From Nitrospirota bacterium (lineage in GTDB: Bacteria > Nitrospirota > UBA9217): a DNA stretch of 64,000 nt. This document shows positions 1-64,000 of the stretch, piece after piece; positions within the stretch are counted from its first letter, which is position 1; the number at the start of each line of letters is the position of its first letter. The stretch spans positions 32,001 through 96,000 of the forward strand of contig CAVUHW010000020.1 of the NCBI GenBank assembly GCA_963741205.1. The letters are read 5' to 3'. Under the pieces are notes generated by a model that ran no database searches, had not been told where the DNA came from, and saw nothing but the letters and a program-made list of their open reading frames with translations. A program made the translations under genes and the position numbers.

Positions 1-1288
1 TCCCGCCCGATTCGATGAGCGCCGCGATGATGAGGCTTTTTTCAAATTGACCTTTGGCGTCCTTGAGGGGCATGATCGGTATCTTTTGAACATCCTGGCC
101 CATCTTTCTTTCCTCGAGGATGTACTTCGGAAGATCGTCCTTCCGGATAACGGGGCCTGCGGTAAAGGCAATGGCGTACTCGATGGAATTCTCGAGCTCG
201 CGTACGTTTCCGGGGAAATGGTATCCGACCAGGGCCTGCATTCCGTCCGTGTCGATTCCTGTGATATTCTTCTCTGGCGCCTTGGCCTTGTGCTTACCGA
301 TGAAGTGGTTTACGAGGAGCGGGATGTCGTCCTGCCTCCTCCTGAGCGGCGGAAGCTCGATGGGAATCACATTCAAACGATAGTAAAGGTCCTCCCGGAA
401 TTGCTTGTCGGCGATCGCTTTCTTCAAGTCCTTGTTCGTGGCCGCCACGACGCGCACATCGACCTTTCTGGTCTGATTGTCGCCGATGCGCGTGAACTCC
501 CCTTCCTGCAGCACGCGAAGAAGCTTCACCTGGAGCGGCGGCGAAAGCTCCCCGATCTCGTCGAGGAAGAGAGTGCCCTTGTCCGCTTCTTCCACGAGCC
601 CCTTCTTGTCCGCTACCGCGCTCGTATACGAGCCCTTCACATGGCCGAAAAGCTCGGACTCGATCAAGCCGTCGGGGATCGCTCCGCAGTTCACGGTCAC
701 GAACCTCCGGCGCGCCCGCACGCTGTTCGAGTGGATGGCGCGCGCCACGAGTTCCTTGCCCGTGCCGCTCTCGCCGGTCACGAGCACGTTCGACTCGCTC
801 GACGCCGCATGGCGCATGACACGGAAGGTCTCCCGGATCTCCGGGCTGTTGCCGATGATGCTCTGAAAGGAGTACCGCGTCTCGAGCTGCGACCGGAGTA
901 TGAGATTTTCCCGTTCGAGCCTCCGTTTGTCAAGCGCCCGCCTGATCGGGATCCTGACCTCGTCCGGGGTGAAAGGTTTGGGGATATAGTCGTAGATCCC
1001 TTTCTTGACCGCGTCCACGGCTGAGGAAATCGTGCCGAAGGCGGTGATGATGATGAAGATGCTGTCCGCCGCGGCGTCCTTGACGGCGTCGTACAGTTCC
1101 AGTCCGCTCATCTTCGGCATCTTGAGGTCCGAGATGATGAGGTCGTAGGCGTTCCTCTTGATATCCTCGGCTGCGGCCACGCTGTCCGTGAAGGCGACGA
1201 CGTCGATCCCTTCGAGCTCGAGGATCGCCTGGACGGCCTCGCACACGCTTGATTCGTCGTCAACCACAATCGCTTTGAACTTATCCAT
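1..1288 (-). CDS. Sigma54-dependent response regulator (NtrC/AtoC family), runs off window start
   Basis: Manual translation [19 protein letters not shown]...DLKMPKMSG...[15 protein letters not shown]...ESELFGHVKGSYTSA...FLDEIGE...[11 protein letters not shown]...[10 protein letters not shown]. Not in the ORF track because no stop falls in the window. Confidence 0.92.
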   Translation of the reverse strand, partial: MDKFKAIVVDDESSVCEAVQAILELEGIDVVAFTDSVAAAEDIKRNAYDLIISDLKMPKMSGLELYDAVKDAAADSIFIIITAFGTISSAVDAVKKGIYDYIPKPFTPDEVRIPIRRALDKRRLERENLILRSQLETRYSFQSIIGNSPEIRETFRVMRHAASSESNVLVTGESGTGKELVARAIHSNSVRARRRFVTVNCGAIPDGLIESELFGHVKGSYTSAVADKKGLVEEADKGTLFLDEIGELSPPLQVKLLRVLQEGEFTRIGDNQTRKVDVRVVAATNKDLKKAIADKQFREDLYYRLNVIPIELPPLRRRQDDIPLLVNHFIGKHKAKAPEKNITGIDTDGMQALVGYHFPGNVRELENSIEYAIAFTAGPVIRKDDLPKYILEERKMGQDVQKIPIMPLKDAKGQFEKSLIIAALIESGG

Positions 1289-2847
1289 GGATCGGCAACC
1301 TCACCGTAAAAGTCGTTCCGTGCCCCACGGCGCTTTCGACCTGGATATCACCGCCGTGTTTTTTAATGATACCATAGCTCACGGCCAGGCCGAGCCCCGT
1401 GCCCTTGAATGCGTCCTTGGTGGTAAAGAAGGGGTCGAAGATCTTGTGGATGTGTTCTTCCGGTATCCCCTGGCCGGTATCGGAAAAGACGATCTCGACC
1501 GCGTCTCCGTTCAGTCGCGTAGCGACCTCGATCCTGCCCGGCGGCGATATGGCGTGGATGGCGTTCAGGAGCATGTTCATGACCACCTGTCCGATCTGGG
1601 CGGGGTCCGCCTGAACGTCGGGAAGGTTGTCGCCGAGCATCAGCGAAAGCTCGATGCCCTTGAAGGCGTCCTGCGCTTCGAGCGAGTCCGGCGATCTCGG
1701 AGACCGGCTGATTGATATTGATCTTCTCCGGCTTGATGACGATCTCGCGTCCGAAGTTCAGGAGCTGGCGCACGATGTTCCGAGCCCGGTTCGTCTCGCG
1801 CGCCATGAGTTTCAGTTTCTCGTGGCGCGGGTCGCTGGGGGGGCACTGCTCCAGCATGAGATTCGAGAAGGTCAGAACCGAGGTCAGCGGATTGTTGATC
1901 TCGTGGGCGATCCCGGCAGCGAGTTTGCCCACGGATGCAAGCTTTTCCGCCTCCACGAGTTGGGCCTGTTTCTCTCTGCAGCATCTCGATCGAATGTTCC
2001 AGCGACTGAGCGCGTTTTTAAGCTTTTCCTCCATCAGGTTGAACGACGCCTCGAGGGAAGAGAGCTCGTCCTGTCCCTTCACCTCGATGTGTTCCGAGAA
2101 GTCGCCCTGGGCGATCTTCTTGGTGATATTTTCAAGCGTCCGGATCGGCGTTGCGATGCTGGTGGCGAGCTTGATGTTGATGATGAAGCCGAGGACCACG
2201 ACCAGCACCAGCGCAAGAACAAGCAGGTTGATCGACATCTTGATCATCGTGGCGATATCGGCCCGCTCTCTCTTCGAGAGGTTCTGGGTAAAGGACTGGA
2301 TCTCCCGGGCGGTGAGGCGCAATTTTTCTATGGCCTCTTTTTCCCCCTCATAGAGGTGATACATCCTGCCAAACAATTTTTCGTAATTTTTGATCTCGGG
2401 ACGGGCGAGGCGGGGCGGGCCGCCCGACAGCCTTCGTTCCACGGTCCTGCCCTGTTTCTGGACGAGTTTTTCCAGCTCTGCCTGGGAGGAGAAGTTTTCA
2501 TAAATGTTCTCGATCAGACGCTCGTACGTGACGATGGCCGACTTCATCATGGTATAGTTGTCGCTGCCGATCTCGCGGACGATCTCCGTCTGGATGGCGT
2601 CGATGTTTTTTTTCAGGGTGTCGAGGTATTTCTGCAGCTCCTCGTAACTTTCCCGGTCCTTGAACAGGAGAAAGTTTTTTTCGTAACGCCGCACTTCAAG
2701 GATGGTGTTGGTGATGTCATCCGTCGTCTCGACAAGGGTGAGCCGCGTGCTGATCGTGCGGAGTTCTTTGTAGGCGAAGAAACCGAGAATGACCGCGAGA
2801 AAAATGTAGAGGCCGAAACCCAGGAAAAGTTTGTCCCGTATTTTCAT
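1281..2847 (-). CDS. HAMP-domain sensor histidine kinase (frameshifted)
   Basis: Two TM helices, HAMP and H-box AHEINNPL in ORF 1363..2847; HATPase motifs [24 protein letters not shown] in ORF 1281..1640. Confidence 0.92.
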
Positions 2848-2892
2848 GATAATCGTGCGGTCCGGCGTGCCCTTCGTAGTGACAATATATGA

Positions 2893-2920
2893 GGGGCGGA
2901 CCGCGAGGTCCGCCCCTTTG
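2893..2920. repeat. GC-rich hairpin GGGGCGGACC-GCGA-GGTCCGCCCC (REP-like or terminator)
   Basis: Perfect 10-bp stem in an intergenic gap. Confidence 0.5.
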
Positions 2921-3010
2921 TCCGCGCATCTTTCACGCGCTTACCTTACCATATTTTCTCACGCCGTGCAAAGATAATAATTTCTTTCGGCGCGCCGTCC
3001 GCAGCACTCG

Positions 3011-3749
3011 CTACGCCTCCTTCTTTACCTTTGCCTTCTTCATGGTCAGGCCGAAACCCTCGAACAGGTAGAAAATGGCGTACCCCCACCACATCGTGTA
3101 AAATACGTAGAAGACGAGCAGGCCCGACAGCATGCCGGCGTGGTCGACCACCTTGTTGTGAATCGATCTGGTAGAAGTTGTAGGCCGGTTCGACCGCCTT
3201 CTTGACGACGGCGTTTACCATCTGCGATTCGTTGATCCTCTTTTCCTTGTCGAATTCCTTGTTGATGCGGGAGAGGCCGTTATGCCACTGCCGGAACATC
3301 TTCTTTTCATCGTCCGTGCCGTAGCGGGCCTTGATTCTTTCGCCGTCGTTCTTGAACATGGCGTCGGAGTCCTGGAGCGCCGAGGCGAGCACCTGCCCGA
3401 GATCTCCCTCGATCTTCATGCTGGCTCCGCTTATGGCCACCTTTGCTCCGGCCGTGGTGAAGACCTTCGCGATGTTCGAAGCGCGCTTTTCGGCATCTCC
3501 GGGCTTGTCCTCCGGTTTGTCCGTCTTAATGGTCACGGAAAACGGCTTGCCCATGAACTGTTCGTTGCTTTTGGCGACCTTCGGAATGAAGTAGGATGAA
3601 CCTTTCGCGAGCTTATTGAAACTATCGTCCGCGAATTCGAGGCCGTTTTTCCCCTGGAAGAGCGGAGAAAATATCGCGATCAGGACCCCGATGAACGTGA
3701 TGGCGAACAGCGCGCCGACATTGAATATTTTTACATTTTTGATCAGCAT
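3011..3749 (-). CDS. Membrane protein accompanying the TauE exporter (frameshift near 3150)
   Basis: N-terminal TM, periplasmic part, rebuilt C-terminal TM ...LLVFYVFYTMWWGYAIFYLFEGFGLTMKKAKVKKEA*; starts 1 nt after the TauE stop. Confidence 0.75.
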
Positions 3750-3750
3750 G

Positions 3751-5036
3751 TTATGCCTCCTCCTTTACCAGGACCGGCTGCGGTTTCTCATCCTCGCCCC
3801 TGAGTACGCCGATGTTCACGATGAATTTACTGATCACCCAGCCGGCGAAGACGACGACTACGATCCAGAATACGACGTTGCCGAAGGTCTCGATGCCTTT
3901 CACGATCGCGGGCGAAATATTTATGACCTCGAGCTCTACAAGCTTCTTTGGCAGGGTGGCCGCCCGGTTGATGAAGCCCGCCAGGATGGATACGGCATAG
4001 AAGCCGCGGATGTGGATGCCCTTCACGACCTTGGTCGTGAGCGCGCCGACCTGGATGCCGATGAGCGAACCGAGCAGCATGCCCATGGCAAGGGTGTAGA
4101 AGACGTACCCGTAGATGGCATACTGGCCGATGGCCGCGAGCCCCGCCGTAAAGATGATCTGGAGAATGTCGGTGCCGACCGTGGTCATGGAAGAAACGCC
4201 AAAAACATAGACGAACATGGGGAAGGTGACAAATCCGCCGCCCACGCCCATAATGGCCGCCATGACGCCGACGATAACGCCGCCCAGGGCCACGATCACG
4301 CCGGAGATCTTCCTCCCGCCCTGGCAGTAGTCCTCGTCAAAGCAGATCGCAGGCGGTATATTGATTTTCTGGACTTTTTTGGAAAGCTCATTCATGCCCG
4401 ACGAGCCGCCGTGAGCATCGCCGCTGTCCTTTGCCTTCCGGGACTTCAGGAAGTCGGCAAGGGCGTAGAAGCCGAGGAAGCCGAGGAGGATAGCATACAC
4501 CAGGCTGATAAACGCCTCGGAGAGGAGCGGGTCACTTGTCATATAGCGCCTTGTTCATGCGCCCCGCCGATGAATGTGCCGCCCGCCGAGCCCACGAGGA
4601 ACGCGACCGCGAGCTTGACCGACACATTGCCGAGCTTTTTATGGACCGATGTTCCCATGATCGCCTTGGCGAAGATATGGAAGAGGTCGGTGCCCACGGC
4701 GAGGATGCCCTTGACGCCTGCGGCCATCAGGGCCGGGGTGATGATGAACCCGCCTCCCGCGCCGATGCAGCCCGTGATCAGGCCGGCGCAGAGGCCGATC
4801 AGGATGGAAACGAGAAAGATGTTGGTCGAGTAGAAGGCCGGCGCGTAGGCGGTCTTGCTGCCGATCATATCGGTTGCCTCGGCCAGCATCACGAGCGCGA
4901 TCGGCAGAAGCGCGGCAAGCAGGATCAGCCACTTTTTCCTGTTCTTGATGATGCTCATCGAGACCTCATAATCCCACCTCGCGTGGGCCTCGGACGACAA
5001 CTTCAGAAATTCAAAAACCTTTCGCGCGACGTTCAT
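3751..5036 (-). CDS. TauE/SafE (DUF81) family sulfite/anion exporter (frameshift near 4540)
   Basis: Two repeats of G-x-GGGF (GCIGAGGGFIITPAL; MGVGGGFVTFP) and VGTD motifs; many TM helices. Confidence 0.9.
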
Positions 5037-5186
5037 AATATCCTCCTTCTAATCTGGATTCGGATTGTCTTTGTTGCCGCAGGTTACGCAGAGAATGCTT
5101 TTCAGGTGAGTTCAGGGAACGCCTGCTCATTCCGTATCGTGACGTCTGCGCCCTCTGCGGGGAAAACCGTTCCGCATGGTCTTGTC

Positions 5187-5945
5187 TTATCTAATGCGTT
5201 CGAATTCGGTCTGGATCTTATATTGCCTCCCGCTGCCGAGAATCTGTGTATAGGCGATGGGGCTTAAGTCGGAGCCGATCAACAGTCGGTGGAGCAGAAG
5301 CGCAGGCGCCCCTTCCCGGACCTTGAGCAGCAATGCGGCCTCGCCCCGCACCTCCGAAACTTCTATGGTCTGTACGACCTTGAATATTTTTCTTTCGCCC
5401 TTCTCCTGGATCAGATCGTAAAAGGATTTTTGACATAAGTCCTCGCCGTCGATGTCGGGAAAGACTGTCAGCTTCATGTAGGACTCTTCAAGATATGCCG
5501 GTTCTCCGTTCACGACGCCTTTACAGAGGATATAGTAGAGATCGTCGTCTTCGTCGTTGTTTCCGGACACATTGAGCACGGTCTTCATTTCTTCCGACGG
5601 TTGCTTCAACCCTTTTGAAATCACTTCCTTACTCGCCTTCACCCCCTCTCCGAACATGTCTTCCGTCAACCTTGTTTTCATCGCGATGCCGAGGTCGGGC
5701 ATTGAGGCGGTAACGAACGTGCCCTTGCCCTGCTGTTTTTTCAAATAGCCCTTTCGAACAAGGTCTGTGATGGCCATGCGCACAGTTGCCTTGCTCACAT
5801 CGTAGCTCTTGCACAGTTCATCTTCCGTCGGGATCTGGGACCCGTTCGGCCAATCCCGATTATCGATCTTCCCTTTGATGATCGAATATATCTGAACGTA
5901 AAGTTTTTGCTGACTGTCCCGGTCTACTGTTTGTTCGATCCACAT
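5187..5945 (-). CDS. GntR/HutC-family transcriptional regulator (UTRA domain)
   Basis: LYVQI...IPTEDELCKSYDVSKATVRMAI...QGKGTFV wHTH plus a UTRA-like C-terminus. Confidence 0.93.
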   Translation of the reverse strand: MWIEQTVDRDSQQKLYVQIYSIIKGKIDNRDWPNGSQIPTEDELCKSYDVSKATVRMAITDLVRKGYLKKQQGKGTFVTASMPDLGIAMKTRLTEDMFGEGVKASKEVISKGLKQPSEEMKTVLNVSGNNDEDDDLYYILCKGVVNGEPAYLEESYMKLTVFPDIDGEDLCQKSFYDLIQEKGERKIFKVVQTIEVSEVRGEAALLLKVREGAPALLLHRLLIGSDLSPIAYTQILGSGRQYKIQTEFERIR

Positions 5946-6000
5946 ATTTTTAGTTCGACCTGTCTTTATAATGTTTTTTTTTGTTCAAATTTTTTTCAGC

Positions 6001-6110
6001 CGTTATTGCGAGAGCCCCTGTGCGGTTCCGCGAGATGCACTCCGTAATGGGCAAATTCGCCTTTGGTCACGGCTGAAAAAACGAGATTACTTCGCTTCGC
6101 CCTCAATGGC
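6001..6110. repeat. Degenerate palindromic MITE/RPE-like element
   Basis: Ends CGTTATTGCGAG ... GAGATTACTTCGCTTCGCCCTCAATGGC resemble GTCATTGCGAG...GATTGCTTCGCT..CGCAATGAC; a similar half lies at 9947-9967. Confidence 0.5.
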
Positions 6111-6124
6111 ATTAATGGCTGACA

Positions 6125-6298
6125 TTATTTATGGGCATTTTCGAGGACGCTCTTTGCTAATCCCTTCAGCAGTTCTTCCTGGTCCTCCTGGGCATTCGGA
6201 TTCTCACCCGAAAGCTTGATAGCCTCATCGTATTCCCCTGCTTCCGCGAACGTTATGGCAACCATGAGATCTTCGAACTTTTTTATGAGCTTGTTCAT
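6125..6298 (-). CDS. 57-aa small protein with FAEAGE motif
   Basis: GGAGG RBS; MNKLIKKFEDLMVAITFAEAGEYDEAIKLSGENPNAQEDQEELLKGLAKSVLENAHK*; below the ORF-track cutoff. Confidence 0.8.
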   Translation of the reverse strand: MNKLIKKFEDLMVAITFAEAGEYDEAIKLSGENPNAQEDQEELLKGLAKSVLENAHK

Positions 6299-6330
6299 GA
6301 TATCCTCCGTTCGTACTTTACTTATTACAT

Positions 6331-6347
6331 TACAAGTTAGATGCCAA
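6331..6347 (-). promoter_or_regulatory. Putative sigma54 -24/-12 promoter
   Basis: Minus strand TTGGCATCTAACTTGTA (GG-N10-GT variant of GG-N10-GC); palindrome GTGCAA-N7-TTGCAC at 6397-6415 upstream is a candidate activator site. Confidence 0.55.
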
Positions 6348-6419
6348 TATACAAGGCATTGAATAATTGATAATTAAATACGATTAACTTAGTACGGTGC
6401 AATTTTTTATTGCACTTAA

Positions 6420-6446
6420 AAACAAAAAAACCACGCTCTAGCGTGG
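6420..6446 (-). terminator. Intrinsic terminator
   Basis: CCACGC-TAGA-GCGTGG followed by a T run on the minus strand, after the sigma54 activator gene. Confidence 0.65.
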
Positions 6447-6458
6447 CCATTGGTGCAA

Positions 6459-7785
6459 CTATATAATTGCATTAAATATAGTTATGTTGCTATTTTGTAT
6501 TGCTTTGATTTTTCTCTGCAGCTGCTGGCGGTAGATGCCGAGGGCAGATGCCGCGCGGGATATGTTGCCGCCGTGGTCGAGGAGAGCGTTGATTATGGTT
6601 TCCTTTTCGTATGCCGTGAGGACCTCTTTGAGGTGCGTGGTAGCTTGACGTGGTTTGACGGGCGAATCCAGAAGAGACGCAGGCAAGTCAACGGGAAGAA
6701 GCTCGGAAGAGTTCGCAAACGATATTGCCCGTTCGATGATGTTTTCCAGTTCCCTGTATGTTCCCGGGATAGGAATGGTTCAAAAGAATGTTTATGGCGT
6801 CGGTGGAGATCTCCTTGATCAGGATGTCCTTTCTCTTCGGCGCGTGCTCGCGGATAAAATGCTTTACCAGAAAAGGTACGTCCTCCATGCGCTCCCGAAG
6901 CGGCGGAAGATGAATGTTGATCACGTTCAGGCGGTAGTAGAGGTCTTCCCGGAACGTGCCGTGCTTGCAGGCGGCATTCAGATCCCGGTTCGTCGCGGTA
7001 ATGAAGCGCAGGTCGACCTTGAGCTGGCGCATGCCGCCGATCCGCATGATCTCGCCCTCCTGGAGCACGCGCAGGATCTTGGTCTGAAACAGCGGTGAGA
7101 CGTCGCCGATCTCATCGAAAAAAACGGTGCCGCCGTCGGACAGTTCGAGGAGGCCTTTTTTCATGTACTGCGCGCCGGTGAAAGCCCCCTTCTCGAAGCC
7201 GAAGAGCTCGGACTCGAGCAGGGTGTCGGGGATGGCGCTGCAATTGATGGTCATGAACGACTGTTCGCTCCGCGGGCTCCAGCGATGGATCGCCCGCGCG
7301 ATGAGCTCCTTGCCCGTGCCGCTCTCACCGGTGATGAGCACGTTGCTCTCGCTCATCGCGGCCTTCTTGATGAGACCGAAAATGTGCTGCATGGCGGGGC
7401 TCGTTCCGATGATCTCGTCGAAACCGTATTTCTGGTTGAGGATATTTTTCTTATGCCGTTCCAATGCTTCGCTGAGGGTTTCTCCGGTGAGCGGTTTTTC
7501 CAGGTAGTCGGCAGCCCCCAGCTTCAAGGCTTCCACGGCCTTTTTCAGGTCGGAACGGAAAAGGCTATGACCGGCATGCGGTGACGTATGTCGAGGAGCC
7601 GGTCCTGCCAGTTTGCCGAATCGAGGTCAAGAAAGGCGAGATCGTAGGAACTCTCTGCGGGTGCCTTCTGGTCGGTCACAGGGGTCTGCTGCTTCAGATC
7701 CAGCGATGTCAGGCGAAAATCCCGCTGTTTTGAACAGCGCGTAAAGCTCTTTTGCTTCATCGGATATGATGAGGATGTTAAGCAT
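6459..7785 (-). CDS. Sigma54-dependent Fis-family regulator with atypical receiver (frameshifted)
   Basis: [23 protein letters not shown] in 6688..7536; Fis HTH GNISRAASALGIYRQQLQRK in 6459..6686; start MLNILIISDE. Confidence 0.88.
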
Positions 7786-7804
7786 AAGTTCAAAACCCTT
7801 GTAC

Positions 7805-7922
7805 CGTCATTCCGCCTCCACCCGGCGTTTACGAGTGGCGACGTGAGTGCGGGGTGGGTTTACCCCGGAATCCAGCGGTATTTCCGGAAAGGACCCAGGT
7901 TCCTACTTCCGCAGATATGACG
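7805..7922. repeat. Degenerate GTCATTCC...GGAATCCAG...ATGAC palindromic element
   Basis: CGTCATTCCG start, GGAATCCAG core, ATGACG end. Confidence 0.45.
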
Positions 7923-7957
7923 AACCATGCGGCTTTACTGATGTCTACTTCATGGCA

Positions 7958-8856
7958 CTATGCGCGTACCTTCACTACCAGCACCGGGCAGGACGCGAGC
8001 ACAATCACCCGTTCCACAACGCTGCCCATGAGGAGCCTTTCCATGCCTGATCTGCCGTGGCTCCCGAGCACGATAAGATCTGCGTTTTTTTCCTGGGCGG
8101 TTTGGATGATTGCATCGGAGGGTTTGCCGCTCAGGACAAAGGCCTTCACCGCGACACCTTCATTTTGCGCGGCCTCCTTCACCACCCTGACATTTTTCTC
8201 GGCCTCATGCATCTCTTTTTCGGCGATAAGCTCCCGCTGACTAACGGTGAAATCGATGTCTACGGGCGTCATAAGCTCCGATGGAACCACGGCAAGCGCC
8301 GTCAGAGCGCTCCCGTTCCGCTTCGCGAGGCCGATGGCCTCGGACGCGGCGGCAATCGAGTATTTCGAACCGTCCGTCGCGACCACGATGTTCTTGAATT
8401 CCAATTGCGCGGTCTTCGGCACGACGAGCACATTGCAGGGCGCATGTCCGATCACCCGCGCGGTGACGCTCCCCATCATAAGCCGCTTCAAACCGGTCCG
8501 TCCCCTGCCTTCCCATGACGATCATGGTGATTTTATTCTTCACTGCTTCGTCAACGATATACTTATATGAATCCTCACCTTCACGAATGGCGGTATCGCA
8601 GTCGACGCCTTCTTTCTTTGCTCGGGCCTGCACTGCGTCAAGGTACTGCCAAGCTTCTTTTTCCTTGCTTTTCCACGATCTGAGGCGCGAGCGCGACAAG
8701 TTCCGGGTTGGTGTCGATTACGGACAGAACCGTCAACTTGCTTCCGCATTTTTTCGCGAGTTTGATCGCCTCGCGCACGGCCCCTTCGCTGTATTCAGAG
8801 CCGTCTGTAGAGAGGAGTATTTTTTCAATTCCTACCGTAGGACAGATTTCCGCCAT
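7958..8856 (-). CDS. Tandem universal stress protein (frameshifted)
   Basis: Two USP domains: KILLSTDGSEYS...GSVTARVIGHAPCNVLVV and IVVATDGSKYS...GSHGRSG...GSVVERVIVLASCPVLVV. Confidence 0.92.
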
Positions 8857-9020
8857 GCAATTACCCTCCTGTGTTTAATCAGCCCTTGAAAAAGGCCGTC
8901 GTATAGGAATTATCCTTGTTCGGTATGTCAAGAAGCGCGGCAACGGGCATCCGCGCAAAATACAATAAAATTAAAGCATTATCATGGGTAATTATGTTGC
9001 ACCTTGCAATATCTTTACTC

Positions 9021-9049
9021 ATGATAGTATCTCTCAGGCTATCTGTCAA
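9021..9049 (-). promoter_or_regulatory. Sigma70 promoter for the USP gene
   Basis: TTGACA-N17-TATCAT on the minus strand. Confidence 0.6.
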
Positions 9050-9140
9050 CAAATTATCTTGAAGCTTCAGCGGTATAGGCGCCTGTGAAAATATCCGGGT
9101 TGCTTCCATCTATTGCCCGAATGAGGCTACCACGATTCTC

Positions 9141-9545
9141 TCATGATAGACCATGGTCGTTAAAGTACTTGCTATATGCTTTGTCAATCACCTTAATGTG
9201 GTGCGCCAGCCAATCCTTCAAAAGCGTAGTGATCTCAAAAGAGACGACAAGCTTCCCTTGGTTAATTCTGTTCCTGACATCAAGCACTTTCTCGGTGAAC
9301 TGCCTATGCATTTCTTTGTGGTTTGCGGTGTCAGGATAAGCAAATTTATCGAAGTACTTTTCCTCGGTCGTAAAATGGTAATTCGTGTATTCCACGAGCG
9401 AATCGAGAAGCGTCCTTAACGCCTTTCCAGAGTCTTTGCCGACATGATCATAGAAGTCGTTTATCATTCCCATCAACTTCTGGTGCTGCAAGTCTATCTC
9501 TCGAACATTTACACTGAAGCTGTCATCCCACGACATGAACGCCAT
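9141..9545 (-). CDS. Bacteriohemerythrin
   Basis: W...IDLQH, YHFTTEE, HKEMH, WLAHHIKVID iron-ligand pattern. Confidence 0.95.
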   Translation of the reverse strand: MAFMSWDDSFSVNVREIDLQHQKLMGMINDFYDHVGKDSGKALRTLLDSLVEYTNYHFTTEEKYFDKFAYPDTANHKEMHRQFTEKVLDVRNRINQGKLVVSFEITTLLKDWLAHHIKVIDKAYSKYFNDHGLS

Positions 9546-10059
9546 ATTGCACCTCCTGTATATGCCACGTATTTAAAACCCTTCATTTTTCGTACCGGAC
9601 GTTCGGAATAAAATGTCGAACCATGTTCCCGGCGGTGTTTCAATCGAGCGCAAACGAGCCTGTCTTTGAGACTCCCGCCGCGCCGGTAGACGCTGACAAC
9701 AATCCCCGTGCTTGTGGTGTTTGATCTTACAAGTTTTTGTCTGCTTCACAATATTATAATATATCGAGCATAGAGACGGACCTTATCATGATTTTTTTTA
9801 GGGTCACTTAATTTGAAAAAAGATCTTGACGATGAAATTTTATTTATCATATACTTACCAAATTCTAAAACCGTTCTCAACCAGCACCAGATCGCCGGTT
9901 CCCCGCAGAGAAGATGTTTATGAAGAGAAATAGAAGGAAGATCGCCACACCTTCGCCCCTCAATGACGGGCTTGGTGCGGTGCTCGCAAAGAGGGCTAAA
10001 AAACAGCTTCAGCAACCTGTTAGATAACTACCTTTGCTGATGAGAAGAGAGGCGACGAA

Positions 10060-10903
10060 GTGCCCTATTACGAATTCACTATAACGATTGCGGACCGGTT
10101 CAAGGATCGCTTGATCAAAAAGCTCATGGACTCGGGCTGCCTGGGTGTGATCGATCAGGATGATTCTTTCATCGCCTATTTTCCGGAGACCGTAGACATC
10201 AAGACGATTGAAAGTGAACTCTCTCTCATTAAGGCCCTCCTCGGGACTTCAAGCGCGGGTCCCGAGCTATCGTTTACCAGCAGGCTGATCCCGGATCAGG
10301 ACTGGAATGAGTCGTGGAAAAAAGGGTTTCATGCAATCGACGTAGGAGAGCGCTTCACGATCCGTCCCCCTTGGGAGGATGAAAGAAAAGACCGCATCAA
10401 CCTGGTGATCGATCCGGCCATGGCATTCGGCACCGGGCATCATGAAACAACGAGGTCCTGTCTGGTACTCATGGAAAAGTATGCCGGAAACAGCGGAACG
10501 AAAAGCTTTCTCGACGTCGGGCACCGGTACAGGGATCCTCGCCATTGCGGCATTAAAGCTCGGATTTAGACGGGTGGTCGCCGTTGACACGGACATCCTG
10601 GCGGTTGATGCTGCGCGGACGAACAGCCGGCTGAACAATGCGTCGGATATGGAAATCCGGGAAGGAAGCGTCGCGGACCTGAACGAAGCCTTTGATGTTA
10701 TCGCGGCAAATCTCATATCCGGCGTTCTCGTTCTTTTAGCCCCTGCAATTGCGTCGCACCTTAAGAAATCGGGCGTGGCCATTCTCTCCGGCATCCTGAC
10801 CGGCCAGGACGATGAGGTCGCCGAATCCATGTTGCGGGAGGGGCTTTCTCTTCTTGAGCGGTACCCTGACGGGAAATGGACGTCGCTTGTCGTAGGAAAA
10901 TAA
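10060..10903 (+). CDS. prmA: Ribosomal protein L11 methyltransferase (frameshift near 10520)
   Basis: DWNESWK, IDPAMAFGTGHHETT, LDVG.GTGILAI, IAANL, ILSGIL. Confidence 0.92.
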
Positions 10904-11045
10904 ACAGCCTTGTGCGTGGTTCATTCGTATCCTCTCTCCGCACTGCTTCTTCACCTGTATGATCCCCCTTCTCAGGTCGGTCTGTACGCACGTGATTTCG
11001 CTGTAAAGATAGAAGTGTAACCCCCTCCATTGGCACAACATTTCC

Positions 11046-11063
11046 TTATGATGTGAATCATGG
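11046..11063 (+). promoter_or_regulatory. Crp/Fnr (HcpR/Dnr-like) site 1
   Basis: TTATGA-TGTGAA-TCATGG; TGaTAAAAT -10 hexamer starts 38 nt after the motif start. Confidence 0.7.
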
Positions 11064-11136
11064 TATCCCTGACCGCATCCTGATAAAATTCTGCCATACT
11101 TGCCAGGCGTCGTTAATCTCTTCCGAGGAGGAAACC

Positions 11137-11451
11137 ATGGAAATACTCGATCTCAAGAAGCTCATCAAATTCAGTCCCGACAGGATCTCGCGCGAAATGC
11201 TCTCCGACAAGCCGGAAATGCGGGTCGCCCTCATGTGTCTCGAAGCGGGTCAGAAGCTCGATCCCCACAAGGCGCCGCTGCGGCTCATGATGTACTGCGT
11301 CCAGGGCAAAGGCACCTTCTCGGTCGGCGACGAGAAGATCGAAGCCGGCGAGAAGACCTGCATCCTCTGCGAGCCGAACGTCCCACATGGTTTCGCCGCG
11401 GACAAAGGCGAGAAGCTCGTGGTCATGGCGATCGTCACACCGGTGGAGTAG
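11137..11451 (+). CDS. Cupin-domain protein
   Basis: GAGGAGG RBS; LEAGQKLDPHKAP...GKGTF...PNVPHGF cupin motifs. Confidence 0.88.
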   Translation: MEILDLKKLIKFSPDRISREMLSDKPEMRVALMCLEAGQKLDPHKAPLRLMMYCVQGKGTFSVGDEKIEAGEKTCILCEPNVPHGFAADKGEKLVVMAIVTPVE

Positions 11452-11481
11452 TCTAGTCCCGTTGCACATTTCTTTAGCACC

Positions 11482-11499
11482 TTATGACACATATCATAT
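11482..11499 (+). promoter_or_regulatory. Crp/Fnr site 2, upstream of norCB
   Basis: TTATGA-CACATA-TCATAT; TGtTATGTT downstream. Confidence 0.75.
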
Positions 11500-11568
11500 T
11501 CAAATCGCTGCTAAACTTTGTTATGTTTGCCTCACGCGGGAATTCAATATCTTTTTAAGGAGGTGCAT

Positions 11569-12256
11569 ATGAGCAACAAGGCAGCAAGGAATCTCTTTAT
11601 CATCGGCAGTCTCATCTTTTTCGGGATATTTCTTGCGCTCACGTTCGACACGCTCGGACAACTCGACAAGAGGGCGCCGGAAATCACTCCCGATGTGGAC
11701 GCCGGCAAGATGGTCTGGCACAAGTATGATTGCATCGGATGCCACACCATCTTCGGGAACGGTTCGTACTTTGCCCCGGACATGACCAAGGTCGCGGAGC
11801 GAAAGCCCAAGGGGTACCTCAAGAAGTTCATGATGGACCCCAAGGCCGTGAAGGCGTACGCCGCCATGCCGACCCTCGGCATCACGTCGGATGAGGCGGA
11901 CAAGCTGATCGCGTTCTTCGAGTGGATCGACAAGGTAGACACGAACGGCTGGCCGCCGAAGCCCATTCTGGCGACCGCCGCAGGGGTCGGAGGAAAAGAG
12001 CTTACCGCCGGACAGCAGGTCTATCGGTCACAGGGATGTCATGAATGCCACACCATCAACGGGATCGGCGGCACGTCGGGACCGGACCTCACGAAGGTCG
12101 GGAGCCAGGCATGACAGGGAATGGTTCATCGGCCACTTCAAGGACCCGCAAAAGTTCGTTAAGAATTCGGCCATGCCGCCCGTCACGGCATCGGACGCGG
12201 AGATCGAGCAACTGACCGCCTACATGCTGACGCTCAAGGAGGAGGTGACAAAATGA
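11569..12256 (+). CDS. norC: Nitric oxide reductase cytochrome c subunit, di-heme form (frameshift near 12105)
   Basis: N-terminal TM; GKMVWHKYDCIGCHTIFGNGSYFAPDMT...MP; second domain CHECH...GPDLT...SAMP; overlaps the norB start. Confidence 0.9.
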
Positions 12257-13644
12257 CGATGAAATATCAGAGTCAAAAGATAGCGCAGTACTTTTACACC
12301 TTTGCGATCCTGTTGTTCCTGGTCCAGGTCATCGTCGGCATCGTCGCCGCTTTGCAGTTCATCTGGCCGGACTTCTTCATCCTGAAGTTCAACATCATCA
12401 GGACGCTTCATATCAATGCCCTCGTGGTATGGCTTTTGGCCGGGCTCATGGGAGCGACGTACTATGTCGTGCCCGAGGAATCGGAAACCGAGATCTGGAG
12501 CTATCCCCTTGCCCTGTTCCAGTTCTGGGCAACGGTCGTCGCTATCACCGGCGTCGTGCTCGGGTACATCTGGCAGGGTATCGATCCCCAGGCGAACAAG
12601 CTGGTCTTCGGGACCCTTGTCTTGAATGAAGGCCGGGAATATATCGAGGCCCCGCGCTGGGCGGACATCCTGATCGTCGTCTCGGTGCTCCTGTTCCTGT
12701 TCAACAATTTCATGACCATGCTCAAGACGAAAAAGTGGACCGGCATGCAGGGCGTCCTTCTGGGCGGGCTCCTGTTCCTCGCGCTCATGTACCTGCCGGG
12801 CATGTTCTACACCAAGAGCATGGTGAAGGACCAGTTCTGGTGGTGGTGGGTGATCCATCTCTGGGTTGAAGGCGCATGGGAAGTGATCGCCGGAGCGCTC
12901 CTTGCCTTCATGCTGATGAAGGTGATCGGCGCAAAGCGCGAAGTGCTGGAGAAGTGGATGTACATCGAGGTCGGCCTCGTGATGTTCACGGGCATCCTCG
13001 GCACCGGGCATCACTACTACTGGATCGGGACGCCGAAGTACTGGCTCTGGGTAGGCGGGTTCTTCAGCTCCCTCGAACCGGTCCCGCTTCTTCTCATGGT
13101 GTGGGACGCCTTCCGGACCACGCGTGAAGCACGGAACGTGACAAACAGGGCGGGCCTCTACTACACCGTGGCCCATGCCATCTTCAACTTCGTGGGCGCG
13201 GGCCTCTGGGGCGTGATCCACACCCTGCCGCAGGTGAACAAGTGGACCCACGGCACGCAGATCACCACGGCCCACGGCCACCTCGCGTTCTACGGCGCCT
13301 ATGTGCTGCTCGTGATGTCCATGATCTACGTGACCCTGCCGGCGCTCAGGGGCGTCAAGGAATATGATCCTGGAAAGGCCTTTGCTTCGTTCTGGTGGAT
13401 GACGATCTCGATGGTGTTCATCGTGATGGCCATCACCGGCGCGGGCATGGTCCAGACCTATATGGAACGGCTCATGGGCCTCGACTATGTGGCGGTGAAG
13501 GCGAATTACAACCTCTGGTTCTGGATCATTCGGGCGATCTTCGGCGTCGGATTCCTGGTCGGCGTCGCGATCTTCGTCGTGGACTTCTTCACGCTGGGGA
13601 ATAAGCCGTACCCGGCGCTCCAGACGGCAAAAGAACGCGGATAA
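12253..13644 (+). CDS. norB: Nitric oxide reductase large subunit (cNOR)
   Basis: RTLHIN, GREYIE, WWVIHLWVEGAWE, GTGHHYYWIG, SSLEP, HGHLAFYG; about 12 TM helices. Confidence 0.96.
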   Translation: MTMKYQSQKIAQYFYTFAILLFLVQVIVGIVAALQFIWPDFFILKFNIIRTLHINALVVWLLAGLMGATYYVVPEESETEIWSYPLALFQFWATVVAITGVVLGYIWQGIDPQANKLVFGTLVLNEGREYIEAPRWADILIVVSVLLFLFNNFMTMLKTKKWTGMQGVLLGGLLFLALMYLPGMFYTKSMVKDQFWWWWVIHLWVEGAWEVIAGALLAFMLMKVIGAKREVLEKWMYIEVGLVMFTGILGTGHHYYWIGTPKYWLWVGGFFSSLEPVPLLLMVWDAFRTTREARNVTNRAGLYYTVAHAIFNFVGAGLWGVIHTLPQVNKWTHGTQITTAHGHLAFYGAYVLLVMSMIYVTLPALRGVKEYDPGKAFASFWWMTISMVFIVMAITGAGMVQTYMERLMGLDYVAVKANYNLWFWIIRAIFGVGFLVGVAIFVVDFFTLGNKPYPALQTAKERG

Positions 13645-13670
13645 TAGCTGTTGTTTCACGATGCATATCA

Positions 13671-13706
13671 GGGGGGACTGCTTATTGCCGTCCCCCCTTT
13701 TTGTTT
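13671..13706 (+). terminator. Intrinsic terminator after norB
   Basis: GGGGGGAC...GTCCCCCC followed by TTTTTGTTTT. Confidence 0.85.
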
Positions 13707-13837
13707 TATGAACTCTGAGAAAAAGAACTCAGGTGCTTTGCATCGTCGGTGGAATTCTGATAAAGTAAGGGAAAATGACTCACTGACCGGCGAGCGCCAC
13801 CAAGTGCTCGTTAGGGAGAACGGGGCATACAACAATT

Positions 13838-14224
13838 ATGAAAAAAATCCTGCTGATCGATGATGATGCGGCATTTCTAAGACTGCTCCAGGAATACGTC
13901 GAGGAGCGCTATCCCGGCCTCAGGATCACGACCTGCAACGATCCGGTGAAATGCCTGGCCGAAATCTCGAATGACCTCGATCTCCTTCTTGTAGACCTGG
14001 AGATGCCGGGCCTGGACGGCTCCAAGGTACTCTCCTATGCCGTCTCAAAGGGGATGAGCAAAAACCGGATCATCATTCTGTCGGGACGTGATGCCGAGTA
14101 TCTCCATAAACGATTTCCCATGGGAAGTTGTTTGGCCGTGCTCAACAAGTTCGAGGGCGAACAAAGGACCGTTTTAGACATGGTCTTTAAATCTTTGCAG
14201 CAGAAAAGCGGGGAGAAGGACTAA
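13838..14224 (+). CDS. Single-domain response regulator
   Basis: ILLIDDD...LVDLEMPGLDG...IILSG. Confidence 0.85.
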   Translation: MKKILLIDDDAAFLRLLQEYVEERYPGLRITTCNDPVKCLAEISNDLDLLLVDLEMPGLDGSKVLSYAVSKGMSKNRIIILSGRDAEYLHKRFPMGSCLAVLNKFEGEQRTVLDMVFKSLQQKSGEKD

Positions 14225-14272
14225 GGAATAAGGACTGAGGCGTCCCGGATTGATCATCCCGAACGATATCAG

Positions 14273-14630
14273 CTAATATACATCATACCGGCGTTGCACG
14301 ATAAAGTCATGAATCTCCACGAAGATGTTGAACCATGTCTGATCAGCGACTGTTTCGATGGCTGCTCCGATTTCAAACGAATTTTCCTTCTTCAAACAAT
14401 ATTTAACGCGAATCCCGCATGATACGTTTTGAGAAAGCATCTGGGGGATCGAGATAATGCATTCCGTATGCGCGTCGGCGGAAAACGGGACCGGGCTTAC
14501 AAACAGAATGCCGTGCCGGCTGAAGTTGTCCATGGCGACCGCAACGAGAGCATGTCGTCCTCTCAGTTTTACTTCGTTGACGCCCCTCTACGACATGATA
14601 GCGCTCCTCAAGCAGCGATAGAAGATGAGA
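14273..14630 (-). CDS. PilZ-domain protein (5' part frameshifted or degraded)
   Basis: NFSRHG matches the PilZ D/NxSxxG motif followed by a beta-barrel pattern; start not resolved. Confidence 0.5.
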
Positions 14631-14710
14631 AGGCCCTCTTGAAGCCTCTGCGACCGGTTTTATTGAAATCCGCTCGCCGGTTCTACTTCACATCAACCTG
14701 AAAGAGCAGT

Positions 14711-16237
14711 CCTGATAACTGCGCTGGGACTTTTTCACTCACATTCCCCAACGAGGGCGCACTGATCAAGCGATACATCTTGCCCTTGACTCTTGAGCCC
14801 GCTAGGGCGCCAGACTTACCTCGTAACAGCCATGCCTGATGCGATGACAGAACTCAAACTTATCATCGCCTACCGCCAACTGAGGATGACTCGCTCCCGC
14901 ATGATGCACAATCCGCCCGGCTATCTGAACCAGCTTCCAACGAAACGTGGCCATAGTATGCCGCGCCGACGTTTCGATGCAGGAAAGTCGTTTGAACCCA
15001 AGGAAAAGATTGTAGGCGATCACGCCAATGCGGAAATACACGGCATTGGCGTAGCTTTGACCGCAAGGCATCTGATCCTGGCCGAAGCCGTATTTGAGCT
15101 CTTTATTGAAGTTCTCCGCCTGCCCGCGCTGATTGTGCCAGCTTAGCACCGTCTGTGCATCCTTTTCTCCTCCGGCCAGTTCGACGCCACTGCATAGTGA
15201 TGATACTTTCCACAGGTTGCATCAAACAGGTCCTGCTGCTTCCGAAGTTCACGCTTTATCACCAGGCGGAATGATGCTTTCGTCTTGTTCATCGTATGTA
15301 CGGCATCGGCAAGCTCATAACCACAGCCCTTTTGCGGCTCTCTCCATGCCGCTTCCGGGATCGTTGTGATAAGCTCCTGCACCGCCGCGTCCTGATCCGC
15401 AGTAATCGTCCACAGCACCGTGTCTTCTTCCAACTCGTTGATGAACTCCGCCTGATAGGAGGCGCTGTCGGCCGAGACCTGGCTATCCGCTTACTTTTGG
15501 GCAAGCACTCTTGGCATCGACGGTAAAACGCCACATGACCGGCAGCGGGTGATTCGTTGCCTTCGCGAAATTCATCGAGCAGGCAAATGGCGGGCTCGAT
15601 CAGAAACCCCACATCGGCATATACCCTTTGTCGCCCTGGTAGGTAAATCGAGCGTCCGCTTTTTCCGCCTCTACCTGCATGGCGTCCATATCGAGAGTGT
15701 ATCCAATAGGGGATCTCGTCGCAGTAACCGATGATTAAGAATGTCCCGAATCTGTCCGAGACAAATGAGCCCTGTCTGATTGTTCTTTGCGTCTCCCATG
15801 CGGCGCAGCCAGTCGCCGATAGTATCGGGGTCGGGAATCTTTTCCCGATAAACCAGATTAAGCAAAGGCTTTTCCTGATGTAACTCACGCATATCTTCGA
15901 GACGACGGCCTCCTGCCTGGAGCATTAGAACCAGAGTGTCTACAAATGCCGAGGGATAATAGCCGCGATTGCTGCCCGGTTCCGGCAGATGCTGGTCGGC
16001 GAGCTCTCGGAGACCCATACTGTGATTGTATTCCGCAAGGAGGGCAAAGCCCGCATGAGCGGTCAACTCCTCGCTCGTTTTTTCGAGCTTGAATCCGAAC
16101 ACGGTTTGTCGTATCATGCTTTCACCTTGTTGGTTAAAGGGATTTGCTTGGTGGCAATCCTTTTATACCCGCTCTGTGAGCGGCCAGCAAGGTTTTTTTA
16201 TTGCATAAACGACTTTTGGATAAATTGCGGAATCAGC
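14711..16237 (-). mobile_element. IS1380-family insertion sequence
   Basis: Carries an IS1380 transposase; candidate left end GCTGATTCCGCAATT (minus, 16223-16237); right end near CCTGATAACTGC at 14711 is uncertain. Confidence 0.7.
14802..16117 (-). pseudogene. IS1380 transposase (DDE_Tnp_1_4), split across several frames
   Basis: LTAHAG, GSNRGY, PDPDTIGDWL, EFREGNESP, HNQRGQAENFNKELKYG, ANAVYF.IGVIAYNL. Confidence 0.88.
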
Positions 16238-16245
16238 CGATTGCC

Positions 16246-16263
16246 TTATGACCTGTATCATAG
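16246..16263 (+). promoter_or_regulatory. Crp/Fnr site 3
   Basis: TTATGA-CCTGTA-TCATAG; TGgTATGAT -10 hexamer at 16284 (38 nt offset). Confidence 0.75.
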
Positions 16264-16294
16264 CGCCTGACCCCTAATCCTGGTATGATTGACC

Positions 16295-17246
16295 ATGAAC
16301 TTAACGGCCTATCGCAGAATAACCCAGGTGTCGTTCATCCTGTTCATCTTCCTGATGCCGGTGTTCAACATATTCCGGTATGACACGGCAACACACGAAT
16401 TGATCCTCTTCGGCAATGTCTGGAGCCTGGGGTTGAAGCAGGGCTTTTATGCGGACCAGAGCGCTATCGGCGCGCTGCATATCGCCCTCCAGTTTTTTCT
16501 GAAAGCCATCCTCCCCTGGCTCGTGTTCCTTGCCCTGTTCCCGCTCCTCGGCTACTTCACGGGACGGTTCTTCTGCGGCTGGCTCTGCCCCGAAGGGGCG
16601 CTCTTCGAGCTGTCCGATTTTCTGACGCTGCGGCTTCTCGGCAGAAGAAGTCTCTATTCAAAAAAGCCGAACGACCCCGATATACCCCGAGAAAACAGAC
16701 TCCGCTACGTCGATCATCGCTCTGCTGAGCATCGTCGTGATTCCTCTCGTCGGAGGTGTTGCACTCACCGGCTATCTCGTGGCGCCGAAAACCATCTGGC
16801 ACCAGATCACGACGTGGCACTTCACCTTCGGCGTAAAGGCCGGGATCATCGGCGTCGCGATCTACATGCTCATCACCTCGATCCTCGTACGCCACGTGCT
16901 GTGCAGGTTCATCTGCGCAGCAGGGCTCATGCAGATGCTCTTCGGCTGGATCAGCCCCTTGTCCCTCAGGCTCCGTATGGACACCGCGCGGATATCGAAA
17001 TGCACTGACTGCAAGGGCTGTGACAGGGCATGTTTCATGAACGTCACTCCGAGAAAAAACAAGCGGGACATCTCCTGCGTGAACTGCGGGGCCTGCGTTG
17101 ACGCGTGCAATCAGGAACTCGGGCAAAGGCAATGGCCTTTTCCATCTCGGTTTCGGAAAAGCCTGCGTCACAGCCCGAAGAAAATCTGCAAGAAATTCAT
17201 ATCGGATGAAACAGTTAATACGTACATCTGTTTCGTAGATCATTAA
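16295..17246 (+). CDS. NapH/CcoG-family 4Fe-4S membrane protein (frameshift near 16710)
   Basis: GRFFCGWLCPEG, LCRFICAAG, CTDCKGCDRAC, CVNCGACVDAC. Confidence 0.88.
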
Positions 17247-17644
17247 CTCGTCGTCCGGATATCTATCGAGCACCGTCTGTCTTTACAGCTGCCGATAAAT
17301 CCTCTTGCGACATAAACGCTCATCCCTCAAGCGTACCTGGTGATTATCAACGCGTCGCGTTGTAGCTTTGCCTGCGAAAATCATCCAACACTGTTACATT
17401 TCGAACCGATCAACCGTTGAAACAATCTGCAGTTAACGTCAGAATACTCCCTTTATTCATATTTCTGCATATTCTTGACAGCCCTTCATCCTTCCGCTCT
17501 AGCCCTGTGATATAATAGCCGCATGGACGACATCGAGAACAATATCGTGTTCTCCCCTGCCTCGCTTCGCTTCGATAAATATCGCGCCACTCTGTCTCTT
17601 CCTTGCAACATTAAGATATTTTTTGATTAGCGCGTCAAATCGAC

Positions 17645-17693
17645 TTGACAATTTTCGCCATTATGGTAAATTAAGGTCTTAAATATCCTAATT
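17645..17693 (+). promoter_or_regulatory. Sigma70 promoter with overlapping AT-rich inverted repeat (candidate Rrf2 operator)
   Basis: TTGACA-N16-TAAATT with extended TG; AATTAAGGTCTT-A-AATATCCTAATT at 17669-17693. Confidence 0.6.
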
Positions 17694-17716
17694 ACATCTT
17701 ACAGGAGGTAACGACC

Positions 17717-18337
17717 ATGTCTGAACATTGCTGCGGTATCCAGGTTGGACAAACTGTACCTGACTTCAAGCTCGAAACCTACGAGCCCACAAGGGGCGAT
17801 TTCGGCGAAATCAGCCTCGCGGGCCCAGATGGCGGCGAAGAAATGGACTGTTCTTTTCTTCTACCCCGCCGATTTTACCTTCGTCTGAGCGACGGAATTT
17901 GCTGCTCTGGCAGAGCAGTATGATGAATTCAAGAAGGCCGGCGCCGAGATCGTGACAGTAAGCACGGACACGAAATTCGTGCACCTTGCGTGGCAACGGG
18001 ACGAAAAGATGCTCGAAAAAGTCAAGTATCCCATGGGCTCCGATCCGACCGGCAACCTCTCCCGGATGTTCGGCGTATACGATGAAGCAATTCCGGTCTC
18101 GCACCTCCGCGGCACATTCATCATCAGCCCGGACGGCGTCCTGCTCAATGCCGAAATCAATTTTTACAATCTCGGCAGAAACGTTCAGGAACTCCTGCGA
18201 AAAGTCAATGCCAACATTCACCTCGCGGCGAATCCCGCCGAAGCCTGCCCCACAAAGTGGAGCAAAAGAAGGCGACAAGACGTTGAAGCCCTCCGCCAAG
18301 ATGGTCGGCAAAGTTTACGAGGCGCATGAACAAATGA
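17717..18337 (+). CDS. prxU: Selenocysteine-containing AhpC/Prx1 peroxiredoxin
   Basis: FFYPADFTFV-TGA-ATEF puts TGA (17886-17888) at the peroxidatic Cys; VSTDTKFVH, LRGTFII, GRNV, EACP; indels near 17825 and 18270. Confidence 0.88.
17901..17919 (+). promoter_or_regulatory. Candidate bacterial SECIS hairpin
   Basis: GCTGCTCT-GGC-AGAGCAGT stem 12 nt after the in-frame TGA, with G in the loop. Confidence 0.7.
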
Positions 18338-18338
18338 C

Positions 18339-18738
18339 ATGCTGATAACCAGAGAAACGGATTACGCCGTTCGTACGGTTTTGTACCTGGCAAGAGACCG
18401 GGACCGCAGTGCGAGCGTCACGGAAGTGGCCGATGCGATGCAGATCCCGAAAAGCTTTCTTGCCAAGGTCCTCCAGCGTCTGGTACGGCAGTCATATCCT
18501 GACCTCTATCGCGGGGCGTCAACGGCGGTTTCCGTCTTGCTAAGAAACCTTCGGAAATCAGCCTGCTCACCATCATGGAAGCCGTTCAGGGGCCTGCCGC
18601 AATCAATGTCTGCGCCATCGACAGCAAGCGATGCCGCCTGAGCTCGACCTGTTCCGTCCACCCTGTCTGGGTGGATATCCGGAAGGAGCTGGAAAAACGG
18701 CTCAAAAGGAAACGATCGACAAGCTGATAGACAGCTAA
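18339..18738 (+). CDS. Rrf2-family regulator with three Cys (IscR/NsrR-like; frameshifted)
   Basis: TRETDYAVR...IPKSFLAKVLQRL...RGVNGGFRLAK...CAIDSKRCRLSSTCSVHPVW. Confidence 0.9.
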
Positions 18739-18796
18739 CATAATTGCTGCCCAGTAAAACTGGACCCTGGTGGTCCATGCACAAGGAGGCAATAGT

Positions 18797-20199
18797 ATGA
18801 GCGATTATCAATACGATAATCAGACGGTGAAGGGCTTTATCCTCTCCTCGATCTTCTGGGGCGTGGTCGGCATCGTGATCGGGCTCTGGATCTCGGTGCA
18901 GATGTGGATGCCGTCGTGGAACATCCCGCCCTATTTCACCTTCGGCCGGCTCCGGGTCGTGCACACGAACGGGCTCGCCTTCGGGCTCGGGATCGGCGCG
19001 ATATTCGGGATCTCCTACTACATCGTCATGCGGCTGACCAAGCGGCCCCTCCTCTTCCCGAAGCTCGCGCGGTTTCATCTCTGGCTCTTCAATATCGCCA
19101 TTACGCTGGCGGCGCTCTGGCCTCTTTGCCGGCATGAACCAGTCGCTCGAATACGCGGAGCTTGAATGGCCCCTGGACATCGGCGTGGTGATCCTCTGGG
19201 TCATCTTCGCCGTCAATATCTTCGGCACCGTCATCAAGCGCAAAGAGGACCAGATGTACATCTCCCTCTGGTTCATCCTCGCGACGGTCGTCGCCGTTGC
19301 CGTGCTCTATATCGTGAACAACCTGGCGATCCCCGCGGGTCTGACAAAATCCTATTCCCTCTTTGCGGGAGTAAACAGCGCCAACGTGCAGTGGTGGTAC
19401 GGCCACAACGCCGTAGGGTTCATCTTCACCACGCCGATCCTCGCGATGTTCTATTATTTCCTGCCGAAATCAACGGGGCTGCCGATTTACAGCCACCGGC
19501 TCTCCATCATCGCCTTCTGGTCGCTCGTATTCGCCTATCTCTGGACCGGCGCTCATCACCTGGTCTACACGCCGCTTCCTGACTGGATCCAGACCCTCGG
19601 CATCGCCTTCACGATATTTCTGATCGCGCCGTCCTGGGGCTCCGTGATAAACGGCTACTACACCGTGGGGGCCGACTGGTCGAAGATGCAGACGAACTAC
19701 CTGACGAAGTTCTTCGTGCTCGGCATCACCTTCTACGGCCTTCAGACGGTCCAGGGGCCGACCCAGGGCCTCCGGGTCGTGAGCCAGCTCATCCATTATA
19801 CCGACTGGGTGCCCGGCCACGTGCACATGGGCACCATGGGCTGGGTGACCATGACCGTGGTCGCCTCGATCTACTACATCATTCCGAAGATCTACAACAC
19901 GCAGATCTACAGCGAGAAGATCGCCAACATCCACTTCTGGCTCGTCTTGATCGGGCAGCTCATCTTTTCGATCACCATGTGGATCACCGGCATCATGCAA
20001 GGCGCCCTCTGGAAGGCGACGAACCCCGACGGGAGCCTCAAGTACACGTTCATGGAGGGGCTCGCGAAAAACTATCCCTTCTGGCAAATGCGAACGCTCG
20101 GCGGCGTGATCTTCACGGTCGGCATGCTCTTTTTCATCTACAACATCTTCATGACCATGCGCAAGGGGAAGCTTGAACTTGCGCCGGTGAAAGGCATAG
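18797..20199 (+). CDS. ccoN: cbb3-type cytochrome c oxidase subunit I
   Basis: FGRLRVVHTN, EYAELEWPLD, QWWYGHNAVGF, WTGAHHL, YTDWVPGHVH; indels near 19120 and 20190. Confidence 0.96.
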
Positions 20200-20210
20200 G
20201 GGGTGATACT

Positions 20211-21148
20211 ATGGCTGGCAATCTCTACAACAAACCGATACTGTTCGCGATCGTCGCGGCCGTCGTCATCCTGATCGGGACCGCGGCTGACCATGTTCAT
20301 CCCGATGCTGACATCGGAGATGCATCCGAAACTCGCAAACCTCAAGCCCTATACCGCGCTCCAGCTCGCGGGCAAGGACATCTACCAGCGTGAAGGCTGC
20401 AACAACTGCCACACCCAGACGGTGCGTCCGCTCAAGACAGAGGTCATGCGCTACGGCGAATACTCGAAGGCCGGTGAATTCGCTTACGACCGCCCCTTCC
20501 TCTGGGGGTCGAAGCGCACGGGCCCGGACCTGGCGCGCATCGGCGGCAAGTATCCCGATCAGTGGCATGAGATTCACTTTGATAATCCGCAGTCAATGTA
20601 CCCGGAATCCAACATGCCGGCCTACGGGTGGCTCAAGAACAATAAGCTCGATCCTGCAGGAGATCGCATCGCACATGAAGGCGAACGATTTCCCCTATGC
20701 GTCCGACGAAATCGTGAATCTCAAGGACAAGACCGAACTCGCCGCGCTGATCGCGTATGTGCAGGTGATCGGAACGTCGGTCAAGAAAGCTCCTGCCGCA
20801 GCTTCGCAGCCAGCTGTGAAGGAAACGCATATCCCGAACCCGCTGGCCGGCGACCCTGTTGCAATCAAGCAGGGCGCCGCCTTGTTCAAACAGCACTGTG
20901 CCGCATGCCACGGCGACAACGGCCAGGGAGGCATCGGTCCCAGCCTGCTCGATAATACGTTCCTGTATATTGCCGGCGATGTGCCTGACGACGATTATTT
21001 CGAGATCATCAACAACGGCACCCAGCCTGGAATGATTGAGGATGGGCGGACGGCAAAAGGCGGTATGCCCTCCTATTCCAGCACGATCGAGAAGAACAAG
21101 ATCTGGGCGCTGGTTTCCTACATCAGATCCCTCCAGGGGAAAAAATAA
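20211..21148 (+). CDS. ccoO: cbb3 subunit II fused to a C-terminal cytochrome c (CcoP-like) domain
   Basis: GKDIYQREGCNNCHTQTVRP, PFLWGSKRTGPDLARIGGKY, SNMPAY, then NPLAGD...CAACHG...GPSL...GGMP. Confidence 0.92.
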
Positions 21149-21158
21149 GGAGGCACCT

Positions 21159-21345
21159 ATGGCTGAAGAAATCGACAACATACACGACTTCGAAGCAAAG
21201 GATACGGCAAAAAAACTTCCCGCTGGGATGGCAGATGCTGTTCTGGGGCCTGATTCTCTGGGGAATCTACTACACCGCCGCGCATACTCCTGCCATCAGC
21301 GGATGGTCCCAGGAGCGCGCGTATACGGAGTCCTTGAAACCGTAG
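21159..21345 (+). CDS. Small CcoP/FixP N-terminal-like membrane protein
   Basis: AGGAGG RBS; MAEEIDNIHDFEAKDTAKKLP.GWQMLFWGLILWGIYYTAAHTPAISGWSQERAYTESLKP (one indel). Confidence 0.72.
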
Positions 21346-21420
21346 AGCCCCTTAGGGCCGCGATCGCAGTCTATCACGCGTCCCCGACCCAGTTCCTTCC
21401 CTTGCATCGGGGAGGTAATG

Positions 21421-21508
21421 ATGGATATATCCATTGTCGCCACGATCGGATTTACCACGGCGCGTGATCGGGATCATCGTACTCGTTTTTGCGGCGGGAA
21501 AAGGGTAG
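21421..21508 (+). CDS. About 28-aa single-TM micropeptide, copy 1
   Basis: GGAGG RBS; MDISIVATIGFTTAVIGIIVLVFAAGKG after removing one base. Confidence 0.6.
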
Positions 21509-21529
21509 AGCAAAAGCGACGGTGTACTA

Positions 21530-21624
21530 ATGGATATATCGAATCGATTCGCCACAATACGGATTCACCACGCGCCGCCAGTAATCGGCATCATTCGTCC
21601 TCGTTTCTTTCAGCGGGAAAATGA
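21530..21624 (+). CDS. Single-TM micropeptide, copy 2 (indel-ridden)
   Basis: ATGGATATATC...GCCACAATACGGATTCACCAC...GTAATCGGCATCAT...GCGGGAAAATGA parallels copy 1. Confidence 0.5.
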
Positions 21625-21660
21625 AAATTGAGCGAACCCTCCGAGAATTGAGGGCATTTC

Positions 21661-21806
21661 ATGGAAACACAAGCATGGGCATATTTTCTGTTCGGGCTCG
21701 CCCTGGTCGTGCTCTTCGTGATCATCATCGCGCATTATTATTCCAGGAAAGCGGCACAGAAAAGATCGAAGAAGCAAAGCATAAAATGCTGGATGATGAT
21801 GACTAG
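21661..21806 (+). CDS. ccoQ: cbb3 oxidase subunit CcoQ/FixQ-like
   Basis: METQAWAYFLFGLALVVLFVIIIAHYYSRK...IEEAKHKMLDDDD (one indel). Confidence 0.75.
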
Positions 21807-23037
21807 GAAGTTTCACAGGCTCAGGCGGCTAACCGGGGCTGTCCTCCTCTTAATCCTCATCGGTCTCCCCTTCCTTCGGGTAGACGGAGAGAGCGCATTC
21901 AGGTTCGATATCCCGTCGCTCCGTCTCCTGTTCTTCGGAACCGAGATCTGGATGGCAGACTTCTTCATCATCCTGATCGCGGTGATCTTCCTGACCTTTC
22001 TTACCCTCTTCACGACGACCGTCTTCGGAAGGATGTGGTGCGGATGGCTGTGCCCGCAGACGGTCCTGGTCGACGCCACAGCTTTCGTGGAAACGGCGCG
22101 GACAGCGGGGGCATGCGCGCCAGAGCCATTGCCGCCTCGCGCGGGCATGGTGGTAAGCGCGGTCATTGCCGCGAGCCTGATCGGATACTTTGTATCTCCC
22201 TATGATCTTCCCTCTACTGCTCCGGGCCGGCGGTCATCCGGCGAAGATCGTGGCCGGCTCCTGGCTGCCCTCACCGTAATCCTGTTCCTCGATCTTATCG
22301 CGCTGCGGAGACGGTTTTGCGCAACGGCCTGCCCTTACGCAAAACTGCAGAGCGTGCTGTTCGACGACAGGACGCTGGCGGTCGCGTTCGATCCCGACGC
22401 GCTCGAAGAGTGCATGCGGTGCGGCGCCTGCGTGAAGGCCTGCCCCGTCGGCATCGACATCAGGAAGGGTCTCAAATGGCCTGCATCCACTGCGCCGAGT
22501 GCGTGGACGCCTGCACGGAGCGAATGGCCGCGCATAACCGGAAGATCGCTGGTCAAGCTACATCTTCGGGCTGCCCGGGTGAACGAGGAACCGGGCGTCC
22601 GGCTGAATCCCCTGATCACCGGTGTCATGACCGTGCATTTCCCTCGTGTTCCTTCTCTATCTCTCAGCGTCGCGAGTGCCCTTTGACATGAACGTGCGCC
22701 TGAACTATACCGAAGCGCCGGAGATAAGGACGGACGGCAGTGTAACGAACATCCTATGAATTGTCGCATCAGAAACATGGGGAAGATCAGACCTGGAACT
22801 CGACTTGAGCGCGACCGCGTCGGCCGGCGATGGCCCGAATTTCCCCTGATACCGTGACTGCTCCGAAAAGGCGACGGACATCACGAGGGTGCCGTGTCGC
22901 GGTGACGCTCAGACAATCGTGTCAGGCCGGGATACAGCGTCCCCGTGACAGGTCACGCTGTAGCCGTCGCGATCGAAGAGAGATCAATAAGAGTATCGCA
23001 AGACGAGCGTATTTTATGATGCCGAAGAAGCAATTGA
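21799..23037 (+). CDS. ccoG: CcoG/FixG 4Fe-4S accessory protein (many indels)
   Basis: FGRMWCGWLCPQTV, FCATACPYAKLQSVLFD, CMRCGACVKACPVGIDIRKG, CIHCAECVDAC. Confidence 0.88.
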
Positions 23038-23050
23038 AAGAGGTTCGAAC

Positions 23051-23515
23051 ATGCGTTTATTGATTGTCATCCTGGTTCATCTGTGTGTATCTTGCGCTTG
23101 CCGCGACGATCGCGGTCGATAGTCGTCGGTTCACGGAGTTTCGAAGGCATCGTTGTCGAAAAACCTTATGAGACCGGACTGTCGTGGGACGAAACACGAG
23201 CGGACAAAAGCAGAGCCTGGGATGGAAGGTCGTCCGTGCAGGGAGCGACGTTCAAGAAGGCAGGAACGAACTGATCTTCACCATCCTCGACAAGAACGGT
23301 GCCTTGCTTGCCGATGCGGTCGCCAGCGTAACGATCAGCAGGCCGTCGACGCGGGCCTACGACAAGACCTATCCAGACCGACGCGAACAGGACGGCCGTT
23401 ACCATGCGGTCATCGAACTCCCGCTCTACGGAAACTGGGACCTAACCATAGATGTCGGTCCGCAATAATGACCGACGCAGTTTCAAGAATGCAATTTTTG
23501 CGGAACAGAGCGTGA
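23051..23515 (+). CDS. FixH/CcoH-like (YtkA-like) protein (frameshifted)
   Basis: TM helix then GIVVEKPYETGLSWD, ISRPST, GRYHAVIELPLYGNWDL. Confidence 0.72.
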
Positions 23516-23516
23516 A

Positions 23517-23989
23517 ATGAAACCATTCGTACAGCAAGTCCGGCGCTGCTCAGGTGATCTTCCTTGGGATTGTCACTGATGGTCGCGGCTGTCAATGCCG
23601 CCGCTGCCGGACTGATGCCGACGCAGAAACTGACTGCGATATCCAGCATGGCACCTGCGTCCGGGAAACCGGCGACGGAATGACGGTCGAATTCGATATT
23701 CAGCCTAAGCCGGTGGCCGCCATGTCGGAGCTCATGTTCACCGTCACGCTCACCCGGGGCGGAAAGCCCGTTAGCGGAGGCATCCTCGGTCGTACTCGAT
23801 CTCTCCATGCCCGGCATGTTCATGGGAAAGAACCGGCCGGCCCTGAAGAAGGTAAGCGATGGACGATATGAAGGCAAAGGCGTCATCACGCGGTGTCCCA
23901 GCGGGAATAAAGACCTGGCAGAGCTGAAGTCATCGTCGAACACGACGGGAAAACTGACTGTCGCTGATTTTGTGTTCGAGGTGAAATAA
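23517..23989 (+). CDS. Periplasmic YtkA-like protein (frameshifted)
   Basis: DCDIQHGTC, FDIQPKPV, DLSMPGMFMGKNRP, GRYEGKGVITRC. Confidence 0.65.
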
Positions 23990-23990
23990 C

Positions 23991-24671
23991 GTGGAGACGG
24001 GCTATCTCCTGGCGCTTACGACAGGCATCCTCGGAGGATTCGGTCACTGTATCGGCATGTGCGGGCCGCTCGTGGCGTCCTATGCGCTTGCATCGCCGTC
24101 CGGGCACCGCGCCCTTGCCTGCCCGTCTCGCCCCTCACCTCCTCTATAACACGGGCCGCATAACCACCTACGGGCTCATGGGCGGCGTCATGGGGCTGTC
24201 GGGTTCGTTCGTTAATGTCGCCGGCAGACTCGCCGGCATCCAGAACATCGTCGCCGTGATCGCCGGCGTCATCATGATCGTCATGGGCTTAGGCATCGCC
24301 GGCATACTCGGCCAGAACGGCATGGATCGAAAAACATAATATCTTCGTCCTTCGGACGGCCCGCCGTATTATCGCATCGCCTTCAGCGTTCCGGTTCTAT
24401 CCCTTGGGCCTTCTTCTCGGTCTGCTCCCCTGCGGGCTTTCCTACACTGTCTTCATTGCGTCCGCCGGGACCGGCGGAATGTTGCCCGGCGCTCTGACCG
24501 CTCTCTTGTTCGGAGCTCGGCACGCTGCCGGCGCTCCTCCTCTTCGGGACCGTTATCTCGTCGCTCACCGCGTCTCTTCGCGGCAGGATCTACAGGGCCG
24601 GCGGAGTGATCGTCATCATCATGGGGATCTATTTTCTCCTCAAGGGAATGAAGCTCTATGCCGGTCTGTGA
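23991..24671 (+). CDS. DsbD_2/TauE-like membrane protein of cbb3 maturation (frameshifted)
   Basis: GFGHCIGMCGPLV, LLYNTGRITTY, GLLPCGLSY. Confidence 0.85.
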
Positions 24672-27119
24672 TCATTGCATGCTCGAGGTCTCCGAGCGCG
24701 ACGCGGTTTACGGCGAGATCGGCGGCCAAAAAAAGGTCTTCTGCTGCCACGGATGCAGCGGGATCTACCGCCTCATTCACAGATGAAGGCCTCGATGATT
24801 TCTACGCGCAGCGGCGTGAGTGGACGCCCGGCCCGGCGGAAGACAAGGCAGTAGACGTTTCTGCTTTCCTTGACGGACTGCGTCCCGCGGGAAACGAGAT
24901 CGAGACGGACGTGATCGTCGACGGCATCCGGTGCGCGTCCTGCGTCTGGCTGAATGAAAAGATCCTGCTCCGGACAAAGGGCGTTTCCTCCGCCAACGTG
25001 AATTACGCCACGCACCGGGCCAGGATCCGCTGGGACCCCGCGAGAGATCGACATCGGCACGATCCTTTCCCGCATCAAGTCCATCGGCTATACTCCCAAA
25101 CCCTTCCTGTCCGGGGCATGGGAGGACGACCAGAACCGGCAGTCCCGCGACCTGCTCGTCCGCTTCGGCACCGCGGCCTTCTTCTCCATGCAGCTCATGC
25201 TCTTTTCCATCGCCCTGTATGCGGGATATTTTCAGGGGATCGACGAGAAGATAAAGTCAATTTTTCATGTGATATCGTTCGCGCTCACGACACCGGTCCT
25301 GTTCTATTCGGGCTGGCCGATCATCAAGGGATCTTTCCGGGGCCTCAAGAACCGCACGTTCAACATGGACGTCCTGATCGCGGCAGGCGCCCTTTCCGCT
25401 TACGGGTACAGCATTCTTCAGATGATGACAGGCGGCGAGGTCTATTTCGACACCGCGGCCATGATCATCACGCTCATCCTGCTCGGCAGATACATCGAGT
25501 CGGGCGCCAGGAGAAAGGCGTCGGAGACCATCACGCGGCTGATGCAGCTCGGCCCCAGGGAGGCCCGGAAACTGGACAATATCGCCGATCAGGCCTTATC
25601 CCGCGACTCGCTCGACAAGGCCGCCAGGCAGATGGTCCCCGTATCGTCGCTCCGTCCGGGAGACCTGCTCGAAGTCGTCCCCGGCGAAAAAATCCCCGTT
25701 GACGGCTTCCTTGTTGACGGGTCCTCGGAGACAGATGAATCCATGCTTACGGGCGAGTCAAAGCCCTCGCGCAAAGACCGATCGGAGCCGAGGTATTCGG
25801 CGGCACGCTCAATCTTTACGGCAGCTTTGTCTTTCGCGTGTCCAAAACCGGCAAGGAAACGGTACTGGCGCAGATCATCCGGGCCGTTGAGGACGCCCAG
25901 GCGCGACGGGCCCCGATCCAGTCGTTGGCCGACCGCGTTGTCGGCTATTTCGTTCCCGCGGTCCTTCTCATCGCCCTGCTGACGTTCCTGGGATGGCTGT
26001 ACCACGGAGCGCCGGTTTCTCGGGCCGTCATGAACGCGGTCTCGGTCATGGTCATCGCCTGCCCCTGCGCCCTGGGACTCGCCACACCGCTCGCCATCCT
26101 GATCGGCACATCGAACGGCGCTTCACGGGGCATCCTCATAAAAGGCGGGGATGTGATCGAGAAGACGGCATCCGTTGATTTTGTCGTCCTGGACAAAACG
26201 GGCACCGTCACCGAAGGGAAACCAGCGCTCATCAAATCGTTCGGCGTGGGAATGCCGGACAGCGAAGCCTTCAGGCTTGCGGGGTCTCTGGAACAGAAGT
26301 CCAGAACATTCCCTGGGAAGGGCGATTGCCGACGCCGCGCAAGGGCTCGCTCCTTTCGAGGTCCTTGATTTCTCCGCGATGCCGGGCAGAGGCGTCAAGG
26401 GCATGATCCAGGGGAAAGCCGCGCTTATCGGCAGCAGGGAGTTCATCGAAAACGAGGGCATGAGAGGCGACGGTAAACGCCGGACTCGATGCCGGGCAGC
26501 GAGCTGAACTTTCGCAGAGCGCGGAAATCGGAGCGACGGTCGTTTTCCTGTGTTACGACGGACGTCTCCGCGGCGTCTTCGTGGTTTCCGATAAGGTAAG
26601 GAAGGAAGCGGCAGAGGCCGTTGGTATGCTCAAGAATGCGGGGACTCGGCGTTTCCCTGGTGACGGGAGACAATCTGAATACCGCGAACGCCGTGGCAGC
26701 GACTGCAGGGATCGAAGACGGTGAAAGCGCAGGTATCGCCCCTGCAAAAGGCCGGGGAAATCGAGCAGCTTGAAAATAAGGGACGCCGCGTTCTCATGGC
26801 GGGCGACGGGATCAACGACGCACCCGCGCTCGTTCGGGCCACGGTCGGCGTTGCCATGGGCAGGGCCACGGACATCACCCTCGAGAGCGCCGACATCGTC
26901 ATCATGCGGCCCGACCTGAGGCTCATCCCGGACGCCGTAGCGCTCGCGAAAAAGACCTTCAGGGTCATCAGGCAGAACATCTTCTGGGCGTTCTTTTACA
27001 ACCTCGTGGTCGTCCCCCTGGCGATCCTGGGCGTCCTTCATCCCATCGTGGCGGCGGGCGCCATGGCGTTCAGCTCGCTCACCGTGGTCGGCAATTCTCT
27101 GCGCGCGAGGTTACGCTGA
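24658..27119 (+). CDS. ccoI: Copper P1B-type ATPase CcoI/FixI (frameshifted)
   Basis: CDHC, FCCHGC, CASC HMA, GEKIPVDG, ESMLTGES, CPCALGLATP, DKTGT, TGD, GDGINDAPAL. Confidence 0.93.
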
Positions 27120-27397
27120 TGGGGAGCGTGCTCCTTCTGATATTCCTCATGCTCTGCGCGGGGTTTGCGGGATGGCTGTTCTTCCTCTGGGCGGTCAAGA
27201 GCGGGCAGTACGACGACATTGAAGGGCCGAAGTACCGGATGATGGATGATGAGGAAGAGGACAAGGGGCACAGTGAAGAGAATGAAGGGAAAAAAGAAAA
27301 AGTGACAAAACAGAGCTCAATCTTTTTAACGGACGTCGACAATGATGGTTTGGATGCTCCTTTTTTAAACTACGGATCACTGCAACATACGAGCTGA
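27119..27397 (+). CDS. ccoS: cbb3 assembly protein CcoS/FixS
   Basis: FLWAVKSGQYDDIEGPKYRM; the C-terminal length may be inflated by an indel. Confidence 0.88.
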   Translation: MGSVLLLIFLMLCAGFAGWLFFLWAVKSGQYDDIEGPKYRMMDDEEEDKGHSEENEGKKEKVTKQSSIFLTDVDNDGLDAPFLNYGSLQHTS

Positions 27398-27416
27398 ACT
27401 CAGCTCAAGACGAGCT

Positions 27417-27605
27417 TCACTTCGGCCCGCAGGCTAGAGAGCAGCTCCTGGCCGCGGCCTGTTGCTCGTCTTCCGGCAAATGGCACTTCTTGTACTTCCT
27501 GCCGCTCCCGCACCAGCACTCGTCGTTCCTGCCCGGTTTTTCCGTGGGCGCGTCTGTCGTCCCGGTGCTTTTAAAGACGCTCAGTACCCTTTCAATCAAA
27601 CCCAT
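27417..27605 (-). CDS. Small SEC-C motif protein
   Basis: PGRNDECWCGSGRKYKKCH. Confidence 0.8.
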   Translation of the reverse strand: MGLIERVLSVFKSTGTTDAPTEKPGRNDECWCGSGRKYKKCHLPEDEQQAAARSCSLACGPK

Positions 27606-27711
27606 TTTACCTCCGTGCCGATACTGCGATGAATTATTCTGACCACGAAAACGTATAATACCACAAAGGTGCAGGTCCCGGTCCCGCGGTCATGGATGGC
27701 GCCGGTTTCCT

Positions 27712-28944
27712 TCATGTTGAACAGATCCTCGTAATATTCCGCTCCGCCTTGGGAACGACCACGATGCCGCTCCCGTCGAAATGGTACGCGCTCTCGCGCC
27801 GGTCCGCTTCGGCATCGAAGCCGATCGACGTGCCTTCGGCGATCACGTTGAACTTGTCCACGATCACCCTCTTCAGACGGCACCCTTTTTTGATTACCGT
27901 GTGGTCCATGATGATGCTTTCCTCGACAATCGCGGCGTCCTCGATCACGACGTCGCTGCGAATTATGGAATTAACGATTTTTGCATTCCTGATGATTGCG
28001 CCTTCCGAGATAACGCTGTTTTCGATCTCCGCCTTCAGGATGCTGGCCGCCGGCCCCTCATACCGGGCTGGATGGATAGGCCATTGCTTGTTGTGCAGGT
28101 CGAAGACGGGCATTTCTCCCAGCATGTCCATGTGGGCCTCGAAAAACGCCTGGATGGTCCCCACGTCCCGCCAGTACCCTTGTTCTTCGAAGGGTTTCGT
28201 TCCCGGTACCACGTTCGTTGCGAAGTCGTAGGCAAAGACCTTCCCCGAACCGATCAGCGACGGAAGGATATGCTTGCCGAAATCATGCTGGTTGTCGGCG
28301 CCGCATTGCAGCGCTTCGAGTAGGACTTCCCTGCTGAAGAGATAATTGCCCATGGATACCAATGCGCGGTCCGGCGCCCCCGGCATCGGCGCCGGGTCCT
28401 TCGGCTTTTCCTGGAACCCGGTGATGCGGCCGTCCCTGTCCGTTGCGATTACGCCGAAGGCCGATGCCTCGCCAAGCGGCACGGGGCGCGCGGCGACCGT
28501 AACATCGGCGCCCTTTTCCAGATGAAAATCGATCATCTGCCGGATGTCCATGCGGTAGATATGGTCCGCGCCAAACACGACGATGATCTCGGGTTGGTGG
28601 TCATGGATCAGATTGATGTTCTGATACACGGCGTCGGCCGTGCCCTGGAACCACTCCGGCCCCATCTTCATCTGAGGAGGGACCACGGCGACAAAGTGTT
28701 CTCTGATGAGCGGAGAAAGCACCCAGTTCTGGCGCACATGCTCGATCAGGGACTGGGATTTGTACTGCACCAGCAGGTAAATGGAGTAGATATGGGAGTT
28801 CAGGAGATTGCTCAGCACGAAGTCCACGATGCGGTACCGACCGCCGAAGGGCACCGAGGGCTTCGTCCGCATGTCCGTGAGCGGCGAGAGCCGCTCGCCC
28901 CTGCCGCCGGCGAGTACGAAAGCCAGTATTTTTGGATGTGCCAT
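27712..28944 (-). CDS. glgC: Glucose-1-phosphate adenylyltransferase
   Basis: LAGGRGERLSPLT..RTKPSVPFGG, GTADAV, ADHIYRMD, FQEKP, YWRDVGT. Confidence 0.96.
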   Translation of the reverse strand: MAHPKILAFVLAGGRGERLSPLTDMRTKPSVPFGGRYRIVDFVLSNLLNSHIYSIYLLVQYKSQSLIEHVRQNWVLSPLIREHFVAVVPPQMKMGPEWFQGTADAVYQNINLIHDHQPEIIVVFGADHIYRMDIRQMIDFHLEKGADVTVAARPVPLGEASAFGVIATDRDGRITGFQEKPKDPAPMPGAPDRALVSMGNYLFSREVLLEALQCGADNQHDFGKHILPSLIGSGKVFAYDFATNVVPGTKPFEEQGYWRDVGTIQAFFEAHMDMLGEMPVFDLHNKQWPIHPARYEGPAASILKAEIENSVISEGAIIRNAKIVNSIIRSDVVIEDAAIVEESIIMDHTVIKKGCRLKRVIVDKFNVIAEGTSIGFDAEADRRESAYHFDGSGIVVVPKAERNITRICST

Positions 28945-29202
28945 GGAAAGCCTCCTCGGGCTGAGCGAAAAGCGAATAGGACGGTATGCCCACTGGATAT
29001 TAATTGGGTGTCTTGATGAATTCCGGTTGAGCTATTGGTATTTCGAGGACCCGCAATCGTATCAACTCCAGGATGATCCTTTGCCAAAGCATCATATCAT
29101 AACTCGCTATTTTCATACAGTATCTTGTGCATGCTCTCATTAATATTCGCTGAATTCACGCTTTCACTTGGAAGGCAGATAACGGCAAGACCTGGACCAT
29201 GC

Positions 29203-29234
29203 AAAAAACCCTGAGTCAATTATCTACTCAGGGC
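29203..29234 (-). terminator. Intrinsic terminator
   Basis: CCCTGAGT-N9-ACTCAGGG followed by T6 on the minus strand. Confidence 0.7.
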
Positions 29235-29262
29235 TTCATGGATGAATGCTATAGAAACAACC

Positions 29263-29643
29263 TCAGCACAGTACACATTCTTGATACCACAAGCAATTCA
29301 GCTGACCGCAGGTCCGAACTTGAACCGTCATAAAGCAATCACTATACCCCTCGGCTCTCTGGATTGCTCTTACAAGCTCGATTCTATCCAAATCCTCTGG
29401 ATCAATCCCCATCTTTTCCGCAATGTCTATGATGTCCTTAAGCATCATTTTTTTAGTGTACTCTTCCGTCTTTTTTGCAAGTTCGCAGATGGCTTCAGCC
29501 TTCTCAGGCTTAATTGCCTTCTTTTTCGCGGCAACTTTGTCGGAGGACACTTCCACCTTTTTGGCAGCTTTTTTAATGTCTATAATCTTATCGGTTTTGG
29601 TTGCTTTCTTTTTTGCAGCGTCTTTAATGCTCTTAACCTTCAT
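29263..29643 (-). CDS. SAP/Rho-N-like Cys-rich protein with Lys/Ala-rich N-terminal tail
   Basis: GGAGG RBS; AAKKKATK repeats, then IAEKMGI...ELVRAIQRAEGYSDCF...CGQLNCLWYQEC. Confidence 0.78.
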   Translation of the reverse strand: MKVKSIKDAAKKKATKTDKIIDIKKAAKKVEVSSDKVAAKKKAIKPEKAEAICELAKKTEEYTKKMMLKDIIDIAEKMGIDPEDLDRIELVRAIQRAEGYSDCFMTVQVRTCGQLNCLWYQECVLC

Positions 29644-30035
29644 TGTTCCTCCCTCAATATACTGGAATTTACAAACACTATTAATTATATCACAATAAGA
29701 AAAGCTTCGCGGATAGAAGCTGCGAATTTCATACCTTGACGATAAGGATTTCATCTGCTATGTTTTGACTAAGGTTAGATACAATATTGGAAGGGATGGG
29801 AGATAACAGAAGCTAACACAAATACCTTGGATTTTGAGCCAGAGGCAACATCTTTTAACTAGCCTAACGCAAGATGCAGTGTGCAAGCCCTCAAATGCAA
29901 CAAAGAGGGAAGTCTAAACACTTGCTGTGGCAGACAAAAAAGTTAAAACAAGCCTCAGATACTCAAAACCCAAGGTATTTTTTATGACCTGCCGCAGCAT
30001 TTCAACCAAACGAGCCGCGCATACTGAGAGTTCTT

Positions 30036-30256
30036 TCAATTCATCACTAAATAACTCAACGCCGTCTGCCTCTTCCTATTGTCGATCATTTTCACAGCCA
30101 TTGACAATGCCTTCCTGCTCCCGAAAAAAACACATAGCTGTTTAGCTCTGGTCAATCCCGCATAGATGATATTTCTGAACAGCAGCTTATAATGCTGAGT
30201 GGCAACGGGAATGATAAAGGCATCGAATGGTTGCCCTGGATTTTAAAAATGGTAAT
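30036..30256 (-). pseudogene. RecD2/TraA-like SF1B helicase C-terminal relic
   Basis: ITIFKIQG./FDAFIIPVATQHYKLLFRNIIYAGLTRAKQLCVFFGSRKALSMAV...RQTAL matches motifs V-VI (TIHKSQGSEF...YTGLTRAK). Confidence 0.75.
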
Positions 30257-30318
30257 ATCTTGACATTACTCGACATAATCCTGTAATCTACAATCGTAGA
30301 ATTCCCTAATAGGAGACA

Positions 30319-30687
30319 ATGCTTGTGGTCATTAATAACTTGACCCAAAAATCTGCGTCATATCGTTTCCTGATTAAGCTTGAGACTGATGTACAGCACA
30401 TTTGTAAGATGAAATCAACCGAATGGGAAAATGCTTTAAGTTGCGGGGCGTTCATTCTTGAATTGAAGGACAGCATTAATGGATTTTTATCGAAAGACTT
30501 AAAAGCCTGTACAAAGAGTGAGAAAACGATTATAAAGGATTGCCTTGTTGAGATTCGCAAGATATTGCGATTGATTCAGCTCTCCTACAGGACAAAAGTT
30601 TCTTCCCTTACGATACATAGCATGGTTTCGGACATGCGGAACTACATCCATGACGCTCGTATCAACCTTGGGAAAGTTTTATTGTGA
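30319..30687 (+). CDS. Hypothetical protein (AT-rich, helical)
   Basis: AGGAG RBS before ATG; 122 aa; no recognised motif. Confidence 0.5.
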   Translation: MLVVINNLTQKSASYRFLIKLETDVQHICKMKSTEWENALSCGAFILELKDSINGFLSKDLKACTKSEKTIIKDCLVEIRKILRLIQLSYRTKVSSLTIHSMVSDMRNYIHDARINLGKVLL

Positions 30688-30863
30688 TAAACAGTTAAGG
30701 ATACACGCCGTTGACCTGTTCCATACCTCCTCACCATAGTCCACCCCAGGGATATTATACGTTCAATACTGCGAATAACGCAAAACCGAATCTGCGCCCT
30801 CGAGAGGTCCCTCGGCTACGGACAACACATCAGTGTCGCCCATAATCGGTTAACCCACACCCT

Positions 30864-31580
30864 TTAGCGGAGTCTGCCACCTCCGTCCACGTCCAGGATA
30901 GCGCCGGTGGTAAATCTGTTGGAGAGGAGGTAACGCGCGGCTTGTGCAAGTTCGTCCGGTTGTCCCACTCGGCCTACTGGGAGGTTGCCTCCCATTTGCT
31001 TGAAGAACGCCTTTTTCTCTTCAGTTGACATCCAGTTGTATGCCGGGGTATCCACCAAACCAGGCGAGAGGATATTGACACGGATTGGCGCAAGCTCCTT
31101 TGCCAAAGTCAAAGCCATGCACATGATCGCTCCATTTACTGACGCGACGCCTGCCGTACCCGGAATTGCAGAGCGGGCCGCTCCGCCGATGGTGAAGAGG
31201 ATTGAACCTTCCTTGCGGATGTACGGTGCACCATATTTGGCGCACAGAAAATATCCCCAAAACTTCGTCTTGAATGCGCTCTCGAGAACGCTCGATTGGA
31301 TATCCGATAGTTTGCCCCAAGCGGGCAGCCCCGCAGCCATCAACACAAGGTGGTCGAAAGCACCCAGCGAGCTGAAAAACTCCCGCACGGCGTCTTCTTT
31401 CGAAAAATCAAGCTGTCTAGCCTCTGATTTACCACCAATTACTGGAAGTGCCCCGTCGAGCTTGTCGCGTGAGCGAGATGCAATAACAACTTGCGCTCCT
31501 TCCGTGGAGAGAAGTTTGGCGGTTTCTAAACCCATTCCCGAGCTTCCCCCTATTACGACGACTCTGCGGTCTTTCAGCAT
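30864..31580 (-). CDS. SDR family oxidoreductase
   Basis: VIGGSSGMG, KFWG, IRVNILSPGLVDT, LDVDGG. Confidence 0.93.
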   Translation of the reverse strand: MLKDRRVVVIGGSSGMGLETAKLLSTEGAQVVIASRSRDKLDGALPVIGGKSEARQLDFSKEDAVREFFSSLGAFDHLVLMAAGLPAWGKLSDIQSSVLESAFKTKFWGYFLCAKYGAPYIRKEGSILFTIGGAARSAIPGTAGVASVNGAIMCMALTLAKELAPIRVNILSPGLVDTPAYNWMSTEEKKAFFKQMGGNLPVGRVGQPDELAQAARYLLSNRFTTGAILDVDGGGRLR

Positions 31581-31791
31581 ACTTTCTCCTTGTTTCGCCA
31601 TCGTGGATTGAGGGTTAATCAGCAGCGCTGTCTACCGGGGCTCCTTCACCGACCCTGGCAATCCGAGCAGCGCCTACTGGGGAGGAATGCCATTTTTTTG
31701 GCAGGACTAAAGAATGCCGATAGTATCTCGGCTCGTCGTCTTGCCCATCATTCTTCTTCCCCCGATGAACAAGAGGCACATAACATCCCTA

Positions 31792-32271
31792 TTATTTCTC
31801 CAGCTCCTTCATTGAATCCAGCATAAGTTTCTTGCCCTGAATCATCTTACTGACCAAGCACAGGTCTTCCGGGTGCAACCTGAACCATTCGATCATATCG
31901 GTTATTTCAAGGATCGGTGTTGCGCACACTGCCGGAGGACCCTCTTTGACTGGCGCAGCTTTTACAGGCTCTTCTTTAAAGAGTTCTTCCTGGGCGGACT
32001 CAAGTGAGGGCTCGTGACCGGACAACATCCACTCAAGGCTGAGATGGTGCTTCAAGCAAATATTATAAAGCAACTCGGCAGTCGGCCGGACTTCACCTCG
32101 CTCGATCTTGCTGACCTCAGCCCGCGTTATGCCGAATTGTTTCGCGAAGTCTGCCTGAGTAGCAGTACCCCGAACGTGCTTAATTTTGGACCCAAGCGCC
32201 TTATAGTCGATCGCAATATATTCTCCAGTCAAAGCGTTCGGCCCAATAGCTCCTTTATCGTCTGTTGACAT
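31792..32271 (-). CDS. XRE-family HTH regulator
   Basis: TQADFAKQFGITRAEVSKIERGEVRP...SLEWMLSG; upstream palindrome TGCGAA-N10-TTCGCA near 32303-32324. Confidence 0.85.
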   Translation of the reverse strand: MSTDDKGAIGPNALTGEYIAIDYKALGSKIKHVRGTATQADFAKQFGITRAEVSKIERGEVRPTAELLYNICLKHHLSLEWMLSGHEPSLESAQEELFKEEPVKAAPVKEGPPAVCATPILEITDMIEWFRLHPEDLCLVSKMIQGKKLMLDSMKELEK

Positions 32272-32786
32272 AGCATACCTCCTGTTAATTATAATACCGG
32301 AATGCGAATTCTGATATTTTCGCAATACATTATTGATCCACCGTATAAAGTATCTTGAATGAATATATGCTTGATACCCCGAGTTGTCAACGATTCCGAT
32401 TGTATATGCCCGATTGGGTAGGTCGTGTGTTAAAAGATGGGTAGCTATGCTGCAGAATACTGTATGTACATTGCAGTGTTACGAAAAAAGTAACTACGTG
32501 AGCTTCAGGGTGATCCTGTTGGCAGACGATCTGCCCTACCTTGAAGCTTTCCGTAATGGTTTCTAATGCTTAGTGCTATTAATTGTCACAATGTGTTGGA
32601 ATGATAAACCGTGCGAATGTGTCGTCTAAGGTTCACAAACTGAAAGGATTCGTCGGAATACGTGGCAGATTTGCCGGATTGAGTGGTGGTTTTCGTCGGG
32701 ATAGGTGGAAAGATTCACCGGAATCAGAACCGATACTGCCATATATCGAGTTCAACATAACGAATGTTCGGTATGACGGACTTTCC

Positions 32787-32804
32787 TTGTGATCTATATC
32801 ATAC
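32787..32804 (+). promoter_or_regulatory. Crp/Fnr site 4
   Basis: TTGTGA-TCTATA-TCATAC; TATCAT at 32826 (39 nt offset). Confidence 0.7.
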
Positions 32805-32855
32805 CCTGCCCCCGGTATTGTGGAGTATCATTCCGAAAAGAAGGAGAAGAAAACG

Positions 32856-33011
32856 ATGCTTGCCTGCCCTTTTTGCGATGAACAACTGCAGACAAAGAGT
32901 TCTGAAGGATGGGCCTGCCGGTGCGGGGAGACAATCCCGTTCGGCATGGAGAAAGACGACGAGGAGAATTGCGCCCGCTGTCCGGTCATGAACTGCCCGA
33001 GAAGGAAATAG
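32856..33011 (+). CDS. 51-aa Cys-rich protein (7 Cys)
   Basis: AAGGAG RBS; MLACPFCDEQLQTKSSEGWACRCGETIPFGMEKDDEENCARCPVMNCPRRK. Confidence 0.72.
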   Translation: MLACPFCDEQLQTKSSEGWACRCGETIPFGMEKDDEENCARCPVMNCPRRK

Positions 33012-33047
33012 CCGTAATCGCCTCTTTCGAACGCATGCCCGCGAAAT

Positions 33048-33614
33048 TTAGTCTCTTTTCCCGATCGAAAATGCCTTTCCGATATAATCTCCGATGCCGT
33101 AATAGGCTCGTTGCCCCGCGTCAAAGACAAACGGCTTTACTTTCAGAATGTCCGCCATCCCCTGCTCTCCCAGCACCGATTCTTCGGCCTTGATGTCCAT
33201 GATCTCGCCGACAAATTGAGTATGGAGCCCGATCTCCACGGTGTGAAGCAGCTTGCACTCGATCACTACAGGGAATTCGTTTACATAAGGGGCATCGACT
33301 AGCCCGCTTCGAACAGGAGTGAGCCCGGTCATCGCAAACTTATCGACGCTTTTCCCCGAGACGGTGCCGACGTAATCCGCCTCTTTTATCAACGCTACTG
33401 AAGGGATATTAATGGTGAACGCCTTGTGACCGACGATATTCCCGTGCGTGTAGGTCACCTTGCGGATGGCAACGGCAATGCACGGAGGCTGCGAACAGCA
33501 GATCCCACCCCATGCGATCGTCATCATGTTCGGTTTGCCCTGCGCATCATAACTTCCGACTACCCAGACTGGCGCAGGCTGAGCGAGAGTCCTGGCCCCG
33601 AGCGATTTCTTCAT
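33048..33614 (-). CDS. flr: Flavoredoxin / flavin reductase family
   Basis: PAPVWVVGSYD..GKPN.MTIAWGGICCSQPP, ADYVGTVSG, HTQFVGEI. Confidence 0.88.
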   Translation of the reverse strand: MKKSLGARTLAQPAPVWVVGSYDAQGKPNMMTIAWGGICCSQPPCIAVAIRKVTYTHGNIVGHKAFTINIPSVALIKEADYVGTVSGKSVDKFAMTGLTPVRSGLVDAPYVNEFPVVIECKLLHTVEIGLHTQFVGEIMDIKAEESVLGEQGMADILKVKPFVFDAGQRAYYGIGDYIGKAFSIGKRD

Positions 33615-33691
33615 AATGACCTCCCTAATGTTTTGCAAGTAACTATATCATGAATTCCATCAATTGTATAAAAAAGAAACGGCGCTCAAAT

Positions 33692-34192
33692 TCATTCCCT
33701 TTCCGGCACCAGTTGATGAAACAGGTTCGATTCCCGCTTGTAAAACCCTTCGGTGTGGAACGAATCAGGCAGACGATACAAATGATAATCCAGATGATGA
33801 CAGAGCTCGTGAAGAAGCGTACGCAGAAATGCGCGGAACGCAACGACACGCTTGTGTTTGGCCGTTCGCATCCAGAGCGAAATGACCGCCGAAGCCCTGC
33901 CTTCGGCCAGTTCGTACAAGCCGTGGAGTTCTCCCCACGTGGCGGACGGCCGGACCGCAAGCACTCTAACGCGAAGCGGAGGGACTCCCAGCCGGATTAA
34001 CATCCCCAAAGCCAAAGCCCGGCATATCTCCTCGATCTGCTCCCGATCTTCCTGCTCCAACGCCGAAGCCAGGCGCACTATGAGCGGCTGCAGCGCTTCC
34101 GGTTCTGGTAGAAGGATGGAATGAATCTCATCACTCTTCCGGTAGATGCGTTTCTGGGTGGCCGATAGTCTGTTGTAGTAGGAAAAGACCAT
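33692..34192 (-). CDS. Hypothetical protein with HExxH (SprT-like zincin) motif
   Basis: LRTLLHELCHHLD...SFHTEGF. Confidence 0.72.
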   Translation of the reverse strand: MVFSYYNRLSATQKRIYRKSDEIHSILLPEPEALQPLIVRLASALEQEDREQIEEICRALALGMLIRLGVPPLRVRVLAVRPSATWGELHGLYELAEGRASAVISLWMRTAKHKRVVAFRAFLRTLLHELCHHLDYHLYRLPDSFHTEGFYKRESNLFHQLVPERE

Positions 34193-34588
34193 GTTCAATT
34201 CCGGGCCCGCTGCCCGTCTCTATTTCCGCGCATACCAGATGCGGGAGTGTAAACGTCATCTCATCGACTTGTCCTTGCATAGTTCCATGATTTATCTCCG
34301 TCACCGCTTTAAATTGTTTCCTGCGGCATAATTAATTACCGGACCAATGATTTGAGGATATCAAAATGGAGGGGGGGCGTCAAATATCTGGTGACCCTCG
34401 TTCTTCATTTCAAGATCCGACCCGGATGATTCACAGAAAGAGTCAAGCTTTTATGCCCGGGACAGTGTATAATGAATCATCCAAGAGAAGAGTATATTCA
34501 GGCGCATCGGAATTATCCCTCTCTTCGAGCGGTTTCACGGGACAAACGTCCGTCACGAACAATGCGAAATATTCACGAGGAGGTTTTT

Positions 34589-34996
34589 ATGCAGGAAAAC
34601 AATTCGGCAGGGAAAAGTGTTGAGTCCTATTGCGGCAAGTGCAGGCTGAATCGCGACCATACGATCATGTCAATGGATGCAGAGGCGATCGCCAGGGTGA
34701 GATGTAAAACCTGCGGCAGCATGCACAAATACCGGGGTGTGGTTGATGCCCAAAAAGTCCGTAAGCCGAGGGCAAAAATAGTTGTGGGAGATTCAGCGAC
34801 AGCGGAGTTCCTGTGGGAGGCCGGTCTCGCGGAGGCAAAAGGGAAAGAGTGTGATTATGACATGGCCGCGAAATACCGCGTAGGCGATGTGGTCAACCAT
34901 AATACCTTCGGCAAAGGAATCGTGATGAAGCTCTATGCCAATAAATGCGAAATGCTTTTCAGGGACAGGGAGCGGCTGATGGCCTCTACCAATTAA
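34589..34996 (+). CDS. Zn-ribbon hypothetical protein
   Basis: GGAGG RBS; CGKC...H...CKTCGSMH and YRVGDVVNHNTFGKGIV. Confidence 0.75.
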   Translation: MQENNSAGKSVESYCGKCRLNRDHTIMSMDAEAIARVRCKTCGSMHKYRGVVDAQKVRKPRAKIVVGDSATAEFLWEAGLAEAKGKECDYDMAAKYRVGDVVNHNTFGKGIVMKLYANKCEMLFRDRERLMASTN

Positions 34997-35049
34997 CAAC
35001 GACCAAAAGCATACCCGCAAACATCAACCGGCATTCGTCGTAAAAGTAA

Positions 35050-35364
35050 TTAATCCACTTCCCGGAGCACTTTAAGGGAGACACTCTCGATTATGTGGTA
35101 AACCTTTTCCCGGTAATCCCGCATGTGAGGCGATCCGAGATGAGCATGAAGCGCCTCGATGCTCTCCCACTTCTCAAGAATAGTGACGACATTTTCATCG
35201 AAGACCTGCGGCGGTAGTTTTGCGTCGATATCGACCGTGGGCAAATATTCTATACACCCCTTTTCTCTTCTCACCACCGGTATATTGGCTTTCAGAATCG
35301 CAAGATAATCGGAGAGCCTTCCTGTCTTCACACAAATCGAGGCAATTACATTGATCATGGCCAT
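35050..35364 (-). CDS. ABM-family putative quinol monooxygenase
   Basis: EKGCIEY, EKWESIEALHAHLGSPHM. Confidence 0.88.
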   Translation of the reverse strand: MAMINVIASICVKTGRLSDYLAILKANIPVVRREKGCIEYLPTVDIDAKLPPQVFDENVVTILEKWESIEALHAHLGSPHMRDYREKVYHIIESVSLKVLREVD

Positions 35365-35420
35365 CTCCTTTTTTATTCATAAAACGAGCTAGGAGGACGT
35401 CAAACCGCAAGGCCCGGCCC

Positions 35421-37207
35421 CTAAGATTCTCTCAAGGCGCCTGCTGCTCCAGCGCCCGGCATCAGGCTGCACTCGTTGAATACGCGGAGGCTGCACACCC
35501 GGCACCGTTCCGGATCGAGCCGCGGAACGAGCTGCGGATAGCGGCCTTCTTGGAGCCCAGGATATTCTCCTCGCCGATACGGTCGATATACCCGCCCCGG
35601 TGCAGCGTCTCGACCACCTCGCCCTTCAGGGAGCAGAGATAGAGCTTTCTGCCCTCCATATGCAGACGGTGCGCTTCGTTCGCCAGGGTTTCACACCCTG
35701 CCACATCGATGAAGTTGATGCCGCTGCCCACGATCAGGATATGGGCCTGTTCGGGGCTTTCCTGCGTCACAGCGTGCAACTGCTCGGCAAAATAATTCAC
35801 GGCGCCGAAGAAGAGCGACCCGTCCACGCGCAGGATCTTGAGCTGGGGACATTCGGGCAGGTGCGTCCGTTCGATATTGATGAGGCGCTGATGATCGTCT
35901 CTGATGCTCGGGAGCGAGCGTCACGAACCCGGGATGGGATGTCCGGTTCAGGTAGAGCAGGAGCGAGAGCATGACGCCGACATAGATCGCAAACTCCAGT
36001 TCCACGAAAAGCGTGGCAAGGAAGGTGACCGCAAGCACCACGGCCTCCTGAGCGGCTCGTTCTGATGATCATGGCGATATGGTGAAAGTCGATGAGGTTC
36101 CAGGCCACCAGCAGCAGGACCCCAGCCATGGCCGGGATCGGCAGATACGCCGTGAGCGGCGCGATCAGGAGCAGGATGAGCAGGAGCGCTGCTGCCGCGA
36201 ATACGGCGGCCAGGGGCGTCCGCGCGCCTGCGTCGAAATTCACGCCCGTGCGGGTAAAGGAGCCTGATGACGCGTAGCTCGAGAAGAAGCTGCCGACTAT
36301 GTTCGCCAGGCCCTGGCCGATGAACTCCTGGTTGCTGTCGATGCGCTGATGGGACCGCGTGGCAACCGCGCGGGCGATGGAGACCGCCTCGGCCAGGCCG
36401 AGCATGGCCACTGCCAGCGCTGCCGGGGCAAGACTTCGGATGTTCTGCGTCGAGAGGTCGGGCATCGAAAACGGCGGCAGGTGCGCGGGCAGCGAACCCA
36501 GGAGGCGCACGCCGTGCTCCTTCCCGTTCAGGACGAGGGACAGAAGACTGCCGATGACCATGGCGAAGAGCATGCCCGGCAGCTTCGGCAGAAAGCGCTT
36601 GAACAGGAGCGCGAATGCGAGCGTAGCAGCGGCGATCGCGATAACGACGGGATTGATGACGGACAGATGCTGCGCGAGGTCCGCCCAGACATGGATGAAA
36701 GCGTGGCGCTTGGACCCGGGAACGCCGAGGAAATTGCTGAGCTGGCTCGTGCCGATCAGGAGCGCTGCGCCCGCCGTGAACCCCACCACCACGGAATGGG
36801 ACACGAAGTTCACGAGCGCCCCGAGCCGCGCAACGCCGAGGGAGAGCTGGAACAGGCCCGCCAGGAACGTGATGGTCAGTACCATCTCGATGTACGTCGG
36901 CGCTGCCCGCCTGCGCCAGGGGGCTGACACTCGTGAAGAGCACGATGGAGATGGCCGTGGTCGGGCCGGAGACCAGGTGATAGGACGAGCCAAAAAGCGC
37001 GGCAACGACGGCAGGGACAATGGCGGTATAGAGACCGAACTCCGGCGGCAAACCCGCGATCATGGCAAAGGCCACGCCTTGCGGCAGGACAATGATCGCG
37101 CCGGTCAGGCCTGCCATGAGATCGTGCCGCAGCGTCCGTCTGCTTACCTGCGGCCACCAGTCCGCCGCGGGGAACAGACGTTTGACCAGTGTATTCCAGT
37201 CCCTCAT
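35421..37207 (-). CDS. SulP-family anion transporter with STAS domain (frameshifted)
   Basis: DLMAGLTGAIIVLPQGVAFA.IAGLPP, SGPTT, NQEFIGQG, SSGSFTRT, DGSLFFGA, INFIDVAG. Confidence 0.92.
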
Positions 37208-37255
37208 GCCCTCTCCCTCTTCGTTTCTTACTACTAACTTCCCACCTCTAACTTC

Positions 37256-38170
37256 TCACTTCTTACTTGTTTTAATGAACGTGCCATTTTTATACTCTTC
37301 AAACGCGGTATACAGTTCCTCCTCGGTATTCATGACAATCGGGCCGTACCATGCGACTGGTTCGTTGATCGGCTTCCCGGAAATAAGCAGGAAACGCATG
37401 GGCTCCTTCTCCGTTGTTGCCATGACCTGATCGCCGTTCTTGAACAGAACGAGTGAACCGTTGCCGATTGCAGGGTCCGTCTGCATATCGAAATAATTGT
37501 CGCCTTCGACCGCATGGGAAAACGGTTTCCGCTCGCGGCAGAAGAAACCTTTTCCTTCTATGACATAAGCGAAGACCGTATGACCTTGCTTGGTCGGATG
37601 CGTATAGGCGGAACCCGCCGGCATGCTCACGTCAAGATATTCCGGGTCGATGACGATGTCCTTCACCGGGCCTTGCTTTCCGTCGATTGCCCCGCAGATG
37701 ATCCTGATCCTGACGCCGTTCTTCAGCGCCACTTCCGGCACCTGCGAGCGCTTCACGTCCCGGTAGCGGGGGTCCATCATTTTATGGGACCGGGGCAGAT
37801 TGGCCCAGAGCTGAAACCCTTCCATCTTTCCCTCGCTGTCGCCTTTCGGCATTTCCTGATGGATAATGCCGCTCCCCGCGGTCATCCACTGCGTGTCGCC
37901 GGTCGATATCACCCCCTTGTTCCCCATGCTGTCCCCGTGCTCCACATCACCTCGCAGCACGTACGTAATCGTCTCGATGCCACGGTGCGGGTGCCACGGG
38001 AATCCCTTGATATAGTGTTCGGGATCGTCGGAGCGGAAATCGTCAAGCAAAAGAAACGGATCGAACAGAGGCACTTCGCGAAAGCCGAACACCCGGTGCA
38101 AATGGACCCCTGCGCCTTCGATCGTGGGTTTGGCTTTTAATATTGTCCGGATCTCTCGTGTCGTGGTCAT
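37256..38170 (-). CDS. Pirin family protein
   Basis: DPFLLLD, HPHRGIETITY, MTAGSGIIHQE, GFQLWANLP, YGPIVMN. Confidence 0.95.
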   Translation of the reverse strand: MTTTREIRTILKAKPTIEGAGVHLHRVFGFREVPLFDPFLLLDDFRSDDPEHYIKGFPWHPHRGIETITYVLRGDVEHGDSMGNKGVISTGDTQWMTAGSGIIHQEMPKGDSEGKMEGFQLWANLPRSHKMMDPRYRDVKRSQVPEVALKNGVRIRIICGAIDGKQGPVKDIVIDPEYLDVSMPAGSAYTHPTKQGHTVFAYVIEGKGFFCRERKPFSHAVEGDNYFDMQTDPAIGNGSLVLFKNGDQVMATTEKEPMRFLLISGKPINEPVAWYGPIVMNTEEELYTAFEEYKNGTFIKTSKK

Positions 38171-38237
38171 GTGATACCTCCGTCGGGAAGTTGCGATGTT
38201 TCAAGTATACCAGTTACCAATCCTTCTCGGGTCAGGT

Positions 38238-38813
<576 letters not shown>

Positions 38814-39010
38814 GCGGGCTCTCCCGGGGGCTGAGTCTGCTGCGACCCGGCTGACAAATCCGGATTGCCATATTGAAGTAATTATAGCAATCCGGGAGTA
38901 AGATATGTTCCAGGAGAGTCAGGGCGGGGTTGATTGAGAAGCGGTAGCAGTGATTTCAAGAAGAATAAGTAAAGACACGAATGATCTCCAATATCATCAA
39001 TAAAAGTCAT

Positions 39011-39326
39011 TCATGCCGCCTCCTGCGCGACCCGCATGAGGGATTCTATATGCTCCCATATTTTTTCCGGGGGGCATACCAGGCGGCGTCAGTTATGGTA
39101 ATGGAGAGTTTCGATGCTTCCTCGTTCCACTCCCCAAGTAATCGTACGCCGTGAGTCCGCGTGTCAACATCCCACGGGTTGGTTCCGGTCACGAGAGAAC
39201 CATGATCGGCCAAAACCTTGAATATGGAGTCGATCTGGGATTTATTGATGTTCTCGAAGGTACGCGTACCGTAGTTTCGCACAACCACCCTTCCTGGGGA
39301 CCTCGACTGGGGCGCGTATGCGACAT
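39011..39326 (-). CDS. Hypothetical protein (one homopolymer indel)
   Basis: MSHTRP...GTNPWDVDTRTHGVRLLGEW...AWYAPRKKIWEHIESLMRVAQEAA*. Confidence 0.55.
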
Positions 39327-39424
39327 GATTTCCCCTAATCCATACTTCACGACAGAGCTACGCTCGACGACGGTGCAATATTTCGGCGTAACCCCAGGTT
39401 CACTTCTTGTATTTAGGGTGGTAT

Positions 39425-39491
39425 AAACAAATGGAACCCTGAGCGAAGCACTTCACGCCCAGGGTTCATAGGCTTGGTGGGCCTATCTTTA
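39425..39491 (-). ncRNA. Candidate small RNA or structured leader (two hairpins)
   Basis: TTGTAT-N18-TATACT with TG, then ATAGGC/GCCTAT and GAACCCTGGGCG/CGCTCAGGGTTC stems, then ATTTGTTT. Confidence 0.4.
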
Positions 39492-39606
39492 CTCTTAGTA
39501 TAGCACAGATCCTGCGCCGAATACAATTTGGGCATTAGCCCGCCTAGCTCCCCTTCCAGCCACGAGCCGGTCCGTTCTCCCTTTTTCTCCTCGCCCCAGC
39601 ATTTTT

Positions 39607-40944
39607 TCATTGAAGAAGCAACTCTTTTTTTGCAGAAGAAACCTCAAACAGCCGGGGCTTGGGAAGGCCGAATCGGGTCGACAATGAACTGGGATAGGGG
39701 AGATAATTCAGGTTGGCCTGCAACAGTACTTTGCCCTGAAAATCCTTAGGGATTTTGAAATAAAACGTTTCTTTCCGGATTTCCGATGCGTTCAGCCGGT
39801 TATCAAATATTATCTTGACGGCATCGTAAAACGCCAGGGTTTGATTTCCTGCTTCGTCGACAAAGACCACGCGATAGATCCGGCTCCCAGGAAGTATATC
39901 AGCACCTAAAAGTTCCTTGTCAGACGGACCTTCCCCCGTGCGATCATATCTGCCGGCTCCCGCAGGGACCGGGATGAAGACTTTCTTGTTCCCGTTATAA
40001 GCTGCAAGCTCCAGCCACATGTGCCGGAGTTCCTTGCTCCCGGATGGCATCTTGTGCCCTGTCTTTGAATTATCGACAACGACATGGATTTTTATTTCAT
40101 CGCCGGGAGACGCAACCGTTTTTTCTGTTTCTATAATCAGGGTGATCGTCTCCGCCTCTGCTATCTGGGTCTGGGAATGAGCTCCCGGGAACCGGTGGGT
40201 ATACAGGGTTGACCGGTATCGCCCGCCGATACCGAACGTACTGGAAGGGTTAGAAGCCCTCCCCGATTCATAGACCGGTTTTCCCTCTTGGAGGAAGCCT
40301 TTGAGATTCATATGGCAGTCCTGGCATTGAATGCCCTCGGCTGCATAGCGGCTGTTCTTCCATTCCGTGAACGTGGACTTTACTTCGAGTCCATGGTGGT
40401 TTGTCGCGTTATGGCAGATCCCGCACATTTCGCTCTTCGTCTGGAGTTCGGAATAGACATGATGCCAATTGTCCCCCCCGCTAAAAGGTCCCAACTTGCG
40501 ATCCGGACTCGGCTCGGGTATGAAATTTCCATTTCCAGGCGCCGTTCCCTCGAATCCCTTTATGGCATGACAAAAATCACAGACAATACCCGACATCTCA
40601 GGATCTACTTGGTCTTTTGATGTGATGAGATCCCTGCGTCTGAAGGCATCGATGGGAGAATGACATGCGATGCAGGCCCTTGCTTCTTGAACAAAAACAG
40701 CATTTTTTTTAGCCCGGGGAAGGACCTCTTTAAAGTATTGCGCTTCAAACAGGGGGTCTGAAAAGGCTTTCGCATTTGAGATTCCGAATGTTGATTAAGG
40801 ATAGCGGCGTGGCAGGTTTCGCATGTTGCAGAGGGTTGATAACCTTTATACGTTATTTGGTGCGGCGTCCAGACATTCGAAGGTTGACAGTATAATACAG
40901 CATACAATGAATGCCGGATTCAGAAGAACAATCAAGGTCTTCAT
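39607..40944 (-). CDS. Pentaheme c-type cytochrome (c554/c552-4-like; frameshifted)
   Basis: Signal-like start; CETCH, CIACH, CDFCH, CGICH, CQDCH; HRFPGAH, TGHKMPSG. Confidence 0.85.
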
Positions 40945-41351
40945 TATTGCGGGCGCTCCCTTTGTCAGCACACGAGTGTTTGCCGTGCTTGAAGAGTGAA
41001 AGTATCGGAACAGAGTATGATCACACCATAGCAAACATTCTCTCTTTCGTCAAATCGTAAATAATCCTGTATCAGGTGATGATATCTTTCGCAACAATGG
41101 CGCTCCCGTGCAGACAAAATATCCCGTCCACCGTTTCAGTCATTGAACCATGATCAAGACGATCGTATCATCGGTAGCAATGATTTTAAACGGTCCTTTC
41201 GGTTTTTTGGGTCGTTTTCGCCGGCCCATACTCTCACAACACGGCCGTTTTTATAATGCACTTCAAATTCATAATCAGTGCCCTCGAACTGAATATGGGT
41301 CGTTGTTCCATCCTCCCCTTCCAGCCACGAGGCTGGTCTGTTCTCCCTTAT

Positions 41352-41844
41352 TTAACTTAAACTCATACACATGTTCCGCGGTTTAAGGATTATTACTTCC
41401 GGCAACACTTTTTCCACCTCTGCCTCGCCGAGGTATTGCCGGGCCCATCTCTTGTGCTCGTCGGCCGCCTCTTCTTTGCCTGTTATCTTTGCCGATTTCC
41501 TGGCCTCATCCAGATGTAAGAGACCAAAGTGCCCGTTGCTTCTCCCGGCACAATTTGTCGACGAGGAGAAGGTATTCCCACACGCACTTTTTGTGTTCGT
41601 AAACCAATTTTTCTTCGTCCGGGCTCTTCGCAATTTTCTTGTCTTCCTTCCCGCTGAAGGAACGGAGTGCTTGTCTGTTCTGGTGGCACTGTTCATTGAT
41701 GCGGAACTCGTCTTCCGTACTCTGCAGATAGTGCTTCCAGTGATTCTCGACATCTTCTAGAGGCCTGCATTTCATCTCCTCGGCCACGGTGACCGAGGCG
41801 AACATAGTCACGAACAAGACTGCTAACGTTATGTTCTTAACCAT
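41352..41844 (-). CDS. Secreted hypothetical protein (frameshifted)
   Basis: Signal peptide MVKNITLAVLFVTMFASVTVA; helical, Cys-containing. Confidence 0.5.
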
Positions 41845-42382
41845 AGCGGGTCCCCGCTTATTTAAAGCATGTCGCGGCGGTCAGCAAAGACTTAAAGAAC
41901 CACAGTGGCGCGTTTTGTCCGAGAATCTAAGTTTTTTGAATTGATTCTTGATAAATTAAATCGATTCCATACCCTCGGCCAACACCCATGCGGTGACTCC
42001 ATGCTCACGGTCTATGAAGTACGTGATAGGAATTGGATTTTAATGATGGCTGCCGCTCATAAATCTTGAATGCCCTCTAGTGCAAGTATATCAGTGGAAT
42101 GGATACACCGCAAGCGCTTGATTGATATTCTTGTTGTTAACGCGGCCTGAGCGATTAAAGAATTATAAGCGCAGTTGGTCTTTTACAAGGATCAAAAGAA
42201 TACGTTGAGGGCTAGGAGGGCTAAAGTCTCAGTTCACAGTTCAGAGTTATCCCAGTGCGGAGCGCATCGATTTCGGATTGTGGATTGCGGAATGGGACAA
42301 AATAAAGTCGTAATTTCCATAGCATTGACGAGAATGACAAGGATTAAGAAATGACTTCCTAATTCCTCCTGTCGCAAAAACC

Positions 42383-42928
42383 TCATATCCAGTATTCCGG
42401 ATACCTTCTGTTCTTCGAAAGATTATTGACCAGCAGGGCGACGATCAGGAGGATGACCGCACCTGCTCCCGCGGGAACGAACGCGTACAGGAAGCCGAGG
42501 TTGTGCACCTTGGCTCCGCCGATCACGGCGATAAGTGCTGTGGCCCCTCCCGGGGGATGGAGTGTTTTTGTCGCGAGCATGGCGATGATGGCCAGCGAAA
42601 CGGCCATGGCGGCCGCAAGCCAGGTGATGTCACCGAAGAGCCGGTAGCAGGCCACGCCGACAAGGGCTGAGAAGACATGGCCGCCGATAAGGTTCCGGGG
42701 CTGCGCCAGGGGGCTCTTGATCGCGGCGTAGACAAGGACAGCCGAGGCGCCGAAGGAACCAATGAGTAGTGACAGGTCCCGGGGTTCGAAATATCGCGAC
42801 GAGAGATATGCGCAAAGCCCGATGCCGATTACTGCTCCGATCCACGACCAGAGGAGTTCATGCATCGGCACTGCCGGCGGGCTCTTCGCTCCGCCTTTCA
42901 TCTTGGAAAGATATACTGTGATAGTCAT
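42383..42928 (-). CDS. HPP-family membrane protein (putative nitrite transporter)
   Basis: GSFGASAVL, SPLAQPRNLIGGH, TLHPPGGATAL. Confidence 0.93.
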   Translation of the reverse strand: MTITVYLSKMKGGAKSPPAVPMHELLWSWIGAVIGIGLCAYLSSRYFEPRDLSLLIGSFGASAVLVYAAIKSPLAQPRNLIGGHVFSALVGVACYRLFGDITWLAAAMAVSLAIIAMLATKTLHPPGGATALIAVIGGAKVHNLGFLYAFVPAGAGAVILLIVALLVNNLSKNRRYPEYWI

Positions 42929-43051
42929 CAATCACTCACTAAAGTCCCCCCACCCCCGCTTCAGCGATGCAGGGGGTAGCTCTTAATCCCCTTCCCCGGA
43001 TGGCGAGGAAGCTGTTAGGAAGACATCCGCATTCCGCAAATTTAAAAATCG

Positions 43052-43639
43052 TCATTTCCTCCCGATCGACCTCACGATATCGTGGCGGGACACGATGCCG
43101 ATGAGTTTCCCCTCGTTATCGACAACGGGCAGCCGTTTTATTCTTCGTTCGTCTAAAATCTTCGCCACGTCGCCGATTTCATCATCGGCCTTGCTGGTGA
43201 TGGGAGGAAAACTCATGACGTCCCCAACTTTGCTCCCGGATTTCCTGGCCGGCACGGGCTCCCCCAAAAGATTGCGCAAAATGTCTTTAAATGTATGTTC
43301 CCTGGCCATGCCGGCAAGGACCAGGACGTCTGCCTCGCTGATGACGCCGATGACATGGTTAGAATCGTCAACGACGGGCATGCCGCTGATCCTGTTGTCC
43401 GACAGAATCCGCGCCGCTTCGTGAAGGTCGGCGGAGCGTTTGATCGAGATGACATTCCGGGTCATCACCTCCGCTACGGGCGTGCGCGTGGTGACCCGTT
43501 CCCGCGCATGACGGAGCGCGAGTTCGTAAATTTTTTGCAGGTCTTCCTCGGTCACATCGACATAGGCGCCCATGTCCCTGAGGGCCGACCGCAGGTCTTC
43601 GGGTGACGGTGGGTTGCAGTATTCCGGCTGGTTATCCAT
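43052..43639 (-). CDS. CBS-domain protein (HPP partner)
   Basis: YVDVTEEDL linker plus a CBS pair (ISGMPVVD, IKRLPVVD). Confidence 0.92.
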   Translation of the reverse strand: MDNQPEYCNPPSPEDLRSALRDMGAYVDVTEEDLQKIYELALRHARERVTTRTPVAEVMTRNVISIKRSADLHEAARILSDNRISGMPVVDDSNHVIGVISEADVLVLAGMAREHTFKDILRNLLGEPVPARKSGSKVGDVMSFPPITSKADDEIGDVAKILDERRIKRLPVVDNEGKLIGIVSRHDIVRSIGRK

Positions 43640-43686
43640 AGGACCTCGCTTGGTATGCGAACATTAGCAGAATCCGATATTTTTCG

Positions 43687-43704
43687 GTATGACGAAGATC
43701 ATAA
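43687..43704 (-). promoter_or_regulatory. Crp/Fnr site 5
   Basis: Minus strand TTATGA-TCTTCG-TCATAC; TGcTAATGT -10 hexamer at 38 nt offset. Confidence 0.72.
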
Positions 43705-43753
43705 GAAGGGGCATATTCCGCGCCTCAGCCCTGGTCACGCGATTCAGTAGGCT

Positions 43754-46159
43754 TCATTCCCAGCCGTCCTGGACGATCTTCTGCGCCTTCTTGTAAGGAT
43801 ATTTTTCCACGAGCTTATTGACCGGCATCTTCTGATCGCCGTCCCGCATAGAGTGAAGGAGAACGACCGACGCCCAGTAATCGTGGTAGTATTCCGTGCC
43901 CTGGAGCTGCACGGGGACCCCTTTTTCGTTCACCCGGTGGCAGGCGCCGCAGGTCACCGGCCCCGCATAGCTCCCGTCAGGGCTGAACTGGAGGGCCTGC
44001 TCGTGGGTCGTCAGATCGACGCTCTTTTCCGGACCTTCGTACCGGACGGGATAGAGGCCATGGATGGACTCATGGCACGACTGGCAGGCAATGACGCCGT
44101 GCGCCTTGGAATAGCGGTAGAGCGAATACTTGTTCGGCTGGTCGATGGGGAAATACCCCCCTCCGGCGCTTTCGACAAAAGGCGCAAGATGGCAGTCCGC
44201 GCAGTGCGGTTCCGCCCCGGACAACCACCAGTCCTTGCCGTTCGTGGCGGCGTCATAGGGAACAGGGTCTCCTTCTTTCGCGTTCCAGGCCAGGAGCTTG
44301 AGCTTGCCCGCGCTATTTTTTGACGCCCTGACAAGCGTGGCCCCCGCGTGTTTTTCATGGAAGGAGAGCAGCGGATCTCCTTCGGCACCGACGATCGGAT
44401 CGGCAAAGTAGTTCTTGAACCTGATCGCGTCGCTTTTTGAGACCTCGGTCATGATGTCCTTGACAGGCTTGTTCCGCAGCGTCCGACCTCCCTGTTCAAC
44501 GACGTCCGTGAGGTCATCATACCGGTACAGCTCCTGGCTCAAAGCAGTGTGGCAATTGGTGCAGTAGAGGCCCCTCAGCTCCGGCACGGTCTTTCCGTTC
44601 TCGTCCTTCCTGCTCACCTCTTTTAAATACCACTTCCCGATCCCGTTCAGGAAAAAAGGCGGCTTGACCGAGGGGTTCGCATGCGCATCCCTTCGCAGAT
44701 AGCATCCTCCGCCCGCGGTTCTCACATCGGCGTTTGAAAATCGCGGGTTTCCCTCGTCGTCCACGATCTGGAACGGATTGGTCCCGCTGTTCATCGCTTC
44801 CTGCTGCCAGTGCCCCGGATGGCAGGCCTGACAGTTCTGCGTCCTCCCCGCCTTGTCCGGCATGGGGATGTACGCGGCGTGGGCCATGTGGATCGCCTCG
44901 GCGAGCGCCCTCGCCTTCACGGCACTGTATCCGGAGGCACCCGGCCTCGGAGACTGAAGGTTCCCGGAAATATTGTCCCCGTGGCAGTCCGCGCAGTACA
45001 CCGGACCGACCGAGCCGAGCCGGTTCGATGATGCATCGGGATTGTATCCCGCAAGCAGGCTCGTGCCGTGGTGCAGGTCGTGAAGTTCGAGAATGTTGAT
45101 GGCCGCCTCCGACTGCCGCGCCATGAATTCGGAGATGTCAGGATAGGTCTTTTTCCAGTAAGCGTATTCCTTGTCGAAACGGGAAAGGCCCTCGTCCCGG
45201 GACTGTCTGGCCGCTTTTCCGTTTCGGGAATGGCAGAGGTAGCAGTTCGGAAAGTCAATGGGATTGGTGCCGAAAAATTCCACGGGTTTTCCGTCCGCCG
45301 TTACTGGCCTGCCGTCTTTATCTTGAAGCCGGACCACGGAATACTGATAAGGCTGGAAGTCCTTGTTCGATATCGTGCGAAGCGTCCCCTTCCTCCTGCT
45401 GTCGTTGAAGGCCGTGAGCGGCAGCCCGAGCGCGTCCCAGAGATAGGACGCCGTAAGGGTGAGTTGGACGTTCTTGACCTCCGGGATCATTGAATCGGTG
45501 AAAACCTTGTTTCCCCCCGTCGGACCGGCATAGGAGAGCGTGCCGCCGGCAATGCTCTTTCCCGTGGGGCCCGCGTCGATGGGGACCTGTATTTCCTTTC
45601 CCACACGCAGGCGGGAGGCGGTTGACCAGTCGGCGGGGAGCGCGCCTTCGAGGTCTTTATAAATGAAAAGGTGCGTCCAGACATAATTCGCCATACTGTC
45701 TCCGGGGTCGTCCATCCTGCCGTTCCCGCGGACGTCTTTCGGCACCTGCCAGTACTTCATCTTGTTGCCTTCACTGTACGTGTTGTCCCGCACCGAGTAA
45801 GAAAGCGAGACCCCGTCCGCGGGGCTGAGCAGGCGGGGTGTTTCCCCGCCGCCCCCGGTCTTTACTGCCTGGGCCTGGATGCTGTTGTAGGGGGGGATAA
45901 CGCAGCAATAGGAGATATCGAACCCCACGCAGTGCATGCCCAGCTCATAGTTGATGAAGATCGCATAGGGGTCCTTCGGGTCGTAAAGGGTCGTGGCCTT
46001 TCCCGTTCCGTCTGTGATGGTGACCGGTTTAGACAAGCCCTGTTTGAATCTGGGCTCAGCGTCGAGGTAAGACCGTGACGCCGCGAAAACCGCGGCGCCG
46101 CACCCTGCGAGGGACGCCGTCAGAATAAAACCGACGAGGGCGTGGTGGAGACGCTTCAT
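43754..46159 (-). CDS. Large heptaheme c-type cytochrome, probable lipoprotein
   Basis: GGAGG RBS; LAGC lipobox; CYLCH, CADCH, CQACH, CTNCH, CADCH, CQSCH, CGACH; N-terminal NYELGMHC...YCCVIPPYN. Confidence 0.88.
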   Translation of the reverse strand: MKRLHHALVGFILTASLAGCGAAVFAASRSYLDAEPRFKQGLSKPVTITDGTGKATTLYDPKDPYAIFINYELGMHCVGFDISYCCVIPPYNSIQAQAVKTGGGGETPRLLSPADGVSLSYSVRDNTYSEGNKMKYWQVPKDVRGNGRMDDPGDSMANYVWTHLFIYKDLEGALPADWSTASRLRVGKEIQVPIDAGPTGKSIAGGTLSYAGPTGGNKVFTDSMIPEVKNVQLTLTASYLWDALGLPLTAFNDSRRKGTLRTISNKDFQPYQYSVVRLQDKDGRPVTADGKPVEFFGTNPIDFPNCYLCHSRNGKAARQSRDEGLSRFDKEYAYWKKTYPDISEFMARQSEAAINILELHDLHHGTSLLAGYNPDASSNRLGSVGPVYCADCHGDNISGNLQSPRPGASGYSAVKARALAEAIHMAHAAYIPMPDKAGRTQNCQACHPGHWQQEAMNSGTNPFQIVDDEGNPRFSNADVRTAGGGCYLRRDAHANPSVKPPFFLNGIGKWYLKEVSRKDENGKTVPELRGLYCTNCHTALSQELYRYDDLTDVVEQGGRTLRNKPVKDIMTEVSKSDAIRFKNYFADPIVGAEGDPLLSFHEKHAGATLVRASKNSAGKLKLLAWNAKEGDPVPYDAATNGKDWWLSGAEPHCADCHLAPFVESAGGGYFPIDQPNKYSLYRYSKAHGVIACQSCHESIHGLYPVRYEGPEKSVDLTTHEQALQFSPDGSYAGPVTCGACHRVNEKGVPVQLQGTEYYHDYWASVVLLHSMRDGDQKMPVNKLVEKYPYKKAQKIVQDGWE

Positions 46160-46197
46160 GTTGCTGCCTCCTTGTTCCGGCAAAAAGGATATTCTCT

Positions 46198-46386
46198 TCA
46201 GGACTCGCTCCAGCTTATCGCCTGCACGGGGCAGGTGTCGATAGCCTCCTGGCAATTGCAGGAATCGCATTGATCGGGGCCGGTGACATTCGATTTTTCG
46301 TCGATGAGCGTGAACACCCGGGGGCAGACTTCAGAACAATGACCGCAGCCGATGCAGAGGTCTTCGTCTACGACGGGTTTTCGCAT
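46198..46386 (-). CDS. Single-cluster ferredoxin
   Basis: CIGCGHCSEVCP...CPVQAI. Confidence 0.92.
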   Translation of the reverse strand: MRKPVVDEDLCIGCGHCSEVCPRVFTLIDEKSNVTGPDQCDSCNCQEAIDTCPVQAISWSES

Positions 46387-46418
46387 TATCACCTCAATTG
46401 ATATGCTGAAGTTCGTGT

Positions 46419-46577
46419 TTATACTTTTTCGAACACGTCCTTCGTCATCCCGCAGACCGGACAGGCCCAGGTGTCCGGTATTTTTTCGAACGGCGTACCC
46501 GCTGCAATGCCGCCGTCGGGGTCGCCTATTGCGGGATCATACACCCAGCCGCACACCGTGCATTTCCACTTGTCCAT
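46419..46577 (-). CDS. rd: Rubredoxin (52 aa, not in ORF track)
   Basis: AGGAGG RBS; [52 protein letters not shown]. Confidence 0.96.
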
Positions 46578-46666
46578 TCACACCCTCCTGAAGAGCAGAT
46601 TTACCATAGAAATATAGCATAGCACAGATTTCAGCGACAATGAATAAAGAGGTCACCCGGAACGGG

Positions 46667-47789
46667 TTATCCCAGCCGCTTTCTGAACCTGAGCGCGCTT
46701 AAGCTGATCACCACAATGCCGATTGCCAGAAGCGGGGCCATCTGCGGCCACAAAACCTCGAACCCGTTCCCCTTCAGGAACACCCCCTGATAACGATGAG
46801 AAAGTACCGAAGCGGGATTCCGATAGGTCACATACTGGAAAAAGACGGGCATATTCTCTATCGGGAAACATGAAGCCCGACAGCAGGATGGCAGGCATGT
46901 TGAAGAACATCGCGGCCATCAGCGCCTGCTGCTGTGTCTTTGCGATCGTAGAGATAAAAGGCCCGTTCCCAGAACGGACAAGAGGTAGATGGCCGTGCTC
47001 GCGAGAAGAAGCGACGAGCGAGCCGTGTATCGGGATATTGAACCAGAAGACGCCGAAAGCCGTAATGAGCAGCATGTCGAAGAAGCTGATCACGGCAAAA
47101 GGAATGGTCTTGCCGAGCATGAGTTCGATCGGTTTGATCGGCGTGACCATGAGCTGCTCCATGGTGCCCGCCTCCCGCTCGCGCACCACCGCCATGGATG
47201 TAAGCATGAGCGATATGAGCATGATCATCGTGGCGATAACCCCCGGCACAAGTAGATTCTTGCTCTTCAGCTCCGGATTGTACCATGCGCGCTTCCGGAC
47301 ATCGACCCCCGCCCGGGCGGTTTTAATCAGAGGGCCGGCCAGGTCCTGCGCAGTACTTCGCGACGACCCGGTTCGTATAATTGAGCGCAATGAGTCGCCG
47401 TATTGGAGTAGGTGCCGTCAACGATCACCTGGACCTCGGCAGGGCCCCCCTTTTTCAGGTCCTTCTGGAAACCCCGGTTGACCTGTATCGCGCACAGGAC
47501 CTCTCCCGGTCCATGAGTTCCCGGATTCCTCCCGCCGAAGCCGGCCTCTGCGTGATCGTAAAATATCCCGATGCCTCCAGCCTCCGCGCCAGTTCCCTGC
47601 TCTCCAAAGATTTGTCATAGTCAAGATAGGCGGTGTGGATGTTATTGACGTCAAGTGAAACAACATAGCCAAACATGAGGAGCTGAACGAGCGGAGGGAC
47701 AAGAGAAAGAATCTCATTCTCTTGTCCCTGGAGACCTGGATGAATTCCTTGATGACGATCTGCTTTATTCGTTCAAGGCTTCTTTTCAT
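46667..47789 (-). CDS. ABC-2 permease (YbhR-like; frameshifted)
   Basis: KEFIQVSRD, WYNPEL, VREREAGTMEQLMVTP, LLSGFMFP. Confidence 0.88.
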
Positions 47790-47829
47790 ACGATTCTACT
47801 CCGTACTCACGTTGCGCTCCGCACTGCCT

Positions 47830-48939
47830 TCATACCACCTTCTTTTTGAACTTCTTATTTGCAATCGCGAAAACGACAGCCCGTAGACTGTCAGGAGCGC
47901 CGCATCTCGGCAAGGAGCCTCAGAGGATTGCCTTTCAGGAATATATCATTCAATATGGTGACGAAATACCGTGCAGGGACCAGCGTAGGTGACGACTTGA
48001 AGAGGCCTTGGGCATGTTCGCGATGAGGAACATGAACCCGGAGAGCAGGAATGCGGGAAGAAAGGTGCTCACGATCGCCATCTGGCTGGCCAGGAGCTGG
48101 GTCCGCGCACAATGGATATGAGGATGCCCCAACTGAGCCCCCCGAACAGAAAAACACCGGACAGGGTCAGAAGCAGAACACACTTCCGCGGAGCGGGACG
48201 CCGAAGACGAAGGTGCCCATCAGAATAGACACTATGGTATCGATAAAGCCGATTGCAAAATAGGGTATCATCTTGCCGATGATCAATTCGGGCGTCTTGA
48301 TCGGAGTGGAGATCAGCTGTTCCATCGTGCCCCGGTCCCACTCCTTCGCGATCGTAAGTGAGGTAAGAAGCGCGACAATGACGGACAGGATCAGCGCAAT
48401 GAGTCCGGGGACGATGAAGTTCCTCGATTTGAGTTCCGGGTTGAACCAGACCCTGGGTCGGGCTCGATCAGCGGCCGAGATGCGGGACCCGGTCATCCTT
48501 TGGGAAAACTGTTCGGATATCCGCGCCGATGTATCCCTGGGCGATGGTCGCCGTGTTCGAATCGCTGCCGTCGACGACTACGCCGATGCTCGCGGTCCTT
48601 GCGCTCCGCATTTTTTTTGAAAAATCGGACGGGATCATCACTGCGATCCGCGCCTTGCCCGAATCAAGATAACCATCGATGTCCCCATACCGGTCCGTAT
48701 AGGCAATAATGGAAAAATAGCCGGACGACGTGAGTTCCGCCGTGAATTCCCTGCTGAAGCTGCTCTTGTCCATATCGACTACGACGGTGGCGATGTCATC
48801 GATATCGAAGGTAATGGCATACCCGAAGATGACGAGCAGAATCACCGGCATGAGAAATGCCATGGCAAGGCTCAGGGGGTCCCGTCAGGATCTGAAGGCT
48901 TCTTTTTTAGCGATGGCTTTGATGCGGAGTAAGTTTCAT
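47830..48939 (-). CDS. ABC-2 permease (YbhS-like; frameshifted)
   Basis: FGYAITFD, DGSDSNTA, WFNPELKS, AKEWDRGTMEQLISTP. Confidence 0.88.
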
Positions 48940-49035
48940 AAAGACCGGTCGTCAGTCAGGATTCAGCCGTACAGTCGATAGTCATAAGTCAGATGATTTG
49001 ACCGCCGACTGATCTGACTGCCGTACTCTTGACCT

Positions 49036-49981
49036 TCATGACTGCTTCTATCAGCGTCACGAAAACATCTTCCAGCGACGGCACGATTTTGTCGATCCTG
49101 CTCAGCAGTGATGTTCGCACTCGCCGAGTATCCTCTTGATGAGCGGTATGGCCGTTTCGCCATCCTCCACCGTCGCATGGAGCAGGCTGCCGAAGACGGC
49201 GGTCTCGATCCCCTGCTTGGCCAGCGCCTCCATGGCGCTGACCAGCGGCTCGGCCTCTATTTCAAGAACATCGCGGGTCATGAAGTCCCTTCCGCAGCTC
49301 GTTCGGCGTACCTTCGGCGATGATCTTTCCCCGGTAGATGAGCGCCAGCCGGTCGCAGTAGTCCGCCTCATCCATGTAGTGGGTCGTAACAAAAACCGTC
49401 GGTCCCTGTCTTTGCCATTTCATAAATCAAGTGTCCAGAAGTTCCGGCGCGAGACAGGGTCAACCCCCGATGTGGGTTCGTCGAAAAACAGGATCGGCGG
49501 TTCATGCAAGATGGCACAGCCAAGGGCCAGCCGCTGCTTATAACCGCCTGGGAGGGTCTTGGTGAGCGCGCCCCTCTTGTCCTTAAGTCCCGCCATCTCC
49601 AGCGCCCAATCCTTGCGTGCATTTCTTCTTTGATCCCGTAACGCCGTAGATGCCGCTGAAAAAATTGATGTTCTCCTCGACAGTGAGGTCGTCATAGAGC
49701 GAAAATTTCTGCGACATGTAGCCGATGTTCTGTTTTATCTCTTCGGACTGGGTGATGATATCGTAGCCGCCGACGGTCCCGCTCCCGCCCGAAGGCAGGA
49801 GCAGGCCGCAGAGCATGCGGATCGTCGTGGATTTGCCGGCACCGTTCGGGCCGAGAAAACCAAAGATGGTCGCCTTGTGCGACTTCGAGATTGATATGGT
49901 CGACGGCAGTGAAGTCCCCGAAGATGCGGGTCAGACCCGTCTACTTTCGACTGCAATGTTTTTATTCGTTATGGATTCCAT
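49036..49981 (-). CDS. ABC transporter ATP-binding protein (frameshifted)
   Basis: [42 protein letters not shown]. Confidence 0.9.
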
Positions 49982-49991
49982 CGGTTTTTGA

Positions 49992-50047
49992 GTAGCCGCA
50001 AGCTTTAGCTTGCGTTTTAATGAACGCACCCTGAAGGGCGCGGCTAC
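49992..50047. repeat. GTAG-type REP doublet (REPIN)
   Basis: GTAGCCGCAAGCTTTAGCTTGCG ... CGCACCCTGAAGGGCGCGGCTAC inverted pair, each with an internal hairpin. Confidence 0.75.
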
Positions 50048-50085
50048 CAGGCAAACATCTTATTCCTAGTCGGTGGCTATAAGCA

Positions 50086-51007
50086 TCACTTCTCCACCAT
50101 CGAAATGAACACATCCTCCAGCGATGGAAGAATTTCCCGAGAATCCTTTACCCCGACACCTTTTTGCTTGAGCCGGTCGATGATCTCCGGCGCCGTCCGT
50201 TTTTTCTCAAGGGTAATATGCAGTCGGTCCCCGTAAAGACTCACACTGCGGACGCCGTCCATCCTTCTCACGGGCTCAATTGCCGCGCGCGCGTTATCGG
50301 ACCACACCTCGAACATCGGCAGTTCGAGAGAATTCCTGACGTTCTTCGGTTCGTCCTCGATCAGGATCCTGCCCTTGTGCATCAGCCCGATCCGCGTGCA
50401 CCGCTCGGCCTCGTCGAGATAAGCCGTGGAAACAAAGATCGTCACGCCTTCCTTCAGCAGATCGTAAAGGATCTTCCAGAAGTCCCTGCGCGAAACCGGG
50501 TCTACGCCGTTCGTGGGCTCGTCGAGGAAGAGGACCTCCGGCGTGTGAACCAGTGCGCAGGCAAGCCCGAGCTTCTGTTTCATGCCGCCGGAGAGGTTTC
50601 CGGCAAGCCGGTCCTTGAAGGGCGTGAGATTGCTGAAACCCGAGCAGGCGCTCGATCCTCGCGGGCCGCTCCCTCTCCGGAACTTCGTAGAGGTCGGCGT
50701 AAAACAGGATGTTCTCCATCACCGTCAGGTCCTCGTAGAGGCCGAACCGCTGTGACATGTAGCCGATCTTTTCCTTGACCCGCTCTCCTTCGGTCAGGAC
50801 GGAATGGCCCGCGACCCAGCGCATCTCCCGAGGTAGGGTCCATGATCGCGGTAAGGAGCCGCATGGTGGTGGTCTTGCCCGCACCATCCGGTCCGACGAG
50901 GCCGTATAACTCGCCTTTGCGGATATCGAGGTTGAGCGCATTAACGGCGATATTGTCGCCGAAGGACTTGGTGAGGTTGGTGGTTTTGATTGCTCGTATG
51001 CTGTCAT
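50086..51007 (-). CDS. ABC transporter ATP-binding protein (YbhF-like; frameshifted)
   Basis: GLVGPDGAGKTT, LSGGMKQKLGLAC, FLDEPTNGVDP, STAYLDEAE. Confidence 0.9.
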
Positions 51008-51026
51008 CGATTTCTGACTCCTGAAC

Positions 51027-51854
51027 TCATTTAAGAGTATCTTCACATCCGCCGGCATGCCTGGTTTAAGTTCGTCCTTTTCATTCTTCACGCTGACCTT
51101 GATCCCGAATACGAGTTTCACGCGCTCTTCCCTGGTCTGTACGTTTTTGGGGGTGAATTCCGCCTCCGATGAGATGAACGTGATCGTGCCCTCGTATTTT
51201 TTGTCAGGAAATGTATCAACGCTCACTTCCGCCTTCTGGCCCAGCTTTACGAGGCCCAGCTTATCTTCCTTGACGTACACTTTGATCCACGGATTGTCCA
51301 GGTCGCCGATAGTAAACACAGGCTCGCCCGCCGCCACAGTCTCGCCCTCTTCCGCGTTTTTCCTGAGCACGACGCCGGAAAGAGGGGAGAAGAGCACCGC
51401 GTCCCCCAGTCTCACGTCCGCAGTCCTGAGCGCGGCATGGGAGAGTTCGAGTTGAGATGTCGCCGCGTCGTAGGCCGTCTTTGCGGCGTCCATTTGCATG
51501 GGGGATACGACGCCGTCGTGAAACAGCTTCGCAAAACGCTCGTAGTCTTTTTTCGCCTTATCGAACTGGGCTTCGGCATTCCGGACGGCCGCCCTGCCCT
51601 GGTTGACCAGGCTTTCCAACTCCGCGCTGTCGAGCGAAGCGAGCTTTTCCCCTTCCCTCACGGTCCTTCCTTCATCCGTATAAAGCGATGACACCCTACC
51701 CGGCGCCTTGAACCCGACGTTCACCTCCGTCACTTCCACGTTGCCCGATACGACCAGTCCGCCCTCGTCCCGCGAATTGCCGTAACTGGTAAAATACCAT
51801 GACCGCAGCAGCGAGGGCCAGAATAACGGCTCCTATGGCCAGTCTCTTTTTCAT
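51027..51854 (-). CDS. HlyD-family membrane fusion protein (YbhG-like)
   Basis: SGNVEVTEV, SEAEFTPKNVQTREERVKLVFGIKV, LKPGMPADV. Confidence 0.9.
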
Positions 51855-51904
51855 TCACCATCTCCCTGTATTTCAATGCTCGCTTACATTATAGTTGAAT
51901 TCGA

Positions 51905-51934
51905 TTGACACGTCAAAAAGTATGAGACTATAAT
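51905..51934 (+). promoter_or_regulatory. Sigma70 promoter for the thermonuclease gene
   Basis: TTGACA-N18-TATAAT, 9 nt before the ATG. Confidence 0.65.
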
Positions 51935-51943
51935 GGCCTTGCC

Positions 51944-52474
51944 ATGCGACTCCGGAAGGCCTTCACGGCAATCGTTCTCGTTATCACCCTCTCACTGTCC
52001 TTTAGCCTTGATCCTTCAAACGCCGCGGAGAAGCTGTCCCAGGCCCGCGTAATCGCGGTCAATGATGGTGATACCGTAACGATCCTCATGAACGGCAAGA
52101 AATATCGGACGCGCCTCATCGGCATGGACGCGCCGGAGATGGGACAGGAGCCGTGGGGCAAACGGGCGCAGGAACACTTAAGGAAATTGTTGAAAGAGGT
52201 GAAATGGCGGGTGTCCGTGGAGACGGACGTAGGACAATACGACAAATATAACCGGCTCCTTGTCTACCTCTGGACGCCGGAGGGTGAAATGCTGAACGAG
52301 CGGATGATCAAGGACGGATACGCCGTGCTCTTCACCATTCAGCCGAACAGTAAATATGTAGATCGATTCAGGAAGGCACAGCGCGCGGCCCGGGACGAAA
52401 AGCGAGGAATTTGGGGACCAGATGGCTTGAAAGAAAGGCCTCTTGATTACAAGAAAAAGCATCCGCGGCAGTAG
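51944..52474 (+). CDS. Secreted thermonuclease (SNase family)
   Basis: Signal peptide; DGDT, RLIGMDAPE, DKYNRLL, A..EKRGIW. Confidence 0.93.
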   Translation: MRLRKAFTAIVLVITLSLSFSLDPSNAAEKLSQARVIAVNDGDTVTILMNGKKYRTRLIGMDAPEMGQEPWGKRAQEHLRKLLKEVKWRVSVETDVGQYDKYNRLLVYLWTPEGEMLNERMIKDGYAVLFTIQPNSKYVDRFRKAQRAARDEKRGIWGPDGLKERPLDYKKKHPRQ

Positions 52475-52529
52475 CGCTGCATAGATTTATTTATCATTCC
52501 CCCCGGGTTTAATCATTCCGGTGCAGGCT

Positions 52530-53547
52530 TTAGGGGGAATCCCAGACGCCGTCAATCACCGCTCCACACTTGCGGCATTTCCCGTTTTTGACGGCATTCA
52601 TCTTGATGCTGAACCCTATCCGCTCGACCAGGACCTCCTTGCAGCTCCAGCACACCGTGTCTTCCCCCGTTCCCGGGACATTGCCTTCATACACATACCG
52701 GAGCCCCGCATCGAGGCCGATTTTGCCGCGCCCGCGCGAGCGTCTCCACCGGCGTGCGCGGCTGGTCCGTCAACTGATATGTGGGGTGGAACCTTGACAC
52801 GTGCCAGGGGATATCCTCGCCTACGGATTTGATGAAGCGGGCGATACCGTCAAGCTCCTCGTCGGAGTCGTTGTGTCCGGGGATGATGAGCGTTGTGATC
52901 TCGATCCAGATGCCGAGTTTTTTGTAGAGACTGATCGCGTCGAGTACGGGCTGGAGCCTCGCTCCGCAGACCTCCCGGTAAAAATCGTCTCGAAACCCCT
53001 TTAAGTCGATGTTCGCGGCGTGGAGGTAAGGCCGAATAACCTCCAGCGCCTCGGGCGTTATGTAACCGTTCGTCACAAAGACGTTCTTGAGTCCCGCTGC
53101 CGTCGCCAGGCGCGCCGTATCGTAGGCGAGTTCGAAATATATGGTCGGTTCGGTGTAGGTGTAGGATATGCTGGAGCAGCCCAGCCTCCGCGCGGCTTCA
53201 ACGAGAACGACGGGAGAAACGTCTTCTCCCAGGATCATGCCTCCCCGGTCGTGGGGAAGCTGTGAGATGTCGGAGTTCTGGCAGTGCTTGCAGCGGAAGT
53301 TGCAGCCAGGCGTTGCGATGGAAAAGGAACGGCTGCCCGGATGAAAATGAAAGAGAGGTTTTTTCTCGATGGGGTCTATATTACGCGCAATAACCTTATC
53401 GAACACGAGGCTATAGAGGACGCCGTCACGGTTCTCGCGGACCGCGCAGATGCCGCGCTTGCCAGGCAGGATGAGACAACGGTGGCAGCAGAGACTGCAC
53501 TGGACCTTCTTCCCTTCTCTCGCTTCCTGAAACATCGCGGTTTTCAC
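52530..53547 (-). CDS. amrS: AmmeMemoRadiSam system radical SAM enzyme
   Basis: CSLCCHRC...GICAVREN, DPIEKKPLFHFHPG, GCNFRCKHCQN, YTYTEP, SRFHP; indel near 52730. Confidence 0.93.
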
Positions 53548-53836
53548 GGCAGGTACCTCAGGTGAAATATTTTTTTCTGCAGCGCAGTTTTTAAATTCTC
53601 AATATACAATTTTCAATCTGCGATTTCCAATTCCGGCTTATTCGGATTTCTCCGCTACGGATCAAATTCGTCTCAAAATAAAAGGGTAATTTCGGGAAAA
53701 GTCGCTAAGCTCGCGACGAAAAGCCAAACCATTTGGGTTTAATACCAAGACTTAAAGATTTCCTTTGCGCCCTTTGCAACTTTGCGTGAGACGCCTTTTG
53801 GTCCCGGCTTATCCGGGCTACGGGGCATCCGGGCGG

Positions 53837-54598
53837 TTACGACTTTTCACTTTTCAGTTTGTGTTCCAGAGCCTCGGCCTGGATCCTGGTTTTGCAATTC
53901 TGGCATATGATATCAGGCGAAGAGGTCCCGCAGACGAGGCACTTTTTTTCCGGACCCGGCCTCAGCCCTTCGGACTCAAAGATCATTTCGAGAAATTCGC
54001 TTTCCCTTACATGGCCGTCCAGGTGCAGATTATCCCCGAATATCGTTTTGGGCAGTGTCGTTATGCCGTAGCGCTTAATGAGTTCAGGGAACGAGCTCGC
54101 AACGACGATGCTCGTGTTGACGAGCGCATTTTCGAGCGCAAGTCCAACGGCGGTTTCGATCACCGGCCTGCACTGGGGGCAATCGCTTTCAACAAAGACC
54201 CGAATCGACACGTCGTTTGCGAGATGCCCCAGGGTCCGTCTGATGTTGTCCGGGAACCATACTTTAGCGTCCGAGACGGCCTGTATCGTGGACAAGAGGA
54301 CATCCAGCAGCATATCCTCTATCAGGCCGTAGAACGCAACGGTCTGTCCGCCACCGCCCTCGACCACCAAGGTCGGCGCGTGCCTGACGCCGTACTGCTC
54401 CGACTTATCCCGGTCCATGACGAGATCATAAGATTCAAGGGCTATTTTTTTAGCGCGTTTTTTTATCGCGTGAGCCAGTTCCCGCATTTCGGGGCATGCC
54501 TCGCATGCAGTATCCGTTGTGAACAAAATGAGCCTGACCGGCCTTGCCAGCTCGGCCGGCATCTTCCCGACTGAAGATAAGGTCGCCTCTGAAAGCAT
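53837..54598 (-). CDS. Double-thioredoxin protein disulfide oxidoreductase with C-terminal Zn ribbon
   Basis: CEAC and CPQC sites, cis-Pro motifs APT/LPKT; tail CLVC...CQNC. Confidence 0.8.
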   Translation of the reverse strand: MLSEATLSSVGKMPAELARPVRLILFTTDTACEACPEMRELAHAIKKRAKKIALESYDLVMDRDKSEQYGVRHAPTLVVEGGGGQTVAFYGLIEDMLLDVLLSTIQAVSDAKVWFPDNIRRTLGHLANDVSIRVFVESDCPQCRPVIETAVGLALENALVNTSIVVASSFPELIKRYGITTLPKTIFGDNLHLDGHVRESEFLEMIFESEGLRPGPEKKCLVCGTSSPDIICQNCKTRIQAEALEHKLKSEKS

Positions 54599-54800
54599 GC
54601 ATTCACCCCTTGTGTATTTATTCTGCAAACAACAACAATTATATCAGATTCGGTCTCCCGGCAAGCGGGAGTATTACGGAGCGTAAAAGGAGAGCTATAA
54701 AATAGGACTTGAACTATATTGCATAACCTGTTATAATTATTGAATATTGTTGCAAAGGCCTGCAACTCGACAGAAGCACACTACTGCAGGAGGGGGAAAA

Positions 54801-55121
54801 GTGAAAACAGTAATGGTCCTCTCGATCATATTGGCATGCCTGGTGATTCCCCTCAGCGCCCATGCTGAGAAGGTGGGCGGCGGAGATTTGACGTTTACTC
54901 CGAAGAATGCCCTGCCGGTCGTGTTCAGCCATGAGAAACACGTGCAGGAAAAAGGCCTCAAATGCACCGGATGCCACTACCATATTTTCCAGATGGAACA
55001 GGGTTCCTACAAGATGGACATGAGCAAGATCACAAAAGGTGAATTCTGCGGGAAATGCCACAACGGTCAGAAGAGCTTCGACGTAAAGGACCCCAAAAAC
55101 TGCGCCCGCTGCCATAAGTGA
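54801..55121 (+). CDS. Triheme c7-type periplasmic cytochrome
   Basis: Signal peptide; VVFSHEKH, CTGCH, CGKCHNG, CARCH. Confidence 0.92.
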   Translation: MKTVMVLSIILACLVIPLSAHAEKVGGGDLTFTPKNALPVVFSHEKHVQEKGLKCTGCHYHIFQMEQGSYKMDMSKITKGEFCGKCHNGQKSFDVKDPKNCARCHK

Positions 55122-55194
55122 GCGGGGCCGTCCCGCGGGCAGCCCTCTCTCCCGTTCCGCCGCATCCGATGCGCAACGCGGCGGCCCTGTCTCC

Positions 55195-56567
55195 CTAGTC
55201 TTTCCTGATCCGGTGCTTACCGAACTTATATCTGAAAACACGCTCGCTGATTCCAAGAATCTCCGCGGCCCGCGTCTGTACTCCGCCGGACTCCTTGAGC
55301 GCATCGAGAATCAGACCGCGTTCCACGGTATCCAGCGTCTCCTTCAGACGAACCTTTCAACTTCGGTGATGGCAGTTTATCTTCGTTCATCACCGTCCGC
55401 AGGTGCAGAGGAAGGTCCGCGGCGGTGATGACGCCGCGTTTCGAGAGCACGACGGCGCGTTCTATGATATTTTCGAGCTCACGCACGTTGCCGGGATAGC
55501 TATACCGCATCAGCAGGTCCCGCGCCTCCGCAGAAAGCCCGGTGATGTTCTTGTTGTTTTCCTCGCGGTATTTCTTGATAAAAAAGTCCAGGAGACCGGG
55601 GATGTCTTCCTTGCGGTCGCGCAGAGGGGGAATCACGACGGAAACCACGTTCAAGCGGTAATACAGGTCTTCCCTGAACATTCCGTCCTTGAGCGCCTTT
55701 TCAATGTCCCGGTTCGTCGCCGCGATAATGCGCACATCGGTCTTGATGGTCTGGTTGCCGCCCACGCGTTCGAACTCCCGTTCCTGAAGCACGCGCAGGA
55801 GCTTTACCTGCATGCCCGGCGTCAGCTCTCCGATCTCGTCGAGGAACATCGTTCCTTTGTCCGCCGCCTCGAACCTCCCGATCCGTCGCGCCGTCGCCCC
55901 GGTAAAGGCCCCTTTTTCATGGCCGAACAGTTCGCTCTCCAGGAGCGTTTCGGGCAAGGGCCGCGCAGTTCACCTTGACGAGAGGAAAGTCGGCCCGCGG
56001 GCTGTGATAATGGATGGCCTTCGCAACCAGTTCCTTGCCGGTTCCGCTCTCGCCGCGGAGAAGCACCGTGGCGTTGCTCGATGCGACCCGCCCCGCCAGG
56101 TTCAGGACCTCTTCCATGGCATGGCTGGTGCTCACGATCTCGTCGAACTTGTACTTGTCCCGCAGACGCTCCTTGAGCTCCGTATTCTCGCGGATCAGGT
56201 CGCGGCGTTCGGAGACCCGTTCGATGAGCACGACGAGCTGTTCGGGATCGACTGGCTTGGCGAGGTAATCGTAGGCCCCTGCCTTGATGGCCCTCACCGC
56301 CGTTTCGATGGTCCCGAAGGCAGTCATGATGATCACTGCCATGTCGGGGTTGAGCTTGCGGGCCTCGTCCGACGTCCTGAGAGCGTCCACGCCCGGGATA
56401 TTGCAATCCGTGAGGAAGACATCGTACCGTTCCCGCTTTATGGCCTGGACGGCATCCTGCACGGTCCCTACCGCCAGCACATCGTACCCTTTCAGGCTGA
56501 GGTACTGTTCCAGGCGCTGGCGCTCCGGCGCCTCGTCGTCCATGATGAGAATCCTGGCTTCCTGCAT
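55195..56567 (-). CDS. Sigma54-dependent response regulator (ZraR/AtoC-like; frameshifted)
   Basis: Receiver, [32 protein letters not shown]. Confidence 0.92.
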
Positions 56568-56643
56568 GTATTCCTCTTTATGTGGACCAAGGCAACCGCG
56601 TTGCCGTGATTCACGCCATCACGGATGGCTCGGTCCATATGGC

Positions 56644-57591
56644 TTACTTGCTCAATCTTTCATACAGGTCCAGCACGATCCCTTCCCGCAGCCCCCAATC
56701 GCTCACGAGCATCGAGGTGCGACGGAATCGCGCCATGATCTCCTGGGCAATCACGGCGCCGGCAATGATGATGTCTTCCCGTCCCGGATCAAGCCCCCGC
56801 ACTGTTTTCCGTTCTTCCCGCGTAAGCCTGCTTAGTTTGCGGACCATGTCGTCGACATCTTCGCGCGTCAGCGTGCAGCCGTTGATCCTGACGGGATCGT
56901 ACGTCTCAAGCCCTAGTTTGATCGAGGCAAGCGTCGTAATGGTACCGGCGGCGCCGATGAAAAGACCCGACAGCGAGCTCCGTAGTTCACGGAAGCGCAT
57001 GTCCAGCTCCCCCCTGATGAGTGCCCTCATACGGACAAGATCGTCTTCGGACGGCGGATCGTGTTTTATGAAACGTTCCGTCAGGTACACTGCCCCCAGC
57101 GGCAGACTGGCGATCCGGGGTCCCCGTCCCTGCTGTCGACGATGACCTCCGTGCTGCCCCCTCCGATATCAATGATCATGGAGGCCTCGGGTGAAAGCCC
57201 ACTGGCGCTGCCGGCGCCCCTCAGGGAGCACATCACGCCCCGCAGAGTGAGGAGCGCCTCCTCTTCGCCGGAGATCACCCGGATATCGAGGCCGGTCTTC
57301 TCACTGACCGTACCGACGAATTCCCGGGTGTTCGACGCATTCCGGAGGGCGCTCGTGCCGACTGCGGCGACACGCCTGAACGCCGTGCCGGCGGATGCTG
57401 CCGGAGAAATCAAGAAGGGCATTCACGGAACGCTGCGCGGCTTCAGAGTCTATCATGCCCGAGCGGGCTAGGCCTTGTCCCAGACGGGTAATTCTCCGGT
57501 CGGAGTAGAGTTCCCGAACAGCGTCCCAACCGGTTTCAGCAATGAGCAGACGAAGCGAATTGGTTCCGATATCGATCCCCGCAAGGATCAC
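56644..57591 (-). CDS. ppx: Ppx/GppA phosphatase (frameshifted)
   Basis: IDIGTNS, TRLGQG, TSALRNA, DIGGGSTE, AGTITT, GLREG. Confidence 0.9.
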
Positions 57592-58041
57592 GACAGGAGG
57601 AGGTCCTTCAGCTTATCGCTGTAGGCCTTGATGCGCAGAGCCAGAAGTTTCGATATGGTGATGAGAAGACGGGACGCGGTACGGGGATCCAGCTCAAGCA
57701 GGGCGTAAAAATCCTTGCGGGTAAGCAGTAAGAGCTCAACGGCCGTGTCGGCCCTCGCGTTTACCAGCCTGACGTCCTCCTGGACAAGCGCAAGCTCGCC
57801 GAAGAATTCTCCCGGCTTGAGCACCAGTAGTCCTATTTCCTCCCCTTCTCCGGCCATCACGGTGATCTTGACGGCACCGCTTTTCACGATGAAGAGTGCC
57901 TCCGCCGGCATCTTTTCCGTGAAGATGTTGGCATTGGGCTTGATCTCTCGTTCCTGAAACAGTTCCAGAGCGAGTTCAAGCTCATCCTCGGTACACGCCT
58001 TTGAAGAGCAGCGTTTTTTTTAGAAGTTCCAGATTGGTCAT
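57588..58041 (-). CDS. Cyclic nucleotide-binding domain protein (no HTH)
   Basis: ALFIVKSGAVKI, GEFFGELAL, RLVNARA. Confidence 0.85.
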
Positions 58042-58091
58042 GAGATGTCCGTCAGCACGGGCTGGAAAAGCCTTCGAGTGCGTTCGTATTC

Positions 58092-58120
58092 ATTATAGGT
58101 TGACCTATTTTATTTGTCAA
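58092..58120 (-). promoter_or_regulatory. Consensus sigma70 promoter with overlapping palindrome
   Basis: TTGACA-N17-TATAAT; ATAGGT-TG-ACCTAT at 58095-58108. Confidence 0.75.
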
Positions 58121-58161
58121 GAATCAACGAGGGATAGGATTAGGACGGTAAGGGTTCAGGA

Positions 58162-59380
58162 CTACGGGATGGTCTCTTTCACGAGTTCAACAAGGGAATT
58201 GACGATGCTTCTTGCGACTTCGGATTTTGGCATAGTCGGCAGTTCTTGCCTTCTTCCGGAGCGGTCGAAGATCGTCACCGCGTTCGTGTCGGTCCCGAAG
58301 CCCGATCCGTCCCTGAGAAGATCATTCACGACGACCATATCGAGGTTTTTGTCCTTCAACTTTTTCAGCGCGTTCAGTTCTATATCGTCCGTTTCCGCTG
58401 CAAAGCCGACCAGAAGTTGTTTCCCTCCGCGTTCACCCAGCTCCCGCAGAATATCGTGGGTCCGTTCGAGCTGCAGAGCTTCGGCGGCCTCCTCTTTCTT
58501 GATTTTTCTCGCTGACGGCCGGCTCGGTTTGAAATCGGAAACGGCCGCGGCCATGATGACGATATCGCTGTGGCTGTACTGTTTGAGGACCGCTGTGCGC
58601 ATTTCATCGGCGCTGACAACGGAAACGACCGTTACGCCAAACGGCGCGGCGAGCTGGGTCGGCCCCGAAATCAGCACGACGTCGGCCCCCCGTTCCCGCG
58701 CAGCGGCGGCCAGGGCATAGCCCATTTTCCCGGTGGAGGCATTGCTGATGAACCGGACCGCATCGATGGCTTCGCGGGTCGGGCCCGCCGTCACAAGCAC
58801 CGTCCGGCCTGAAAGGTCTCTTGAAAGGAACAACGAGGAGAGTTCCCCGACGATCCGGTCCGTTTCGGCGAGACGCCCCTGCCCCGTCACGCCGCAGGCG
58901 AGGCTCCCGGTCCCGGGTTCGATGAACCGCACCCCCAGCTCCTTCAGGGCGGCGATATTCCTTTGCAGAACGGGGTTGCAGTACATCCGGTCGTTCATGG
59001 CGGGCGCTATGAGGAGAGGACAGCCGAGCGCCATGAGTGCCGAAGTCAATGAATCATCGGCGATTCCCGAGGCGATCTTGCCGATGATATTGGCCGTCGC
59101 AGGCGCGATAAGAGCGGCATCGAGGCCCGTTGGTGGCCTCGATATGCCCGATGGAGGTCCGTTCCGCATTTACAAACTCATCGCACAGCACCGGAAGCCC
59201 GGAAAGCGTTTCGAAGGTCAGACGTGATACGAACCGGGCGGCGTGTTTCGTCATGGCCACGCGGACCTCGGCGCCGCGCTCGCTGAGCCGGCGCAGAATA
59301 TCCGCCGCCTTGTATGCGGCGATGCTGCCCGTCACGCCGAGCAGGATCCGCTTCCCCGATAGCACGTCGCGCTGTTCCAC
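58162..59380 (-). CDS. coaBC: Phosphopantothenoylcysteine decarboxylase/ligase
   Basis: GVTGSIAAYKA, APATAN, PAMN, LACG, TAGPTREAIDAVRFISN.STGKMG, GFAAET. Confidence 0.95.
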
Positions 59381-59385
59381 TGCCG

Positions 59386-59806
59386 TTATTCCTCGGTCTC
59401 TTCCGTCTCTTCGGTCTCGGCTTCCTCGCCGGCTTCTTCTGCGCCTGCTTCCTCGCCGGCGGGCTTCTTCTCCGCCCTCTTCCTCCTGCGTCTCGGAAAG
59501 ATAGGCGCTCAGTTCCTTGCGGATCTCTTCTTCCTTGGCAGAAAGCTGCTCTTCGAGTTTCGCCCGCTCTTCCTGCTTGCGGAACTCCTCCTTGGCTTTA
59601 ATCGCCTCTTCGCCGACGACGATCTTGAAGCTTCCCGCGACAGCCTCCTCGAGGGCGATCGTCGTGTCCTTGATGGACCGCGTCATGACCACCGGCGGAG
59701 CCCCGGCGGAGAGCTGCCGCACCCGTTGCGATGCGATATGCACCAGGCGAAACTTCGTATCGGCGATCTTGTCGTTCATTTCGATGGGGAGAGAAATCAG
59801 ATCCAT
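59386..59806 (-). CDS. rpoZ: RNA polymerase omega subunit with acidic C-terminal extension
   Basis: KFRLVHIASQRVRQL, TTIALEE; located between gmk and coaBC. Confidence 0.9.
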
Positions 59807-59856
59807 TGCTGCTTTTAGCATCATACACCTCCTGGTTAATTCGATTGTTATTTCAG

Positions 59857-60469
59857 TTAAATCATTTCCTCAATCCAGCCCGTGTCCGCCAGCCGCGTCC
59901 TGCACCGTTCGGCGATCACGATTGATCTGAGCTCGGACAGCGCACGGTCGAAATCGCGGTTGACGATGAGATAGTCGTACATCCTGAAATCCTTGATCTC
60001 ATCCCGCGCCCGGCGCATCCTTTTTTTTATCTCCTCTTCATGGTCGGACTTGCGGTTCCGCAGCCGTTCTTCCAGGATGTCAAGCGACGGCGGCATGATG
60101 AAGATGAACACGGCTGTGTCTTATATTTCGATTTGATCTGCTTTGCGCCCTGCGTATCGATATCGAGTATGATATCGAGGCCCTTTTCCGATCATATCGT
60201 CGATAACGCGGCGCGACGTCCCATACAGGTTGGAATGGACCTCCGCCCATTCCGCGAAATCACCGGCCTTGACCATCTCCTGGAACCGTTCCGGGCTGAC
60301 GAAGTGGTAGTCCCTCCCGTCGATCTCGCCGGGCCGGGGCTTGCGCGTGGCATAGGAGATGGAATGCGTCAGATTTTCCAGCGAGTCGGTGACCGCCCTG
60401 CACAGGCTCGTCTTGCCGGCGCCCGACGGCGCCGAAACCACGAACAGCAGTCCCTCGTTTTCTTTTCAC
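59857..60469 (-). CDS. gmk: Guanylate kinase (frameshifted)
   Basis: SAPSGAGKT, TRKPRPGEIDGRDYHFV, YGTS, FIMPPS, YDYLIVN. Confidence 0.95.
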
Positions 60470-60472
60470 TGT

Positions 60473-60736
60473 TCACCTCGTGCCGGTGAATCTCTGCATC
60501 AGGGTCTCCACCTGCACGGCGGAGAGGATGACATGGTCGCTGTCGGTAATGATGATCGCGCGGGTTTTTCTTCCCTGTGTGGCGTCGATCAGCATCTTCT
60601 GCTCCTTTGCTTCTTCCTTCAGCCGGCGCATGGGCGCCGAGTCGGGCGAAAGGACCGCCACGACCTTGGACGCCATGACCATGTTGCCGTACCCGATATT
60701 GACGGGGGTATGATAGTTACCTTCAAAAATTGACAT
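60473..60736 (-). CDS. remA: RemA/DUF370 family protein
   Basis: [41 protein letters not shown]. Confidence 0.92.
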
Positions 60737-60833
60737 GTTCGCTAAAGTATTGCTGGTTGCGCATTACGAGTTACGTGTTTTAAACCCGCAACCCGCGTTG
60801 GCTGCGGCCTCTGGCCGCGCCATGCAGCAAACG

Positions 60834-61714
60834 TCACTCGATGTTCTGGACCTGCTCCCGGACCTTCTCCAGTTCGGCCTTGATATGAACAACATCCAGG
60901 GAAATCTCCGCGTCCATGGCCTTGGAAGCGATGGTGTTCGTCTCCCGCCCCATTTCCTGGATCAGAAAGTCGAGTTTCCTGCCGACGCCTTCGCGTGAAG
61001 GTCGGCAAGCAGGGCGCGAAATTGTGATCATGTGGCTGCCCAGCCTGGTCAGTTCCTCGGTCACGTCGGTGCGCTCCGCGAGTATCGCGATCTCCTGGGC
61101 CACCCTGACGGGATCGGGCTGTTCGTTCAGCAGCCTGCCCAGGGTTTCGGTCATTCTCTTCCGGGCGAGCTCGACCGTTGCCGGGGCCTTGATCCGGATC
61201 GTTGCGATCAGCCCCTCGATGGTCTCGAGCCGGGCAAGAATGTCACCGGCCAAGAGCCGCGCCTTCCTCTCCGCGCATCCGGTCAAGTTCGTCAGGGCCT
61301 GCGTGAGGCCGCCGGAGAGGACCTGCCACAACGCTTCCGGATCTTCTTTGGTCTCGGCTACGACGACGATGTCCTGAAATCCCGCGACCATCGAGAGTTC
61401 CACCTCGCCGCCCAGCCCGAACCGTGACTTCAGGTCCCTCAGTGCCTCGATATACTGCCCGGCCAGCGTTTCATTCACGACGAGCCTGCCTGTTCTTTCG
61501 TGGTCCCCGTTCCGGGTGATGAAAACATCGAAACGCCCGCGGGAAAAACGCTCCTGCACGCTTTTCTTTACCGGGTCTCCAGCCCGCAAGCGCCCGCGGG
61601 CGACTTGACCTGAATATCAAGGTACCGGTTGTTGAGCGAGCGGATTTCGACGGTGAAACGGGCATCCGCCTCGCTCACTTCCTTCCGCCCGTATCCCGTC
61701 ATACTGCGTATCAT
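60834..61714 (-). CDS. yicC: YicC/YloC endoribonuclease (frameshifted)
   Basis: MIRSMTGYGR, RGRFDV, DVTEELTRL.SH, GRKLDFLIQEMGRETNT, REQVQNIE. Confidence 0.93.
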
Positions 61715-61787
61715 CGGTTGCTTCGCCTTTCACCAGCCCACTGATACACTTCGGGCATCTCTGGCATCAAACGGTCGTCGCGTCTGT

Positions 61788-62188
61788 TTAAAACTTTCTT
61801 GAATAGTTCTCTTGGATGACCGGTTCGAAATGAAAACTTCGTCGTGACGGCGGATAGACGTCAAAAAAAAATGTACCGTCGACATCCCACTGGGTGCTGA
61901 TCTTCATCCGTGCTGGTTTTCATCGTCGCGCTGACAATATGAAATCTTCCGGTCCGAGCGGAAGGTCGAGTTCCTTTGCCTTCTTCACAAGGTCCCCAGG
62001 ATATCCTCATCCTTCAGCTTCTGGGCCAGGCCGGCCTTCACCGCCATTTCATCCTTCATCCGTTCCGCATCCATGTACATGGGAACCAATTTGATGGCCG
62101 ACATGCACAACGACGAACAGCAGCAAAAGAACAAAAAGGGCCTTCAAACTGATCAGCCCTTTTCCGTGAAAAGGATTGATGTGCTCAT
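61788..62188 (-). CDS. DUF4845-like membrane-anchored protein (frameshifted)
   Basis: Rebuilt TM then IKLVPMYMDAERMKDEM...KAKELDLPL...FHFEP; directly after lepB. Confidence 0.6.
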
Positions 62189-62202
62189 CTTCCTCCCTTC
62201 TC

Positions 62203-62910
62203 TTACCGGATCAGTGTCCCGATCCGCTCCCACCGCACCCAGCGGCCGTCTCCGTCCCAGGACCAGTAGATGATAAGCGCCCTGCCGAGGATCTTGTTAT
62301 AGTTGACGAATCCCCACACCCGGCTGTCCTGGCTGTTGTCGCGATTGTCGCCCATCACAAAGACCGAATCTTTCGGCACGAGTATCGGGCCGAAATTATA
62401 GCCCGACTGGTCGTGAAGATACAGGATCTTGTGCTTGACGGTCCCCGAGCTGTTCTTCAAGGAGCCTCGGTTTCGGATAGTAGGGAGAACCCGCCCCCTG
62501 GTCCTCCCCTCGTAGACTCCCAGGTCGGTCACCGGCACCGGCTGGTCGTTGATGAACAGTTTTCCGTTCTTGATTTCGATTTTGTCCCCCGGCAGGCCTA
62601 CCACGCGCTTGATGAAATTCTTTGTCTCGTTCTCCGGATACTTGAATACGATTATATCGCCGCGTTTCGGCTCTTTCCAGGCAAAGATCCTGGTATCGGT
62701 AAACGGGATCCGCGGGCCGTAGATGAATTTGTTCACGAGCAGGTGGTCGCCGATCGTCAGCGTCGGGATCATGGAGCCCGAGGGGATCTTGAACGCCTCC
62801 ACGACGAACTGCCTGATGAACAGGGCCACCACGGCTGCGATGAGAAATGGCTCTATCCATTCCTTGTAAAATGATTTCTTCTTCTGTGTTTCCTGCTGTG
62901 TTTCAGACAT
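62203..62910 (-). CDS. lepB: Signal peptidase I
   Basis: FKIPSGSMIPTL, FIKRVVGLPGD, MGDNRDNSQDSR. Confidence 0.96.
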   Translation of the reverse strand: MSETQQETQKKKSFYKEWIEPFLIAAVVALFIRQFVVEAFKIPSGSMIPTLTIGDHLLVNKFIYGPRIPFTDTRIFAWKEPKRGDIIVFKYPENETKNFIKRVVGLPGDKIEIKNGKLFINDQPVPVTDLGVYEGRTRGRVLPTIRNRGSLKNSSGTVKHKILYLHDQSGYNFGPILVPKDSVFVMGDNRDNSQDSRVWGFVNYNKILGRALIIYWSWDGDGRWVRWERIGTLIR

Positions 62911-62940
62911 CCTACCTCCAGCCATTGCGCAGATGCGCAA

Positions 62941-63022
62941 TGGATTGTAAATTTAAAATTGCAAATTGGAATCTTTCTCGTCAATTTCCAATCTTCCATT
63001 TTCAATTTCCAATTTTCAATAA
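62941..63022. repeat. Inverted arrays of degenerate 7-mers (ATTGNAA / TTNCAAT)
   Basis: ATTGTAA ATTTAAA ATTGCAA ATTGGAA facing TTTCCAATCTTCCATTTTCAATTTCCAATTTTCAAT. Confidence 0.7.
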
Positions 63023-63032
63023 TATTTTAAGT

Positions 63033-64000
63033 CTACTCCCCCACCTTGAGCACGGCGAGGAACGCCTCCTGGGGCAGTTCCACGCTCCCGACCTGTTTCA
63101 TCCGTTTCTTGCCTTCCTTCTGTTTTTCGAGAAGCTTCCGTTTTCTGGTGATGTCGCCGCCGTAGCATTTCGCGGTCACGTCCTTGCGGAGCGCCTTGAC
63201 CGTCTCGCGCGCGATGATCTTGGCGCCGATCGCCGCCTGGATGACCACCTCGTAGAGCTGCCGCGGGATCACTTCCTTGAGCTTTTCCGCAAGCTGCCTG
63301 CCGCGGACCGCGGCCTTGTCCCGGTGCGTGATGAGCGAAAGCGCATCGACCGGCTCGCCGTTCAAGAGCATGTCGAGCTTCACGAGGTCGGATTCGACAT
63401 AACCCGACAGCTCATAGTCGAGCGAGGCATATCCTTTGGTCAGGGATTTCAGTTTGTCGTAGAAGTCCATCACGATCTCGTTCAGCGGAAGCTCATAGCT
63501 CAGGAGCACCCGGTCCTTGGTGATATAGGTGATCTCCTTCTGAACGCCCCGCCGTTCCTGGCACAGGGCGATGAGCGATCCCACATACTGCTCCGGCGTG
63601 ATGAGCGAGGCCATGATCATGGGTTCCTCGATACGCTGGATGTCCTGGATATCCGGCAGCTTGGCCGGATTGTCCACCATCACGATCTCGCCGTTGTTCT
63701 TGGTCACCCGGTAGACCACCGTCGGGGCTGTCGGGATGAGATCAAGCTTGAACTCCCGCTCGAGCCGCTCCTTCACGATGTCCATGTGCAGCAGCCCCAG
63801 AAAACCGCAGCGGAACCCGAATCCGAGGGCAAGCGACGTTTCCGGCTCATAGGTGAACGATGAGTCGTTCAACCGCAGTTTTTCGAGGGCGTCGCGCAGG
63901 TCCGCATAGTCCTCGCTGTCCACCGGGTAAATGCCGGCGAAGACCATCGGTTTCACGTCTTTGTAACCGGGGAGCGGGGCCTCGGCCGGGCGGTCGGCGT
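63033..64000 (-). CDS. lepA: Elongation factor 4 (partial)
   Basis: [55 protein letters not shown]. Confidence 0.98.

Follow-up and report, generated by a model that had tools for sequence, protein, structure and literature searches.

The window, a stretch of 64,000 nucleotides from a Nitrospirota genome, contains five copies of a short palindrome, each in front of a gene or operon. This raises the question whether the genes form a regulon, which protein reads the palindrome and in response to which signal. The five motifs are most likely the binding sites of a Crp/Fnr-type activator, with a predicted recognition code, TATGA-N6-TCATA, that is unlike the known ones.

Five promoter sites in the window

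The first-pass annotation described the motif as TT(A/G)TGA-N6-TCAT(A/G), starting at 11046, 11482, 16246 and 32787 on the plus strand and at 43704 on the minus strand. All coordinates and strands were correct, as were the C preceding each site, the TAnnnT hexamers at offsets 38, 40, 38, 39 and 38, and the extended TG at four of the five -10 hexamers. The centre values in Table 1 follow from these offsets, the transcription start being inferred from the -10 in every case, and the spacing between site and -10 bears out the proposed class II Crp/Fnr geometry, i.e. a centre near -41.5. The pattern TTRTGA-N6-TCATR has 7 matches in the window vs 0.16 expected, and 7 matches were reached by none of 100 shuffles. 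Two of the matches were excluded from the set: the one at 6283 has neither the Y/R positions nor a class II -10, and the one at 55019 has no -10 and lies in what looks like coding sequence.

Table 1. Predicted promoter elements and target genes, with positions in the window
Feature	Position	Strand	Remark
TATGA box TATGATGTGAATCATG, cupin promoter	11047..11062	+	centre about -41.5
Extended -10 TG-a-TAAAAT, cupin promoter	11081..11089	+	
Cupin_2 protein, 103 aa	11140..11451	+	orthologues 75-95% identical
TATGA box TATGACACATATCATA, norCB promoter	11483..11498	+	centre about -43.5
Extended -10 TG-t-TATGTT, norCB promoter	11519..11527	+	
norC-type dihaem cytochrome c	11566..12250	+	assembly frameshift near 12110
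norB-type heme-copper NO reductase large subunit, 463 aa	12253..13644	+	COX1 family, norC linkage
TATGA box TATGACCTGTATCATA, upstream of NapH-like gene	16247..16262	+	centre about -41.5
Extended -10 TG-g-TATGAT, NapH-like gene promoter	16281..16289	+	
NapH-like membrane polyferredoxin	16295..17246	+	assembly frameshifts near 16710-16770
Weaker box TGTGATCTATATCATA, 51-aa gene	32788..32803	+	centre about -42.5
-10 TATCAT, 51-aa gene promoter	32826..32831	+	
51-aa protein, cysteines CPxC...CxCG...CxxCxxxxCP conserved	32856..33011	+	
HPP-family membrane protein	42383..42931	-	downstream of CBS gene
Tandem-CBS protein, 195 aa	43052..43639	-	
Extended -10 TG-c-TAATGT, CBS gene promoter	43661..43669	-	
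TATGA box TATGATCTTCGTCATA (minus-strand reading), CBS gene	43688..43703	-	centre about -41.5

The targets named at first (a cupin, norCB, a NapH-like ferredoxin, a 51-aa Cys-rich protein and CBS-HPP) were all recovered, as Cupin_2, NorC/NorB-type proteins, Fer4_5, a 51-aa Cys-rich ORF and CBS plus TM_HPP, respectively. Besides its family and linkage, the norB-type name draws on the usual features of this family. The frame of the NapH-like gene is unbroken in a relative. The 51-aa protein was matched in 21 of 60 genomes of the family; it belongs to no Pfam or NCBIfam family, and its Atlas matches all scored <0.9. HPP proteins are known as nitrite transporters. No box was found upstream of the cbb3 oxidase operon of the window.

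Conservation of the box and the predicted genome-wide regulon

The conservation check on orthologues showed that the box is kept upstream of all five targets. The sites themselves stood, whereas the leading C and the first T of the original motif are not conserved in the orthologues. A matrix built on 92 independent sites refines the box to the palindrome TATGAY-N4-RTCATA, which has its centre at -41.5. It is indeed a variant box, as position 3 is A, unlike the G or T of known boxes. The box is present at 25/25 cupin loci examined (self counted), 15/15 close non-self norCB loci having enough upstream DNA, 23/24 loci of the NapH-like gene and 26/30 CBS loci; the left half of the 51-aa gene box is degenerate in the orthologues as well. 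Among 162 distinct sites of relatives read in both orientations, a distance of 29.5 nt between the centre and the start of TAnnnT was counted 132 times, any other offset at most 28 times. Strict boxes were found in 60/60 genomes, with a family mean of 7.85 per genome vs 0.5 in the control, although the genomes compared are kin and counts across them are not independent.

Scanned with the matrix, the host genome (G000) shows 13 sites scoring 19 bits or more, all of them with a -10, vs 0-1 in six spacer-shifted controls. Several strict-pattern matches that fall within coding sequence or overlap a start codon (L016-3001, L018-L022) were left uncounted. The hcp match that had been predicted was found at C12:139256, over the NCBIfam cut-off. 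The other boxed genes encode a DUF1858/DUF438/hemerythrin protein, DUF2249, ferredoxins and two HAO-like multihaem proteins, and the targets also include a divergent radical-SAM/MoaD pair. As to the nir and nos matches that had also been predicted, none of nirS, nirK, nosZ and nrfA was over cut-off in this 84%-complete genome. Genome-wide sites and conservation bear out the suggestion of a shared regulon. That the palindromes arose by chance has a negligible probability: low-threshold matrix matches are no commoner than in the controls (31 vs 12-39 at 13 bits), but conservation, fixed geometry, the window shuffle and the genome control counts rule chance out.

A candidate regulator outside the window

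There is no HTH-bearing Crp/Fnr gene in the window, as was correctly observed at first; the two found in the host genome both lie outside it. The candidate regulator (C20:183327-184001, locus L001) is encoded 87 kb beyond the window, has the recognition helix VETSIR, and its gene adjoins two tandem boxes. The box is carried by 50/65 loci related to this one. The protein consists of a cNMP-type sensor and an HTH_Crp domain (Pfam PF00027 and PF13545), and its AlphaFold model (pLDDT 95.4) resembles GlxR and Mtb CRP with TM values of 0.87-0.95. NCBIfam, PDB and Atlas searches returned generic Crp/Fnr relatives only, and the plasmid search gave relatives at 27-29% only.

The cAMP residues of CRP (E72, R82-S83, T127-S128, R180) correspond to G80, Y89-P90, S134-Y135 and V188. 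The protein has 1 Cys, and neither the four-Cys Fe-S motif nor the ExxSR helix of FNR is present. The missing cAMP residues, the single Cys and the unboxed cbb3 operon together argue against cAMP and FNR-type O2 sensing.

Relation to HcpR1, NnrR and DNR/FNR

The idea of an HcpR variant does not hold in the strict sense, as the regulator lies outside the HcpR1-type clade and a TTTGA-box HcpR1 is found beside hcp in the same phylum. In a quick tree, whose anchors (Acaryochloris nor-adjacent, L258, L260, P0103) were set by gene context and helix and are not characterised proteins, the VETSIR protein falls outside the 98-supported HcpR1-type clade and nearer to NnrR-like proteins. According to PMC1274295, the HcpR1 box is wTGTGA-N6-TCACAw in Desulfovibrio and wyTTGAC-N4-GTCAArw in Geobacter and Desulfuromonas. 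The two systems have in common a Crp/Fnr fold without the FNR cysteines, a TGA-N6-TCA core, hcp, ferredoxin-, hemerythrin- and cytochrome c-like targets, and a regulator gene that often adjoins hcp. They differ at position 3 (A here, G or T in the HcpR1 box) and in the helix (V-E-T-x-I-R here, R/S/P-E-T-x-S-R in HcpR1), i.e. V188 here occupies position 180 instead of R, S or P. Moreover, the VETSIR type can coexist with a true HcpR1, which then holds hcp via TTTGA (G088, L258).

NnrR of alpha-proteobacteria (ctTTGcg-N4-cgCAAag) lies on the same side of a 99-supported branch, has a helix that likewise starts with GTT-x-x-T, and also counts nor and nirK among its targets. Y89 of the YP motif aligns with Y92 of a Shinella nirK-adjacent protein, which stood in for the R. 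sphaeroides protein and its conserved Y93; Tyr occupies this position in 59% of alignment A1. However, NnrR has His for Glu181 and Ser for Ile184, several positions of the two boxes disagree, and neither the TTGCG-N4-CGCAA box nor the L-H-T-V-S-R helix is found here. DNR and FNR/FixK (TTGAT-N4-ATCAA) share the class II position, FNR also Val-Glu at 180-181 and DNR the norCB target. The differences are Ile in place of FNR Ser212, A in place of T3, the lack of Fe-S cysteines and the unboxed cbb3 oxidase. The Nitrospira 'NnrR' of Beach et al. 2021 (PMC8510549), a Crp/Fnr protein that groups close to NnrR and retains the Tyr, is probably of the same subfamily. The authors used a TTGCG matrix for their scan, whereas we find an ATGA-type box directly before nirK; 'nirK' is absent from the five text supplements of that paper.

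It is very improbable that a canonical HcpR1, DNR or NnrR acts here on degenerate TTGA or TGTGA sites. The regulon does overlap with that of HcpR, the TGA-N6-TCA core is common to both, the regulator gene and hcp are in some cases divergently arranged, and a Nitrospira homologue has been filed as NnrR. Nevertheless, A at position 3 is near-invariant beside these regulators, the helix is unlike those of all these families, the protein is outside the HcpR1-type clade and the NnrR matrix gives no match. Literature searches, with subscription papers, RegPrecise and figure logos beyond their reach, found no published description of a TATGA-N6-TCATA box or a Nitrospirota HcpR.

Co-occurrence of box and regulator

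The box had been considered lineage-specific. This is refuted by metagenomes of 34-72% GC, in which it follows regulators that are 33-59% identical. Distant [VIL]ETxIR regulators are accompanied by the box at 46/80 metagenome loci. For the contig scan a 13-row alignment was used, the 59-row one being too diverse. Around distant ExxIR regulators there are 27 occurrences of TATGA-N6-TCATA, compared with 0-2 for any other spacing, and no TGTGA or TTTGA box at all. Classified by position 3, sites beside ExxIR regulators are A/A in 69 cases vs T/T in 4 and G/G in 6. An ATGA box is present at 19/22 hcp loci; the two loci adjoining a PET(I/L)SR HcpR carry TTTGA-N6-TCAAG instead. In Nitrospira-lineage genomes the nirK box is found in 16/17 cases with an adjacent regulator vs 0/14 without. 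Sites, geometry, conservation and co-occurrence were all computed directly. RNA runs shared at most 0.08 of the words, too little to count as evidence.

There are exceptions. At L426 and L427 a KETTSR regulator is accompanied by an ATGA-type box; at L429-L431 the regulator is of the EET(A/V)VR type and the box is TTGA or missing. In genome G206 there are 30 strict boxes, but the search of the assembly, including the surroundings of its DUF1858 locus, revealed no ExxIR regulator. We considered whether these might be repeats or repressor sites, but the 25 boxes examined turned out to be separate sites of class II geometry with DUF1858 and NifU targets. Likewise, G141, G183, G015 and G133 have 3-10 boxes each and no ExxIR regulator was found in them. 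The completeness rating is 100% for both G206 and G015, whose assemblies consist of about 270 and 80 contigs, respectively.

These five genomes and the two KETTSR cases are what one would cite for a different reader of the box, either the CRP-like protein of the host genome (helix REAVSK) or a non-Crp activator, with the ExxIR gene as a mere neighbour or target. Fur and Rrf2 proteins, normally repressors, are also encoded in the host genome; their binding to the box does not match the fixed -41.5 position. We regard a different reader as unlikely. The box accompanies ExxIR genes on very distant contigs, is lost with them at nirK and is swapped at hcp; moreover, an Arg at position 180 recognises G3 rather than A (PMC1274295, PMC10187061). 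The VETSIR Crp/Fnr factor is very probably the cognate reader of the box, as far as sequence comparison can tell.

Proposed mechanism and signal

We suggest, with a probability of about 0.7, that an ExxIR Crp/Fnr activator controls a nitrosative-stress/N-oxide module via the TATGA box. The operator would be bound by a homodimer with the recognition helix [VILT]-E-[TS]-x-I-R, the dimer sitting on TATGAY-N4-RTCATA at about -41.5 and overlapping the -35 position. Class II activation would then bring in sigma-70 polymerase at promoters whose -10 is good and in many cases extended. In the host genome, we infer, direct binding and activation would be due to the VETSIR protein. NorCB and Hcp would remove NO, with ferredoxin, hemerythrin, DUF1858, DUF2249, HAO-like multihaems, cupin, CBS-HPP and the Cys-rich protein as co-induced helpers. 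The signal would be NO, probably sensed through a haem group as it is by DNR and HcpR, or else nitrite.

The same regulator and box could also respond to general redox state, anoxia or Fe-S damage, norCB and hcp then belonging to a wider regulon for anaerobiosis or stress. The G206 regulon, which holds NifU and ferritin-like, peroxidase-like and chaperone types (named by eye), and the radical-SAM/MoaD pair of the host genome are in line with this. No potential haem-ligand His, Cys or Met is invariant in the ExxIR subfamily, although such ligands show little conservation even when HcpR is compared with DNR (PMC12750200). NirK is reported (PMC6478695) to be constitutively high in N. inopinata and abundant during oxic growth. 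On the other hand, the most conserved targets, hcp, norCB, nirK and DUF1858, are the classic HcpR/DNR/NnrR set (PMC1274295), the cbb3 oxidase operon has no box and the regulator lacks the FNR cysteines. A redox-type signal seems rather unlikely to us, though less so than the other alternatives. Judged by the content of the regulon, NO or nitrite is probably the signal.

Biological significance

Through the box, Hcp and NorCB are linked with several uncharacterised proteins (the 103-aa cupin, the 51-aa Cys-rich protein, CBS-HPP and a 137-aa membrane protein). The box further offers a candidate entry for the CRP/FNR recognition code, i.e. G3 with Arg180, T3 with ExxSR and A3 with ExxIR. The matrix may serve to find N-oxide regulons of uncultured Nitrospirota and other lineages, in which the sites would be overlooked with matrices taken from NnrR or FNR.

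Regulators of the ExxIR type occur in Nitrospirota including Nitrospira, and homologues are named from Actinomycetota, Anaerolineae and Deferribacteres. The physiological role of Nitrospira nirK 'remains to be determined', in the words of PMC6606698; we provide a concrete candidate operator and regulator for this gene, and nirK genes split into boxed and unboxed classes. With odds that we consider evenly balanced, these proteins may represent an ancient, undescribed ExxIR Crp/Fnr subfamily, related to and possibly enclosing NnrR, that reads A via Ile184, controls Nitrospira nirK and is the main NO/nitrite sensor in many poorly cultured lineages.

Promoter motif and its geometry

The five TTRTGA-N6-TCATR motifs of the first-pass annotation all lie exactly where it placed them (see table), with the offsets, the preceding C and the extended -10 elements that it described. 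This pattern has 7 matches in the window against 0.16 expected; the additional two (6283 and 55019) lack a -10 element at class II distance and were rejected. In relatives (162 distinct sites, both orientations) the -10 element starts 29.5 nt from the box centre 132 times, and any other offset occurs at most 28 times. This peak corresponds to position -41.5, i.e. the class II placement proposed for the window sites.

A matrix of the five window sites only gave 15 hits of at least 18 bits in the genome, against 1-3 with shifted spacers. A second matrix, from 92 sites at regulator-containing loci of other genomes, is independent of the window, but a TATGA-like pattern was used for pre-selection. 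Its consensus is TATGAY-N4-RTCATA with free flanks (hereafter the box). Its hits in this genome are at background level below about 15 bits. At 19 bits or more it found 13 sites, against 0-1 in six controls, and each of the 13 is accompanied by TAnnnT at a distance of 28.5-31.5 nt from its centre. All 60 family genomes contain the strict box (7.85 copies on average, against 0.5 for the reversed pattern).

Boxed genes and their conservation

The matrix scan was predicted to recover hcp, and a boxed hcp was indeed found. The boxed gene set resembles the HcpR regulons in the accessible text of Rodionov et al. (PMC1274295). No nirS, nirK, nosZ or nrfA was found in this 4.27 Mb genome, which is 84% complete; frameshifts are numerous in the assembly and affect norC and the NapH-like gene, among others.

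Features of the genome under study; "window" marks window positions (the window is C20:32001-96000; for the first five rows the position is that of the motif), C12 and C20 are contigs, and L001 and L004 are extracted loci
Feature	Coordinates	Strand	Remarks
Cupin	window 11046	+	box
norCB	window 11482	+	box
NapH-like	window 16246	+	box
51-aa Cys-rich ORF	window 32787	+	box
CBS-HPP	window 43704	-	box
hcp	C12:139256		box
DUF1858-DUF438-hemerythrin-PAS protein gene			box, weaker site
DUF2249 gene			box
HAO-like multihaem cytochrome genes, two			box
Second NapH-like protein gene			box
Small ferredoxin gene			box
Cys-rich FrdX-like fragment			box; named by eye
Radical-SAM/MoaD divergent pair			box
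DUF1858 / 137-aa membrane protein divergent pair			two tandem boxes
137-aa four-helix membrane protein	C20:184170-184583 (L001:1903-2316)	-	boxed, conserved; weakly resembles part of a heme-copper oxidase subunit I
Crp/Fnr-family regulator	C20:183327-184001		
AhpC, Rrf2 regulator, cbb3-type oxidase (ccoN, O/P, G, I-like) cluster	window 17952-26368		no TATGA box at cluster or cbb3 operon; several genes frameshifted
Stand-alone hemerythrin gene	window 9141-9545	-	near cupin-norCB cluster; box not found
838-aa multihaem cytochrome	window 43754-46270	-	weak family matches; ends ~50 nt before CBS-HPP box
Apparent transposase remnant (by eye)	window 15289-16117	-	between norB's neighbours and NapH-like gene
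CobW-like GTPase	L004:3152-3772		divergent from boxed HAO-like gene; resembles CobW-related selenoprotein model, below cut-off

The box is kept before orthologues of all five targets, and downstream control windows hold 0-4 sites, some of them boxes of neighbours. Among the best loci returned, self included, it precedes the cupin at 25/25 (best of 49 matches), the NapH-like gene at 23/24 examined, CBS-HPP at 26/30 (best of 53 matches) and the Cys-rich ORF at 13/23 (14-bit threshold); a weaker TGA-N6-TCATA lies 61-69 nt 5' of the latter's start at 21/23. For norCB it is present at 21 of the 29 loci with sufficient upstream DNA, i.e. self, 15/15 close orthologues and 5/13 of a second type (NorB ~49% identical) that is widespread in the family.

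A candidate regulator

The genome has two HTH Crp/Fnr genes. One (see table) adjoins the DUF1858/membrane protein pair with tandem boxes, and the membrane protein gene usually adjoins regulator and DUF1858. Its product has a normal CRP-type fold, one Cys and one His, and the recognition helix TTVETSIR; mapped on E. coli CRP it has V for R180, E for E181, I for G184 and R for R185, and the cAMP residues are replaced. No conserved haem ligand was found in the subfamily. Matches at E < 1e-40 occur in 123/251 phylum genomes (55/60 in the family). Titles of its relatives are almost all Nitrospirota; Actinomycetota, Anaerolineae and Deferribacteres are among the source names. A [VIL]E[TS]xIR helix is shared by about half of the full-length representatives in the best 150 matches (ExxIR proteins).

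Box and regulator co-occur. The box is present at 50 of 65 loci related to this gene. Near distant regulators (33-59% identical; best 80 of 565 metagenome loci), TATGA-N6-TCATA occurs 27 times, against 0-2 at other spacings, and TGTGA or TTTGA boxes were found 0 times; ATGAY-N4-RTCAT occurs at 46/80 loci (49 distinct contexts), against 0-5 in controls. Forty chosen genomes yielded 22 hcp loci: 19 carry an ATGA-type box (17 exceed 13 bits), two have TTTGA-N6-TCAAG, both beside a PET(I/L)SR regulator, and one is truncated. In family f9 the regulator lies directly upstream of nirK in 17 of 33 genomes, 16 of them boxed; in the other 16 genomes nirK, present in 14, is boxed in 0/14. These co-losses are not independent, because the unboxed nirK are more divergent and 13 come from one genus. 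Both the f9 regulator and its NirK group with Nitrospira-labelled proteins, and the regulator-box-nirK unit is conserved in Nitrospira-lineage genomes (L407-L423); the more divergent nirK of other members have neither regulator nor box.

Exceptions

Genome G206 has 30 strict boxes in class II geometry (25 sites were examined, with 20 counts at 29.5), and no ExxIR gene was found in the assemblies of G206, G141, G183, G015 and G133. Assembly gaps are a candidate explanation and the simplest reading. In G206 (L299-L301, L371-L390, L400) the expanded box set stands alongside a canonical HcpR1-hcp pair whose box is TTTGA. ATGA-type boxes also accompany KETTSR proteins, and a TTGA box accompanies an EETVVR protein; these pairings show that residue 184 alone does not set the recognition code. 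Family f10, with 0-6 boxes per genome, has strongly diverged VETAIR/VESAIR regulators (L277, L281); ~2 kb from one of them lie two boxes 105 nt apart (L403).

Relation to known regulators and proposed mechanism

A quick tree was computed from 87 proteins, largely picked by similarity to the query and with HcpR1 and NnrR anchors assigned from gene context; in it the regulator falls outside the HcpR1-type clade (support 98). A branch with support 99 separates it, most ExxIR proteins and an NnrR-like clade from CRP, FNR and HcpR1; a few ExxIR proteins lie on the opposite side, so the helix does not define one clade. In their accessible text, Beach et al. (PMC8510549) classed a Nitrospira homologue as NnrR and worked with a TTGCG matrix; 'nirK' is absent from the accessible content of five supplements. 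The accessible parts of PMC6606698 and PMC6478695 do not settle what NirK does in Nitrospira, and those of PMC3590769, PMC4534486, PMC2908626, PMC12750200 and PMC10187061 do not describe an ATGA box. A search of open-access article text found nothing relevant on the motif.

The sequences establish the sites, their geometry and the co-occurrence of box and regulator; binding, signal and cofactor of the regulator we infer. The TGA core may be read by Glu181 and Arg185, as in CRP, and A at position 3 may be favoured by Val180/Ile184. The regulator most likely acts as a dimer that, once activated by NO or nitrite, would bind TATGAY-N4-RTCATA at -41.5 and switch on N-oxide defence promoters; induction of the boxed genes by this regulator is predicted from sequence. 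It would work like HcpR, DNR and NnrR, but its box and helix do not fit the definitions of these families.
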